NCBI GenBank assembly: GCA_023457325.1
Contig: JAEWLX010000045.1
Coordinates: forward strand, 1 to 39,267
Length of the DNA: 39,267 bases
From: Bacillota bacterium
Lineage (GTDB): Bacteria; Bacillota_I; Bacilli_A; RFN20; CAG-826
Reading direction: 5' to 3'
In this document: piece after piece, positions 1-39,267 of the stretch
Position numbering within the stretch: the stretch's first letter is position 1
Layout: every line of letters begins with the position of its first letter
Position numbers and translations under genes: made by a program
The notes under the pieces: generated by a model
Told to the model about the DNA's origin: nothing
The model's input: the letters and a program-made list of their open reading frames with translations, nothing else
Database searches by the model: none

Positions 1-954
1 TGTTGCTAGTGTAAAACCTTGATTGACAAGAGCGAGAATCAACTCGTAAAAAAAGCCAATCAAAATTGCCACCATCACAAAGGGCCAATACTTATTAAAA
101 AATCTCACGTGAGGATAATCAACTTCAAATTTTTCCAATAGGAAAATCATCGCTAAAGACAAAAAGACAGTAACAAGCGCCGATACCAAGTAAATGGTTC
201 CGTAATAATTTACATTAGCAAACGAAGTAAGAATATAGACGATTAATATTGCCGAAAAAAGCATAATTAGTGGCACGACAATGAAAGCAAAAACAGTTCT
301 CCAAATTTTGTGGTAATCATTATCGTTTAATACTTCATCAATCCGAGGGATAAAGCCGACAAAAACGGGAACGGCAACCAAGCCGGCAACCGCAATATAT
401 AAATCAATATAGATATACGTACTGAAATTAATTGCAAACAAAGCTTCGATACTAGCAATGATAGCAAATAGACCACCATACAAGACAGCGGCGTAAAAAA
501 TGGTCAAGAACAATTTAGTTAGTAGAAAGACAAGATAATGAGCGAAGTTATCTTTTTTTGGAAAATAATTTACTATCAAGGCCAATATAATGAAAATAAT
601 CCAAAGGGCTGCCATTCTCAAAGAGAATATTATATTGGTGGCCGGAAAAGCATACTTCATTAATAAATAAATCGAAGCAGTAACAACTAGTGAAACGGCT
701 GAAAAAACATATTGCCAATACGTTTGTACTTTCAATCTTTCAACGAGAAGCGTTTTGAAGATTAATAATGGAAGAGTCAGCCATAAAAATGGTAGTATTT
801 CCGATAAAAAAACAATCGAACCTTTTAACTCCTGGCTAACAATGGCAAGTATAACTAAAAGAACGCTTAACACGATTGAGTCGGTAAAGCGTTTGAAACT
901 GCGAATAAACGGATCAAGTAATGTCGTTTTTAAAAACAAAGCGAACTTATTCAT
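1..954 (-). CDS. Polytopic membrane protein, N-terminal 318 codons only (gene continues beyond the window start)
   Basis: Absent from the ORF track because it runs off the window. My minus-strand translation from the ATG at 954 (MNKFALFLKTTLLDPFIRSFKRFTDSIVLSVLLVILAIV...) was open in every block I translated (954-601 and 120-1); 121-600 was read only cursorily. GGGGGAG SD lies 6 nt upstream. The sequence is very hydrophobic with many TM-like segments. The family is not recognised with certainty. Confidence 0.6.
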   Translation of the reverse strand, partial: MNKFALFLKTTLLDPFIRSFKRFTDSIVLSVLLVILAIVSQELKGSIVFLSEILPFLWLTLPLLIFKTLLVERLKVQTYWQYVFSAVSLVVTASIYLLMKYAFPATNIIFSLRMAALWIIFIILALIVNYFPKKDNFAHYLVFLLTKLFLTIFYAAVLYGGLFAIIASIEALFAINFSTYIYIDLYIAVAGLVAVPVFVGFIPRIDEVLNDNDYHKIWRTVFAFIVVPLIMLFSAILIVYILTSFANVNYYGTIYLVSALVTVFLSLAMIFLLEKFEVDYPHVRFFNKYWPFVMVAILIGFFYELILALVNQGFTLAT

Positions 955-995
955 TATGTTCTCCCCCATTTGTCTTTGAAAACACAAAGACGCAA

Positions 996-1127
996 TTAAC
1001 TTCCTCGACGACTTTTAATACCGGTTCTTTGCGGCTTTTGTTTAACTTTTATATTTTGACGGCGAATTTGATTTCCGCTCGGACCTTGCATAAAGGTCGG
1101 TATTTTTTCTTTTCCGCTTTTAGCCAT
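996..1127 (-). CDS. Small basic protein, 43 aa (MAKSGKEKIPTFMQGPSGNQIRRQNIKVKQKPQRTGIKSRRGS), unannotated in the ORF track
   Basis: Hand translation of the minus strand. ATG is preceded by GAGGT at 6-nt spacing. A near-consensus promoter lies upstream (1176-1204). TAA stop is followed by a 7-bp hairpin (972-991). The ORF is below the track's length cut-off. Confidence 0.45.
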   Translation of the reverse strand: MAKSGKEKIPTFMQGPSGNQIRRQNIKVKQKPQRTGIKSRRGS

Positions 1128-1175
1128 AAGTTTACCTCATTAACCTTCTTTTTTTATTTTAGCACAACTGATTAT

Positions 1176-1204
1176 ATTCTATTTTTAAAGACATGTATTT
1201 TCAA
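1176..1204 (-). promoter_or_regulatory. SigA-type promoter TTGAAA-17 nt-TAGAAT driving the small ORF (and possibly the downstream membrane protein)
   Basis: Reverse complement of 1199-1204 = TTGAAA and of 1176-1181 = TAGAAT, with an exact 17-nt spacer. It sits just downstream of the ABC permease stop (1211). Confidence 0.5.
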
Positions 1205-1210
1205 AGCAGA

Positions 1211-2776
1211 TTATACTTCCATACGCTGAAGTTTCAACGATGCCTTCTTATGCATTGGCATATATATTATCAAAGCGATAAGACAGTTAATTATTGATAT
1301 AAACAAAATTGGAAACGCTAAAGACGGAAGGGGAAGAAGCGACAAACTAAAAAGGAGCACTCCTTCAAGAATCAAAAAGCCAAATCCAGAGAAGATAGCG
1401 ACAAATGCTGCCATGCCTTGTTTAATAACTTCGGCATCACTTTTATAATCAAAGCGCGGAAAGAAAATATTAATCCATGCGAAAAAGATTGATGAAAAAA
1501 TAGCAAATGAAACAATTGCCAGTAAACTAGCGAGTGTAACCCATAAATCTAGGCCAAGACCAATTGCCGCTAAAGGTAAGGTAATCACAATAATTGGAAT
1601 TTCCAAAACAAGATTAAACATTATCTTAGCGCCCATAATTGTTTCCCCTTTGATGGGAAGTGTCTTAAGAAGCGCAAAATTTCTACCTTCCAGCGATAAA
1701 TTGACAGCGGGAGTATAAACGGTGACAAGGCAAAAAGCATAGGCAGCTAACATGATAAAAGGTGCAAACGGAGCAATTTCTGAAGGTATATTATCTTTCA
1801 AGATTAAAACCGCAACCGCCATTATCACCAACATAATAAGACCGAATGCAACATTGAAAATGTAAATGGGGGTCCCAACAAAACGGCGCCATTCTTTCTT
1901 TAAAAGAGCAGAAAAGATTGGGGTCCTTTGCAGCTTCTTGCTTTTTATAATTATTTCTTTATTGGTAGTGCGATTTTGATTGGTCCGTACACTTAGTTTT
2001 GAAATTACGAAAAGAAAAACAAAGAAAAAACCAAGATGGGTTAATAAAAGATATAAGAAACTCAAAAGGTTGCTGTCATGCGCCGCAGCGGCAAACCACT
2101 CATTTGGCAAATAGGCGCTTGAAATAGCATCAATAACCCACACCGGTATAAACGATCCTTGTTCGGCATTGATGCCGCCAACCATCGAAATGACAAAAAT
2201 GGCAAGAAAAAGAGCGAACATCAAGATTGTTTGAATGAGATTTGACCTCTTAAAGTTTTTGGAAATACGGGCAATTAGTAACGATAGGAAAGATCCTAAA
2301 ATAATGGCCGGCAATGGAAAAATTAAATAGCCAATCAATAATAAAATGAAACTAAGAAGATTAAAGGGAACAAAAATGTAATAAACGATAAATAGAGGTA
2401 AGGTTAAAACAAAAGTGACAATATAGATAAAAACCATCATCGAAGTTAATTTCGCAAGCAAAAGAGTCAGTGGTTTAATGGGAAGTGGGCCAATTATTTC
2501 ATAATCTTTAAACTGAAATAAGAAGCCATTAGCCTGCATAAGCGCAAATAGAAATCCCATCCCGGTTGAATATGACGCAATGTAAAGAAGTAATTCACGC
2601 TTTAATCCCATCGTATAAAACATCATTCCCGACGAAAAGCCAATGCTCAAAAACGAATAAACAAACAACAGGACAAATAAGATAATACGCCCCTTTGAAT
2701 TTGCAACTTTACTGCCGAATAAACGCCTGACACCAAAGTTTTCTTTAAAGAAAACACGCAATAATTTGAAAAACAC
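1211..2776 (-). CDS. ABC exporter permease (multi-TM, 'putative ABC exporter'/ABC-2-like)
   Basis: 521-aa highly hydrophobic ORF with about 12 TM-like segments. The GTG start abuts the stop of the upstream ABC ATPase, and GGAGA lies 9 nt upstream. Confidence 0.75.
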   Translation of the reverse strand: MFFKLLRVFFKENFGVRRLFGSKVANSKGRIILFVLLFVYSFLSIGFSSGMMFYTMGLKRELLLYIASYSTGMGFLFALMQANGFLFQFKDYEIIGPLPIKPLTLLLAKLTSMMVFIYIVTFVLTLPLFIVYYIFVPFNLLSFILLLIGYLIFPLPAIILGSFLSLLIARISKNFKRSNLIQTILMFALFLAIFVISMVGGINAEQGSFIPVWVIDAISSAYLPNEWFAAAAHDSNLLSFLYLLLTHLGFFFVFLFVISKLSVRTNQNRTTNKEIIIKSKKLQRTPIFSALLKKEWRRFVGTPIYIFNVAFGLIMLVIMAVAVLILKDNIPSEIAPFAPFIMLAAYAFCLVTVYTPAVNLSLEGRNFALLKTLPIKGETIMGAKIMFNLVLEIPIIVITLPLAAIGLGLDLWVTLASLLAIVSFAIFSSIFFAWINIFFPRFDYKSDAEVIKQGMAAFVAIFSGFGFLILEGVLLFSLSLLPLPSLAFPILFISIINCLIALIIYMPMHKKASLKLQRMEV

Positions 2777-3481
2777 TTATGCGATCTCCATAAAGAAGTT
2801 CTCAAGCGAACGATCTTTTAATACTATTCCTGTCTTGCCATCGGCAATAATCTCGCCTTGTTTGATGATAGCGATTTTATTACATAGTTTTTCAACGACT
2901 TCAAGAACATGCGAAGAAAAGAGAATAATCGCGCCATTATTTGTTATTTCCTTGAATGTTTGCTTAAGGGCAAAGGCAGCTTTTGGATCGAGGCCAACGA
3001 ATGGTTCATCTAAAAGAATTAATTTAGGTTCGTGAACCAAGGCGGCTATTAAAGCGGTTTTTTGTTTCATGCCATGAGAATATGTTGATATCGGTTTGTC
3101 AAGAGCCTCAAGCATCTCAAACTCACCAGCATATTTAGCGATTAGTTCATTCCGGCGTTCAAGCGATATGGCAAAGGCATCAGCAACAAAATCAATAAAC
3201 TGACGTCCAGAAAGGCTTTCATATAAATCCGGATGATCGGGAATATAAGCAAGTAGCTTTTTAAATTCAATTGGATTTTTGCTTATTGAATAACCATCAA
3301 GCGTAATCGTTCCACTATCATAGTTGATAATTCCGGCAATTGCCTTAATTAGTGTCGTTTTACCTGCTCCGTTTGGTCCAACAAAACCATAAAGATCGCC
3401 TGGTTCAAGAGACATCGATATTTCATTAATTGCAAGTTTCTTTTTGTCGTAGGTTTTACTAACGTTTTTAATTTCTAACAT
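2777..3481 (-). CDS. ABC transporter ATP-binding protein
   Basis: Walker A GPNGAGKTT, signature YSHGMKQK, Walker B LILLDEP. I moved the start to MLEIKNVSK (ATG 3481, GGGGG SD upstream) instead of the track start at 3517. Confidence 0.9.
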   Translation of the reverse strand: MLEIKNVSKTYDKKKLAINEISMSLEPGDLYGFVGPNGAGKTTLIKAIAGIINYDSGTITLDGYSISKNPIEFKKLLAYIPDHPDLYESLSGRQFIDFVADAFAISLERRNELIAKYAGEFEMLEALDKPISTYSHGMKQKTALIAALVHEPKLILLDEPFVGLDPKAAFALKQTFKEITNNGAIILFSSHVLEVVEKLCNKIAIIKQGEIIADGKTGIVLKDRSLENFFMEIA

Positions 3482-3544
3482 GTGTGCGCCCCCAAGTATG
3501 CATGAATATAATAGCAAAAAAGATTTGATATTTACATAATTTGT

Positions 3545-3569
3545 AAAAAAAGACCGGTTTTAACCGGTC
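3545..3569 (-). terminator. Rho-independent terminator downstream of the DUF975 gene
   Basis: The minus-strand RNA reads GACCGGUUAAAACCGGUC followed by UUUUUUU. Confidence 0.75.
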
Positions 3570-3579
3570 AATTATTTTA

Positions 3580-4152
3580 TTACTGATTGTTATATTTTAT
3601 TTCTTGGTAGAAAGCATATTTTGCCATCTCAACTTTGGGACTAACCCAATAAATGAGGATGCCGAGTGTTAATATAACAAGAATGTACCAACCAATATGG
3701 CTGAGGTATAAACAGAAGAGACGCCACTTGTTGCCATCCATTATTTTACGGCTACGCGTAATAACGTCTTCGTAGTGCATATCGGGATTATCAAGTTGAA
3801 TGAAATATATCATCGAATAGGAAAAAGCTTTGATAATACCAGGAATAAAGAAAAGCAGTGACCAAAGGAAGAGATAGATTTGGCTGACGAGATTCAAGAG
3901 AATCAAATTGACAATCTTATCATTAAAGGCTTTAAACATCGTCGGAATATTCGGTCGACCACCGCGATATATCTCATCGATATACATCGCATACCCAAGA
4001 TAGATTGGTCCGCCAAGGATAAACATTCCTATCCCCCCTAAAGATGTTAGAAAACCAATAACTAAAGTCAACAATAAATACCCTAAGGCAGTTTCGCTCC
4101 ATTTGCCCTCTAATTTTTCATCAGCTATTCGCCGAAATTGATATGAATCCAT
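3580..4152 (-). CDS. DUF975 family membrane protein
   Basis: 190 aa. N-terminus MDSYQFRRIADEKLEGKWSETALGYLL and the 4-5 TM layout are typical of DUF975 as I remember it. Confidence 0.7.
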   Translation of the reverse strand: MDSYQFRRIADEKLEGKWSETALGYLLLTLVIGFLTSLGGIGMFILGGPIYLGYAMYIDEIYRGGRPNIPTMFKAFNDKIVNLILLNLVSQIYLFLWSLLFFIPGIIKAFSYSMIYFIQLDNPDMHYEDVITRSRKIMDGNKWRLFCLYLSHIGWYILVILTLGILIYWVSPKVEMAKYAFYQEIKYNNQ

Positions 4153-4181
4153 ATTTTTTGCCTCCGGGCATTATTATACAT

Positions 4182-4236
4182 AAAAAAACGCCGTTTTCAT
4201 GAAAGTCGACAAAAAAGCGCAATCATTAACGGCGTT
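4182..4236 (-). terminator. Possible terminator after the GNAT gene (9-bp stem, large loop, U-run)
   Basis: AACGCCGTT (4187-4195) is complementary to AACGGCGTT (4228-4236). On the minus-strand RNA the stem is followed by UUUUUUU. The 32-nt loop lowers confidence. Confidence 0.4.
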
Positions 4237-4242
4237 AATTAT

Positions 4243-4569
4243 TTACAATGAGCAAACGACGCGATCTTCTTTTTGAATTTCGGGATCAGAAAGCAATACA
4301 TCAGCGTATGCTTCAGACATTTCCATAATATCTTTTGCGAACGGGCAAGTTGGAATAATTTTTAAATTATTTTGCCGAGCATATTCAACAACTTTATCGA
4401 CAAGAATTCTACCAATGCCTCTGCCTCTTAATGAGCGATTAACATATGTATGATCGAGAACAACTATGTTATCCTGATGCTTTTTAAAAGTCACTTCAGC
4501 AATATTTTTATCTTCACTTTCGCCAATGTAGAAACGATCTTTATTTTTCCCTAAAATTAATTCTTCCAT
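4243..4569 (-). CDS. Small GNAT-family N-acetyltransferase (YjdJ-like, ~108 aa)
   Basis: Motif VLDHTYVNRSLRGRGIGRILVDKVVEYARQNNLKIIPTCPF matches the short GNAT (acetyl-CoA binding R/Q-x-x-G-x-G) family. Confidence 0.8.
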   Translation of the reverse strand: MEELILGKNKDRFYIGESEDKNIAEVTFKKHQDNIVVLDHTYVNRSLRGRGIGRILVDKVVEYARQNNLKIIPTCPFAKDIMEMSEAYADVLLSDPEIQKEDRVVCSL

Positions 4570-4725
4570 TTTTTTACCTCCAAATGATTATCTATGATTA
4601 AGTCATATATGACTAACGCTTCTACTAATATTAAAAAAGAAAAAGAGTCCATTTACCAGCGAGATGCTTTTTATATGATTGTAGATGTCGTGATAATAGA
4701 CCTTCGTTAAAAAAATATAAATTTA

Positions 4726-5097
4726 TTAAAGACTCGTGACTCCTTTTTTCATTAGAAGAGTGAGTCTTGCATCGGCGTGTTCACCGACAATGCGAATTCG
4801 ATTAAATCCCTTTTGCAACTTAAATATTACTGCTCGTTGGTTTGTTTCGGATATGACCGGAGTAATTATACCTTTCCGAACGAGAATAATTTTTGCTCTG
4901 CCTTTAGTAACTTCGAATTCTAAATCGAAGCGACAAGAAAGATCTTCTCGCATATAAAAGACTCCAATTGTTTTGACACCCGAAAATGATTCGGTTCGTA
5001 GTTTGATTTTTGACTTAAACTGACCGCCGATCATTATTTTTGCTTTTTGGTAATTAACAAAACTACTTAAACGTTTATCATTATTCCAAATTTCCAT
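4726..5097 (-). CDS. Hypothetical protein, 123 aa, no family recognised
   Basis: Intact ORF with AAGGGA SD. It lies between two terminator-like elements, and no motif was recognised. Confidence 0.5.
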   Translation of the reverse strand: MEIWNNDKRLSSFVNYQKAKIMIGGQFKSKIKLRTESFSGVKTIGVFYMREDLSCRFDLEFEVTKGRAKIILVRKGIITPVISETNQRAVIFKLQKGFNRIRIVGEHADARLTLLMKKGVTSL

Positions 5098-5140
5098 GCA
5101 AATATCCCTTTTTTATTGTAATACTCGCCTTTTTTAATAA

Positions 5141-5180
5141 AAAGAAAAATAAAAGGATTGCCCATAATTCGAGCAACCCT
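5141..5180 (-). terminator. Rho-independent terminator ending the long purine-catabolism operon
   Basis: The minus-strand RNA has AGGGUUGC-11 nt loop-GCAAUCCU (8 bp including one G-U) followed by UUUAUUUUUCUUUUU, 20 nt after the ygeW-like stop. Confidence 0.65.
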
Positions 5181-5199
5181 TAAAGAATTTCAATGTCGA

Positions 5200-6210
5200 C
5201 TACTTATCGCCCATCGTCATTGCCATAACAGCTTTGGCGGTGTGAAGACGGTTTTCCGCTTCTTGATAAACAATTGAGTGAGGACCATCGATAACTGAAT
5301 CTTCAACTTCGTTACCACGATCAGCCGGAAGAGCGTGCATGTATTTTACATTCGGGCTGGCGAGTTTAATCATCTCTTCAGTACATTTCCAGCCTTTAAG
5401 CGTTTTGATGTAATCATCGACGACAACGGTTGATTGGTTTTTAACCCAGCTTCCCCAGTTCTTAGGAATAACAACATCCGCATCTTTAAAGGCTTCCTTC
5501 ATATCGTGTGTGATACGGAAGGAACCACCATTTTCTTCAGCGTTTTTCTTTGCCTTTTCGATAGCCCAATCCGGAAGATCATAACCTTCAGGATACGCGA
5601 GAGTTACATCCATGGCGTAGCGTGGGAATAATAAAATTTGTGAAAGAGGAACACTGATTGGTTTTTTGTGACTTTCAGCATACGCCCAAATAATCGAAAT
5701 TTTGAGACGTTTGGTCGTTGGAAATACTTCTTGAATGGTCATTAAATCAGCTAGAGCTTGCATCGGGTGATATAAATCACATTGCAAGTTCATAATCGGG
5801 ACAGTTGAATTAGCAGCCATTTCGCGAATATATTTATTGCCAACGCCATAGTTGCAATAACGGCAAGCGATGCCGTGTCCAAACGAGGACAAGATAACGG
5901 CAGTGTCTTTCGCGCTTTCACCGTGGGAAATTTGCATCATCGAGGTATCAAGAAACGTCGCGTGCCCGCCAAGTTGGGCTAGGCCAGATTCCATCGAGTT
6001 TCTCGTTCTTGTTGATTGTTCAAAGAACATTAAGAAACCAGTTTTATTCTCGAGATATGGCGTAGGAATGTTTTTATAAAATTTGTTTTTCAAATCATAA
6101 GATACTTCTAGTAACTTATCAATTTCTTCCTTTGTCCATTCTTCAAGAGTGATAAAGTGACGACCTTTGAAGAGTGGTTTCATTGTGCGTTTGTAGAATA
6201 GTTTACTCAT
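5200..6210 (-). CDS. ygeW: YgeW-family (knotted) carbamoyltransferase
   Basis: STRTR carbamoyl-phosphate motif, NLQCDLYHPMQALADL, IIWAYAESHKKPISVP, MDVTLAYPEGYDL, GGSFRITHDMKEAFKDADVV and YMHALPAD closely parallel E. coli YgeW as I recall it. It lies directly next to ygeY. At 336 aa it is shorter than E. coli YgeW. Confidence 0.85.
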   Translation of the reverse strand: MSKLFYKRTMKPLFKGRHFITLEEWTKEEIDKLLEVSYDLKNKFYKNIPTPYLENKTGFLMFFEQSTRTRNSMESGLAQLGGHATFLDTSMMQISHGESAKDTAVILSSFGHGIACRYCNYGVGNKYIREMAANSTVPIMNLQCDLYHPMQALADLMTIQEVFPTTKRLKISIIWAYAESHKKPISVPLSQILLFPRYAMDVTLAYPEGYDLPDWAIEKAKKNAEENGGSFRITHDMKEAFKDADVVIPKNWGSWVKNQSTVVVDDYIKTLKGWKCTEEMIKLASPNVKYMHALPADRGNEVEDSVIDGPHSIVYQEAENRLHTAKAVMAMTMGDK

Positions 6211-6221
6211 TAATTTTCTCC

Positions 6222-7439
6222 TTATTTTTTAAGTTGGCTCAAATACATCAATGGTATGGCGGCATAAAGCGCAGCTGCGATAACGAGATCTTCTTTTCTC
6301 GTTTTTTCGTTTGGAGCATGTGCTTCCTTTTCGTCACCGGGCCCAAAGCCGATGCATGGGATGCCATAACGACCCATAATGGTTACACCATTTGTCGAGA
6401 ATGTCCATTTGTCAACAACCGGATCCTTTTTAAATAGACCCTTATAAGCTTCAACTGTGGAAGAACAAATAACATGACTCTCGGGTATAACCCAAGTCGG
6501 GAAATAACACTCGGTTGGGTAAACTAGACCCGTCCATGACGGGCGTTCATACATGTACATTTCAACGGTGGCACCGGCGGCTTTAACCGAGGGTAAAGCG
6601 CGGATTTCATCAAGAGCGCCTAAATGCGTCTCGCCCATCGTCAAACGGCGGTCAATCGAGATCCAACAACTATCAGCAACCGCACAACGTGATGGCGAAG
6701 TATGGAAAATTTCGCTAATCGTCATTGTTCCTTTGCCGAGGAAAGGATCGTCTTTCAACCGTTCATTGAGTTCTTTGATTTCGCCAATAATTGGGCCCAT
6801 CTTATAAATGGCATTATCGCCTCTTTCGGGGGCGCTACCATGACAAGAGATGCCACGTGTCGTTACTTTGATTTCCATTCTTCCGCGATGCCCGCGATAA
6901 ATGCGGCAGGAAGTTGGCTCTGTAATAACGACGAATTCAGGGCGAACTTTATCTTCTTCAATGATGTATTGCCACGGAATTCCGTCACAATCTTCTTCTT
7001 GGACAGTTCCGGTAACAACTAATGTGTAATCATCTTCAAGACCTAAGTCTTTAATAATTTTGCCAGCGTAAACCATCGAAGCCATTCCGCCTTCTTGGTC
7101 GCTTGCGCCACGTCCACCAATGTGAACATCGTCTTCATATCCTTTATAAGGATCAAAGGTCCAGTTGCGAATATCGCCGATGCCAACTGTATCAATATGG
7201 GCGTCCATTCCGATGAGGTGTTTTCCATGGCCAATGTAACCGAGAATATTACCCATCTTGTCGATGACAACGCGGTCGAAACCAACCTTTTCCATCTCTT
7301 CTTTAATGCGATGAATAACTTCTTTTTCCTGGCATGACTCGCTTGGAAGCGAAATCATGTCGCGAAGAAAAGCGGTCATTTCCTTTTTGTAAGATTCAGC
7401 TTTTTTTAAAATTTCACTAAACGGAACGACTTTACTCAT
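6222..7439 (-). CDS. ygeY: YgeY-family M20 peptidase/amidohydrolase ('selenium metabolism-linked hydrolase')
   Basis: 405 aa. Long stretches recall E. coli YgeY ([94 protein letters not shown]). ATGA overlap with the upstream gene. Confidence 0.9.
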
Positions 7440-8803
7440 AATGTTTTTCCTCTCATTTTCTTAATTTTTTCGTCATATTCATGAACCTTGTTATACTCGA
7501 TTTCCCAGAAATCTGGTTTTCTCATCGCATCTAGATATGCTTGGGAATATCCAAACTTCAGCCAATCGCTTTCCTTTTGTTTAAAAAGGCGCTCTTTGAC
7601 TTTTGGTAAACGAGCATCTTCAATATGTTCATCTCTTGCGCCAAGGAAGATATCCTTGTACCAACGTTCCATGACATAGTCGGCTGTCTCAAGCTCGCGC
7701 TTTTCGAGAAGTTCAAGAACGCTTTCATAGCGATCGTAACCATCGGTAGCAATTGTGACAACATTATCGCCAGGACCGAGTCTCAGGTGTTTTGCCATTT
7801 TAATTGCACCTAGAATATTACAAATACCGGAGACACCAAATAGCTCGCGCATTTCTTCAGCGACTTTTTTGTCGACACCATGACGAACTAATACATCCGT
7901 GCCATCATGAATGATTTTAAGACCGCGAACAGACTCATCATCATTAATTAAAGCGATGAAATCAGTCGTTAAAATATTGTGAATGAGAGTACACATCTTG
8001 TCACCGATACCTTCAATGCGATGTTGTCCTCTACCTCCGTTAGTTAATGTTGAACATTCATATGGTTCGAGCGCGGCGATTTTACATTCAGGAAATACTT
8101 TTTTAATCGCATCGCCAGCAGCAAGTGTGCCTGCGCTTCCGGGAGCGGAGGCAAAACAAGCAATCCGACCATTGCCAACACCTTCGACAGCTTCAACACA
8201 ACTATTACCAGTTACGTGGCGATGGAAACGATAGTTTGGCATCAATTCAAACTGGGCTAATGTCCGGTAATTGGGATTCTTTTTTAATTCGTAAGTTCTT
8301 TCAAGAGTCAAAATAACATCCGATTCTGAACCAGGAGTCAAATCTAACTTGGCACCGTAGCGTTGAATGCGATCATAACGCTCTTTTGACATATTGTCAG
8401 GCATGATTACTATCGCATCATATTTCATCAAGTTTGCGATGTAGGAAACACCAATACCAAAGTTTCCGGTTGATGGGCCTAAAATGGTGTGTTTTCCGGG
8501 AATGATGTCGCCATCAATACATCCTTCAATTAGGGTTGAATATGCCGGACCGACTTTGTGCGAACCCGACGGAAATTGTTTTCCTAAAAGCACAACGATG
8601 TTAGCTTCAACACCCGTTAAAGCTTTGGGGAGAACGATTTTGCGAACTTGACCCTTATCATCTTTCCAGTTGATGTTAAAAAGATTGATCGGATCGAGTT
8701 CGTCCGCATCTTTAGCTTTTAAAGCTTGAGCGCGGACTTTGGGATCAATGTGATTGGGATGAAGCATCTCGTCATACGTTGGTCCAAATGGGATTTTTGT
8801 CAT
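7436..8803 (-). CDS. Fold-type-II PLP enzyme, cysteine-synthase/OrtB-like ('PLP-dependent lyase/thiolase'), 455 aa
   Basis: Candidate PLP-lysine region [13 protein letters not shown] and glycine-rich loop [13 protein letters not shown]. It has N- and C-terminal extensions relative to ~310-aa cysteine synthases. The exact subfamily is not resolvable by eye. Confidence 0.7.
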
Positions 8804-8805
8804 TT

Positions 8806-10050
8806 CTAATTGACTCCTTTTTCTTTTAAATACTTATGTAGGGCCTCGATATCAGGCTTTAGAAGGACGGGTTGGCTAATTGCCTTTTGTGCATTAGTCG
8901 GGTCTTTCAAACCATTGCCAGTGACGATAAACGTCACAGATTCATCAGGTTTGATTAAACCAATATTTAGAGCTTCTTGGACACCTGCTAGGGCTGTGAC
9001 CCCTGCTGGTTCTCCAAAAATGCCTTCCAGGCGCCCTAAAAGCGCCATACTCTCTAGTATATACTTATCGCTGACACTTATGAAGTGCCCCCCACTTAAT
9101 TTAATAGCATTCATTGCTTTATTGGGGTTACGAGGAATGCCTACCGCAATCGAATCGGCGATTGTATTCTCATCAGCCTCTTTTAAGTTTTCGTTATTTT
9201 CATAAGCCGTCACAAAGGGGGCGCAGCCCGAACTTTGCACACCGAGAATGCGCGGAATGCGTTCAATCAAGCCCAGTTTTAGCAAGTCATAAAAGCCTTT
9301 GTACACGCCACCGACACTACATCCATCACCAACCGAAATAGCAACCCAATCTGTCGGTTTAAAATCCAACTGTTCAGCAATTTCTAAAGCGACAGTTTTT
9401 TTACCTTCAACAAGATGAGAGTTAATGGCGGCATTACGATTATACCAATGGTATGTTTCGATAGCCTTGCGCGACAAATTGTACGTATCTTTATAATCAC
9501 CATCGACACAAATGACCGTGGCGCCATAAATAGATAATTGGGTTAGTTTGCCAATCGGAGCTCTTTTTGGAACAAAAATAACACTTTTTAAACCCATGTG
9601 GGCTGCTTGACAAGCCAAACTCGAAGCGGCGTTGCCGGTTGAAGAACAGGATATCGTTTTTGCTCCCGCTTCTATCGCTTTTAAAACAGCGACACCGCTG
9701 GCGCGATCTTTTGTTGATCCGCTTGGATTTAAGCCTTCATCTTTAATATAAAGATTCTTAACACCTAAATACTGAGCAAGTCTTTTTGATTTGTATAAAG
9801 GTGTCCAACCAATACGCAACATCTCGTGGATGTGTTCGGAAGGAATACTCATCATCGGGGCATAGCGCCACATCGAATAATCGTGATTGTTTTTGAAATA
9901 ATCAAGGTTGACAGTCTCTTTTAGTTTTTCATAGTCATATTCAACATCGAGAATGCCTTTGTCACCACAATGGGGGCATGTATAAATCGCTTCCTCTGGT
10001 GAATAAGTGCGACCGCATATCGTGCACCGATAGTCTTTGAATTTTTGCAT
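8806..10050 (-). CDS. Threonine-synthase-like fold-type-II PLP enzyme with N-terminal zinc ribbon, 414 aa
   Basis: CTICGRTYSPEEAIYTCPHCG Cys4 ribbon, PLP-lysine motif NPSGSTKDRAS, SSTGNAASSLA loop. The start is set at MQKFKDYRC (ATG 10050, GAAGGTGA SD) because the track start at 10146 would overlap the upstream FAD-subunit gene by 83 nt. Confidence 0.75.
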   Translation of the reverse strand: MQKFKDYRCTICGRTYSPEEAIYTCPHCGDKGILDVEYDYEKLKETVNLDYFKNNHDYSMWRYAPMMSIPSEHIHEMLRIGWTPLYKSKRLAQYLGVKNLYIKDEGLNPSGSTKDRASGVAVLKAIEAGAKTISCSSTGNAASSLACQAAHMGLKSVIFVPKRAPIGKLTQLSIYGATVICVDGDYKDTYNLSRKAIETYHWYNRNAAINSHLVEGKKTVALEIAEQLDFKPTDWVAISVGDGCSVGGVYKGFYDLLKLGLIERIPRILGVQSSGCAPFVTAYENNENLKEADENTIADSIAVGIPRNPNKAMNAIKLSGGHFISVSDKYILESMALLGRLEGIFGEPAGVTALAGVQEALNIGLIKPDESVTFIVTGNGLKDPTNAQKAISQPVLLKPDIEALHKYLKEKGVN

Positions 10051-10063
10051 TATTTCACCTTCT

Positions 10064-10912
10064 TTATTTAATTCCCTTAATGAACATCGACATAATATTT
10101 GCGCATACTTTCCGCCGATATTGTTTATTCGAACGCTGATCATCAATTGGTGAAATCATTTTATCAGTCTCTTCTAAAATACGCGGCAAATCGCTGATAA
10201 TATCTTCAATTGGGCGGTTTTTGAGTGAATTTTCGAGGGATATGCTTCGAGCGACCATTGCTGCAACTGAGCCAAAAGCCATCCGTATATCTGAAACTAA
10301 TCCAAAGTTGGTAAGATACATTCCCGCAAAGGAAACCTTACTAATTGAGTCGGCTCTTCTTCCGCCGACCTTGACCCACTTATAATTAGTTAGAGGAACG
10401 AGCGGAATAATAATCTCCTTAATTAGTTCATTGCTGTGAAGATCAATGCGGCGAACGCCAATAATGAAATCTTTAACTAATAGGGTTCGCTCTTCTTCAA
10501 TACTTTTCAAAACAACCTTAGCATCGAATAAATATAAAGCGAGAAGGCTATCACCAGCAGGTGAGGCATTGGCGATGTTACCCGCTAATGTAGCGCTATG
10601 GCGAATACCCGGGCTTCCGATTTCCTTGATGATGTCACGAAGAAGATTGGGAACGATTTCACTTCTTAAAATGTCTTCCAGCTTTGTCGTTGCGCCGATA
10701 TGAACAAACTTCTTGTCTTCACTTAACTTAATATAATTAAGTTCATCGACATTTGCCATATAAAGAACATCCTTCGTAAATTTAGGAGGCGTGCCTGCCG
10801 AAGATCTTTTTTGAATCATTAAATCAGTTCCACCCGCCATAATGTGAAGTGGACCTTCATTTAAATGTTCTAGTGCTTCCTGGAGATTATTTGGAATAAT
10901 ATGTTTTACCAT
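10064..10912 (-). CDS. Molybdenum hydroxylase (xanthine dehydrogenase family) FAD-binding subunit, set 1
   Basis: 282 aa with AGGTDL FAD motif and TLAGNIANASPAGD. CoxM/XdhB-like, adjacent to the 2Fe-2S and Mo subunits. Confidence 0.85.
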   Translation of the reverse strand: MVKHIIPNNLQEALEHLNEGPLHIMAGGTDLMIQKRSSAGTPPKFTKDVLYMANVDELNYIKLSEDKKFVHIGATTKLEDILRSEIVPNLLRDIIKEIGSPGIRHSATLAGNIANASPAGDSLLALYLFDAKVVLKSIEEERTLLVKDFIIGVRRIDLHSNELIKEIIIPLVPLTNYKWVKVGGRRADSISKVSFAGMYLTNFGLVSDIRMAFGSVAAMVARSISLENSLKNRPIEDIISDLPRILEETDKMISPIDDQRSNKQYRRKVCANIMSMFIKGIK

Positions 10913-11379
10913 AATCCTTCTCCTAACTTAGCAGCCAACTTAACTGCCTTGATTATCATGTTGTAACCAGTGCATCGACACAGATTACCAGAAAGACCTA
11001 TGCGAATTTCTTCATCGGTTGGATGAGGGTTTTGCGATAAGAGACTCTCGGCGGCCATAATCATGCCCGGGGTACAAATTCCACATTGCGACCCGCCCTC
11101 AAAATGCAAAGCATCTTTTAATATTTGATAACGTTTCGTGAGGGCTAAGCCTTCGATTGTTAAAATCGTTTTGCAATTGGCGTTGGCGAGGGGGAAACAG
11201 CAACTATTAACAACTTTCCCGTTTACTAAAACGGAACACGCACCACATTCGCCTTCCCCACATCCTTCTTTTGTGCCGGTTAAATGAAAATGGTCGCGAA
11301 GGACATCGAGCAAGCGCAAACTTGGATCAAGATCCATTTCCACTTTTTGATTGTTTAATACAAATTTAATCTTGTTCAT
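10906..11379 (-). CDS. Molybdenum hydroxylase [2Fe-2S] subunit, set 1
   Basis: CGEGECGACSV (plant-type cluster) plus QCGICTPG...NLCRCTGY (second cluster). 157 aa. Confidence 0.9.
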   Translation of the reverse strand: MNKIKFVLNNQKVEMDLDPSLRLLDVLRDHFHLTGTKEGCGEGECGACSVLVNGKVVNSCCFPLANANCKTILTIEGLALTKRYQILKDALHFEGGSQCGICTPGMIMAAESLLSQNPHPTDEEIRIGLSGNLCRCTGYNMIIKAVKLAAKLGEGLW

Positions 11380-13465
11380 CTTTTAATAACTCCATGATGT
11401 ATTCTGGTGTGGCAGGAATTCGATTCACTTTGCGTTTAATCGCGTTTTCTATTGCTAAGGCAACAGCTGGGGCTCCACCAACTAGTGTTAGTTCTCCTAC
11501 TCCTTTAGCGCCATACGGACCATAGGGGAAAGGATTATCCATTATTATCGTTTCCATATTTGGCATGTCCATTGAAGTCGGAATAATATAATCCGTCAAA
11601 TTCTTTTGTCTGAGTTTGCCTTTTTCGTGGCGCATTATTTCTAAATAGCCGTAGGCAACTCCTTGAGTAATTCCTCCATCTGCTTGGCCGATAACCATTC
11701 TTTCATCGATGGCTTTACCAACATCATAAACACTCCAAATGCCTTTCAGTTCGACTTCATAAGTAATGGGCGAAACTTCGACTTCAACTATGTTGACACC
11801 CCATGAATAGGCTGGATAGGCATCGCCGTGAAGAGCGTGTTCATCCCATTTAATAAAATCGGGCTGTTGATATTTTTCAATTATTTCCTGGCATTGGCCA
11901 GACTTCCATTCATCTTTTAATTTTTTGGCGGCTCTTGCTAATAATCCGCCAACAATCATCGTGGTTCTAGAGGCAACAGTCGGACCAGAATCAGGTGCAA
12001 AGTCGGTATCAGGATTATCAAAGATAACTTGATCATTATCAACGTCTAAAGTCATGGCGACAATGCGTTTGAGTGAGGTTTTAGCCCCTTGCCCCATATC
12101 AACGGCAGCGATATAAACGTGGACGATATCTTTTTCGTCTTTTACTAATCTTACGCGTGACTTAATGTGCGTGCTTTCGCCATCGCCAGTAAATCCACAG
12201 CCATGGAGAAACCAGCTCATGCCAATGCCTTTAAATACTCCTGGTTTAGCGTATTCTTTTGTCTTGCGATGATAATCGGATATCTCCGTTGCTTTGGCTA
12301 TCATTTTATCCATAATAATCGGATCCCGGAAAGTACCGCTTGTCGATGTCTTATCGCCTTGCTTAACCAAATGATTAATTCTGAATTGGTAAGGATCGAC
12401 ACCTATGTCTTTGGCAATGTGATTCATAAACATCTCAATGGCATAAATCATCTGCGGTGATCCAAAACCACGGAAAGCTCCGGTCGGTACAGTGTTGGTA
12501 ATATAGACGTCGCCACTGACATCGAGATTATCAATCGTGTAGGCGTTCGTAACCGCAAGCATTGAGCGGGACAAAACAACACCACTTAGCCCAACATATG
12601 CTCCGCCATCAAGGGAGACATGGGCTTTAATGGCAAGGATATGATTATTGTCATCGAGCATAGCTTCCATCGTTATTTCTGATGGATGACGCTTTGTCGT
12701 AACGAGCATATCTTCTTCGCGCTCAAAAATCATTTTGATTGGTTTTTTAATTTTGACAACAGCTGTCGCTAGCTGGCATGCCGTTGTAGAGGGGAATTCT
12801 TCTTTGCCGCCAAAGGCGCCGCCAACGGCAGGTTGCAAAACCCGCACTTTGTCCTCGGGATAACCCAAAGTATTAATAACGGCATTCTTAATATAATAAG
12901 GGCACTGCATTGAACCAATAAGTGTAACTTTACCGCCTTCATCCAAATAAGCAAGCATCCCCTGCGGTTCAATGTATGCTTGTTCTTGATAGCCAGTATA
13001 ATAAGTTTCTTTGATTGTTCGCTTTGCCTTTTTAGAAGCTTTTAAATAGTCGCCTTTTGCAAACGATTTATGAACAAAACTGTTCACGTAATCAAATACA
13101 GCTTCTTCTTCCTGATAATCGATTTTAATATTTGCTATGATGTCATCGATAACCTTCTTATCGGGTCCGACAACTAGTGCGATTGGTTCGCCAATATAAT
13201 TGACCTTGTCGACAGCAAAGACGGGCCAGTCAGCAAAGATCATTTTGACATAGTTTTCTTTGATAACATCTCGGTGGTCGACATAAAAGTATCCATCAGG
13301 CATTTTTGGAATCTGAATCGAAAGGATTTTGCCTCTCGCAATTGATGAACGGACTGTTTTGGCAAATAACATATCGTCGAAAACGATGTCCGAAACATAT
13401 TTTGCTTGTCCAGAACACTTTTCTTCGTGGTCGACTTTTGGTGTTGATTTCTTCGGATCGAACAT
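11366..13465 (-). CDS. Molybdenum hydroxylase molybdopterin-binding subunit, set 1 (xanthine-dehydrogenase-like active-site residues)
   Basis: 699 aa. It carries GGAFGGKEE (Glu after GGK as in bovine XDH Glu802), AFRGFGSPQ (Arg880 equivalent) and AKGVGELTL (catalytic Glu). Confidence 0.9.
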   Translation of the reverse strand: MFDPKKSTPKVDHEEKCSGQAKYVSDIVFDDMLFAKTVRSSIARGKILSIQIPKMPDGYFYVDHRDVIKENYVKMIFADWPVFAVDKVNYIGEPIALVVGPDKKVIDDIIANIKIDYQEEEAVFDYVNSFVHKSFAKGDYLKASKKAKRTIKETYYTGYQEQAYIEPQGMLAYLDEGGKVTLIGSMQCPYYIKNAVINTLGYPEDKVRVLQPAVGGAFGGKEEFPSTTACQLATAVVKIKKPIKMIFEREEDMLVTTKRHPSEITMEAMLDDNNHILAIKAHVSLDGGAYVGLSGVVLSRSMLAVTNAYTIDNLDVSGDVYITNTVPTGAFRGFGSPQMIYAIEMFMNHIAKDIGVDPYQFRINHLVKQGDKTSTSGTFRDPIIMDKMIAKATEISDYHRKTKEYAKPGVFKGIGMSWFLHGCGFTGDGESTHIKSRVRLVKDEKDIVHVYIAAVDMGQGAKTSLKRIVAMTLDVDNDQVIFDNPDTDFAPDSGPTVASRTTMIVGGLLARAAKKLKDEWKSGQCQEIIEKYQQPDFIKWDEHALHGDAYPAYSWGVNIVEVEVSPITYEVELKGIWSVYDVGKAIDERMVIGQADGGITQGVAYGYLEIMRHEKGKLRQKNLTDYIIPTSMDMPNMETIIMDNPFPYGPYGAKGVGELTLVGGAPAVALAIENAIKRKVNRIPATPEYIMELLKDEQD

Positions 13466-13468
13466 TAC

Positions 13469-14557
13469 TTACTCCTTTTCTTCCATGACAATTGCCCCAG
13501 TCGGACACTTCACTGGACAAAGTCCACACTGGAAGCATTTATTCGGATCAAAGGTTATGACGTCCTTCATTTCAATGGCAAAATATGGGCATATTTTTAC
13601 ACACAACATACAGCGTATACATTTTTCAGGAATTAGGTAAGGAGTATTCCCTTCATATTTAACTTTGTTAACAAGTTGTGTGTCGATAACTTCTTGAATC
13701 GAAGAGAAACCATTTCTTTCTAAGGCCTTAGGAAGGTCTTCGATAATTTTGGCATATAACTGCTTGCCTTTAAGCAAGGCCGCCGAAAGCATTTGCACGC
13801 CACTAGCGCCGGCTAATAAAAACTCGATTACATCATCGGCAGTGGCAATTCCACCAACACCAATCACCGTTAATGATGGTTCTGCTTGTTTGATTGTATA
13901 AACAGTAGCTAAAGCTAGATTCTTGATAACTGGTCCGCTTGTCCACACAAAACCTTTCTCATTTCCGTAAATGATACGACGCTTTTTGATATCGATTTTC
14001 ATCGTCGGTCCAAGCGAATTGACAGCTACTACTCCATTTGCCCCGGCTTCCTTAATGGCTTTTGCAAAACCGGAAGGATCAGGAATGTGCGGGCTTATTT
14101 TCATGTAGAGTGGTTTTTTGGTATGTTTACGAATCGTTTTGACAGTTTCGGCAATGACAGAGTGATCGGTACCCACATAGTGAGTGGAAACTTCAAAGGC
14201 ATCAGCAAAGCGATCAAGCAAAGGAATCAATACTTCCATGTCTTCTTTGCTATAACCAACGCTGACAATTAAGGGGCGACCATCATTGACGGAGACAAAT
14301 TCCGGCAAGAATTCCTCAATCCACTTTTCTTTGTTGTATTCACTCCAAAGTTCGCTGTTCATAATATATTCACGGTCGCCATAAATACAAGGGCGAGGAA
14401 TATGAGCGTCTTTAGTCGAAATCGTCTTTGTGACAATTGCTCCACAGCCTGCGTCTTTCATAAAAACCAAGCGTTCAGTGTCACCGACGAGAGGCCCTGC
14501 TGCGGGCATGAGGGGATTAGCAAGTACTAATCCATCGAATTTGGTTGTTAAATCCAT
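13469..14557 (-). CDS. PreA-like dihydroorotate/dihydropyrimidine dehydrogenase-family flavoprotein with C-terminal 2x[4Fe-4S] ferredoxin domain
   Basis: DHOD-type TIM barrel motifs (NPLMPAAGPL, GAIVTKTIS, GIGGIATADD). The C-terminus has two CxxCxxCxxxCP motifs (CIRCMLCVKICP, CFQCGLCPVKCP). Confidence 0.8.
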   Translation of the reverse strand: MDLTTKFDGLVLANPLMPAAGPLVGDTERLVFMKDAGCGAIVTKTISTKDAHIPRPCIYGDREYIMNSELWSEYNKEKWIEEFLPEFVSVNDGRPLIVSVGYSKEDMEVLIPLLDRFADAFEVSTHYVGTDHSVIAETVKTIRKHTKKPLYMKISPHIPDPSGFAKAIKEAGANGVVAVNSLGPTMKIDIKKRRIIYGNEKGFVWTSGPVIKNLALATVYTIKQAEPSLTVIGVGGIATADDVIEFLLAGASGVQMLSAALLKGKQLYAKIIEDLPKALERNGFSSIQEVIDTQLVNKVKYEGNTPYLIPEKCIRCMLCVKICPYFAIEMKDVITFDPNKCFQCGLCPVKCPTGAIVMEEKE

Positions 14558-15861
14558 TATTTTTCTCCTTTGATTCTATTCCATAACGAATTGGCAATTT
14601 CTGTGCTCTTTTCAAGTTCCAAGATTAGCTTCTTATTCGTCAGTTCGTAATTTTTTACGACTTGTTCACCAGCGACGAAGACGTCACTTGGTTTAAATGA
14701 GTGCATCATCGCATAAAAAAGATGACCAAGAGCATTGCTCTTATCAAGATTCGTCGGAGCAAAATAAGGCACTAATAGCATATCGGCTTCGTAACCCGCT
14801 TCAATGCGCCCGAGCTTGACACCAAGTTGACGAGAGACATAGTCATAGCCATTATTAATCATCGCCAATAATTGACCTAGGCCAAAAGCAGTAGGTTTCT
14901 TATGCAACAAATGGGCCGAGTATAAGATGTTCATATATTCATTAGCAATACCACTTGAGAGTCCATCGTTACCAATCATGACTGGAATGCCTGATGTGCT
15001 GAATTTATTAATGTCTGGCAAACCGACTGCATTATTCATGTTTGAAGTAACGTTGACAACAATCGAGGCCTTACGTTTTTTAATAATATCCAGTTCCTTG
15101 TCATTAACGTGAACGCAATGAACGAGTAGACTATCTTCATTAATTAATCCGTGGCGGTCCAAACGTTCAACGACGCGCTCTTGATATTTAGCCAAAGAGT
15201 CTTCTTCATCCATTTCGCTTTCAGCGACATGAATATGAATCGGTGCGTTATGCAAATTCTTGCTTACTTTTTTAAGTGTTTCTTCCGATAAGCTCATCGA
15301 GGCATGAAGGCCGAAAAGACCAGCTGTAAAGGGTGTCTTAAATTGTTTAATAAAATTAGCGTTTTCGTTAATTGATTCTTCGACATTAAAGCGGTCACTT
15401 ACTTCAAAAGCAAATAAGGCACGGACAGAGGAGACATCACAAACCGCCTTTTTAAGCGAGGCAAGCGAACCAGTTATTTCTTTGCCACTCGCATGATGGT
15501 CGATAATGGTGGTTACTCCGTTACGAAGAAATTCCGAAGCGGCGACTAGACCACTATAATAGGAAGTCTCGTTATCAATATGGCGATCGATTTTCCACCA
15601 CATCTGATCAAGAATCTCCTGAAAGTTTTTCGGGTTAAAAGGAAGGGCTAAGCCCCGGGCAAAGGTTGAGTAAATATGCGTGTGGGCACAAACAAGACCA
15701 GGGATGAGGAAAGCACCTTGCCCATCGATGATTTGATAGCCATCATCGACAAAGTCATTCATATGTCCAACTTGTAAGACAAGATGATCGAAAACGACAA
15801 ATCCATTATCAATAAACTCCGCAAAATCATAAATTTTAACGTTAATTATGGCTTTTTTCAT
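14557..15861 (-). CDS. ssnA: SsnA-family amidohydrolase (chlorohydrolase/aminohydrolase superfamily)
   Basis: CAHTHIYSTFARG, LDQMWWKIDRHIDNETSYYSGLVAASEFLRNGVTTIIDHHAS, HIHVAES and NMNNAVG parallel E. coli SsnA as recalled. 1-nt stop/start overlap with the next gene. Confidence 0.85.
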   Translation of the reverse strand: MKKAIINVKIYDFAEFIDNGFVVFDHLVLQVGHMNDFVDDGYQIIDGQGAFLIPGLVCAHTHIYSTFARGLALPFNPKNFQEILDQMWWKIDRHIDNETSYYSGLVAASEFLRNGVTTIIDHHASGKEITGSLASLKKAVCDVSSVRALFAFEVSDRFNVEESINENANFIKQFKTPFTAGLFGLHASMSLSEETLKKVSKNLHNAPIHIHVAESEMDEEDSLAKYQERVVERLDRHGLINEDSLLVHCVHVNDKELDIIKKRKASIVVNVTSNMNNAVGLPDINKFSTSGIPVMIGNDGLSSGIANEYMNILYSAHLLHKKPTAFGLGQLLAMINNGYDYVSRQLGVKLGRIEAGYEADMLLVPYFAPTNLDKSNALGHLFYAMMHSFKPSDVFVAGEQVVKNYELTNKKLILELEKSTEIANSLWNRIKGEK

Positions 15862-17165
15862 TCGATATCACGTCCTTTAATCCATTTGCCTTGTCCGCCC
15901 TGATAAACACGATTTCGAATAACAAAATGGCCACGAACCATGGTTGAGATAACTTGTCCATGTGAAGGCTGGCCGATATAAAGTGAATAATCGGCATGGC
16001 CGTGTTGATCAAGGATTAGACTTCGTGCTTCAGGTTTAAAAATAACTAGGTCGGCGTTATTACCAACTTTAATCTCGCCTTTTCCATCTAAACCTTGAAT
16101 CCGAGCAATATTACTTGTCATCTTATTAATTACAGAATCACCGAGATGATGACGCATAATTGTAAATGAGTGTTCAATCCCGCCAATACCTAACGGCATT
16201 TCGAAAAGCATTTTGCCTTTTTTGTCGGCGATATTAAAAGCACAATGGTCGGTGCCAATCGTATCGATGTGCTTTTGGTTCGTAAATAGTAATTTACGGG
16301 AAACAAAGCTTCTCAAAGGTGGGGCAAAAGAATATAAATAACCGTCTTCGCGTTCCAAAGCATCGTGGGTAAAAGTGAAATATTGAGGACAACTCTCGAT
16401 GAAGAAACGCTTATTGAGAATATCTCCATAATTTTCAATAAGGGCTTCAAGAGTGTGGCCGTCACTAAGATGAACCATGTAAAGCTTCCCGCCATGCTGG
16501 CGAACAAGTTCGGCGAGTTTTAGCGCTTCGCTTTTTTCGGCTTCTGATGAACGGCTGATTGGTAAATCTTGATAAGTAAAGTCCTTCTTCACAACTATCA
16601 GGTCATCGTTTTCAACATGGGCTAATAAAAGAAATTTATATTTCTTTGATAATTCAAGGAGCTTAATAATATCTTTTTCATAAGTCCGGCGGCCAGAGTC
16701 AGAATAAGTCGTGAACAACTTTAATGTATGTATATCTAAACTTTTCATTTTTTTGACGAATTCTTCTAAATCGCCCGTCGGATTTTTAATACAGGCATGA
16801 AGACGAAAATCAATGACGGACTTACTCGCTAACGCAATGCGTTTATCATAGGCAAGTTGCAGTTCATCGGCGTTACTAGCAGGATCAAGAAAATCGACAA
16901 TCGAAGTGACTCCGCCATAGGCGGCAGCCACCGTCCCGTGATAGAAATCATCCACGGATTTATATTTACCTAAATCGAGTTCAAAGTGTACGTGAGGATC
17001 AATGATACCCGGTAGAACTTCAAGTCCTTCGGCATCGACAACTTGTGAGGCATCCAAAAAGTCATCGCTTATTAAGGCAATTTTTCCTTTTTTGATATAG
17101 AGATTGTGTGTTTCCCAGTGACCATTGATGTAGAGTAGGCCGTTCATAATTGCATAATCGTACAT
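15858..17165 (-). CDS. hyuA: Cyclic amidohydrolase, hydantoinase/dihydropyrimidinase family (HyuA-like)
   Basis: DPHVHF metal motif, TLKLFTTY (candidate carbamylated Lys), LLAHVEND, GTDHCAF. 435 aa. ATGA-type overlap with ssnA. Confidence 0.8.
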   Translation of the reverse strand: MYDYAIMNGLLYINGHWETHNLYIKKGKIALISDDFLDASQVVDAEGLEVLPGIIDPHVHFELDLGKYKSVDDFYHGTVAAAYGGVTSIVDFLDPASNADELQLAYDKRIALASKSVIDFRLHACIKNPTGDLEEFVKKMKSLDIHTLKLFTTYSDSGRRTYEKDIIKLLELSKKYKFLLLAHVENDDLIVVKKDFTYQDLPISRSSEAEKSEALKLAELVRQHGGKLYMVHLSDGHTLEALIENYGDILNKRFFIESCPQYFTFTHDALEREDGYLYSFAPPLRSFVSRKLLFTNQKHIDTIGTDHCAFNIADKKGKMLFEMPLGIGGIEHSFTIMRHHLGDSVINKMTSNIARIQGLDGKGEIKVGNNADLVIFKPEARSLILDQHGHADYSLYIGQPSHGQVISTMVRGHFVIRNRVYQGGQGKWIKGRDIE

Positions 17166-17169
17166 GATT

Positions 17170-17655
17170 CTACTCCTCTCCTGGAACTTTTATAAGTTCA
17201 TAATCGCTAATAGCGAAGTGTGTGGTAACGGGTTTAACAAGATCTTCGCGGACAGCAATGACAAGGTCGAGTCCGCTTACTAAGACTTTTTTGAGGATGT
17301 TATGGTAGCCTCCTCCCATAATTTCAAGAACGCCAACTTCATCAAGATAAATAGGCATTACTTTCTTTTCGATGAATTCATCAACAACGCTTTCAAGCAA
17401 GGACAATAAGTTTAAATTCAAGTAGAAGGGTCCGAACTTACTGCTATGAGTGAAATCTTGATGGTAATGGTTTTGATAAATCATCCAAGGAATGGTGTTG
17501 CTATTGCTGAGGCGAAGCATAATGTAACCGTAAACTTCCTTGCCCTTCATCTTTTTAATGGCGGCAAAGCCGTCACCAATTAGATTCTTTCGATACTCAT
17601 TAATGAGAGTCGTGGTTTTACCGGCATTAATTTTTCCAGCAATGATTTTAACCAT
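17170..17655 (-). CDS. P-loop NTPase, THEP1/NTPase_1-like (161 aa)
   Basis: Walker A GKINAGKTT and Walker B IYLDEVGVLE. The start is set at MVKIIAGK (ATG 17655) because the longer track ORF would overlap the upstream membrane-protein gene. Confidence 0.6.
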   Translation of the reverse strand: MVKIIAGKINAGKTTTLINEYRKNLIGDGFAAIKKMKGKEVYGYIMLRLSNSNTIPWMIYQNHYHQDFTHSSKFGPFYLNLNLLSLLESVVDEFIEKKVMPIYLDEVGVLEIMGGGYHNILKKVLVSGLDLVIAVREDLVKPVTTHFAISDYELIKVPGEE

Positions 17656-17707
17656 TAAGAGCCTTTCTAATTGTGATGCTTGCCACCATGAAACAAAGTA
17701 TGTTCCC

Positions 17708-18397
17708 TTATAACAAATTCGGAATGACAACCGCAAGAACAGCAAAAACTAATGTTAGTGGTGATAAAACATACATGAGCCAGTTCGGCGATTTAATCGT
17801 TACTTTCTTCATCGTAAGTAAAGCTTGAGCTAAACGATAAACGCCATAAATGATGGCGAAGACCAATAATTCGTAGGCACCATTGACAAAGATAAAGCGC
17901 GTACTTGCCTCAAAATTAGAAAGCTGAGCAGCAAGATTACCGCTAATGGCTGATTGAATGCCTTGGTTAGCTAAGAACAAAACGCGCCACGATACGATAG
18001 CTAAAACAATCGCCCCGAGATGAATAAATGTTTGTTTGGCTGGTGAAGTTTTCTTTTCAAAGATATAGCTCACAGCAAAGACGGTGATTGATTCCAAAAT
18101 AATCGAAATCATTGGCGTATAAACTCTCATTAATCCTTCCCAATGAATTGGGAAAGCAAAGTTAATGGCTTTAATTGCGGCGGCGAGTAAACCGACATAA
18201 AGGATTGTGCTTCTGCGCCCTGTGTTTTGATAAGCCCAATACATTAATGCTGAGCCAATCGGAAACATGACAAGACCTGACCACATATTTGGTAACCAAT
18301 GAAGAAGATAGCCCACCGTAGCTTCAAGCAAGCCCCAAACGGCACCGAAAAAGATAACGGCAAATAGTGTGTTCAACTTAGATTTTTTGTTATTCAT
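17708..18397 (-). CDS. Integral membrane protein (~6-7 TM), unknown family, possibly transporter/S-component-like
   Basis: 229-aa hydrophobic ORF (MNNKKSKLNTLFAVIFFGAVWGLLEATVGYLLHWLP...). No family recognised. It is embedded between the two Mo-hydroxylase gene sets. Confidence 0.6.
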   Translation of the reverse strand: MNNKKSKLNTLFAVIFFGAVWGLLEATVGYLLHWLPNMWSGLVMFPIGSALMYWAYQNTGRRSTILYVGLLAAAIKAINFAFPIHWEGLMRVYTPMISIILESITVFAVSYIFEKKTSPAKQTFIHLGAIVLAIVSWRVLFLANQGIQSAISGNLAAQLSNFEASTRFIFVNGAYELLVFAIIYGVYRLAQALLTMKKVTIKSPNWLMYVLSPLTLVFAVLAVVIPNLL

Positions 18398-18409
18398 AAC
18401 AATACTCCT

Positions 18410-20719
18410 TTATTTTCCTTTGTTGAGCCCCTGAAATATTTTTTCAGGAGTAACCGGCAATTTATTGATTCGCACGCCGGTTGCGTTTGCGACTGCGTTA
18501 GCAATTGCAGCTGGAGGCGTGTCAATACCGATTTCACCAACCGACTTCGCGCCATACGGTCCGCTTTCCTCAAAACTTTCCGCGAACTCAGTCGTTAGTT
18601 TCTTAACGTCGAGCATCGATGGAATTTTATAGTAGAGGAAGCTGTTGCTATTTAGCTTTCCGCGGTTGCTGTATTTTACGTCTTCAAAACAAGCCATGCC
18701 TAAACCTTGTACAATTCCACCTTCAACTTGTCCTTTGGCGAGCATTGGATTAATCGTTACACCGCAGTCGACGACACTGACATAATGAAGAATGTCATAT
18801 TCGCCAGTCTCGGTGTCGAGTTCAATTTCGACATATCCCGCCATAAATGGCGGAGGTGATTTATGACCAACATAGCTTTCAGTCGCTGTCAGTTGATGTT
18901 GATTTTCATTGTAATAAAGGCGGTTAGCCAAATCAGAAAGGGTTAAGACCTTGTCTTTGCTAGTAAATTTTTCACCGTCAAAAACAACTTCTTCTTCTTT
19001 TGAATTTAAATAGTTAGCCGCTTCTTTAATTAGCATGCTTTTCATCTTCAAGGCCGCCTTTAATGCGGCATTGCCAGAAACATAGGTTGTGCTTGAAGCA
19101 TAGGCACCGACATCAAATGGAGTTAAATCGGTATCAGATGAATAAATAATTACTTTATCAACAGAGGTCATTAAAGCCTCGGCAACGATTTGCGTGATGA
19201 CGGTATCACTTCCCTGGCCGATATCAGTTGCGCCAACAGTAAGGTTATAGAATCCGTCGTCGTTGAGTTTAATCGTAGCAGCAGCCATATCGATATAAGG
19301 AATGCCACTTCCTTGCATCGCAATCGCCATGCCAACAGCGCGAACTTTATTTGGACCAACTTTAACAAATGGATATTTATCCTTCCAGCCAATTAATTCC
19401 GCACCACGATCGAGGCAATAACGAAGTTTACACGTATCCATATCCATGGCTGTGCCTTCTGTGCCCTCGCCCATGATAGCAAAGATTGGACTTGTCTCGC
19501 CTTCTTCCATCATATTTTTACGACGGAGTTCAAGCGGATCAATATTTAATCTTTTGGCGAGAACGTCAATGGCTGATTCGAGAGCAAAGTTGCCTTGAAT
19601 CGCTCCATATCCGCGATAGGCACCGGCTGAAACGTGGTTAGTGTAAACGACACGCCCACCAAAGCGAACGGCATCAACTTTATTATAAAGTGGCAAGACC
19701 TTTGAACCAGTAATCATGAAGACGGTTAAAGCGTGTTCTCCATAAGCTCCGGTATCAGACAAACTATAACAATCAATGGCCTTTAAAGTACCGTCTTTCA
19801 TCGCGCCTAAACGCATTCTAATTCGCATAGGATGACGGGTGTAGGAAGATTCAAAAACTTCCTGACGTGAGTAAATCATCTTTGATGGCTTTTTCGTTTT
19901 TAAAGTAACAAGCGAGACAAAGAATTCACCATGAATAGCCTGTTTGCCACCAAAACCACCGCCCACTCTTGGCTTGATAACGCGAATCTTGCTAATCGGC
20001 ATATCAAGTGTTTGTGAAATAATCCTTCTAACATGATATGGCGTTTGCGTGGCCGTATAAATGACGAGCCGATTATGATAATCGAGTCTTGCATTAGCGG
20101 TGTGAGGCTCTAGCATCGCATGAGCTTGGGCCTGCGTGTAATAAGTTTCGTCAATTACGACATCACATTTAGATAAGGCATCTTCGACATCGCCGACGTG
20201 CATGTCATAGGCGGCAGCGACGTTTTTCTTGGGTTCAAAACCGATTGGAAACATCTCGTGAATGCCGTCCTCAGGATGAATGATATTTTTGTTTTCATAG
20301 GCAGTCTCGTAATCCAAGACAGGTTCAAGAACTTCGTATTCGACTTCAATAAGTTTTAAGGCTTGATCGGCGATAGATTCATTAATGGCTGCCACGCAAG
20401 CGACTTCGTCACCAACGTAACGAACATACTCATCTAAAATAAACTTATCGTGGGGAGATGGTTCGGGATAACCCTGCCCAGCTCTCGTAAAAGATTTGCG
20501 AGGTACATCGTGATGGGTTAAAACGACTTCCACACCAGTTAAGTCTTTAGCCTTTGATACATCAATTTTCTTAATCTTAGCAAAAGCATGTGGACTTCTT
20601 AAAACCTTGACAATTAAAGAATTGGCCTCAGCAAGATCATCCGTAAAGGCCGGACGACCCATCATGATTCCTTTACCGTCAACTGAAGGCGTTTTTTGAT
20701 TTACAACTTTTGTTTTCAT
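18410..20719 (-). CDS. Molybdenum hydroxylase molybdopterin-binding subunit, set 2 (XdhD/XdhA-like)
   Basis: 769 aa. It carries GGGFGGKQA (Gln in place of the XDH Glu802 equivalent), AYRGYGAIQ (Arg retained) and AKSVGEIGI (catalytic Glu). Confidence 0.9.
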   Translation of the reverse strand: MKTKVVNQKTPSVDGKGIMMGRPAFTDDLAEANSLIVKVLRSPHAFAKIKKIDVSKAKDLTGVEVVLTHHDVPRKSFTRAGQGYPEPSPHDKFILDEYVRYVGDEVACVAAINESIADQALKLIEVEYEVLEPVLDYETAYENKNIIHPEDGIHEMFPIGFEPKKNVAAAYDMHVGDVEDALSKCDVVIDETYYTQAQAHAMLEPHTANARLDYHNRLVIYTATQTPYHVRRIISQTLDMPISKIRVIKPRVGGGFGGKQAIHGEFFVSLVTLKTKKPSKMIYSRQEVFESSYTRHPMRIRMRLGAMKDGTLKAIDCYSLSDTGAYGEHALTVFMITGSKVLPLYNKVDAVRFGGRVVYTNHVSAGAYRGYGAIQGNFALESAIDVLAKRLNIDPLELRRKNMMEEGETSPIFAIMGEGTEGTAMDMDTCKLRYCLDRGAELIGWKDKYPFVKVGPNKVRAVGMAIAMQGSGIPYIDMAAATIKLNDDGFYNLTVGATDIGQGSDTVITQIVAEALMTSVDKVIIYSSDTDLTPFDVGAYASSTTYVSGNAALKAALKMKSMLIKEAANYLNSKEEEVVFDGEKFTSKDKVLTLSDLANRLYYNENQHQLTATESYVGHKSPPPFMAGYVEIELDTETGEYDILHYVSVVDCGVTINPMLAKGQVEGGIVQGLGMACFEDVKYSNRGKLNSNSFLYYKIPSMLDVKKLTTEFAESFEESGPYGAKSVGEIGIDTPPAAIANAVANATGVRINKLPVTPEKIFQGLNKGK

Positions 20720-21168
20720 TTATGAGCCTCCAAATATTTTTTAATCGCTTTAAACTGAGATTGATAACCCGAGCAGCGGCATAAATTGCCAGCGACAAAG
20801 TGCTTAATATCCTCATCAGTCGGATTGTTAAGTTCTTTTCTTAGGGCGAGGATGGTAAGAGCAAGACCAGTATTACAAAAACCGCATTGATCAGCGCCTT
20901 CGTCCGCAAAGAAATCACTAATCTCATCAACTTCATCTTGTAATGCTTCCACGGTTGTGACATTTCTTCCTTCCACTCTCGCGGACAAAAATGAACAGGA
21001 CAATATTGGGCGTCCGTCTAATAAGACGGTGCACGCTCCGCAGGCTGCTTCGTCACAAGCTTTTTTGACTGATAAAACGGAATGGCTTCTTAAAGTATCA
21101 GCTAGATATTCTCCGGGAGTGATGTCGTAGCTAACATAACGACCATTTAGATTAAAGTTAACTTTCAT
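20716..21168 (-). CDS. Molybdenum hydroxylase [2Fe-2S] subunit, set 2
   Basis: CDEAACGACTV, QCGFCNTG and NLCRCSGY. 150 aa. 4-nt overlap with the Mo subunit gene. Confidence 0.9.
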   Translation of the reverse strand: MKVNFNLNGRYVSYDITPGEYLADTLRSHSVLSVKKACDEAACGACTVLLDGRPILSCSFLSARVEGRNVTTVEALQDEVDEISDFFADEGADQCGFCNTGLALTILALRKELNNPTDEDIKHFVAGNLCRCSGYQSQFKAIKKYLEAHK

Positions 21169-21962
21169 TATTTGCTAACCTCCTCAAGACCACGTTTGAC
21201 ATAGGCTTTTGCCAAAGCTTTGCGATACTCAGCGCTGGCAGCACCTGTCGAAGCGTAAAGAAGTTCTTCAGAGGCAAGTTCAGCGGCCTTATTTATAAGT
21301 TCATTAGAAAGATTCTTGGCATTATTAACTACTTCCATTGATTTAGATGCTAATGAGGCGACAGAAGGACGACTGCCTATCGCTATGCGATACTTGCCAT
21401 CAATATTAGCGATGGCCACATTAACGACAGCAAAATCAAGAGCGGTTGTTTTGACTTTTTTAAAGAAGGAAGGACCTTGGCTTTTTTTAATGACAATATG
21501 TGTCAAAATATCGCTCAAACGTCCTTTAAAGCTTAAAAAATCGTTAAGCGTCATTTCCTTGTGCGGATAAAAGACGAGTTTTGTCTCAAGTGCCAATAAG
21601 GGAGTAATAATATCAGAAAAGGGAAATCTACCAGCGACCGAACCACCGATTGTCGCACTATTGCGAAAGGCAACACCCATGATTTGGCTTACCGCTTCAA
21701 TCAAGATGCCTCCTTGAATATTTTTAAGTAACGGACTCAGTTCAAAATCTCTAAGGCTGACCATAGCTCCAACTTCGACTGTGTCACCAAGATCTTTGAT
21801 GGTATCAAGTCCAAGAGCGCTTAAATCAACTAAGGTGTTTGCAGAAGAAGTTGACTTCTTAAGCCAAAGACCACCGCCCAACAAAACGTTTTTTGCATCT
21901 TGAAGCAAGATTTGGTGAGCTTCTTCAAGGGTCGCGGGTCGTAAGTAGCGATTTGCTTCCAT
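21168..21962 (-). CDS. Molybdenum hydroxylase FAD-binding subunit, set 2 (YgfM-like short form)
   Basis: 264 aa. FRNSATIGGSVAGRFPFSDIITPLLALETKLVF resembles the CoxM/YgfM FAD domain. The usual AGGT(D/N)L motif is degenerate (LGGGLWL). Confidence 0.8.
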   Translation of the reverse strand: MEANRYLRPATLEEAHQILLQDAKNVLLGGGLWLKKSTSSANTLVDLSALGLDTIKDLGDTVEVGAMVSLRDFELSPLLKNIQGGILIEAVSQIMGVAFRNSATIGGSVAGRFPFSDIITPLLALETKLVFYPHKEMTLNDFLSFKGRLSDILTHIVIKKSQGPSFFKKVKTTALDFAVVNVAIANIDGKYRIAIGSRPSVASLASKSMEVVNNAKNLSNELINKAAELASEELLYASTGAASAEYRKALAKAYVKRGLEEVSK

Positions 21963-21981
21963 GTTTGTTTCCTTTCTTTAT

Positions 21982-22530
21982 TTATAATTTTTGATAGTCA
22001 CGAGGGGTATCGATGTCCATCAAAATTTGTGAATCCTCTGTCTTGATTATTTCATAATCGTGTCGATTGCGAAATAGTTTCAGGTTCGAAGTTACTGGCT
22101 CATTAAGCAATTCATCTTTAATAGAATGCTTAATAAAGAGTGGGTGACCAGTTCGATTTTGATAGACTGGGACACGCATTTCTTTGCTCCCCAAAAGCAA
22201 TTTTTGATACGTGTCGCCGCTTACAAAGGGACAATCTCCCGGAAGAATAAAAAAATCGCCCTTCGTTTTACGAACACCGGCTTGAACGGAACTAAACATT
22301 CCTTTCGAATAGTCGGAATTATAAACGATGGTGACCTTTGAATATGATTTTAGGGCCTCTTTAACTTCTTCGTGATAGTGCCCAGTCACAACGATAACTT
22401 CATCAACAAAGGGGAGCATTCCTTCAACGGCATGGGCAATTAAAAACCTTCCCTTGTGAGTTAATAGCATTTTATTCGTCTCGGCTCGGCTGGAGTAGCC
22501 GGCCGCTAGGATAATCCCTTGGGTCATCAA
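21982..22530 (-). CDS. mocA: Molybdenum cofactor cytidylyltransferase (MocA/YgfJ-like nucleotidyltransferase)
   Basis: N-terminal GIILAAGYSSR nucleotidyltransferase motif and PGDCPF. 182 aa. It is the first gene of the Mo-enzyme operon, with AAGGAG SD. Confidence 0.8.
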   Translation of the reverse strand: MMTQGIILAAGYSSRAETNKMLLTHKGRFLIAHAVEGMLPFVDEVIVVTGHYHEEVKEALKSYSKVTIVYNSDYSKGMFSSVQAGVRKTKGDFFILPGDCPFVSGDTYQKLLLGSKEMRVPVYQNRTGHPLFIKHSIKDELLNEPVTSNLKLFRNRHDYEIIKTEDSQILMDIDTPRDYQKL

Positions 22531-22621
22531 GTTTACTCCTTGTTTTAATACCAGTTATGATGATTCAACAATGTTGTATTCATCAAACTGTGAAATCTAT
22601 CGAGGTGTTTACAACAACTAA

Positions 22622-22650
22622 ATTATAAATGGTGAGCGCTTTCATTGCAA
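22622..22650 (-). promoter_or_regulatory. SigA-type promoter of the purine-catabolism operon: TTGCAA-17 nt-TATAAT
   Basis: The reverse complement of 22622-22650 reads TTGCAA TGAAAGCGCTCACCATT TATAAT. This leaves an ~84-nt leader before mocA. Confidence 0.6.
22631..22644 (-). promoter_or_regulatory. cre (CcpA catabolite-responsive element) inside the promoter spacer: TGAAAGCGCTCACC
   Basis: Matches the cre consensus TGWAANCGNTNWCA at every specified position except the last. It starts immediately after the -35 hexamer. Confidence 0.55.
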
Positions 22651-22724
22651 ACGCGTATTTGTGTCACACCCGCCTACCACTCGCTCGATTCCAAATGCGA
22701 AACCAAGAAGAGTATCTCATTCCG

Positions 22725-22753
22725 TTGTTGTCGTTTTTAAGAAGGCGTATAAT
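22725..22753 (+). promoter_or_regulatory. SigA-type promoter of the carbamate kinase gene: TTGTTG-17 nt-TATAAT
   Basis: 22725-22730 = TTGTTG and 22748-22753 = TATAAT with a 17-nt spacer, 41 nt upstream of the ATG. Confidence 0.5.
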
Positions 22754-22794
22754 GTTAATGTTGTGCACATTATTCGTGCAAAAAGGAAATAAAT

Positions 22795-23715
22795 ATGAGT
22801 AGATATGTCGTCTCACTAGGGGGCAACGCCCTCGGAAACAATGCCGAAGAACAAAAAAGACTATTAATCAATGTAGCCACGCCAATTGTGGCTTTGATTA
22901 AAGCTGGACATGAAGTAATTATTGTCCACGGAAATGGGCCACAAGTCGGTATGATTAATCTGGCTTTCGCTGAATCGAAATCGACTCCGGATATGCCTTT
23001 TCCAGAATGTGGAGCAATGAGCCAAGGCTACATTGGTTTTCACTTGCAAAACGCGATATTTAACGAACTTGCAAAGCAAAACGTCGATAAGCACGTGGCA
23101 ACAATTGTCACTCAAGTCGTTGTCGACGCAAATGATCCTCTCTTTTTAAACCCTACGAAACCAGTCGGTGCTTTTTATAGTCAAGAAGAAGCAGAAATCA
23201 TCGCTTTGGAAAAAGGCTATACGATGAAAGAAGATAGTGGGCGTGGCTATCGCCGCGTTGTCGCTTCTCCCTTACCAATTGATGTCGTAGAAAAGGACAT
23301 GATACTCAGTTTACTTAAAGACAAACATGTTGTTATTTGTGCCGGCGGCGGAGGTATTCCCGTCATTAGAAAAGGACAGCATTTGGAAGGAATCGCCGCT
23401 GTCATCGATAAAGACTATGCCAGTGCGAAAGTTGCCGCTCTTGTCGATGCCGATTATTTAGTCATTTTAACTGCTGTTGATAATGCCTATATTAACTATA
23501 AAAAACCAGGCGAAAAAAGACTTGAAAAAGTCACAATGAGTGAAATTGAAAAATACGCTGAAGAGGGTTTCTTTGCCAAAGGAAGTATGTATCCAAAAGT
23601 TCAAGCGTGTTTAATGTTATTAAAAGCTAAAAAAGGTAAAACAGCTATTATCACGTCTCTTGAAAAAGCACAGGAAGCCTTTGTTGAAAAGGTCGGTACA
23701 ATCATTAAATCTTAG
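22795..23715 (+). CDS. yqeA: Carbamate kinase (YqeA/ArcC type)
   Basis: SLGGNALG, HGNGPQVGMINLAF, LNPTKPVG, EDSGRGYRRVVASP, GGGGIPV, AVIDKDYASA and FAKGSMYPKV are classic carbamate kinase motifs, very close to E. coli YqeA as recalled. Confidence 0.92.
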   Translation: MSRYVVSLGGNALGNNAEEQKRLLINVATPIVALIKAGHEVIIVHGNGPQVGMINLAFAESKSTPDMPFPECGAMSQGYIGFHLQNAIFNELAKQNVDKHVATIVTQVVVDANDPLFLNPTKPVGAFYSQEEAEIIALEKGYTMKEDSGRGYRRVVASPLPIDVVEKDMILSLLKDKHVVICAGGGGIPVIRKGQHLEGIAAVIDKDYASAKVAALVDADYLVILTAVDNAYINYKKPGEKRLEKVTMSEIEKYAEEGFFAKGSMYPKVQACLMLLKAKKGKTAIITSLEKAQEAFVEKVGTIIKS

Positions 23716-23730
23716 TCTTTTTACATAATA

Positions 23731-23777
23731 AAAACACCGTTATTGCGTTAATTTTGCAGCAATTCCGGTGTTTTTTT
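23731..23777. terminator. Bidirectional rho-independent terminator between convergent yqeA and serA
   Basis: AAAAACACCG...(inner ATTGC/GCAAT stem)...CGGTGTTTTTTT. An A-run lies on one side and a T-run on the other. Confidence 0.7.
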
Positions 23778-23783
23778 GTTTAA

Positions 23784-24965
23784 TTAGTGAATAACGCGAA
23801 GACGAATAACTCCGGCAATTTCGGCAAGGGATTCGCCAAGACAAACACCATTCGCGCAGTTTCCGCTCGTCTTAACAAAATCGACGAGAGTGACACCATA
23901 ATTGCCTTTGGTTTTACTGGCGATTTGTTTAACGACACCACGAGTCTCAACGACTTTAATAATTTGTCCTGAGATACCTTCGTTTGCATCATGAAGAATG
24001 ACGATACGATGAGCATCTGTTTTTGCACCTAATTCGATATTGGGATAATTAACGGAGTTGACGATATTGCCGTTATTAATAAAATCGACAATTTGTCTTA
24101 CGGCCATCGTCGCACAGTTATCCTCGGCTTCTTCGGTTGAAGCACCGAGATGAGGGATGGCAACGACACCTTCCATGTTCGCTGTGGCGTGGTTTGGAAA
24201 ATCAGTGACATATTTACGGACTTTTCCGGCGATTAGGGCTTCTTTTATATTTTCATCATTAACAATAGCGTCGCGTGCTAGATTGACGATGATAACTCCT
24301 TCTTTCATCTTGGCAATTGTTTCGCGATTGATCATGCCTTTGGTGGCAGGAAGAAGCGGAACGTTAAGACTGATATAATCGCTTGCAACATATAGCTCAT
24401 CTGCGCTAGCAACGATATTTATATCGTTTGGTAGCAAATCGCGATTCTTTTCAATTGTCGCCTGTGAAGGTTCGTAGGCTACGACCTTCATACCCATACC
24501 ATGAGCGGCTTGAGCGACTAAAGAACCAACTGCCCCAAGACCAAAAATGCCAAGTGTTTTGCCAAGGATTTCTGTTCCGGCGAAAGCTGCTTTAGCCTTT
24601 TCCATACTCTTGTTGATTTCGACATCTTCTTTGTTGGCTTCGACCCATTTCATACCGCCATGAATATCACGAGCGGCCATGAGCATACCAGCAATGGTTA
24701 ATTCTTTAACGGCATTGGCGTTGGCGCCTGGTGTATTAAAGACAACAACGCCTTCTTTTGCGTAATCATCAAGAGGAATATTGTTGACGCCGGCACCAGC
24801 TCTGGCGACTGCCAAAACGCTTTCCGGTAATTTCATTTCGTGCATAACAGCACTGCGAACTAAAATGGCATCGGCTTCATTTACGTCAGCAGTCACTTCA
24901 TAATCAGCGGGAAGCGTTTTTAAACCTACTGGCGAAATTTTATTTAGACATAGTATCTTTCTCAT
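23784..24965 (-). CDS. serA: D-3-phosphoglycerate dehydrogenase (2-hydroxyacid dehydrogenase family with C-terminal ACT-like domain)
   Basis: NAD-binding GIFGLGAVGSLVA and the catalytic region PHLGAST. 393 aa. Immediately downstream of serC. Confidence 0.85.
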   Translation of the reverse strand: MRKILCLNKISPVGLKTLPADYEVTADVNEADAILVRSAVMHEMKLPESVLAVARAGAGVNNIPLDDYAKEGVVVFNTPGANANAVKELTIAGMLMAARDIHGGMKWVEANKEDVEINKSMEKAKAAFAGTEILGKTLGIFGLGAVGSLVAQAAHGMGMKVVAYEPSQATIEKNRDLLPNDINIVASADELYVASDYISLNVPLLPATKGMINRETIAKMKEGVIIVNLARDAIVNDENIKEALIAGKVRKYVTDFPNHATANMEGVVAIPHLGASTEEAEDNCATMAVRQIVDFINNGNIVNSVNYPNIELGAKTDAHRIVILHDANEGISGQIIKVVETRGVVKQIASKTKGNYGVTLVDFVKTSGNCANGVCLGESLAEIAGVIRLRVIH

Positions 24966-24973
24966 TGTTCCTC

Positions 24974-26059
24974 CTATTTGCTGTGAGCGGCTTCGAATTC
25001 GCGCATATAAGCAACTAAAGCTTCCACACCAGCAACTGGCATAGCATTATAAATCGAGGCTCTCATTCCGCCGACTGAACGGTGTCCTTTAAGGTTGGCA
25101 AAACCAGCCGTTTTTGCGCCTTCTAAGAAGGCATTATTAAGTTCATCGTTTCCCGTTGTAAAGCAGACGTTCATTAATGAACGAGAGTTCTTATCAACTG
25201 TGCCTTTGAAAATCTTGCTGTTATCTAAATAATCATAAATAAGAGCGGCTTTCTTCTCGTTTCTTTCTTTCATAGCTTCAAGACCGCCATGTTTTAAAAT
25301 CCATTTGAAGACGAGACCACAGATATAAATGCCATAAGTAGGTGGCGTGTTATACATCGAGCCATTATCAGCTAACACTTTATATTTCAAAAGAGTTGGC
25401 GTGCCGGGAAGTGGTTCATTTTCTAATAAATCTTCGCGGACAATGACGATGACAACTCCAGCAGGTCCGACGTTTTTCTGCGCTCCGGCATAGATTAATC
25501 CAAACTTGGTAACATCCATTGGTTCTGATAGGAACGAGGAAGAGGCGTCGTTAATTAAAATCTTGCCTGGAAACTCAGGATACTTTTTGTATTTGGTTCC
25601 AAAGATTGTGTTATTATCACACATGCAGACAAAGTCTGACTCTGGCGTAGCTTTTACATTATCAAGATTAGGAATGTAAGAAAAATTCTTATCTTCTGAA
25701 GAAGCAATAACATTCACTTTACCAAAGATTTCCGCTTCTTTCTTTGCGGCTTTTGACCAGTGACCAGTCATAATAAAGTCATAAATTCTGTTTTTGGAAA
25801 GATTCATCGGGACCATGGCGAACTGAACAGTGCCGCCACCTTGAACAAATAAAACTTTGTAGTTATTCGGAATGTTTAAGACTTTGCGAAGATCGGCTTC
25901 AGCCTCATCGATAATCGCTTGGTAGTTTTTGGAGCGATGTGACATCTCCATAACCGACATACCCGATCCTTTGTAATCGAGCATTTCATCAGCAGCTTGT
26001 TGTAGTACCTCCTCGGGCAGGACAGCTGGTCCGGCAGAAAAGTTGTAGATACGTTTCAT
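24974..26059 (-). CDS. serC: Phosphoserine aminotransferase
   Basis: YNFSAGPAVLPEEVL N-terminus, GAQKNVGPAG (PLP lysine region) and HRSVGGMRASIYNAMP C-terminal motif. Confidence 0.92.
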   Translation of the reverse strand: MKRIYNFSAGPAVLPEEVLQQAADEMLDYKGSGMSVMEMSHRSKNYQAIIDEAEADLRKVLNIPNNYKVLFVQGGGTVQFAMVPMNLSKNRIYDFIMTGHWSKAAKKEAEIFGKVNVIASSEDKNFSYIPNLDNVKATPESDFVCMCDNNTIFGTKYKKYPEFPGKILINDASSSFLSEPMDVTKFGLIYAGAQKNVGPAGVVIVIVREDLLENEPLPGTPTLLKYKVLADNGSMYNTPPTYGIYICGLVFKWILKHGGLEAMKERNEKKAALIYDYLDNSKIFKGTVDKNSRSLMNVCFTTGNDELNNAFLEGAKTAGFANLKGHRSVGGMRASIYNAMPVAGVEALVAYMREFEAAHSK

Positions 26060-26078
26060 TTTTTTCTCCTTCCGTTAT

Positions 26079-27299
26079 CTATTTTATTCTCTTGCATTCG
26101 AGATAGTAACGCTTCTCTACGGCGTGCCCCATCGAAAAAGTCTTGCGGGGCAAAACATCGCCACTAGCGATGTAATCAAATAAATCACCTTTGGTGAGCG
26201 AAGGCATCGCAATGGCGATTGAGCCTGGATGTTTATCGGCTACCTCATGGGTGTGATTTAGGTCGTGAATATAATCGACGGTAACGCCGGGATTATTTCT
26301 TAAATACTGATCAATATAGTCTTGAATTAGTCGATAGGCCATTGGAGCGTTGCTCGGAATTAGTAATGGCACTTCGCCATCTTCTTTACTATAAATGTGT
26401 GTGTTATATGATCCTTGAACGGCTTTGCGAAGGCCGGAAACAAAGTCATTTTTAACATTAAAAACAACGCGGTGAATTGGTTCAAACTCGAGTCCTTTGT
26501 CATATAAATTAATGGCTTCAACCAACGCAAAACGAGCTGGATGAACTTTTCGTTCTTCGGGCGTCAAATCGCCTTTAATGCGATCCCAATGTGCTTTCGC
26601 GGTCGCCAAAGAATGATTTCCATCACCGACAACGAACATCAACCCATTGCCATTTTCTTCGGTGAGGCGTGTAAAGGCATCAATGATTGGCTGCGTATCT
26701 TTGATTTGATAGCCACGCAAATGACCACCATTTTGATTCAATTCAAAATCATAGACAAGCGGCAATTCTTTACGCTTCTCATATAACCCTTCGACAATTT
26801 GCTTTTTATGATCATCAAATAGGAATTGAACGTGTGTTAATTCGACTGGCGCGTTCTCGCGAATTTTAAGCCGAGGAGGAATTCGCTCGACAATCGTCGC
26901 TTCTGTCGCCCGTATTAAAGCTTTCGTTCCTTTTTGATAAGAATACGCCTCAAGATCAACGGAAATAACAAGGCCTAGCCTTCTCTTAGTGTGCGGTGTT
27001 TCCCGTTCGACTAAGATGAAACAATCTCCAACATCTTTCAGAACTTCTTCTTTTAAATAAGTTTCGATGTGGCGATTAATGCCGTCTATATATTCTTTTT
27101 CATTAACAATAGTTAAATAAGCTTCGGGAAAAATCATGTGATAAGTCGATGGCTTCTCACCAATTTTTGTCTTTAGATCATCCCAGTACTCACGTTGGCT
27201 CGTAAATTGATCACAAGCAATAACGGCGAAGGAATTCATATCAATTCCATCTTTGGGAAGCAAAATGCGCGGCGGACGAATCGGATTAACAATTTTCAT
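26079..27299 (-). CDS. DUF1015 family protein (function unknown)
   Basis: 406 aa. Size, N-terminus (MKIVNPIRPPRILLP) and the central VGDGNHS motif fit DUF1015 as I remember it. The serA/serC neighbourhood is typical for this family. Confidence 0.7.
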   Translation of the reverse strand: MKIVNPIRPPRILLPKDGIDMNSFAVIACDQFTSQREYWDDLKTKIGEKPSTYHMIFPEAYLTIVNEKEYIDGINRHIETYLKEEVLKDVGDCFILVERETPHTKRRLGLVISVDLEAYSYQKGTKALIRATEATIVERIPPRLKIRENAPVELTHVQFLFDDHKKQIVEGLYEKRKELPLVYDFELNQNGGHLRGYQIKDTQPIIDAFTRLTEENGNGLMFVVGDGNHSLATAKAHWDRIKGDLTPEERKVHPARFALVEAINLYDKGLEFEPIHRVVFNVKNDFVSGLRKAVQGSYNTHIYSKEDGEVPLLIPSNAPMAYRLIQDYIDQYLRNNPGVTVDYIHDLNHTHEVADKHPGSIAIAMPSLTKGDLFDYIASGDVLPRKTFSMGHAVEKRYYLECKRIK

Positions 27300-27301
27300 T
27301 A

Positions 27302-28648
27302 TTAAATGACACCTTCTTGGAGCATTGCATCATAGACTTTAATAAATCCGGCAATATTGGCACCTAATGCCAAGTTAGTCGGTTTTCCATACTTGGTGGC
27401 CGTTTCATGACATTTACGGAAAATATCTTTCATGATTTGTTCAAGTTTTTGATCAACTTCTTGATATGTCCAGGAAAGGTGCATGGCGTTTTGGCTCATC
27501 TCCAAGCCGGAAACAGCGACACCGCCTGCGTTACTGGCTTTGCCAGGAGCAAACAAGATGCCGTTTTCATTGCAATAGCGAATTGCTTCGACTGTCGTTG
27601 GCATATTCGCGCCTTCAACAAGCATATAACAACCACCAGCTTTTAGTTTCTTGGCATCTTCAATGTCAATTTCGTTTTGTGTCGCACATGGAAGAGCGAT
27701 GTCACAAGGCATACCCCACATTTCTTTGGGGTTATTGACGAATTTGGCGTTGGGATAATGTTTAAGATATTCAAGAGAATATTCTCCCTTTTCTTCCGAG
27801 AGACGATCAACGAGTGGTATGTCTAAACCTTTTGGATCATAAACAAAACCGTTGATATCAGACATAGCTACTACTTTCGCACCTAAGGCTGCCGCTTTAA
27901 CGGCCGCATGTTTCCCGACTTTTCCTGATCCGGAAATAATGACGCGCTTATCTTTTAAAGAGTCATTGCGGAATACTTTGAGCATTTCAGCAACAAAGTA
28001 CAAAAGACCATAACCGGTCGCTTCTTTGCGACCTAACGATCCGCCATAAGAAATGCCTTTGCCAGTAAAGGTACCGACAAAATCATTTGATAGTTTTTTA
28101 TACATGCCATACATATAGCCAATTTCACGAGCTCCGACGCCAAAATCACCAGCAGGGACGTCAGTGTCAGGGCCAATGTGACGGAATAATTCGGAAACAT
28201 AGGCTTGGCAGAAACGCATAATCTCTTCATCAGAGCGTCCGCGTGGACTGAAGTCAGCTCCACCTTTTCCGCCTCCTAAAGGAAGGCCAGTTAAACTGTT
28301 TTTAAATGTTTGTTCAAAGGCTAAAAATTTTAAGATTGATAAATTAACGGAGGCATCAAAACGAATTCCGCCTTTATATGGACCAATCGCTGAGTTGAAT
28401 TGAACGCGCCAGCCTTTATTGACTTGAACTTTGCCCTTGTCATCAACCCACGCGACACGGAAAGATATGACTCTTTCAGGAATAAGGATTCTTTCTAAGA
28501 TAGCGTATTTTTCAATTTTAGGCTCTTGATCGACTAAATAGTCCATAGAATCAAAAAATTCCTCGACCGCTGAGATAAACTCCGGCTCGAAGGAATACTT
28601 TTTCTTAACGTCTTCGAATAATCTGTTTAAGTAACTGCTTTGGTACAC
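27302..28648 (-). CDS. gdhA: NADP-specific glutamate dehydrogenase
   Basis: Collinear with Clostridium symbiosum-type GDH (VQFNSAIGPYKGGIRF, PLGGGKGGADF, DVPAGDFGVGAREIGYMYG). GTG start with strong GAGGAGG SD 7 nt upstream. Confidence 0.92.
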   Translation of the reverse strand: MYQSSYLNRLFEDVKKKYSFEPEFISAVEEFFDSMDYLVDQEPKIEKYAILERILIPERVISFRVAWVDDKGKVQVNKGWRVQFNSAIGPYKGGIRFDASVNLSILKFLAFEQTFKNSLTGLPLGGGKGGADFSPRGRSDEEIMRFCQAYVSELFRHIGPDTDVPAGDFGVGAREIGYMYGMYKKLSNDFVGTFTGKGISYGGSLGRKEATGYGLLYFVAEMLKVFRNDSLKDKRVIISGSGKVGKHAAVKAAALGAKVVAMSDINGFVYDPKGLDIPLVDRLSEEKGEYSLEYLKHYPNAKFVNNPKEMWGMPCDIALPCATQNEIDIEDAKKLKAGGCYMLVEGANMPTTVEAIRYCNENGILFAPGKASNAGGVAVSGLEMSQNAMHLSWTYQEVDQKLEQIMKDIFRKCHETATKYGKPTNLALGANIAGFIKVYDAMLQEGVI

Positions 28649-28752
28649 TTTTTTTCCTCCTCACGCATGGTCGATGGGAGGACTTATCGCGCCTTCCAAG
28701 ACGCATGAATAATCGTGTATGTCGTACTGGTAATTATAAATTACCTCATAAT

Positions 28753-28781
28753 ATATTATACTGAAAGCGCTTACTTTACAA
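28753..28781 (-). promoter_or_regulatory. Candidate SigA promoter of the gdhA operon: TTGTAA-15/17 nt-TATAATAT
   Basis: The reverse complement reads TTGTAA AGTAAGCGCTTTCAG TATAAT(AT). The spacer is 15 nt to TATAAT or 17 nt to TAATAT. Confidence 0.45.
28762..28775 (-). promoter_or_regulatory. cre (CcpA) box filling the gdhA promoter spacer: TGAAAGCGCTTACT (plus-strand reading)
   Basis: Matches TGWAANCGNTNWCA except at the last position. It shares the GAAAGCGCT core with the cre in the purine-operon promoter. Confidence 0.55.
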
Positions 28782-28797
28782 GGTGCAAAACGATGAA

Positions 28798-28824
28798 GCC
28801 CGATTCATTATAAAAGAATCGAGC
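28798..28824 (-). terminator. Possible terminator after the DegV gene
   Basis: The minus-strand RNA has GCUCGAUUC-9 nt loop-GAAUCGGGC (9 bp including one G-U), but only an interrupted U tract follows. Confidence 0.4.
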
Positions 28825-28864
28825 ATCTCACCGTTCACAATTAGGAATGATAGTTATTTATTGT

Positions 28865-29746
28865 TTAGACTTCTTCGCGTTTGTTGCCCATGAAGAAAAC
28901 AGCAACTGTTCCTGGACCAGAATGAGAACCAATAACGGGACCAATATAACTATAGATTAAATCCTTTACTTTCATTTTGGCGTGAATAAGACCGCCGACT
29001 TCTTTAGCCTCATCTAAACAATCACCATGAGCAATAAAGATAGTTTGCTCCTCAGGATTAACAATTTGTTTTGCCATGATTTCAATCATTTCGGTTAATG
29101 ACTTTTTGCGACCGACTGTTTTATGAAGAACAGATAGCTTGCCATCATATGTCACATGCAAAATTGGTTTAACACCGAGAAGAGTTCCAAAAAAGGCAGC
29201 AGTACCGCTTAAGCGACCGCCTCTTTTTAAAGTACCTAGTTCTTCGACAGTAAAAAGGTGACGAAGATTATATTTATTAGCTTCGAGCCATGCGGCAACT
29301 TCATCAATTGATTTGCCTTCTTCTTTTAAAAGAGCGGCTCTCCAGACGAGATAGCCTTCACCTAGTGAGGCGCTCAACGTATCAACCGCAACAATTTTAC
29401 GATCTGGATAATCATCTTTTAACATATCAATAGCCATCGTTGCCGATTGATATGTTCCGCTTAATGCGGAAGAAAGGGCGACATAAAGGATATCTTGCCC
29501 CTTTTCGAGTAGTCCGGTAAAAAATTGAACAAACTCACCGACGTTAACTAATGATGTACGCGAAACTTTCTTATTGCGTAGCTGATTGTAAAAATCGTTT
29601 AGACTTAATTCTCTTTCATCAAGATGATGAGTATAGGATTTTCCTTCTATTTCAAGCACCATTGGAATAATGGCGATGTCATGTTTTTTTACGATTTCGG
29701 CCGAGAGGTCGGAACAAGCGTCAGTTGCTAGTATAAACTGTTTCAT
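28865..29746 (-). CDS. DegV family fatty-acid-binding protein
   Basis: Typical DegV N-terminus (ILATDACSDLSAEIVKKHDIAIIPM) and SSALSGTYQSA motif. 293 aa. Confidence 0.9.
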   Translation of the reverse strand: MKQFILATDACSDLSAEIVKKHDIAIIPMVLEIEGKSYTHHLDERELSLNDFYNQLRNKKVSRTSLVNVGEFVQFFTGLLEKGQDILYVALSSALSGTYQSATMAIDMLKDDYPDRKIVAVDTLSASLGEGYLVWRAALLKEEGKSIDEVAAWLEANKYNLRHLFTVEELGTLKRGGRLSGTAAFFGTLLGVKPILHVTYDGKLSVLHKTVGRKKSLTEMIEIMAKQIVNPEEQTIFIAHGDCLDEAKEVGGLIHAKMKVKDLIYSYIGPVIGSHSGPGTVAVFFMGNKREEV

Positions 29747-29875
29747 TTTTTCTCCTTTGTAACCTTTGAGGTTTTGATTATCTTATTATATAGTTAAAAA
29801 CTTGTCATCTCTTTTAATCAGAAACATGAAAAAAGAGAAGATAAGCGTTCTTTCAAATAAAATGTATTTTATTAC

Positions 29876-30433
29876 CTACGAATTTGTTTCAATCCACTTA
29901 AGAAAGGCGTTCGCAAATTGGCTCAAAAACTTGAGCGTATCAACGTTTGCAATTATCCCTTTATCATCCAGTAACGTGTGTACGCTTCCAATATAGGCTT
30001 CTGGTTGTTGCATCGTCGCTACATTTAAAAAGGTCAAAACTTGACGGAGATGATGATTGGCTCCGAATCCCCCGATTGCTCCTGGAGAAACGCTGACAAT
30101 CGCTCCTGGTTTACCGTTCCAAACACTATAACCATATGGACGCGAACCAACATCAAGAGCGTTTTTTAAAACACCGGGCATTGAGCGGTTATACTCTGGG
30201 GTGACAAATAAAAAGGCATCATATTTTTTTAATTCACTGCGAAAGGCGAGCCACGATTCCGGTTCTCTTTTTTCTGCTTCCAGATCCTGGTTGTACATAT
30301 CGATTTGGCTAATATCAATCAGATCAAGATTTAAGTTTTTTGGACTCACATCTTTGATGGCTAAGGCTATTTTTTTCGAAAATGATTCTTTTCTTAAACT
30401 GCCGACTATGACGGCAACGTTAATATTGTTCAC
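29876..30433 (-). CDS. NAD(P)H-dependent FMN reductase family oxidoreductase
   Basis: VAVIVGSLRKESFSKK flavodoxin-like N-terminus and TPEYNRSMPGVLKNALD. GTG start with AGGAGG SD 8 nt upstream. Confidence 0.85.
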   Translation of the reverse strand: MNNINVAVIVGSLRKESFSKKIALAIKDVSPKNLNLDLIDISQIDMYNQDLEAEKREPESWLAFRSELKKYDAFLFVTPEYNRSMPGVLKNALDVGSRPYGYSVWNGKPGAIVSVSPGAIGGFGANHHLRQVLTFLNVATMQQPEAYIGSVHTLLDDKGIIANVDTLKFLSQFANAFLKWIETNS

Positions 30434-30608
30434 GGTTATTTCCTCCTAATGACAATTGATACATTAAGTATACATTAAGATGAATTGGTAATCATTTAAG
30501 GTGCTTTGATGAACTATAATAAGCATTTTTCCCATTTTAAAACTCATGTACATGAAGCCCTTTCGAGTATTACAATAAAATCAACATAACTATTTGCAGG
30601 GGCTAGCC

Positions 30609-32417
30609 ATGAATAATTTGAACCACCTTCGCCACAAACATCCACGTCTCTTTTTTCTTTTGCTACTAATAACCTTCAATTTGCTATTAATGATAATTTC
30701 AACATTAATTGTCTATTTTGGAATTGGCGGTTACGCGAATATTTGGGAAGCTTTCTCGCAAACAGCCATTACTTGGTTCCTCGATCCAGGATTTTATAAT
30801 CAAGACGGCAATAATGCCTTGAAAATTATTTCGATGATAACCGTCTTAACGGCTATGATCAGCGTGAATGGCGGGATTATCGCTTTTCTATCAGCTTTGC
30901 TGATGGACTTTTTAGAAACGATTCGAAGTGGTGCGGGCAATCTGCGTGTGAATAACCATGTTTTAATATTAAACTGGAGTAGTGAAGTCGGCGAAATTCT
31001 CGTCAGTTATTATTATGATGTCCGACCAACGACTGTCGTAATTCTAAGTGAAAAACCCCGTTCTGAAGTTGAAAGAGCGATTAAAGAAAGTTTTTTTAGT
31101 AACGGTATCCGCCGCCCTGGAAGAAAACTTCGTTACTTTGTTCTTCAAGGCGACCCTCTTTCCAGCGCCGATTTAGACTGGGCGCGTGCCTACAAGGCCA
31201 GCAGTATTATCGTTCTTAACGCTAATAAGTTTAATAATCCAAGCGATAACGATATTGATGTTTTAAAAATATTAATGCTTTTAACACCCACCAAAGAGCA
31301 AACCGTTGTGGCCGAGGTATGCGATTCGAAAACTGATGAATTGATCAAATCTGGCTTTACCTTAAACGGCGAAAGTGAAAGCAATATTGTCTTTATCAAT
31401 CAAACAGCGATTATGGGCTTTATTATTGCCCAAACGATGGTCTCTCCTTATCTAAGCGACATCTACGCCGAATTACTCGGGTTTGGTGGTGCAGATTTTT
31501 ATACCAAAAGGTACACCGAAAGTATTTCGTCATATCTAGATATTTATTCCCATTCTTTACCAGTTTTTACTAAAAAGATTAATGGTAATAGCCATCTTCT
31601 TATCATGGCTGATAATAAAAAAGATCTCGATAAATTAAGAGAAAAAGAATATGTTTTGCCATCTTTAATAAAATTAAATTTTGTCAATCGGCAGACACCG
31701 ATTACGCATCGCGATGTATTAATTGTGGGTGACAATGAAAAAAGCGCCTTTATCATCGATAGCCTTAAAAAATACACTCTCGACAGTGGCAATCAAATCC
31801 ATGTTGAGCAAAAGGATGACATTAGCGAAAAGCTTATAAAAGAAATCGCATCAGGACAATATAGTAAAGTTATTTTGCTTTCCTCAACGAACCATAATCT
31901 TGATGGTGATCCCGACTCCAAAGCAATAACAAGCCTTTTAAAAATTTCAAAAGCTGCAAAGGACAGTCAAACATCCTTAATTATTGAACTCGTCAATCCC
32001 CGTAATGCCCAGATTACAACTCGTTATGGAATTAAGTATTCGATTTTGACAAATCGCTACATCAGCCGCATCATTTCGCAAACGAGTAAAAATCCAGTCT
32101 TCTATCCCTTTATTGAAGATCTCTTCACCTATGATGAAGAATCATCAAGTGAAGAATCGTACGAGATCTACATTCATGAGGCTTCCGAACTCATTTCTTT
32201 TGAAGAGAAGAAACAATATGTTTTTGAAACGCCTTCACACCTTGTTCGTTCTTTCTATGAGCAAAACGAAGATGACCCTTACATTGTCATCGGAATTGTA
32301 AACGAGGAAAAGAGCAACCCGAATCTTTATAACATTAAACTCTTCAGCGATAACTTAGACTCTAAAGTCTACCTAATAGTCGAACCAGAAACAAAACTAA
32401 TCGTTGTCGCTAAATAA
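30609..32417 (+). CDS. Two-TM pore + tandem RCK-like domain ion channel (CASTOR/POLLUX-like)
   Basis: TM1 (LFFLLLLITFNLLLMIISTLIVYF), pore-loop-like WEAFSQTAITWFLDPGF and TM2, followed by two Rossmann-like starts (NHVLILNWSSEVG, DVLIVGDNEKSAF). The start is taken at ATG 30609 (AGGGG upstream) rather than the TTG at 30594. Confidence 0.6.
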   Translation: MNNLNHLRHKHPRLFFLLLLITFNLLLMIISTLIVYFGIGGYANIWEAFSQTAITWFLDPGFYNQDGNNALKIISMITVLTAMISVNGGIIAFLSALLMDFLETIRSGAGNLRVNNHVLILNWSSEVGEILVSYYYDVRPTTVVILSEKPRSEVERAIKESFFSNGIRRPGRKLRYFVLQGDPLSSADLDWARAYKASSIIVLNANKFNNPSDNDIDVLKILMLLTPTKEQTVVAEVCDSKTDELIKSGFTLNGESESNIVFINQTAIMGFIIAQTMVSPYLSDIYAELLGFGGADFYTKRYTESISSYLDIYSHSLPVFTKKINGNSHLLIMADNKKDLDKLREKEYVLPSLIKLNFVNRQTPITHRDVLIVGDNEKSAFIIDSLKKYTLDSGNQIHVEQKDDISEKLIKEIASGQYSKVILLSSTNHNLDGDPDSKAITSLLKISKAAKDSQTSLIIELVNPRNAQITTRYGIKYSILTNRYISRIISQTSKNPVFYPFIEDLFTYDEESSSEESYEIYIHEASELISFEEKKQYVFETPSHLVRSFYEQNEDDPYIVIGIVNEEKSNPNLYNIKLFSDNLDSKVYLIVEPETKLIVVAK

Positions 32418-32421
32418 ATAA

Positions 32422-32901
32422 CTAATCTTTTTTATCTTCTAATGAGGTATCTTTTTTCGCTTCTTCTTGATGAGCGCTTTTATTAGTGTCTAATGATTTG
32501 CGGAAAACGACATATCTTTGATAAAGGAACTCAAGAACAAAATTCATGACCATGTTCATGGCTAAAACCAGATATTCGTTCCACCCGTTCAAATCACATA
32601 AATACCATTCAAGCAAAGTGGATAAAGGGGCAAAGACGGCATAAAAGGCAAAGACAAGCAACATGGCAATTGGAACATTTGCTGCTGATTTAAAAGTGAA
32701 GCGCCGATTAAAGGTGAAGTTCCAGATTACTGACAAAATCAAAGCAATTAAGTATGAAAGCCAGTAACCAACATCTCCGCCATTTTTGAAGATTACTTCG
32801 TTCAGTAATGTAAACGAAAGAATTTGAACAATTCCAGCCGAAACAGAGAAAAGGAAAAACTTCAAAGCACGAATTAGATCTTTTTTGCGTTCTGTGGTCA
32901 T
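32422..32901 (-). CDS. GtrA family membrane protein
   Basis: 159 aa with 4 TM. FLFSVSAGIVQILSFTLL and NFTFNRRFTFK are GtrA-like signatures. Confidence 0.8.
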   Translation of the reverse strand: MTTERKKDLIRALKFFLFSVSAGIVQILSFTLLNEVIFKNGGDVGYWLSYLIALILSVIWNFTFNRRFTFKSAANVPIAMLLVFAFYAVFAPLSTLLEWYLCDLNGWNEYLVLAMNMVMNFVLEFLYQRYVVFRKSLDTNKSAHQEEAKKDTSLEDKKD

Positions 32902-32919
32902 ATTTTACCTCACATTTCC

Positions 32920-34512
32920 TTAAGCATTAAGCATCTTAAATAGTTTCTTACTAGCGTAATACAATTTCTTAAAGACTATATAATTTTTATCGTAAACTAT
33001 CTTATTTTCTGAATGCGGATGATAAGTATTAATAACAGGTATGTAGTCCTTTATTTTCTTAAAATCGCTGATGATTCCCAAACCCACTCCAATGACAGCG
33101 GCCGCTCCAACCGCCCCGACATTCTGTGGGTTTGCGACGACTTCGATTGTTCGTCCGGTAATATCGGCTAGCATCTGATTCGTAACTTCCGATAAAGCTC
33201 CACCGCCGACAAAACGAATCGGATTTGAAGTCTTAATTTTCTTATCCTGACATTCAAGCATCCACCGCAAATGAAAGCAAATTCCCTCTAAAACTGCCCT
33301 AATTAGTTCTGTTTTGCCAGTTTCGAGACGAATATTGAAAAACATTCCGGCAGCATTGGGATCTTCAAATGGACAACGATTACCGTGAAGCCAAGGTGTG
33401 AAAATTACACCACCCGAACCAGGCGCGGCTTTTTGCACAGTCTTTGTTAAATAATCGTAAAGACTTGTGTAGATAGCTTCTTTATCGCAAGTTACATCTT
33501 TCTTTTCTAAGTAGATGCCAATTTCATCAAGCGCTAAATGGTCCTTGACCCATTCAAGACACTTACCGGCTGTTTCCATTTCCGCGAAGTAATTAAAGCG
33601 GTTTGCTTCAACAGCGACGACCGAGGCAATCATTGATTCGATATCAACGACTTGCTTATCAAGAATGGTTGATACCCAACCCGATGTTCCTGAATAGATA
33701 TGCGTCTCACCAACATTAACGGAGCCCGCACCAATACCAATTAGGGTCGCGTCTCCACCGCCTCCAAATACATTAATACCTGGCGTAAGTCCTAAATCAA
33801 AAGCAGCCTCTTTAGTTAAGACTCCGACTATGTCGGTGGCTTTGATAATCTCGGGGAGGTGTTTCATATTAACGCCAAATGTTTTGCATAGTGACTTACT
33901 CCATCCTTCTTTGCCAGGTCGTGTGTCGTAAAGAAAAGTTGAGTAGGCCGAATCGGGCGTCATAATAAAACGCCCTGTACAACGAGATATGAGATATTCC
34001 TTAACATCGAGCCATTTATAAACGTTTTTAAATACTTCTGGTTCGTTCTTTTCAACCCATTTGTATTTCCAAAGCGGGTCTTTGACACTCAGTGAGGCCG
34101 CTTTAGTAATCGATAGGCTTTTAAGCAATTTAAAAACATTTGCCCCGTCAATTTCAATTCCTCCGCCCATACCAGCTTTGAGTTCTTGCTTGGATCGTTG
34201 ATCCATGTAACTCATCGCTGGGCGTAAGGCCTTGCCTTTTTCATCGACAAGAACAAGCCCTTGCATCTGCGAGCAAAAAGAAAGACCAGCAATATCGCTT
34301 GGTTTAACTTCACACTTTTTAAAAAGCTCACATGTCGTGTCAGCCATGGCTTTCCACCACTCATCGACATCTTGCTCTGCGCCTCCATTGTCGAGTAAAT
34401 AGAGACCGTAGCCCTTATGGGCACTGGTGATAAGGGTAATTGTCTGGTCGATTTTGAATAGACAAGTTTTTACGCCTGTTGTCCCGATGTCATAAGCTAT
34501 GACGTGTTTCAT
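32920..34512 (-). CDS. FGGY-family carbohydrate kinase (530 aa)
   Basis: N-terminal AYDIGTTGVKTCLF, GGGDATLIGIGAG and FVGGGALSEV motifs of the FGGY (glycerol/xylulose kinase) family. Confidence 0.85.
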   Translation of the reverse strand: MKHVIAYDIGTTGVKTCLFKIDQTITLITSAHKGYGLYLLDNGGAEQDVDEWWKAMADTTCELFKKCEVKPSDIAGLSFCSQMQGLVLVDEKGKALRPAMSYMDQRSKQELKAGMGGGIEIDGANVFKLLKSLSITKAASLSVKDPLWKYKWVEKNEPEVFKNVYKWLDVKEYLISRCTGRFIMTPDSAYSTFLYDTRPGKEGWSKSLCKTFGVNMKHLPEIIKATDIVGVLTKEAAFDLGLTPGINVFGGGGDATLIGIGAGSVNVGETHIYSGTSGWVSTILDKQVVDIESMIASVVAVEANRFNYFAEMETAGKCLEWVKDHLALDEIGIYLEKKDVTCDKEAIYTSLYDYLTKTVQKAAPGSGGVIFTPWLHGNRCPFEDPNAAGMFFNIRLETGKTELIRAVLEGICFHLRWMLECQDKKIKTSNPIRFVGGGALSEVTNQMLADITGRTIEVVANPQNVGAVGAAAVIGVGLGIISDFKKIKDYIPVINTYHPHSENKIVYDKNYIVFKKLYYASKKLFKMLNA

Positions 34513-34526
34513 TTTTTACCTCGCTA

Positions 34527-35180
34527 TCATGTTTTATGCTTAATTTGCGATTGTTCGAAAGTGAAGGCTGATTCTAAGAATTTTAAAAACTGCTGAACGA
34601 CACGTTCGTCATCTTCAAGAACATCGTTTCCGCAGTAGACTTTAAAACGTTCCATGTAATAGTCGCAGCTATATGAAAACTGCATCATCATTAAGAGGCT
34701 ATCGAAAAAGAACGCGAATAATTTAGTATCAATGTCAGCACGGATATCTCCATCTCTAATCGCATTGGCAATAAAGTCGGCATATACTTTAGCGGTCACG
34801 CCTTCAATTCGCTTAGCGAGTTCCGGTGCGAAGCGCTTATTGCTTCCAACTGTGATTGAGTTATACATTTTGATGTAATTAGTATGTTTGCGAGAATAAA
34901 ACTGAACAGCGCGAATAATTTTTTCAGCGCGCTTCATCAACTTGTCCTGGCCACTTAAAAAATCATTGACCACTTCTTCAAGAACGGCAAGGCTTTTGTC
35001 AAGACAAGCCAGGAAGAAAACTTCTTTGTCTTTATAATATTTATAAAGAACACCAACACTTATGCCGGCTTTCTTGGCGATTACATTAATATTCGCGCGG
35101 TCTAAACCCAAGTCGGCAAATTCGTTAATTCCTACCTCTAAAATGTCATCGATTTTTTCTTTAGTTAGTTTTTTAAGCAT
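34527..35180 (-). CDS. TetR/AcrR family transcriptional regulator
   Basis: N-terminal HTH (ANINVIAKKAGISVGVLYKYYKDKEVFF). 217 aa. 8-nt overlap with the upstream aldolase gene. Confidence 0.85.
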   Translation of the reverse strand: MLKKLTKEKIDDILEVGINEFADLGLDRANINVIAKKAGISVGVLYKYYKDKEVFFLACLDKSLAVLEEVVNDFLSGQDKLMKRAEKIIRAVQFYSRKHTNYIKMYNSITVGSNKRFAPELAKRIEGVTAKVYADFIANAIRDGDIRADIDTKLFAFFFDSLLMMMQFSYSCDYYMERFKVYCGNDVLEDDERVVQQFLKFLESAFTFEQSQIKHKT

Positions 35181-36342
35181 TGCTACTTCCCTCTTTTTTT
35201 AATTTAGAATACTTTCGGGAATACACAAGTCTTTGTATCCAACTATCAAATTTGCCTAATGGCTTACCGCCCTTAGTCATTGCAACTAGCATTTCACTTA
35301 GGCATTCTTTTCGTAAAATCATACCGACAGCTTCAACATCATCTTCATCAAGACCGATACAAAGCGCTCCTTGCCCGTGAATCATAACCGCGTTGCGTCC
35401 CCTTATTTTTTTAACAAATCGGTGAGGCTTTGCGTTACGAATGTTAACGCCAATTATTTGGGCGACATCATCGATATAAGGATATAACGTTTTTCCGCTT
35501 CTACTTACGGCCACTACTTCGTGATCTTGATTATGAACAATGCAGTTTGCGCCATTAGATAAATACAATTGCTGGTGTATTCTGGCGGCATCGCTTAGAG
35601 TTTCGTTTTTATCAATTAAGGAATATTCTTTTTCCTCGCCACTTATAGTTAGAGTGAAGGTAGTTCCTTTTTTGATGCTTTTGCCAAGATTAAGCGTCCC
35701 GCCACCATTAGTTATAGCAAACCTTTCGGTGTACTTTTTCTCAAGTTCTTCAAGAGAAGATGTATTTGTTAAGCGAAGTATTTCTTTTTCAGCTACTTTT
35801 TCTAAGGCAAACGAACGATCAAACGCTTCTTCCATCGTTGTGCCAAGGCATATCGCACCATGGGATTTAAGTAAGAAGGCTGAACTATTAGGATTCTTTT
35901 CAATTGCTAACGCCGCGTTCTTAGCTAGTGTTTTGGTCGAGGAGATGCCATAAGCGGCGTTAGGAACGATTTTTCCAAGTAAGACGCTTAGATTATCATC
36001 GATTGCTATTTCCCTTCCTAAAACGCTTAATACGGAGGCCATTAACTGATGGGTATGAATGACAAAATTAACGTCTTTTCTTAGTTTATAAACTGCGGCA
36101 TGAATGCCTTTTTCACTTGAAGGCTTAATGTCGCCTTCATATGAACAGTCTTCAATATTTAATAAGACGATGTCTTCCGGTTTCAATGAATCATAGGCTC
36201 GCCCTTTGGGCGTAACAACAAATTGCGTATCGGAAACACGAGCCGATATATTTCCCCATGTCCGCGCGACAAGACCTGATGAAACAAGTTTTAGTCCAGC
36301 TTCAATAACTAGTTTTTTTGCTTCTTGGACTTGATAGGCCAT
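35173..36342 (-). CDS. Class II aldolase/adducin-family protein with a second, degenerate aldolase-like domain (389 aa)
   Basis: The N-domain has TWGNISARV, SSEKGIHAAVY, VIHTHQ (metal His) and KSHGAICLG. The C-domain repeats the fold pattern (IHQQLY, IVHNQDHE, MIHGQGALCIG) but lacks the HxH motif. The start is moved to MAYQVQ (ATG 36342, GGAGA SD). Confidence 0.75.
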   Translation of the reverse strand: MAYQVQEAKKLVIEAGLKLVSSGLVARTWGNISARVSDTQFVVTPKGRAYDSLKPEDIVLLNIEDCSYEGDIKPSSEKGIHAAVYKLRKDVNFVIHTHQLMASVLSVLGREIAIDDNLSVLLGKIVPNAAYGISSTKTLAKNAALAIEKNPNSSAFLLKSHGAICLGTTMEEAFDRSFALEKVAEKEILRLTNTSSLEELEKKYTERFAITNGGGTLNLGKSIKKGTTFTLTISGEEKEYSLIDKNETLSDAARIHQQLYLSNGANCIVHNQDHEVVAVSRSGKTLYPYIDDVAQIIGVNIRNAKPHRFVKKIRGRNAVMIHGQGALCIGLDEDDVEAVGMILRKECLSEMLVAMTKGGKPLGKFDSWIQRLVYSRKYSKLKKEGSSNA

Positions 36343-36347
36343 CTTGA

Positions 36348-37832
36348 TTATTCTCCGAGTTTTCCGCACTTGGCGAAGACACGTTCAAAGCGCGCTAATA
36401 CATCATCGATCATCTCTTCGGTATAAGCAGCGCTCGTATATAGTCTCGTTCCTGCTAAGGTTACGATTCCTTCAGCCATGTAGGCAGCGCCCATATGTTC
36501 CATCTCTCTTTGACGAATACTAGTTTCTTTTAAAATGTGTGGTATCGTCCAAGGTTTTTTCCAATTGATAACAAAATGCATTGTTCCCGCATTATCAAGA
36601 TGTACAATTGAACCCTGATTAAAAACAACAAACGGCAAATTATATTTTTTAACTAATTCTTGTAAACCTTTAGTTAGTCGATCACCCATTCTTCCTGCCG
36701 CTTCGCAGGCATTGCGTTTTTGTATTTCACAAAGGGCATAATAGCCCGCCACACACGATATTGGTGTCGCCGCTAAAGTGCCACCACACAATGCTTTGGG
36801 AAGTTTTTTTCCAGACGAATCAAGCCCCGCGCCAAGATAGGCCATTACCTCAGCGTGACCACCAACTCCACCAGCGCCAGGATAGCCACCGGCCACAACC
36901 TTGCCAAAAATAGTTAAATCTGGGTCAACACCAAAAAAGCCTTGCGCACCGCTTTGCCCAATTCTAAATCCAGTAACGACTTCGTCGAAAATTAGTAAGG
37001 CGCCATATTTTTTCGCTAGACGCTCTGTTCCTTTGATAAATTCTTTAGATAGGGGCCGAGTTCCACTTTCTGGTCCAACTGGTTCAATAAAGATGGCGGC
37101 TGTGCCTCCTCTTAAGCGATTAAAACGTAATTTGCGTTCTAAATCCTTTAAGTCATTGGGAAAGAATTCTTGAGTGTGTTTGAAGACATAATTAGGAATT
37201 CCTTTTGACATGATGCCTTTTGTCCCAGGCACACGAAGTCCATAGGCGAGTTGATCAGACCAACCGTGATAGGCTCCACCCATCTTTAAAATATTTTTGT
37301 GTTTAGTCTTGAGCCTCGCGATGCGGACAGCGACCATACAAGCTTCGGTGCCCGAGCCAAGCATTCTAAAACGCTCTACCGAGGGAAACATCTCAGATAT
37401 TTTCTTAGCTAATTTATATTCATATTCATGAAAAAGACCAGTTGAAGGCCCACACGTATTTAAAAGCTCAATTACTTTATCTCTAACGACAGGATCATTA
37501 CTACCGATGATGGTTGGACCACCAGCTTGCAGTAAGTCGTAATACCAGTTGCCATCGATATCATATAGTTTTGTGCCTTCGGCTTTGGTAATAACAATGG
37601 GAAAAGGATAATTGAAGGCTAGGTTATGTTGAACACCCCCGGGAATAATTTCCTTGGCTTTGCCAATCATCTCTTTTGATTTTAAACACTTCTTATTAAA
37701 GTAGTTATCGACATAATCATTAAGGAAATTTTTCTTAATCGAATAGACGGGTTTTTTGATTAATTCATCTAATTGTTTGGTGACAAAAGAAGCATCTAAA
37801 TACTCATCGATGCCAAAACCGTTATAGGCCAT
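36348..37832 (-). CDS. Class-III aminotransferase family protein (glutamate-1-semialdehyde aminomutase-like, 494 aa)
   Basis: SGTEACMVAVRIAR, LIFDEVVTGFR and TIFGKVVAGGYP (PLP lysine) motifs. It has an ~60-aa N-terminal extension. The start is set at MAYNGFG (ATG 37832, AAGGAGA SD). Confidence 0.8.
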   Translation of the reverse strand: MAYNGFGIDEYLDASFVTKQLDELIKKPVYSIKKNFLNDYVDNYFNKKCLKSKEMIGKAKEIIPGGVQHNLAFNYPFPIVITKAEGTKLYDIDGNWYYDLLQAGGPTIIGSNDPVVRDKVIELLNTCGPSTGLFHEYEYKLAKKISEMFPSVERFRMLGSGTEACMVAVRIARLKTKHKNILKMGGAYHGWSDQLAYGLRVPGTKGIMSKGIPNYVFKHTQEFFPNDLKDLERKLRFNRLRGGTAAIFIEPVGPESGTRPLSKEFIKGTERLAKKYGALLIFDEVVTGFRIGQSGAQGFFGVDPDLTIFGKVVAGGYPGAGGVGGHAEVMAYLGAGLDSSGKKLPKALCGGTLAATPISCVAGYYALCEIQKRNACEAAGRMGDRLTKGLQELVKKYNLPFVVFNQGSIVHLDNAGTMHFVINWKKPWTIPHILKETSIRQREMEHMGAAYMAEGIVTLAGTRLYTSAAYTEEMIDDVLARFERVFAKCGKLGE

Positions 37833-37881
37833 GTTTATCTCCTTGTTATCTCGTGAGTGGTTGCTCACACTTTACAATTTT

Positions 37882-37910
37882 AAATTACCACCCGACAAAA
37901 ATAGTGTCAA
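37882..37910 (-). promoter_or_regulatory. SigA-type promoter TTGACA-17 nt-TAATTT for the aminotransferase-aldolase-tetR-kinase-gtrA unit
   Basis: The reverse complement of 37905-37910 = TTGACA and of 37882-37887 = TAATTT. It lies directly after a terminator and ~50 nt before the start codon. Confidence 0.5.
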
Positions 37911-37912
37911 GA

Positions 37913-37946
37913 ATATAAAAACAACTCGAAATCGGTCCGAGCTGTT
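37913..37946 (-). terminator. Rho-independent terminator after the transaldolase/FSA gene
   Basis: The minus-strand RNA has AACAGCUCG-9 nt loop-CGAGUUGUU followed by UUUAUAUU. Confidence 0.6.
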
Positions 37947-37963
37947 ATGTAGTGATGATAAGT

Positions 37964-38620
37964 TTACTTATTAAGTTTTGCTTTTAATTCTTCGTAAGCA
38001 GCGACAAAAGCAGCAATGCCTTTATCGGTTAATGGATGCTGAATAGCCTGCTTAAAAACAGCATAAGGAATGGTGGCAATATGAGCACCCGCTAATGCGG
38101 AATCTTGTAAATGCATCGGGTGACGAATACTTGCACTAATTATTTCCGTTTTGAAATCATAAATATCAAAGACATCGCGAATTTGTCTAATTAGTTCTAT
38201 ACCGTCTTGTCCAACATCATCAAGCCTTCCAACAAACGGGCTAACATATGTCGCTCCGGCTGTTGCAGCCATAAGAGCTTGCGATACATTAAAGATTAAT
38301 GTGACGTTTGTCTTAATCCCGAGTTTTGATAAGGATTTGACGGCTTTTAAACCTTCGGCTGTCATTGGTATTTTAACAATCATGTTGGGATGAATTTTAG
38401 CAATGGCTTTGCCTTCTTTAATCATTCCTTCGGCATCCAAAGCATTAACCTCGCCACTAATTGGGCCATCGACAATTTCTGTTATCTCTTTGATGACGTC
38501 TTCAAAACGGCGTCCTTCTTTAGCGATTAATGATGGGTTGGTGGTTACACCACTTACAATGCCCCAAGAGGCAATTTCGCGGATGTGTTCAACATTCGCG
38601 GTGTCGATGAAAAGTTTCAT
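37964..38620 (-). CDS. tal: Type 3B transaldolase / fructose-6-phosphate aldolase
   Basis: 218 aa, nearly collinear with B. subtilis Tal/YwjH as recalled ([20 protein letters not shown] Schiff-base Lys, [18 protein letters not shown]). Confidence 0.9.
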
Positions 38621-38655
38621 GCAATTCTCCTTTTAAAGCCTTTCTTCATTATAGA

Positions 38656-39096
38656 TTAAAGAATCGTGACCGTCCCATCTTCTTTAACTTCGAGGATATC
38701 TCCGCTTTTAACAGTTTCTAAAAAATCTTTGCCAAGCATATCAATCGCGATTATTTTGCTATCTTCCCATATACGTGCAAGAACAATGCCGCTTGCCGCC
38801 AAACTATCGATGTGTTCGCTAAAAAGGAAGCATGCTGGGTTTATACCCATTGAACAAACGGTTTGTATGACTAGTCCGCCCGTCGTTGAGCCAATCGTTA
38901 TTGGTAAACACAAAGCTTTACCAGTAATATTTTTCTCATAAATATCAGGATTATTTTGATCAGAAACGAGAACTTCCTTGGCGTTTTTTAAAGCACTTTT
39001 TTGAAAAGTTGCGAGGGTATTAACACCTTGTCGAGATACGACAGCTTCGCCCTTAAAATAACCAGGAGCGATTACTCTTCCTTTAAATTCTTTCAT
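38656..39096 (-). CDS. Aconitase X swivel-domain protein (DUF126, AcnX small subunit)
   Basis: 146 aa. N-terminal GRVIAPGYFKGEAVV, a Gly-rich GSTTGG loop and small size fit DUF126. It is preceded by a DUF521-like gene end. Confidence 0.75.
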   Translation of the reverse strand: MKEFKGRVIAPGYFKGEAVVSRQGVNTLATFQKSALKNAKEVLVSDQNNPDIYEKNITGKALCLPITIGSTTGGLVIQTVCSMGINPACFLFSEHIDSLAASGIVLARIWEDSKIIAIDMLGKDFLETVKSGDILEVKEDGTVTIL

Positions 39097-39098
39097 AA

Positions 39099-39266
39099 CT
39101 AGTTAACCGCCTTTCCAACTAAATAATTTAGAATCTCCAAATCTTTGTAATAACGGGCAATTGAATAGGTTCTTAGTTTATTTGAGCTTGTCATGATTCT
39201 TCTTACTTTAGTAAGAGGATTATTTGTATACATCAAAGGACAAATAGAAGACACCTTAACGCCGGT
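39099..39266 (-). CDS. C-terminal fragment (55 codons) of a probable aconitase X catalytic-domain protein (DUF521); the rest lies beyond the window end
   Basis: Hand translation gives ...TGVKVSSICPLMYTNNPLTKVRRIMTSSNKLRTYSIARYYKDLEILNYLVGKAVN*. The stop TAG lies 2 nt before the DUF126 start. The assignment rests mainly on the usual DUF521-DUF126 pairing. Confidence 0.45.
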   Translation of the reverse strand, partial: TGVKVSSICPLMYTNNPLTKVRRIMTSSNKLRTYSIARYYKDLEILNYLVGKAVN

Positions 39267-39267
39267 G

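Follow-up and report, generated by a model that had tools for sequence, protein, structure and literature searches.

Closest described systems and the present locus

Reductive uricolysis, which proceeds through 2,8-dioxopurine, has been worked out chemically in E. coli, C. sporogenes, and C. difficile, and in 2025 the conversion of urate to pyruvate was reconstituted in vitro (10.1101/2025.04.24.650524, 10.1101/2025.05.19.654654; commentary PMC12990295). A preliminary description of the locus studied here, in which this chemistry was called "only partly assigned", has been overtaken on that point. Related clusters have been reported for cultured relatives: for Xianfuyuplasma coldseepsis zrk13, where one of the same gene set is up-regulated with thiosulfate and in situ, the genes labeled "cysteine synthase" and "threonine synthase" among them (PMC8397711), and for Hujiaoplasma nucleasis zrk29, where a similar one is up-regulated with DNA/RNA (PMC10470597). 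The Izemoplasma papers interpreted the cluster as "nucleotide and amino acid metabolism".

Here, we analyzed a 39,267-nucleotide stretch of DNA (the window) whose 16-gene set, judged by gene content and order, is a genuine operon with a predicted role in the anaerobic degradation of purines and uric acid. Family scans and blastp searches with the E. coli K-12 cluster as reference uphold its earlier placement in the ygeW-ygeY-hyuA-ssnA-xdh type, as well as the remark that its gene complement differs from that of E. coli. With homology and gene order as the basis of every enzymatic role assigned below, we consider it likely (a probability of about 0.7) that the operon equips the cell to ferment purine bases without oxygen, as a self-contained process, via the reductive uricolytic (2,8-dioxopurine) pathway, in which a pair of PLP enzymes would take over from YgeX.

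Operon organization and conservation

Both the ORF list and the gene calls on identical public contigs give 16 co-directional genes, with intergenic distances of -14 to +52 bp (Table 1). For the ThrC-like and NTPase genes, the preferred start sites give shorter genes than the longest ORFs. As originally proposed, these packed genes lie between a promoter-like and a terminator-like element, both present as pattern matches. By itself, neither scan is significant (66 promoter-like sites versus 45.8 expected, and 20 terminator-like matches versus 19.5 expected), but the two signals gain support because both are located at the operon ends; moreover, the hairpin has the longest stem among the 20 matches. 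The gene order given previously is correct according to NCBIfam/Pfam scans and blastp, and so is the divergent YqeA-type carbamate kinase. The genes serA and serC adjoin the operon.

Table 1. Features of the operon and its surroundings, with positions in the window
Feature	Position	Strand	Length (aa)	Basis
16-gene operon	5200-22527	-		ORF list; gene calls
Terminator-like hairpin, 12 bp stem, then T-run TTATTTTT	5153..5181	-		Pattern scan
Short YgeW-like carbamoyltransferase	5200..6210	-	336	39% identity with E. coli YgeW
YgeY amidase	6222..7439	-	405	TIGR03526 698 bits > 321.5 cut-off; 73% identity with E. coli YgeY
PLP2, CysK-superfamily PLP enzyme	7436..8803	-	455	cysK 133 bits < 351 cut-off; best PDB match cysteine synthase 1e-32
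PLP1, ThrC-like PLP enzyme, N-terminal Zn-ribbon	8806..10050 (not 8806-10146)	-	414	TIGR00260 204.9 bits > 167.1 cut-off; NF006050 273.5 < 303
FAD1, set 1 FAD subunit, XdhB-like	10064..10912	-	282	Family scan and blastp
FeS1, set 1 2Fe-2S subunit	10906..11379	-	157	pucE/XdhC-type matches
Mo1, set 1 molybdenum subunit	11366..13465	-	699	Bovine xanthine oxidase alignment; NCBIfam XDH-type matches all below cut-off
UacX/PydA-like flavoenzyme, two 4Fe-4S motifs	13469..14557	-	362	DHO_dh and Fer4 domains
SsnA-like amidohydrolase	14557..15861	-	434	NF005540 364 bits < 444 cut-off; 32% identity with E. coli SsnA
HyuA-like cyclic amidohydrolase	15858..17165	-	435	TIGR02033 213 bits < 393 cut-off; 30% identity with E. 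coli HyuA
Small P-loop NTPase, NTPase_1/THEP1 family	17170..17655	-	161	PF03266 28.9 bits
Membrane protein, 7 predicted helices, lineage-restricted	17708..18397	-	229	No Pfam/NCBIfam family
Mo2, set 2 molybdenum subunit, XdhD type	18410..20719	-	769	Best E. coli match XdhD 37%, 481 bits
FeS2, set 2 2Fe-2S subunit	20716..21168	-	150	Counterpart of XdhD N-terminal Fe-S domain; family scan and blastp
FAD2, set 2 FAD subunit, YgfM-like	21168..21962	-	264	Best E. coli match YgfM 27%, 4e-14; Pfam FAD_binding_5 and CO_deh_flav_C
MocA-like molybdenum-cofactor cytidylyltransferase	21982..22527	-	181	TIGR03310 143 bits < 186 cut-off; 30% identity with E. coli MocA
Promoter-like site TTGCAA-17-TATAAT	22622..22650	-		Pattern scan, 10/12 matches; ~95 nt 5' of mocA start; consensus match only
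Divergent carbamate kinase	22795..23715	+	306	arcC TIGR00746 379.8 bits > 358.25 cut-off; 53% identity with E. coli YqeA
TetR-family gene	34527-35180			Family scans; distant from cluster

The arrangement of the operon genes is far beyond chance expectation; a comparison of gene neighborhoods, as suggested earlier, found the same order in dozens of species-level genomes. For this comparison, we used 80 loci carrying PLP2, which come from related genomes (Izemoplasmatales, rumen and other uncultured Bacilli); most have the order HyuA-SsnA-UacX-Mo1-FeS1-FAD1-PLP1-PLP2-YgeY-carbamoyltransferase, and Izemoplasmatales/Tenericutes contigs carry the full operon, including MocA-FAD2-FeS2-Mo2. An adenine deaminase is inserted in 29 of the 80 loci and guanine-deaminase-like genes adjoin others, which ties the cluster to purines.

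Hydroxylases, ring opening, and ureido handling

In the alignment with bovine xanthine oxidase, Mo1 retains all the active-site residues (E802, R880, R912/F914, F1009-T1010, and E1261), and set 1 is thus probably a xanthine/hypoxanthine dehydrogenase that would convert hypoxanthine and xanthine to urate. At the corresponding sites, Mo2 has Q, Y, and I-P, the same as XdhD, with which it also shares an insertion and a Glu aligned to E606. Mo2 is therewith predicted to be the urate reductase that removes the 6-oxo group to give 2,8-dioxopurine, and set 2 as a whole would be a split XdhD-YgfM. In some source annotations, relatives of Mo2 appear under the label "putative selenate reductase", which is what XdhD used to be called. 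This predicted division of roles between Mo1 and Mo2 is drawn from active-site residues and similarity; counting against it, the best PDB matches of Mo1 include selenium-dependent nicotinate dehydrogenase, a group that Liu et al. placed nearest C. sporogenes DOPDH. MocA may supply the molybdenum cofactor as its cytidine dinucleotide. As hypoxanthine oxidation would give four electrons and the passage from urate to a dearomatized ring would use four, the pairing of the two hydroxylases within a single operon would make the fermentation redox-neutral.

The flavoenzyme called PreA-like in the preliminary description is better viewed as a PydA-like UacX, whose domain architecture matches that described for C. 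difficile UacX (10.1101/2025.05.19.654654), and is predicted to reduce 2,8-dioxopurine in YgfK's stead. Locus L077 has a YgfK gene at the position of UacX. In a tblastn search of all 39 kb, E. coli ygfK gave just a 149-residue local match (E = 1.7e-4) inside the UacX gene; the earlier claim that ygfK is lacking stands in that no YgfK orthologue was found there, though the role would be covered by this known substitution. Subsequently, the SsnA-like amidohydrolase is predicted to open the six-membered ring and the HyuA-like one the hydantoin ring, which would yield 2,3-diureidopropionate. The short YgeW-like carbamoyltransferase would cleave one ureido group with phosphate, the resulting carbamoyl phosphate giving ATP via the divergent carbamate kinase, and YgeY would hydrolyze the other to leave 2,3-diaminopropionate (DAP).

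The label "YgeW" holds for the motifs of this carbamoyltransferase (NLQCD, WAY..S..KP.SVP, and MDVTLA.PEGYDL), but the protein is a shortened relative that scores below the cut-offs of both the OTC (264.5 < 280.85) and YgeW (209 < 453) models, and it lacks the ornithine SMG loop. A true YgeW (~67% to E. coli) is found in loci L082 and L087. Along with the carbamoyltransferase, SsnA, HyuA, UacX, MocA, and both molybdenum subunits are all under curated NCBIfam cut-offs, so their substrates could differ in detail.

Some of these similarities would also fit a Pyd-type reductive degradation of pyrimidines by UacX, the HyuA-like hydrolase, and YgeY, or that of another N-heterocycle such as nicotinate, in place of urate. 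UacX is PydA-like, the best model for the HyuA-like protein is dihydropyrimidinase, and Mo1 is about as similar to nicotinate dehydrogenase as to xanthine oxidase. Nonetheless, we regard such substrates as very unlikely, given that SsnA, YgeY, the YgeW-like enzyme, and carbamate kinase make up the marker set of uricolysis, that E802, R880, and T1010 retained in Mo1 are xanthine-specific, and that the embedded adenine deaminases and the exchange of UacX for YgfK in L077 argue against them.

PLP enzyme pair

At the end of the purine pathway, the ThrC-like PLP1 and CysK-like PLP2 would jointly stand in for the DAP ammonia-lyase YgeX and deliver a three-carbon unit to central metabolism, as pyruvate directly or via L-serine. 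This predicted replacement is read from the position of the pair and from the lack of a YgeX match within 10 kb in the PLP2 loci (0/80); none is in the window either, as had been claimed. In locus L082, PLP2 is directly 3' of ygeW, the position of ygeX in E. coli. PLP2 forms a separate family with no NCBIfam model and belongs to no named family, has conserved N- and C-terminal extensions, and its orthologues are 75-93% identical across orders. PLP1 is found in 74/80 of the loci, in which the pair is syntenic. PLP2 is kept in L077, L082, and L087, and PLP1 also in the first two, while the L087 contig ends first.

The profile and BLASTP comparison for biosynthetic homologues, which the preliminary description had proposed, left the catabolic reading standing: biosynthetic names top several genes, nearly all below curated cut-offs, with the ThrC-like protein, which passes TIGR00260, as the exception. 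That exception, together with top family names of threonine synthase, cysteine synthase, ornithine carbamoyltransferase, and dihydroorotate dehydrogenase, and with serA and serC as neighbors, might suggest ordinary amino-acid and pyrimidine biosynthesis genes lying by coincidence among those for xanthine dehydrogenase. However, 74/74 PLP1 orthologues have A, L/M, and D in place of three residues invariant in four solved threonine synthase structures, PLP2 falls far short of the cysK cut-off, and the carbamoyltransferase has YgeW motifs and no SMG loop. Moreover, the order PLP1-PLP2-YgeY-carbamoyltransferase is fixed across bacterial orders, within an operon that also encodes SsnA, HyuA, and two hydroxylases. 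This biosynthetic reading is thus very unlikely.

A different ending after the same upper pathway is less likely. Here, rather than replacing the single-step ammonia-lyase in kind, the PLP pair would turn (D-)2,3-diaminopropionate into L-serine by stereoinversion and/or hydrolytic beta-replacement, followed by pyruvate formation via an iron-sulfur L-serine dehydratase, or by one-carbon metabolism. Enzymes of the ThrC and CysK families do perform beta-replacement or water addition, and a two-step conversion suits two enzymes better than would a simple lyase. The D in PLP1 takes the place of an Asn that is invariant in the solved threonine synthases (74/74 orthologues) and helps bind the substrate phosphate; with an acidic side chain instead, the site would be suited to ammonium as the leaving group. 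Serine dehydratase genes adjoining the cluster in two lineages also hint at serine formation. In a rumen clade, a fused, co-directional iron-sulfur L-serine dehydratase gene is 22-109 bp 3' of the carbamoyltransferase (12/14 loci), and in the unrelated Clostridia contig L060, the beta and alpha genes are directly 3' of PLP2, with SHMT adjoining PLP1. Yet these are only two independent lineages, the rumen dehydratase is followed by the housekeeping genes cysS, rRNA methylase, and nusG and may be merely the next gene, and family scans found no serine dehydratase in the window. Also, we know of no DAP-to-serine enzyme.

Comparison with known uricolytic systems

When searched with tblastn against all 39 kb, the E. 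coli proteins of ygeX, yqeB, yqeC, ygeV, xanQ, ghxQ, and uacT gave no match, and none of the missing uricolysis genes came up when the larger of the other ORFs in the window were scanned for families. The reported lack of yqeB/yqeC, a purine permease, and a cluster regulator is confirmed for the window. It contains neither a transporter nor a selenium-cofactor gene (yqeB, yqeC, selD), and the only regulator found in it is the distant TetR-family gene. In close relatives, by contrast, an XdhC/YqeB-like gene separates the membrane-protein gene from that of the NTPase, which comes after it. The NTPase has no profile similarity to YqeC. As for the membrane protein, it has only 25 homologues, unnamed or hypothetical except for one with the JGI label "DMT-like permease", and its AF2 model (pLDDT 86) weakly resembles an ECF-transporter S component (RibU-like Foldseek matches with TM 0.49/0.62, E = 1.4). 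Our guess is that both are accessory and help to take up a substrate or cofactor and to mature the hydroxylases.

The suggestion of a variant route therefore applies to the ending and to the membrane-protein and NTPase genes, which are non-canonical, but not to the ygfK and XdhD/YgfM changes, which are substitutions: UacX replaces YgfK as already described in C. difficile, and the XdhD/YgfM of E. coli is here split into three subunits. While the rest of the pathway is known, the new element is the absence of YgeX, the DAP ammonia-lyase of E. coli, from the cluster, where two PLP enzymes, one ThrC-like and the other CysK-like, occupy its position.

An operon of the reductive uricolytic pathway class

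The operon is real and belongs to a pathway class that is already known, namely the reductive uricolytic (2,8-dioxopurine) route that was reconstituted in full in two 2025 studies (10.1101/2025.04.24.650524; 10.1101/2025.05.19.654654; commentary PMC12990295), which has superseded the view in the preliminary description that the individual chemical steps are only partly assigned. In the published route, urate is converted to 2,8-dioxopurine by XdhD/YgfM, or by XdhAC in C. sporogenes (10.1101/2025.04.24.650524; 10.1101/2025.05.19.654654), and the 2,8-dioxopurine is dearomatized by YgfK, with the PydA-like UacX proposed for this step in C. difficile (10.1101/2025.05.19.654654). Ring opening by SsnA and HyuA gives 2,3-diureidopropionate, of which one ureido group is phosphorolyzed by YgeW, with ATP coming from carbamate kinase, and the other is hydrolyzed by YgeY, while 2,3-diaminopropionate is turned into pyruvate by YgeX (10.1101/2025.04.24.650524; 10.1101/2025.05.19.654654).

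The sixteen co-directional and tightly packed genes first described were borne out by our ORF list and by the gene calls on public contigs encoding identical proteins, with neighboring genes overlapping by at most 14 bp or separated by at most 52 bp (table). Moreover, the start codons of the ThrC-like and NTPase genes are better moved to 10050 and 17655, respectively. Pattern matching placed a promoter-like site at one end of the operon and a hairpin with the longest stem in the region at the other; these scans are not statistically special by themselves, and both sites fall at the operon ends. The divergent carbamate kinase was likewise recovered, with a score above the arcC cut-off. An Rfam scan of the whole window gave no riboswitch or leader, and the repeats in the 267 bp divergent intergenic region are weak, and none of them makes a convincing operator.

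Genes unrelated to purines flank the operon, these being a serA-serC-DUF1015-gdhA group on one side, which directly adjoins the carbamate kinase, and transporter and GNAT genes on the other. The presence of serine-pathway genes beside a cluster that possibly ends in serine could be coincidence. The G+C content is 34-36% to the left of the operon (window 1-5000) and 39-44% over the operon and the ser/gdh genes (5000-29000), and, taken with how very highly YgeY and the CysK-like protein are conserved across phyla, this step would fit horizontal spread. Further along the window lies a separate cluster for an FGGY sugar kinase, a TetR regulator, a class II aldolase, a class III aminotransferase, a transaldolase/FSA, and an AcnX swivel-domain protein, probably an operon for the catabolism of a sugar or amino sugar.

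Features of the window and of related loci (L-numbers), with operon genes in order of transcription and identities from family scans and blastp against the E. coli K-12 cluster
Feature	Position (strand)	Length	Match or remark
Operon	22527 to 5200 (minus)		sixteen genes
TTGCAA-17-TATAAT site	22650-22622		promoter end of operon
Hairpin and T-tract	5181-5153	12 bp	other end of operon
MocA-like		181 aa	30% to E. coli MocA
FAD2		264 aa	top E. coli match YgfM
FeS2		150 aa	XdhC-type 2Fe-2S
Mo2		769 aa	37% to XdhD
Membrane protein		229 aa	no family
XdhC-like slot	17656-17707	52 bp	gene present in relatives
NTPase		161 aa	NTPase_1
HyuA-like		435 aa	30% to HyuA
SsnA-like		434 aa	32% to E. coli SsnA
Flavoprotein (UacX)	13469-14557 (minus)	362 aa	DHO_dh domain and two 4Fe-4S motifs
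Mo1		699 aa	25% to XdhA
FeS1		157 aa	pucE/XdhC-type 2Fe-2S
FAD1		282 aa	XdhB-like
ThrC-like PLP enzyme (PLP1)	8806-10050 (minus)	414 aa	N-terminal Zn-ribbon
CysK-like PLP enzyme (PLP2)	7436-8803 (minus)	455 aa	CysK superfamily
YgeY		405 aa	73% to E. coli YgeY
Carbamoyltransferase		336 aa	39% to YgeW
Carbamate kinase	22795-23715		divergent from operon
serA-serC-DUF1015-gdhA	23784-28648 (minus)		adjoins carbamate kinase
Separate cluster	32920-39096 (minus)		FGGY kinase, aldolase, and others
XdhC/CoxI-family (YqeB-like) gene	L096:12976-13821; L098:6298-7140; L021:354-1190	~280 aa	between membrane-protein and NTPase genes
Adenine deaminase	L066:7044-8759, and 28 other loci	570 aa	between FAD1 and ThrC-like genes
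Deaminase and LigT-like phosphoesterase	L096:21385-22322		right after carbamoyltransferase
Iron-sulfur L-serine dehydratase	L055:13692-14915, and 13 similar loci		after carbamoyltransferase, same strand
Serine dehydratase subunits after PLP2; SHMT beside PLP1	L060:4561-6167, 9511-10752		unrelated contig
Sister-clade CysK-like genes	L088:3-1505; L089:8644-9816		outside purine clusters

Gene identities and absences

Among the individual assignments, YgeY scored 698 bits with TIGR03526 (cut-off 321.5), and the SsnA-like protein has SsnA, the enzyme that Li et al. took as their marker, as its top family, with a full-length match to NF005540 of 364 bits, this being under the cut-off of 444. The automated names of threonine synthase, cysteine synthase, and ornithine carbamoyltransferase given to operon genes are probably wrong.

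When the E. coli proteins were searched against the whole window by tblastn, no YgeX, YqeB, YqeC, YgeV, or purine permease was found, in agreement with family scans of the larger remaining ORFs, and the sole outcome for YgfK was a weak match over 149 residues within the UacX gene. Thus, of the genes first said to be lacking, the absence of ygeX, yqeB/yqeC, and a permease from the window stands, while that of ygfK amounts to a known substitution, because the protein originally called PreA-like has the architecture described for C. difficile UacX, on which our UacX call is based, and because a YgfK gene (41% to E. coli) takes the same position next to ssnA in the related locus L077.

The carbamoyltransferase falls short of the YgeW models TIGR03316 (193 bits against 500) and NF005538 (209 against 453), and is under the OTC cut-off as well. 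It is without the YgeW insertions, the full YgeW architecture having 390-400 residues, and shares with the YgeW structure (PDB ID: 3Q98) the YgeW-specific motifs of the second-substrate domain, NLQCDxxHP, WAYxxSxxKPxSVP, MDVTLAxPEGYDL, and ALPAD. A residue-level alignment to 3Q98 showed no DxxxSMG ornithine-binding loop. As judged from its sequence, then, this protein is a short YgeW-like enzyme and not an OTCase of the arginine pathway.

Predicted roles of the two hydroxylases

Active-site comparisons separate the two molybdenum hydroxylases of the operon. In a phmmer alignment with bovine xanthine oxidase (chain C), Mo1 keeps E802, R880, R912/F914, F1009-T1010, and E1261, and it is also similar to selenium-dependent nicotinate dehydrogenase, with HMM scores under the equivalog cut-offs. 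Mo2 and E. coli XdhD, its top E. coli match, both have Q, Y, and I-P at the catalytic positions of bovine xanthine oxidase, as well as a common insertion that holds a Glu aligned to XdhD E606, the residue singled out by Li et al. (10.1101/2025.05.19.654654). Mo2 is under the TIGR03313 cut-off (563 against 1102) because its Fe-S domain sits in a separate gene, and some of its relatives are annotated at source as "putative selenate reductase", the old name of XdhD. Taken together, the active-site residues of Mo1 and Mo2, the XdhD insertion, the FAD2-YgfM match, and the annotation of relatives led us to assign set 1 (Mo1/FeS1/FAD1) as the predicted xanthine dehydrogenase and set 2 (Mo2/FeS2/FAD2) as the predicted urate reductase, the references for these roles being bovine xanthine oxidase and E. 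coli XdhD. Mo1 was itself considered as the urate reductase, since it is adjacent to UacX in the ±10 kb loci centered on PLP2, and its active-site residues speak against this.

Accessory membrane protein and NTPase

Family scans gave no match for the membrane protein, and its 25 homologs are all unnamed or hypothetical, save for one with a transporter-type label from JGI. Its AF2 model is confident (pLDDT 86) and has seven helices; a Foldseek search with this model returned nothing significant, the weak matches being to ECF S components, RibU among them. On these weak matches, a transporter role would be a guess. We also considered the NTPase as a diverged YqeC and rejected this, as hhalign gave a probability of 0.6%, with the P-loop as the sole match. 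In relatives, a gene for an XdhC/CoxI-family (YqeB-like) chaperone lies between the membrane-protein and NTPase genes, and since only 52 bp fill this slot in the window, the present lineage has lost it. Roles for the membrane protein and the NTPase in hydroxylase maturation, or in the supply of cofactor or substrate, are plausible.

Conservation in relatives

Scanning a one-genome-per-species collection with PLP2 matched at least 571 stretches, of which the best 80 are 75-93% identical and come from uncultured Bacilli, Izemoplasmatales, rumen MAGs labeled as Erysipelotrichaceae, and two complete Mycoplasmatota genomes. For these best 80 loci, tblastn and ORF tabulation revealed a fixed order of HyuA-SsnA-UacX-Mo1-FeS1-FAD1-PLP1-PLP2-YgeY-carbamoyltransferase, with matches to PLP1 and YgeY in 74 loci each and to the carbamoyltransferase in 68, and with no YgeX at 10 kb or less from PLP2 in any of them. 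An adenine deaminase gene is inserted in 29 of these best 80, as in the Izemoplasmatales versions, many of which also carry a cytidine/dCMP-type deaminase and a LigT-like phosphoesterase directly behind the carbamoyltransferase. In Izemoplasmatales/Tenericutes contigs found via Mo2 homologs, the whole operon runs as MocA-FAD2-FeS2-Mo2-membrane protein-XdhC-like-NTPase-HyuA and onward, and compared with these full versions, the window has lost only the XdhC-like and adenine deaminase genes.

Moreover, the PLP genes are kept in variants that are otherwise canonical, such as those with a true YgeW (L082, with both PLP genes, and L087, whose contig ends after PLP2), with yqeB and yqeC (L060), or with YgfK (L077). 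Three loci binned as Gemmiger formicilis, Coriobacteriaceae, and Lachnospiraceae (L012, L023, and L041) have the rumen-Bacilli form of the cluster, with a PLP2 that is 78-80% identical to that in the window, an indication of either mis-binning or a recent transfer.

Two PLP enzymes in place of YgeX

In place of YgeX are two PLP enzymes, and this is apparently an undescribed substitution; as far as searched, the literature on this pathway does not mention the pair. PLP1 passes TIGR00260 (204.9 against a cut-off of 167.1) and fails NF006050 (273.5 against 303). Three residues that are invariant in four solved ThrC structures, S155, R160, and N188 (T. thermophilus numbering), and which we take to bind the substrate phosphate in threonine synthase, are replaced by Ala, Leu or Met, and Asp in 74 of 74 PLP1 orthologs (those from 74 of the best 80 loci among at least 571 matches). 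The ThrC-like partner in a non-purine locus retains the Arg.

PLP2 carries the CysK-superfamily motifs (PLP lysine, Asn-loop, and glycine-loop) along with extra conserved extensions at both termini, and scored 133 bits with cysK (cut-off 351). It belongs to a small separate family of 107 representatives (E ≤ 1e-30) among 1.84 billion proteins, and no named NCBIfam model matches this wider family, distant relatives included. Its AF2 model is of low confidence (pLDDT 50), the alignment being shallow. The distant relatives of PLP2 occur in mixed gene contexts. Two sister clades (44-45% identical) are again accompanied by a ThrC-like partner gene, which suggests that PLP1 and PLP2 work as a unit; the ThrC-like/CysK-like pair may even be a more general two-enzyme unit. 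In two loci outside purine clusters (L088 and L089), the sister-clade CysK-like gene stands beside a ThrC-like PALP gene, in one case followed by a radical-SAM gene. Another PLP2 relative (~31-36% identity, 492 aa), on the P0163 contig (JGI 3300042731), has close by it a carbamoyltransferase that, at 401 aa, is of the size of YgeW.

Our most far-reaching reading is that the PLP pair would be an unrecognized two-enzyme module that replaces diaminopropionate ammonia-lyase, with new chemistry on D-2,3-diaminopropionate or on a mono-ureido precursor, and we put the probability of this at roughly one in four. As one option for such a module, stereoinversion and a hydrolytic or sulfide-dependent beta-replacement might lead to L-serine (or cysteine). 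A rumen clade has 14 loci, and in 12 of these the carbamoyltransferase gene is followed, 22-109 bp further along on its strand, by a gene for an iron-sulfur L-serine dehydratase. In L060, an unrelated contig, genes for the subunits of serine dehydratase come after PLP2 within the cluster, and SHMT adjoins PLP1. Because L-serine dehydratase genes thus adjoin the cluster in two lineages, there is a faint hint that the pair yields L-serine rather than pyruvate directly. If true, the reductive purine pathway would gain a second, serine-linked ending. The PLP-pair version is the one in the loci recovered from Izemoplasmatales, Acholeplasmataceae-labeled, and rumen Bacilli MAGs.

Significance

Solved only in 2025, the reductive uricolytic pathway is under study for probiotics against gout and as an indicator of purine turnover in the microbiomes of gut and sediment. 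The present variant keeps the ATP-yielding carbamoyltransferase/kinase step and has a predicted xanthine dehydrogenase and a predicted urate reductase encoded in a single operon, and among the organisms that carry it are cultured, DNA-degrading Izemoplasmatales and many rumen MAGs. It may be undercounted, as published surveys either use YgeX and YgfK, both absent here, or take every PF00291 protein for YgeX. With its two PLP enzymes, the ending leaves a well-defined gap, amenable to testing, in a pathway that is solved in its other parts.

Comparison with known systems

The E. coli cluster (xdhD-ygfM, ygfK, ssnA, hyuA, ygeW, yqeA, ygeY, and ygeX; Liu et al. 2025, Li et al. 2025) follows the same logic as the operon in the window, in that urate is reduced, both rings are opened, and one carbamoyl group ends up as ATP, and recognizable homologs of XdhD/YgfM (set 2), SsnA, HyuA, YgeW, YqeA, YgeY, and MocA are present. 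In contrast, the window is without YgfK, YgeX, YqeB/YqeC, YgeV, and permeases, has its XdhD equivalent split into Fe-S and Mo subunits and a YgeW-like protein that is 60 residues shorter, and additionally has in its operon a predicted xanthine dehydrogenase, two PLP enzymes, the membrane protein, and the NTPase. The variant cluster of C. difficile (Li et al. 2025) likewise uses a PydA-like FMN/4Fe-4S reductase instead of YgfK. However, it lacks YgeW and carbamate kinase, using the hydrolase UacY, as well as the YgfM FAD subunit, whereas the operon here retains the carbamoyltransferase/kinase pair that yields ATP, and each of its two hydroxylases comes with an FAD subunit. UacX and the split XdhD are substitutions already known or easily explained.

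As for the PLP pair, YgeX/DpaL is of the same fold class, being a fold-type II PLP enzyme (PF00291) and the sole PLP-dependent step in the canonical pathway. The ygeX gene is placed between ygeW and ygeY, a position to which that of the pair can be likened (the order here being PLP1-PLP2-YgeY-carbamoyltransferase). Yet PLP1 is only 24% identical to YgeX (E = 6e-10) and PLP2 gives just a 70-residue match, the two belonging to the ThrC and CysK branches and being two proteins instead of one. PF00291 also covers PLP1 and PLP2, and in the neighborhood analysis of Li et al., YgeX was scored merely as PF00291 (10.1101/2025.05.19.654654).

Clusters with the gene set of the window, as judged by published gene lists and Izemoplasmatales loci of the same order, are those of Xianfuyuplasma coldseepsis zrk13 (G4Z02_01105-01195), co-induced by thiosulfate and in situ (PMC8397711), and Hujiaoplasma nucleasis zrk29 (HF295_00920-01005), similar and induced by DNA/RNA (PMC10470597). 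The thiosulfate induction in zrk13 (PMC8397711), taken with the CysK-like PLP2, makes a sulfide- or thiosulfate-dependent step conceivable. The zrk13 genes are annotated as xanthine dehydrogenases, adenine/guanine deaminases, NTPase, nucleotidyltransferase, aminohydrolase, ornithine carbamoyltransferase, cysteine synthase, and threonine synthase (PMC8397711), and both clusters were read as general nucleotide and amino-acid metabolism, with no link drawn to uricolysis (PMC8397711, PMC10470597).

Follow-up and report, generated by a model that had tools for sequence, protein, structure and literature searches.

A conserved pair of ThrC-like and CysK-like PLP enzymes at the place of YgeX in a variant of the reductive urate cluster

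The DNA analysed here is a stretch of 39,267 nucleotides from a Bacillota bacterium (the window), in which two adjacent genes encode PLP enzymes of fold type II. The first, P1 (8806..10050, minus strand), is a ThrC-fold protein of 414 aa with an N-terminal Cys4 zinc ribbon and matches PF00291 with 254 bits. The second, P2 (7436..8803, minus strand), is a CysK-fold protein of 455 aa that matches the same family with 85 bits. P1 starts at an ATG with AAGGTG just before it and carries the motifs CTICG (residues 9-13), CPHCG (25-29) and GSTKDR, which contains K114, while P2 carries SGSHKVG (K83) and a further motif ([10 protein letters not shown]). This tandem had been described in an earlier note made from the sequence, and its coordinates, lengths, zinc-ribbon and PLP-lysine motifs were all read directly. 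Between the stop codon of P1 (TAG, 8808-8806) and the ATG of P2 stand only the two letters AA, a gap of 2 nt (8801..8808, minus strand), and the stop of P2 overlaps the start of ygeY as ATGA (7436..7439, minus strand). Both junctions recur in related loci, with a spacing of -8 to +4 nt from P1 to P2 in 70 of 103 and of -4 to +3 nt from P2 to YgeY in 66 of 84. Because this narrow range of gaps recurs, the tight spacing is conserved and not due to chance, and the translational coupling that the earlier note had read from it is kept.

The genes around the pair belong to purine catabolism. Directly downstream lies YgeY, an M20 ureido-hydrolase (6222..7439, minus strand; TIGR03526 698 bits against a cut-off of 321.5) that is 73% identical to E. 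coli YgeY, followed by a catabolic carbamoyltransferase of 336 aa (5200..6210, minus strand). The earlier placement of the pair upstream of ygeY-ygeW therefore holds for ygeY but not for ygeW: with the two YgeW models the carbamoyltransferase scores 209 and 193 bits, short of their cut-offs of 453 and 500, it is 39% identical to E. coli YgeW, and it comes closest to ornithine carbamoyltransferase (264.5 bits with the OTC model, cut-off 280.85), so that by sequence it is classed as OTC-like and not as a bona fide YgeW. On the other side of the pair are the Mo, 2Fe-2S and FAD subunits of a first XDH-type molybdenum hydroxylase (10064..13465, minus strand; Pfam and NCBIfam matches) and a UacX-type reductase with a DHODH-like domain and a 2x[4Fe-4S] domain (13469..14557, minus strand; PF01180 and Fer4), a domain make-up that agrees with the definition of UacX in PMC12507026. 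These are followed by an SsnA-like amidohydrolase (14557..15861, minus strand; NF005540 364 bits, cut-off 444; 31% identical to E. coli SsnA), a HyuA-like cyclic amidohydrolase (15858..17165, minus strand; D-hydantoinase model 213 bits; 30% identical to E. coli HyuA), a second XDH-type set, 37% identical to XdhD, together with MocA (18410..22530, minus strand), and a carbamate kinase on the opposite strand (22795..23715, plus strand; TIGR00746 380 bits against 358; 55% identical to E. coli YqeA). Three of the proteins, SsnA, HyuA and the carbamoyltransferase, fall under their curated cut-offs, yet they are syntenic across 160 loci. As judged from these assignments, the cluster is a complete set for reductive urate (2,8-dioxopurine) degradation that corresponds one-to-one with the E. 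coli pathway, YgeX excepted. This pathway and its (R)-configured intermediates have been described recently (10.1101/2025.04.24.650524, PMC12507026).

In the published reductive urate clusters, ygeX sits inside the cluster. When E. coli YgeX was used as a tblastn query, the 39 kb window gave no match, in agreement with the earlier note, which had seen two other PLP enzymes where YgeX is expected. The co-occurrence statistics proposed there were obtained from 79 P2-related loci flanked by 5 kb or more of sequence on both sides, in a view of about 10 kb per side. P1 is present in 71 of these 79 loci, at least one purine-pathway gene in 75, and YgeY together with a carbamoyltransferase in 59, whereas YgeX occurs in only 3. 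Among the 59 loci with YgeY and a carbamoyltransferase, YgeX was not found in 56 within the same view. The P1-P2-YgeY-carbamoyltransferase order recurs across several phyla; a few P2 genes stand alone. P2 relatives are found in at least 573 species genomes, from taxa that include Erysipelotrichaceae, Izemoplasmatales, Acholeplasmataceae, Clostridia, Negativicutes and Acidobacteriota. Taken together, the comparison of loci indicates a widespread variant of the cluster in which YgeX is missing and a conserved, uncharacterised PLP pair, mislabelled as threonine synthase and cysteine synthase, appears in its place. No description of the pair was found in the literature searched, which included the pathway papers, commentary and older genomic papers.

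P1 resembles threonine synthases, both the short bacterial type and the zinc-ribbon PRK08197 type, in its fold, PLP lysine and overall identity (33-37%), and it shares the domain layout of the PRK08197 type including the N-terminal zinc-ribbon region. The four cysteines of its ribbon (C9, C12, C25 and C28; 9967..10026, minus strand) are invariant in all 66 family members, and the ribbon matches the rubredoxin-like family PF21349 weakly. K114 (9709..9711, minus strand), which aligns with K61 of Thermus thermophilus ThrC, is likewise invariant in 66 of 66. The nearest families are threonine synthases (NCBIfam PRK08197, 273 bits; PDB 2zsj, 222 bits), and among the curated ThrC models P1 scores above the cut-off of TIGR00260 (205 bits, cut-off 167) and below those of PRK08197 (273, cut-off 303) and PRK05638 (216, cut-off 421). 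An AF2 model of P1 (pLDDT 82.8) has ThrC structures as its best Foldseek matches (TMt 0.83). We take T88, S155, R160 and N188 of ThrC (T. thermophilus numbering) to be the residues that bind the phosphate of O-phosphohomoserine, and all four are kept in the four solved bacterial ThrC structures compared. The P1 equivalents are A141, A208, L/M213 and D242, which vary little or not at all among the 66 family members. Because these positions are Ala, Ala, Leu/Met and Asp across the whole family, P1 is judged from its residues not to be a threonine synthase. Its context differs as well, being purine catabolism and not hom-thrB.

A similar picture emerges for P2, whose nearest family is CysK (TIGR01139, 133 bits; PDB CysK, 115 bits over residues 65-361). 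K83 (GSHKVG; 8555..8557, minus strand) aligns with the Schiff-base lysine of CysK and is invariant in alignment A1, which takes in relatives at 26-33% identity; in the P2 alignment of 160 sequences, 150 of the 455 positions are invariant. With CysK/CysM, CBS, SbnA, DcsD and H2S-producing lyases, P2 has in common the fold, the Schiff-base lysine, the carboxylate loop and the glutamine, as well as the PLP-phosphate loop and the N1-binding serine; in P2 these are the conserved K83, S111-T-G-N114, Q184, G222-S-A-G-T226 and S325. This shared machinery is that which forms an aminoacrylate intermediate from a β-substituted alanine. The differences are nevertheless considerable. Identity to the group is only about 25-30%, far under the family cut-offs (TIGR01139 133 against 351 bits, TIGR01136 132 against 344, CysM 85 against 394), P2 has SHKVG in place of SVKDR and GIGDKM in place of GIGAGF, and its context is catabolic. 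Whereas CysK is a single domain of about 300-320 aa, P2 is about 140 aa longer, with extensions of about 55 aa at the N-terminus and about 95 aa at the C-terminus. Moreover, one locus with a P2 relative (L139) carries a canonical cysK of 319 aa together with cysE, 5 kb away. Because of the score below cut-off and this separate cysK-cysE in a relative's genome, P2 is assessed on sequence grounds as distinct from the housekeeping CysK.

One explanation of the pair, that P1 and P2 are the usual threonine synthase and cysteine synthase of biosynthesis and lie here by chance, might draw on the TIGR00260 score of P1 and on the database names of the two proteins. However, the replacement of the phosphate-site residues throughout the P1 family, the score and length of P2, the canonical cysK-cysE in the same locus as a P2 relative, and a purine-cluster synteny that holds over several phyla all speak against it, and we give it almost no credence. 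The earlier note had itself named a housekeeping identity as one alternative to its reading, and both proteins depart from it. The structure prediction suggested there gave no functional insight: Foldseek returned only ThrC and CapA2 for P1 and only CysK and CBS for P2, whose model has low confidence in the substrate-binding subdomain (residues 103-188 below 50; pLDDT 70.7 overall).

The two proteins are not orthologues of YgeX either. With the DpaL models, whose cut-offs are 276 and 532, P1 scores 66 and 54 bits and P2 scores 27 and 24. E. coli YgeX has the loop TTDGNH with D120, where P1 has SSTGNA and P2 PSTGNF; Asp120 in this loop is presumably the second catalytic base. What YgeX/DpaL and the pair do share is the fold type and the position beside ygeY and a carbamoyltransferase in the same pathway cluster. 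The activity that defines DpaL is the conversion of D- and L-2,3-diaminopropionate into pyruvate and two NH3, and the reaction from a C3 diamino acid to pyruvate and ammonia is the job proposed here for P1-P2.

Our leading explanation, to which we would give somewhat less than an even chance, is that P1-P2 form a co-translated two-enzyme PLP lyase module that disposes of the C3 diamino acid of the pathway at the tail of the variant cluster. The module would take up the free α-amino acid that YgeY and the carbamoyltransferase release, and its substrate may be (R)-2,3-diaminopropionate or the 3-ureido precursor albizziin. β-Elimination would then yield pyruvate and ammonia, as YgeX would, and removal of the substrate would pull the unfavourable carbamoyl-phosphate-forming step forward. 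The arginine deiminase tail, with its catabolic OTC and carbamate kinase, offers a parallel: in both systems ATP is harvested from a ureido group and removal of the amine product is needed to pull the reaction forward. Here, however, ornithine would be replaced by its C3 analogue diaminopropionate, an amine that would be destroyed by PLP lyases instead of being exported. P1 is the likelier diaminopropionate-binding lyase, since a phosphate pocket rebuilt as Ala/Ala/Leu/Asp would suit a cationic β-substituent, while P2 may act on the same amino acid, or on its precursor, as a second β-lyase or a β-replacement enzyme, or may be an obligate partner subunit. That two enzymes would be used for a step that YgeX performs alone is a point against reading them as a YgeX substitute.

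The relation of the pair to YgeX is not strictly one of alternatives, because P2, RidA and a true YgeX occur in one operon in three distinct Desulfitobacteriaceae-type loci (L045, L047/L092 and L094). The YgeX proteins of L045 and L047 are 51-53% identical to that of E. coli, and the one from L094 is 69% identical to that of L047. P1 is missing in L045, which hinted that YgeX simply replaces P1, but this was ruled out by L047/L092 and L094, which carry P1, P2 and YgeX together. The earlier proposal that the pair replaces YgeX is thus upheld in part: a conserved tail-module pair does occur without YgeX, but YgeX co-occurs in three loci and pairs are also found outside purine clusters.

These observations bear on another explanation, namely that P1/P2 catalyse an extra step or branch with no counterpart in E. 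coli, the true deaminating lyase being YgeX or an enzyme encoded elsewhere. Such a branch could be a β-replacement that turns diaminopropionate or albizziin into a different amino acid, for instance serine or cysteine, or an epimerisation of the D-intermediate before an L-specific lyase. It would accommodate the three loci with YgeX and RidA as well as the retention of P2 without P1 in L045, and CysK-fold enzymes are typically β-replacement catalysts, whose machinery P2 retains. The (R)-configuration of the pathway intermediates and the pairing of ThrC-like and P2-like proteins in non-purine contexts, which suggests a generic two-step conversion, fit it too. On the other hand, 56 of the 59 loci with YgeY and a carbamoyltransferase lack YgeX within about 10 kb, where published clusters hold ygeX inside, and no gene that could supply a co-substrate recurs with the pair when the ORFs of 80 loci are clustered. 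We assume that fold-type-II racemases and DpaL have Ser or Asp before the Gly-Asn of the substrate loop, and this residue is Thr in both P1 and P2. We regard an extra branch as unlikely on balance, though deserving of real weight.

That unsupervised clustering of all ORFs in the 80 loci gave only pathway genes plus adenine and CMP-type deaminases, and no further recurrent unknown partner gene. Beyond the purine clusters, zinc-ribbon ThrC-like proteins also form pairs with distant relatives of P2 at loci that hold no purine genes, which by sequence suggests a two-enzyme module of more general use. Where a cluster lacks YgeY, another M20 hydrolase often precedes P2, and a relative of P2 in Cloacimonadota adjoins a carbamoyltransferase of YgeW size. 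Plasmid-borne relatives (34% identity) adjoin TauE/SafE sulfite exporters, M20 peptidases, amino-acid transporters and RidA, a setting that would be expected for a catabolic β-lyase.

A further reading, which we consider rather improbable, is that P1 and P2 make up an obligate hetero-complex, a so far unrecognised two-component fold-type-II PLP lyase specialised for D-configured β-substituted alanines such as D-diaminopropionate and D-albizziin. The D-substrates would arise from D-hydantoinase and M20 carbamoylase chemistry, and the complex would serve anaerobic purine degradation and, in diverged form, further catabolic loci that contain TRAP or ABC transporters, M20 peptidases and sulfite exporters.

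The neighbouring molybdenum hydroxylases raise the question of whether P1/P2 serve instead in their maturation, for example by drawing on cysteine or selenocysteine for the sulfur or selenium of the Mo cofactor. P2 adjoins XDH genes in most loci and, in Moorella-type loci, follows yqeC-mocA and a yqeB-like gene, and neither yqeB nor yqeC is present in the 39 kb window, which would leave room for such a role. However, the pair is linked most closely, and with the strongest conservation, to YgeY and the carbamoyltransferase, the distant P2 relatives lie with transporters, M20 peptidases, RidA and sulfite exporters and not with Moco genes, and known Moco sulfurases are desulfurases of another fold type (I). 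A role in maturation is therefore very unlikely. More improbable still is that P2 is an OrtB-like PLP thiolase cleaving a C-C bond with CoA, the thiolytic idea of the earlier note, for which no support was found. P2 is of similar size (about 455-500 aa) with a PALP fold bearing extensions, and one distant relative adjoins CoA-transferase subunits, but the C3 intermediate has no γ-keto group for retro-Claisen cleavage, neither ortA nor ornithine-fermentation genes were found nearby in 160 loci, the best matches of P2 are CysK and CBS, and no close or distant relative is named OrtB (the cluster names of the distant ones are all generic).

The reductive urate pathway was not elucidated until 2025 and is under development for probiotics against gout and hyperuricaemia and for microbiome surveys. 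These surveys score clusters by YgeX or by PF00291 alone and would therefore miss the variant or silently count P1/P2 as YgeX. Given the at least 573 species genomes with P2 relatives, the last carbon-releasing step of the variant lacks an assigned enzyme over a large part of the distribution of the pathway. The function of P1/P2 could settle the order of ureido cleavage and the stereochemistry, extend the ThrC and CysK folds by a new reaction specificity, and correct a systematic misannotation as 'threonine synthase' and 'cysteine synthase'. Fusion (Rosetta-stone) evidence was also sought among long P2-like representatives and set aside, these being a tandem CysK artefact, an ABC ATPase and frame-shifted ORFs of high GC. 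Two such frame-shifted high-GC P2-like ORFs read through into ThrC-like sequence.

In the pathway published in 2025, urate is converted to 2,8-dioxopurine, followed by ring reduction and two ring openings; in the later steps (R)-2,3-diureidopropanoate gives diaminopropionate, which YgeX (DpaL, diaminopropionate ammonia-lyase) converts to pyruvate (10.1101/2025.04.24.650524; PMC12507026). The neighbourhood in the window is a reductive purine/urate cluster with the enzyme set of this pathway, and its relevant genes all lie on the minus strand. Upstream of P1, the first of two tandem PLP enzyme genes, are a three-subunit XDH-type enzyme (set 1, 10064-13465, minus strand), a UacX-type reductase with a DHODH-like domain and Fer4, SsnA-like and HyuA-like amidohydrolases, a second XDH set (18410-21962, minus strand) with MocA, and a divergently oriented carbamate kinase. 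A part for the tandem enzymes in Moco maturation is unlikely. The two Mo/FeS/FAD sets of this one cluster are separate, set 2 being 37% identical to XdhD and set 1 more divergent, and tblastn found no match in the window to yqeB or yqeC, accessory genes of selenium-dependent Mo hydroxylases. The stretch between HyuA and set 2 (17170-18397, minus strand) encodes a P-loop protein of 191 aa, NTPase_1-like, and a membrane protein of 229 aa without annotation; both also accompany the cluster at other loci holding relatives of P2, the second tandem enzyme (L002, L003, L031, L038, L135, L136 and L163). Just upstream of the cluster (23784-28648, minus strand) are a SerA-like dehydrogenase, a SerC-like aminotransferase, DUF1015 and glutamate dehydrogenase; this block would produce O-phosphoserine, on which some ThrC-like and CysK-like enzymes act.

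Downstream of P2, the gene that the earlier note called ygeY is genuine (698 bits; 73% identical to E. coli YgeY, minus strand). The gene named 'ygeW' there (5200-6210, minus strand, 336 aa) encodes a carbamoyltransferase that stays below the cut-offs of both YgeW models; ornithine and putrescine carbamoyltransferases come nearest to it, the ornithine enzyme first. Because albizziin is to citrulline, and diaminopropionate to ornithine, the C3 analogue, this enzyme may phosphorolyse the 3-ureido group of albizziin; if so, this bears on the order of ureido cleavage. YgeX is the only enzyme of the published pathway without a counterpart here, tblastn with E. coli YgeX giving no match within the 39-kb window.

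The tandem genes occupy 10050..8806 (P1, 414 aa, with an ATG start after AAGGTG) and 8803..7436 (P2, 455 aa), both on the minus strand. Reading of both ORFs bears out the arrangement first described: P2 begins 2 nt after the P1 stop, and an ATGA overlap joins its own stop to the ygeY start codon. The tight spacing is conserved: P1 and P2 are separated by -8 to +4 nt at 70 of 103 loci, and P2 and YgeY by -4 to +3 nt at 66 of 84. ORFs of more than 100 aa antisense to P1 (8810-9205, plus strand) and ygeY (6702-7022, plus strand) are probably spurious coding-strand shadows.

Both proteins match PF00291 in a Pfam profile search, and structure models confirm their folds and nothing beyond. P1 carries a zinc ribbon (CTICG...CPHCG, residues 9-29) and a GSTKDR motif with the PLP lysine K114; all four cysteines and K114 are invariant among 66 family members. 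Its nearest NCBIfam models are threonine synthases (PRK08197, 273 bits against a cut-off of 303; TIGR00260, 205 against 167), ThrC 2zsj matches at 222 bits in a PDB sequence search, and NCBIfam diaminopropionate ammonia-lyase models reach only 54-66 bits. P1 was aligned with four solved bacterial threonine synthases, using T. thermophilus numbering checked against K61. T88, S155, R160 and N188, which we take to be the O-phosphohomoserine phosphate-binding positions, are kept in all four structures; their P1 counterparts are A141, A208, L213 and D242, and across the family these positions hold Ala (66/66), Ala (65/66), Leu or Met (66/66) and Asp (66/66). An Asp where ThrC binds the phosphate would be well matched to a cationic beta-substituent. 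Pipelines name P1 threonine synthase because it clears the TIGR00260 thrC cut-off despite the replaced phosphate-site residues, and the label on this family is probably a systematic misannotation; judged by these residues, the active site of P1 is not that of a housekeeping enzyme.

P2 carries SGSHKVG (K83) and [10 protein letters not shown]. CysK is its nearest NCBIfam model (133 bits against a cut-off of 351) and matches residues 65-361 at 115 bits in a PDB sequence search; NCBIfam diaminopropionate ammonia-lyase models score only 24-27 bits. The CysK catalytic set is kept (Lys, S-T-G-N loop, Gln, G-S-A-G-T and N1 Ser), but the signature motifs differ and P2 is longer by about 55 N-terminal and 95 C-terminal residues. 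In an alignment of 160 sequences, 150 of the 455 positions are invariant, and one locus (L139) has a canonical cysK (319 aa) together with cysE at a distance of 5 kb from P2. P2 does not look like a housekeeping enzyme either, and such a role for the pair is unlikely. OrtB-like thiolysis is improbable too. JGI labels P2 cysteine synthase.

The P2 family is compact and evolves very slowly, with more than 6000 database matches (the top 120 at 76-100% identity), of which just 107 clusters formed at 50% identity reach E<=1e-30. A scan with one genome per species found relatives in at least 573 genomes, the best 80 of which are all at least 70% identical and belong to Erysipelotrichaceae, Izemoplasmatales, Acholeplasmataceae, Desulfitobacteriaceae, Moorella, Negativicutes and Terracidiphilus. 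A further 80 loci came from a metagenome scan, and window and E. coli proteins were mapped onto all 160. At 79 of these loci the flanks measure 5 kb or more on both sides; P1 is present in 71 of the 79, YgeY with a carbamoyltransferase in 59, at least one purine-pathway gene in 75 and YgeX in three. The arrangement around P1-P2 is conserved and widespread. The pair also stands beside true YgeW/YgfK types (L053, L055, L059, L126, L129) and in Moorella-type clusters that encode a selenium-XDH, a hydantoinase and a different M20 hydrolase but, within the visible stretch, no carbamoyltransferase. When all ORFs were clustered without supervision, no further recurrent unknown partner emerged; the sole extra recurrent genes encode adenine deaminase (at 27 loci) and a CMP-type deaminase (at 23 loci), in keeping with purine catabolism. 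The former is a 571-aa adenine-deaminase-like amidohydrolase between the XDH FAD subunit and P1 at Izemoplasmatales-type loci (L025 7044-8759; 26 other genome loci); the latter, a 160-aa CMP/dCMP-type deaminase, recurs downstream. In L025 (Mycoplasmatota zrk2) the purine cluster is also followed downstream, after a few kb of unrelated genes, by lipoate-protein ligase and by a glycine cleavage system that is complete (T, H, P-alpha, P-beta; 15543-20864).

We tentatively propose, with slightly less than even confidence, that P1 and P2 dispose of the alpha-amino acid produced by YgeY and the carbamoyltransferase. These would release free diaminopropionate, or albizziin should the 2-ureido group be removed first, and P1 and P2 would turn it into pyruvate and ammonia, thereby drawing forward the formation of carbamoyl phosphate, which is thermodynamically uphill. 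P1 would be the more likely of the two to bind diaminopropionate; P2 could be a second lyase, provide a replacement activity or serve as a partner subunit. The suggestion that the pair replaces YgeX agrees with the absence of YgeX from the window and its rarity among the well-flanked loci, but P1-P2 and YgeX share loci L047 and L094, so the pair is able to coexist with it. This coexistence would suit the main alternative, that P1 and P2 perform an extra step (epimerisation or beta-replacement) and that YgeX or another lyase is encoded elsewhere, which we consider rather unlikely. P2, RidA and YgeX stand in a row in Desulfitobacterium (L047, identical to L092), Desulfosporosinus (L045, which lacks P1) and a metagenome (L094). 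YgeX of L045 and L047 is 51-53% identical to E. coli YgeX, and that of L094 is 69% identical to L047 YgeX. RidA, an enamine/imine deaminase, lies between P2 and YgeX wherever both co-occur (L047 11564-11941; L045 11479-11904; L094 ~3030).

P1/P2-type enzymes receive no mention in the pathway papers, the commentary or older comparative papers. One survey coloured 'YgeX' by PF00291 alone (PMC12507026), so that P1 and P2 would count as YgeX; others asked for a match to YgeX, or for four genes out of seven. We regard the pair as a conserved, uncharacterised two-enzyme tail on a known pathway.

Distant P2 relatives show the same kind of pairing in other contexts. P0243 (44% identity) lies divergently to a ThrC-like gene of 390 aa with 32% identity to P1, and P0397 (also 44%) overlaps a 504-aa zinc-ribbon ThrC-like gene with an adjoining TRAP transporter. 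Actinobacterial frame-shifted ORFs run from P2-like into ThrC-like sequence, and a Cloacimonadota relative adjoins a 401-aa carbamoyltransferase. Plasmid relatives at 34% identity in Rhizobium (L090, NZ_CP024312.1) and Bosea (L091, NZ_CP017148.1) neighbour TauE/SafE sulfite exporters, M20 peptidases, amino-acid transporters and RidA, and may form an unrecognised sulfo-amino-acid lyase subfamily. Taken together, these contexts suggest that the P1/P2-type pair is a general catabolic module, one that would act on beta-substituted alanines set free by amidohydrolases.

Follow-up and report, generated by a model that had tools for sequence, protein, structure and literature searches.

The window, by which we mean the whole 39,267-nt stretch of DNA analysed, carries a five-gene cassette beside a separate enzyme module, and all called ORFs lie on the minus strand. 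The first gene of the cassette (36348..37832) encodes a 494-aa PLP enzyme of the class-III aminotransferase fold (hereafter AT; PF00202, E = 9.6e-52), and it is followed by a tandem class-II aldolase of 389 aa, counted from its ATG (35173..36342), in which Pfam places PF00596 in two stretches. A TetR-family repressor (34527..35180; PF00440) is encoded within the operon, its ORF overlapping the aldolase stop by 8 nt (ATGCTTAA), and the remaining genes encode an FGGY-family kinase of 530 aa (32920..34512; PF00370 and PF02782) and a GtrA/DPMS-type membrane protein with four transmembrane segments (32422..32901; PF04138). Outside the cassette lie a TalC/FSA-type transaldolase of 218 aa (37964..38620; TIGR00875) and, as a separate module, the small (swivel) subunit of AcnX (38656..39096; PF01989). 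The AcnX large-subunit gene is cut by the contig end; its 3′ end occupies 39099..39267, and its last 55 residues (39102-39266) are 93% identical to the AcnX large subunit of the close relative L005 (tblastn). The original prediction had listed these ORFs together with a terminator, a promoter and an inverted repeat, and each was found at its place when re-derived from the sequence.

The two groups of genes form two transcription units, as had been proposed, separated by a terminator and a distinct promoter-operator region on the same strand. The intrinsic terminator that ends the upstream transaldolase unit (37920..37946) has an 11-bp stem and a U-run, and its hairpin (-13.1 kcal/mol; z = -3.8 against shuffles) was matched in folding energy by 0/200 shuffled sequences. 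The cassette promoter (37882..37910), read directly, consists of TTGACA (37910-37905) and TAATTT (37887-37882) with a 17-nt spacer and a TGn extended -10; it is missing from the list of a generic scan because its -10 matches TATAAT at only three of six positions, and relatives have a promoter of this layout ahead of AT. The inverted repeat GTGAG-N6-CTCAC (37853..37868) is placed between the -10 element and the Shine-Dalgarno sequence; nowhere else in the 39-kb window is GTGAR-N6-YTCAC matched. Across 1.4 Mb of loci this motif has 68 matches, and it stands upstream of AT in 34 of the 36 loci with a called TetR gene versus 6 of the 21 without one (Fisher p = 2.5e-7). The repeat thus tracks the TetR gene and is therefore its probable operator, in agreement with the earlier suggestion. 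The TetR protein is 50–69% identical across phyla, and its nearest solved regulators are KstR2, MtrR and FadR.

The five cassette genes are almost certainly one functional module. Wherever a reference locus has complete flanks (47/47), AT, the aldolase and the FGGY kinase are adjacent; at least three gene orders occur, besides variants that lack TetR, the carriers belong to Bacillota, Spirochaetota and Mycoplasmatota, and the phyletic patterns of AT and FGGY are identical in 41 relatives. This bears out the view of the cassette as a syntenic, uncharacterised pathway rather than a chance juxtaposition. The cassette is present in hundreds of anaerobic bacteria; its patchy distribution and a tree that indicates horizontal transfer fit a niche detoxifying or catabolic function. 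No further family recurs beside it among 273 flanking proteins. The genes at 32422-37832 probably constitute one operon under TetR repression, and their products a self-contained route of catabolism or detoxification on the cytoplasmic side of the membrane. As had been supposed, the gene combination matched no pathway found in literature and database searches, and the literature search found no publication describing the cassette.

The AcnX pair and the transaldolase are independent of the cassette. The original prediction had joined the AcnX dehydratase, the transaldolase/FSA and the five-gene unit into one catabolic locus with a single substrate, and in the window's genus and its closest relatives AcnX does immediately precede the cassette, with the same five genus members carrying both. 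This adjacency is limited to that group, however: AcnX is present in G010, G015 and G033, all without the cassette, and hundreds of genomes that carry the cassette have no AcnX. The small subunit always follows the large one in relatives, the conserved partner of the pair is a divergent enoate-reductase-like flavoprotein gene, and its downstream neighbours vary, with hydrogenase or Rnf genes following elsewhere. The transaldolase passes TIGR00875 as an ordinary TalC/FSA-type enzyme (308.9 vs a cut-off of 245.95) and lies between AcnX and the cassette only in this contig, being missing there in L005, L010 and L090. With the terminator and the second promoter-operator dividing the units as well, a single locus is scarcely credible. 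In its two-gene large plus swivel architecture the pair resembles Type-II Aconitase X, the heterodimeric mevalonate-5-phosphate dehydratase (PMC8184944), but its partner is the enoate-reductase-like flavoprotein, and among 25 relatives neither HMG-CoA reductase nor UbiD decarboxylase turned up; no hydroxyproline genes were seen in the AcnX neighbourhoods examined.

AT shares the fold of glutamate-1-semialdehyde 2,1-aminomutase (HemL) and is a different enzyme. HemL structures are its best-scoring fold relatives (PDB 4e77 and 3bs8, about 210 bits), and the alignment retains the Schiff-base lysine K265 and the PLP aspartate D237. In contrast to HemL, AT has a 49-aa N-terminal extension and insertions, lacks the arginine of the ‘NSPVRAF’ motif that binds the substrate carboxylate, and has gained an invariant C-terminal arginine in ‘AG(T/S)RLYTS’. 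It reaches none of the NCBIfam equivalog cut-offs (hemL 257.5 vs 527.3), and ALAD of the haem pathway was not found in the AT-carrying genomes searched. The identification of AT as HemL was rejected on these grounds; of the earlier label ‘GSA-aminomutase-like’, the fold stands and the function does not. GntE, a GSAM-clade transaminase that aminates an aldehyde, scores 205 bits against AT. AT is 74–84% identical across phyla, and our proposed model offers no explanation for conservation of about 80%.

Pairing an FGGY kinase with a class-II aldolase was part of the original prediction, and that logic holds. Aligned to E. coli FucA, the N-half of the aldolase keeps N29, S71, S72, E73, H92, H94 and H155, and the metal site of the C-half is degenerate (H94 to Q, H155 to Q, E73 to A); the N-half retains the phosphate-binding and Zn/Glu73 set of FucA, and the C-half is predicted to be dead. 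The kinase is xylulokinase-like and lies under all equivalog cut-offs (XylB TIGR01312, 295 vs 380). In some lineages the cassette contains an inserted dehydrogenase, which is a class-3 enzyme (human FALDH 4qgk, 379 bits; S. aureus AldH 6k0z, 467 bits).

Fusions of GtrA to the kinase or the aldolase are what is new here. FGGY::GtrA fusions make up at least 27 protein clusters from at least three lineages, including one genome of the window's genus, and Aldolase_II::GtrA fusions about 30 clusters, with examples inside the cassette in a Treponema sp. and one other contig. The fusion partner is the kinase or the aldolase and never AT, which suggests that the GtrA protein is the membrane partner of these two enzymes; since one or the other is fused in different lineages, the pathway is tied to the membrane. 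In 30 of the 47 loci GtrA is encoded no more than 7 kb from AT, and in 5/5 genomes without linkage a cassette-type GtrA is encoded elsewhere. Three cassette-less relatives carry a GtrA of the cassette subtype, so this protein is not confined to cassette carriers.

We tentatively favour, at somewhat under an even chance, breakdown of an amino-polyol at the membrane face, with an amphiphilic substrate of the phytosphingosine type. An inducer would bind TetR and release it from the GTGAG-N6-CTCAC operator. Judging from residue conservation, AT would act as a true transaminase on a head group of the 2-amino-2-deoxy-alditol type, converting the C2 amine of a 2-amino-1,3,4-triol to a ketone and giving a 2-ketose analogue. 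The FGGY kinase, either anchored to the GtrA-type membrane domain or supplied by it, would then phosphorylate the C1 hydroxyl, and the Zn-dependent, FucA-like N-half of the aldolase would cleave C3-C4 to dihydroxyacetone phosphate (DHAP) and an aldehyde, with the dead C-half perhaps replacing a partner subunit. Transamination and phosphorylation may occur in the reverse order, and in some lineages the class-3 dehydrogenase would oxidise the released aldehyde. This general route from amine through ketose phosphate to DHAP plus aldehyde has, in our judgement, slightly less than an even chance of being correct. A lipidic or amphiphilic substrate is nearly an even proposition. TetR regulators usually sense lipophilic ligands, the inserted dehydrogenase is of the FALDH/AldH-like class 3, and no dedicated solute-binding protein or importer was found among the cassette's flanking proteins; each of these hints at a hydrophobic substrate. 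A phytosphingosine-like compound specifically is unlikely, and a long-chain base of this type would yield DHAP and a C15 fatty aldehyde with no need for O2. The earlier guess of an amino sugar, amino-polyol or deoxy-sugar acid may still hold; it left the membrane coupling out of account.

Several observations count against the membrane-face reading. By sequence likeness, the kinase is closest to xylulokinase and gluconokinase, which phosphorylate a distal primary hydroxyl, and less like the C1-kinases FucK and RhaB; the aldolase N-half shows no evident counterpart of FucA Tyr113. In one clade, of about 14 loci, GtrA is not linked, and the presence of GtrA in cassette-less relatives weighs in the same direction. 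Lipid-related neighbours (DegV, DAGK_cat, ABC exporters) show no enrichment beyond kinship or chance. The kinase-membrane fusion could equally fit facilitated uptake and trapping of a small polar substrate. The same enzyme logic might serve a substrate that is small and soluble in water, be it an amino-polyol, an amino alcohol or an amino sugar, with GtrA as facilitator or importer, the kinase trapping what is imported and the aldolase-GtrA fusions merely anchoring a metabolon. GtrA is the sole membrane protein of the module with no other transporter conserved, the kinase resembles sugar kinases, and GlpF and GlpK, which associate in E. coli, give a precedent for an FGGY kinase with a facilitator. 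We nevertheless rate a soluble substrate somewhat lower than an amphiphilic one: sugar catabolism is not usually controlled by a TetR, the dehydrogenase added in some lineages belongs to the fatty/aromatic-aldehyde class, and fusing the final cytosolic aldolase step to a transporter has no obvious reason. Characterised GtrA-family members take lipid-linked substrates, not free solutes (PMC12992685).

Two further schemes rearrange the order or the direction of the reactions. AT could act last, after phosphorylation and cleavage of a deoxy- or pentulose-type ketose along the lines of the fucose, rhamnose and D-arabinose pathways, whose core is an FGGY and FucA-type pair with the catalytic residues kept here; lactaldehyde or glycolaldehyde would become aminopropanol or ethanolamine, to be exported by GtrA or used in the cell. 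The similarity of AT to the aldehyde-aminating GntE points the same way. We judge this order quite improbable, as no isomerase or sugar transporter was linked to the cassette in the neighbourhoods surveyed, the inserted class-3 dehydrogenase would compete with AT for the same aldehyde, GtrA is never fused to AT, and spending an amino group on aldehyde disposal brings no evident benefit. Alternatively, the module may be biosynthetic, with the aldolase joining DHAP to an aldehyde, AT aminating the keto-phosphate and GtrA flipping the product to the outer leaflet; this product, either an amino-polyol lipid or a lipid-linked head group, would be a sphingoid-like envelope lipid made independently of serine palmitoyltransferase. 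Class-II aldolases can run in either direction, and the membrane is where the module works. GtrA-family proteins act as flippase-type partners in envelope glycosylation (PMC12992685). In the synthetic direction, however, the kinase has no role and an inserted dehydrogenase would drain the aldehyde substrate; the repressor-operator layout, the patchy, transfer-type distribution and the decay of FGGY in L005, where it is truncated, are typical of accessory catabolism or detoxification, and synthesis is very improbable.

The cassette shares traits with several known systems. Like L-fucose, L-rhamnose and D-arabinose catabolism, it places an FGGY kinase before a Zn-dependent class-II aldolase expected to yield DHAP and an aldehyde, and its aldolase keeps the catalytic and phosphate-binding residues of FucA. 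It differs from those pathways in having no isomerase or permease, an obligatory class-III PLP transaminase (47/47 loci), a tandem aldolase with a putatively dead second half, a TetR regulator and a GtrA membrane domain to which the kinase or the aldolase is tied or fused, and no NCBIfam equivalog cut-off is reached. The fusions recall type-III dolichyl-phosphate mannose synthase, in which a soluble catalytic domain lies N-terminal to a GtrA-type four-transmembrane domain, as in PfDPMS, whose GtrA-like transmembrane domain handles a lipid substrate (PMC12992685); in the cassette a sugar-type kinase or an aldolase takes the place of the glycosyltransferase, and polyprenyl-phosphate chemistry is not evident. 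Eukaryotic sphingoid-base degradation uses a long-chain-base kinase, a PLP-dependent S1P lyase and ALDH3A2/Hfd1, and converts phytosphingosine through 2-OH C16:0 to C15:0 (PMC10398889). The proposed route would share its kinase, PLP enzyme, C-C cleavage to a fatty aldehyde, class-3 dehydrogenase and membrane setting, although a link of the cassette to sphingoid bases is inferential. The families are unrelated: the cassette has an FGGY kinase where eukaryotes use a DAGK-type one, and a transaminase with a Zn aldolase where they use the lyase. Without needing O2-dependent alpha-oxidation, the cassette would cleave C3-C4 to release DHAP, rather than C2-C3 to release phosphoethanolamine.

Unit B, the five-gene cassette at 32422–37832, is one conserved module. 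On the minus strand of the window it comprises a class-III aminotransferase-fold protein (AT; 36348–37832, 494 aa), a tandem class-II aldolase (35173–36342, 389 aa), a TetR gene (34527–35180) that overlaps the aldolase stop by 8 nt (ATGCTTAA), an FGGY kinase (32920–34512, 530 aa) and a GtrA gene (32422–32901; open reading frame and PF04138). All the reading frames of the original prediction are present on the minus strand with the coordinates, lengths and families claimed for them. Among 47 reference loci with enough flanking sequence, tblastn located AT, aldolase and FGGY kinase together in every one. A TetR gene accompanies them in 36 of these loci, a GtrA gene no more than 7 kb away in 30, and a class-3 aldehyde dehydrogenase gene in four; these counts are from tblastn, as cruder ORF calling overlooked some TetR genes and gave false antisense frames where GC content is high. 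Gene order varies, with at least three arrangements: the window has AT-ALD-TetR-FGGY-(ALDH)-GtrA, other loci are divergent (FGGY<-TetR<- ->AT->ALD), and others again read TetR-FGGY-[ALD::GtrA]-AT. Forms lacking TetR and carrying a short aldolase also exist; a natural short aldolase measures 258 aa. A search for conserved accessory genes or transporters flanking the cassette found none: among 273 non-redundant flanking proteins from about 75 loci, the only other recurrent families are generic ABC, MFS and MatE transporters, so the cassette is self-contained. Neither a linked aldose-ketose isomerase nor a sugar permease recurs in this set, and Fucose_iso_C occurs only twice.

The cassette is widespread and accessory. 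A scan of one genome per species confirmed at least 438 stretches matching its pattern, in Bacillota, Spirochaetota and Mycoplasmatota; Agathobacter is among the common gut genera that carry it. Lutispora saccharofermentans m25, Lachnoclostridium sp. An138 and Agathobacter rectalis are carriers available in culture. The AT is 74–84% identical in Treponema, Clostridia, Erysipelotrichaceae, Izemoplasmatales and others; between the window and Treponema, identity is 83% for AT, 70% for FGGY, 65% for TetR and 48% for the aldolase. No GtrA reading frame was called in the Treponema locus compared, and GtrA in other distant loci is 52–63% identical to that of the window. Closer to the window, the cassette is found in five of eight other genomes of the genus, one of 16 from the family's other genera and none of 16 from the order's other families. 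AT and FGGY orthologues share the same presence and absence pattern among 41 relatives, being present in seven. In the AT tree, the Bacilli are polyphyletic, and a well-supported Bacillota clade encloses the Treponema and Izemoplasmatales sequences. The cassette is decaying in one 90%-identical relative (L005, 10040–11808; L006, 3793–5561), where only 419 aa of the FGGY kinase are left, next to a DegV fragment of 173 aa; compared with the window, this relative seems to have undergone a deletion running from the 3' end of the kinase gene through GtrA, the RCK gene and the FMN reductase gene into the DegV 5' end. One metagenome-assembled genome of the same genus (G003; loci L008 and L009) carries two AT copies on different contigs, 92% identical to that of the window, one adjoining AcnX and the other inside a full cassette.

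The window is one complete contig of 39,267 bp; its assembly is small, at 0.89 Mb, and 68% complete. Next to the cassette, a plus-strand gene (30594–32417) encodes a 607-aa predicted membrane protein whose sole Pfam match is a weak RCK (Slo-like) domain; it converges on GtrA with stop codons 4 nt apart, and its position is kept within the genus. Further away, a 521-aa minus-strand reading frame without a Pfam match (1211–2776) adjoins an ABC ATPase (2777–3517) and a DUF975 protein. A large minus-strand cluster (5200–23715) is typical of anaerobic purine or urate-type degradation, with two xanthine-dehydrogenase-family sets (Mo, FAD and 2Fe-2S subunits), two amidohydrolases, a PreA-like DHO_dh+Fer4 protein, two PALP enzymes, an M20 peptidase, an OTCase-like carbamoyltransferase, a carbamate-kinase-like AA_kinase and a MocA-like NTP transferase, a notable set for a genome of about 1.1–1.3 Mb.

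The cassette has its own predicted control region. Sequence inspection located the proposed TTGACA-17-TAATTT promoter upstream of AT and the inverted repeat GTGAG-N6-CTCAC at 37853–37868, and the proposed terminator (37946–37920) folds at -13.1 kcal/mol (z = -3.8). When regions upstream of AT were aligned across loci, the palindrome GTGAR-N6-YTCAC lay downstream of the -10 element and ahead of the ribosome-binding site. Of the loci with a called TetR gene, 34 of 36 have this palindrome, against six of 21 without one, and these six look like loci whose TetR genes were missed by crude ORF calling. The motif occurs only 68 times in 1.4 Mb of loci and once in the window, and divergent loci hold two copies. 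The 34527–35180 product contains an N-terminal TetR-type helix-turn-helix (PF00440). The placement of the palindrome at the AT promoter and its tracking of the TetR gene thus support the proposal that the repeat is the TetR operator, and we treat it as a predicted operator. Profile comparison of TetR with PDB entries returned only distant matches (KstR2, MtrR, FadR and UidR), so no ligand is called. The conserved operator-repressor pair would be a ready-made biosensor for ligand discovery.

Unit A (37964–39267) is separate from Unit B. It contains, on the minus strand, a TalC/FSA-type protein (37964–38620), the AcnX swivel subunit (38656–39096; the 146-aa gene type) and the final 55 codons of the AcnX large subunit, which is cut by the contig edge. 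In relatives the pair consists of a 431-aa large and a 146-aa swivel subunit, that is, the Type-II architecture with separate subunits, which is heterodimeric (PMC8184944). The pair is conserved with a divergently transcribed gene for an enoate-reductase-like protein of about 685 aa (Oxidored_FMN + Pyr_redox_2), and the two are always found together (L005, 368–6605; L087, L089 and L090, 5800–9740). The original prediction had joined AcnX, the transaldolase and the five genes of Unit B into one catabolic locus. This grouping did not hold, as AcnX has its own partner and occurs in genomes lacking the cassette; membership of AcnX in the cassette pathway was rejected on the same ground and because its downstream neighbour varies by genome among a hydrogenase, Rnf and the cassette. 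The transaldolase is found between AcnX and the cassette in this contig only. It passes the TIGR00875 cut-off (308.9 bits against 245.95), and we take its SGEV and SPFVGR motifs to favour a transaldolase over a fructose-6-phosphate aldolase. A role for AcnX as a mevalonate-pathway dehydratase in this lineage was also rejected, since searches of 25 related genomes, 15 being of high quality, yielded neither HMG-CoA reductase (PF00368) nor a UbiD-type decarboxylase (PF01977). No hydroxyproline genes were seen in the AcnX neighbourhoods examined in small-genome Bacilli. AcnX and the enoate-reductase-like flavoprotein are a candidate for a third AcnX function, a dehydratase paired with an ene-reductase.

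The AT is not HemL. It scores 257.5 bits against the HemL model TIGR00713 (cut-off 527.3) and 271 against the subfamily model NF000818 (cut-off 398). Alignment with E. coli HemL and GabT showed that the GGVNSPVRAF motif of HemL reads GGVQHNLAFNYPF in the window AT and in four distant family members; the Arg that binds the carboxylate of the HemL substrate is lost throughout the family. The Schiff-base Lys (E. coli K265) and the PLP-binding Asp are invariant columns of the PLP-enzyme alignment. An Arg in AG(T/S)RLYTS is likewise invariant, and the enzyme is extended by 49 residues at the N-terminus and has an insertion of 8 residues. In addition, a search of 41 related genomes, of which 26 are at least 90% complete, turned up no ALAD/HemB (PF00490), while the same search detected it in 11 of 14 reference genomes used as a positive control. 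The missed cut-off, the lost Arg and the lack of ALAD in the relatives led us to reject a HemL assignment, and we infer that the AT is a transaminase. The label glutamate-1-semialdehyde aminomutase on AT proteins is therefore a systematic mis-annotation, no haem pathway having been found in these genomes.

The aldolase and the kinase belong to known families at a distance from their curated models. The aldolase misses the equivalog cut-offs of NF005302 (116 bits against 264) and TIGR01086 (88 against 400). Alignment of its halves with E. coli FucA shows that the N-half keeps Asn29, Ser71, Ser72, Glu73, His92, His94 and His155, so that the Zn ligands His92/His94/His155 and the catalytic Glu73 are complete. 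The phosphate-binding set, tested as Asn29, Thr43/Gly44 and Ser71/Ser72, reads GNIS, TPKG and PSSE, with Thr43 replaced by Lys (Ser in relatives). The C-half has lost His94, His155 and Glu73. No Tyr in the N-half aligns with FucA Tyr113, which is contributed by the partner subunit (Tyr113'), and the corresponding region of the C-half has a conserved Y/I-DD-x-AQ segment. Because this segment and the C-terminal tail are also kept in the short aldolases of TetR-less loci, the dead C-half may contribute what the partner subunit provides to the interface active site in FucA-type enzymes. The kinase domains are clear (PF00370, E = 3.3e-43; PF02782, E = 8.3e-29), and the protein is xylulokinase-like and under every curated cut-off, including XylB TIGR01312 (295.2 against 380.25) and NF011601 (186 against 912). 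The inserted dehydrogenase is of class 3, the fatty or aromatic aldehyde type.

GtrA couples the cassette to the membrane. The window protein scores 46.1 bits against PF04138 (cut-off 26.1). Kinase and GtrA form a single reading frame of 670–697 aa in four TetR-less reference loci (Pfam: FGGY_N + FGGY_C + GtrA_DPMS_TM), and one genome of the window's genus has them as one open frame of 696 aa. A search with the C-terminal part of the fusion retrieved FGGY::GtrA proteins in at least 27 clusters and Aldolase_II::GtrA proteins in about 30, the latter lying inside the cassette in one Treponema sp. genome and one other contig. The occurrence of fusions in separate lineages, the window's genus included, indicates that GtrA fusion arose repeatedly. 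In a clade without a linked GtrA, the same subtype is encoded elsewhere in five of five genomes at 50–58% identity. The association of GtrA with the cassette is strong and not exclusive, the subtype being present also in three cassette-less relatives. Two of these copies, in relatives without the rest of the cassette, have in-frame stops (G019:C2:549799–550188; G038:C1:95510–95941) and may be remnants of lost cassettes. No glycosyltransferase family recurs beside the cassette as a polyprenyl-phosphate partner of the GtrB or CsbB type. Characterised GtrA members act on lipid-linked sugars, and in Pyrococcus DPMS, the catalytic domain is fused to a GtrA-like transmembrane domain that handles the lipid substrate (PMC12992685). 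The same subtype is fused to other domains in clusters P0273, P0274, P0277 and P0307 (a faint acyltransferase match, an APH/fructosamine-kinase-type kinase, a queuosine-synthesis-like domain and a 2-oxoacid dehydrogenase acyltransferase); P0273, the only one whose context was inspected, lies outside the cassette. This GtrA subtype may serve more generally to anchor proteins at the membrane or to present lipids.

The most economical scheme using every part would have four steps, as read from the protein families. A 2-amino-1,3,4-triol would be transaminated at C2 to a ketose analogue, which would be phosphorylated at C1 and cleaved at the FucA-type site to DHAP and an aldehyde, the latter being oxidised by the aldehyde dehydrogenase in some lineages. 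The membrane fusions, the TetR regulator, the class-3 aldehyde dehydrogenase and the lack of a solute transporter point towards an amphiphilic substrate. In the main rival reading the chemistry is the same and the substrate is an amino-polyol that is small and polar, GtrA would facilitate its entry, and the kinase would trap it. Several other possible lipid clues were set aside: DegV/FakB adjacency (only eight loci, mostly the window's kin), a DAGK_cat lipid-kinase neighbour (two related fusion loci only, and possibly the housekeeping DgkB) and MsbA-like ABC exporters nearby, which are too common to serve as evidence.

For an amphiphilic substrate, phytosphingosine would be the obvious natural 2-amino-1,3,4-triol and is a candidate. 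It is supplied by plants, fungi and the gut epithelium. A tentative and on balance improbable extension is that anaerobic gut, rumen and sediment bacteria destroy trihydroxy sphingoid bases independently of O2, with a HemL-fold transaminase, a membrane-tethered FGGY kinase and a pseudo-heterodimeric Zn aldolase yielding DHAP and a C15 fatty aldehyde, which for C18 phytosphingosine would be pentadecanal. Were the cassette to act on a sphingoid base or some other bioactive amino-alcohol, it would bear on how gut microbes handle dietary lipids and host signalling or antimicrobial lipids.

A full-text literature search found no published description of the cassette. The separation of AcnX from it, the co-variation of operator and TetR, the class-3 dehydrogenase variant and the membrane coupling through GtrA fusions are new observations. 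Two large families of "sugar enzymes" gain a possible lipid or membrane-delivered substrate; if the sphingoid-base reading is true, no lipid substrate would precede it for either FGGY kinases or FucA-type aldolases. The cassette would extend the classical kinase/aldolase logic by a transamination at the entry and by a tether to the membrane. Eukaryotes degrade phytosphingosine via 2-OH C16:0 and alpha-oxidation, and yeast needs a dioxygenase for this (PMC10398889). The proposed bacterial route would need no oxygen and, if true, would stand in for the eukaryotic S1P-lyase route.
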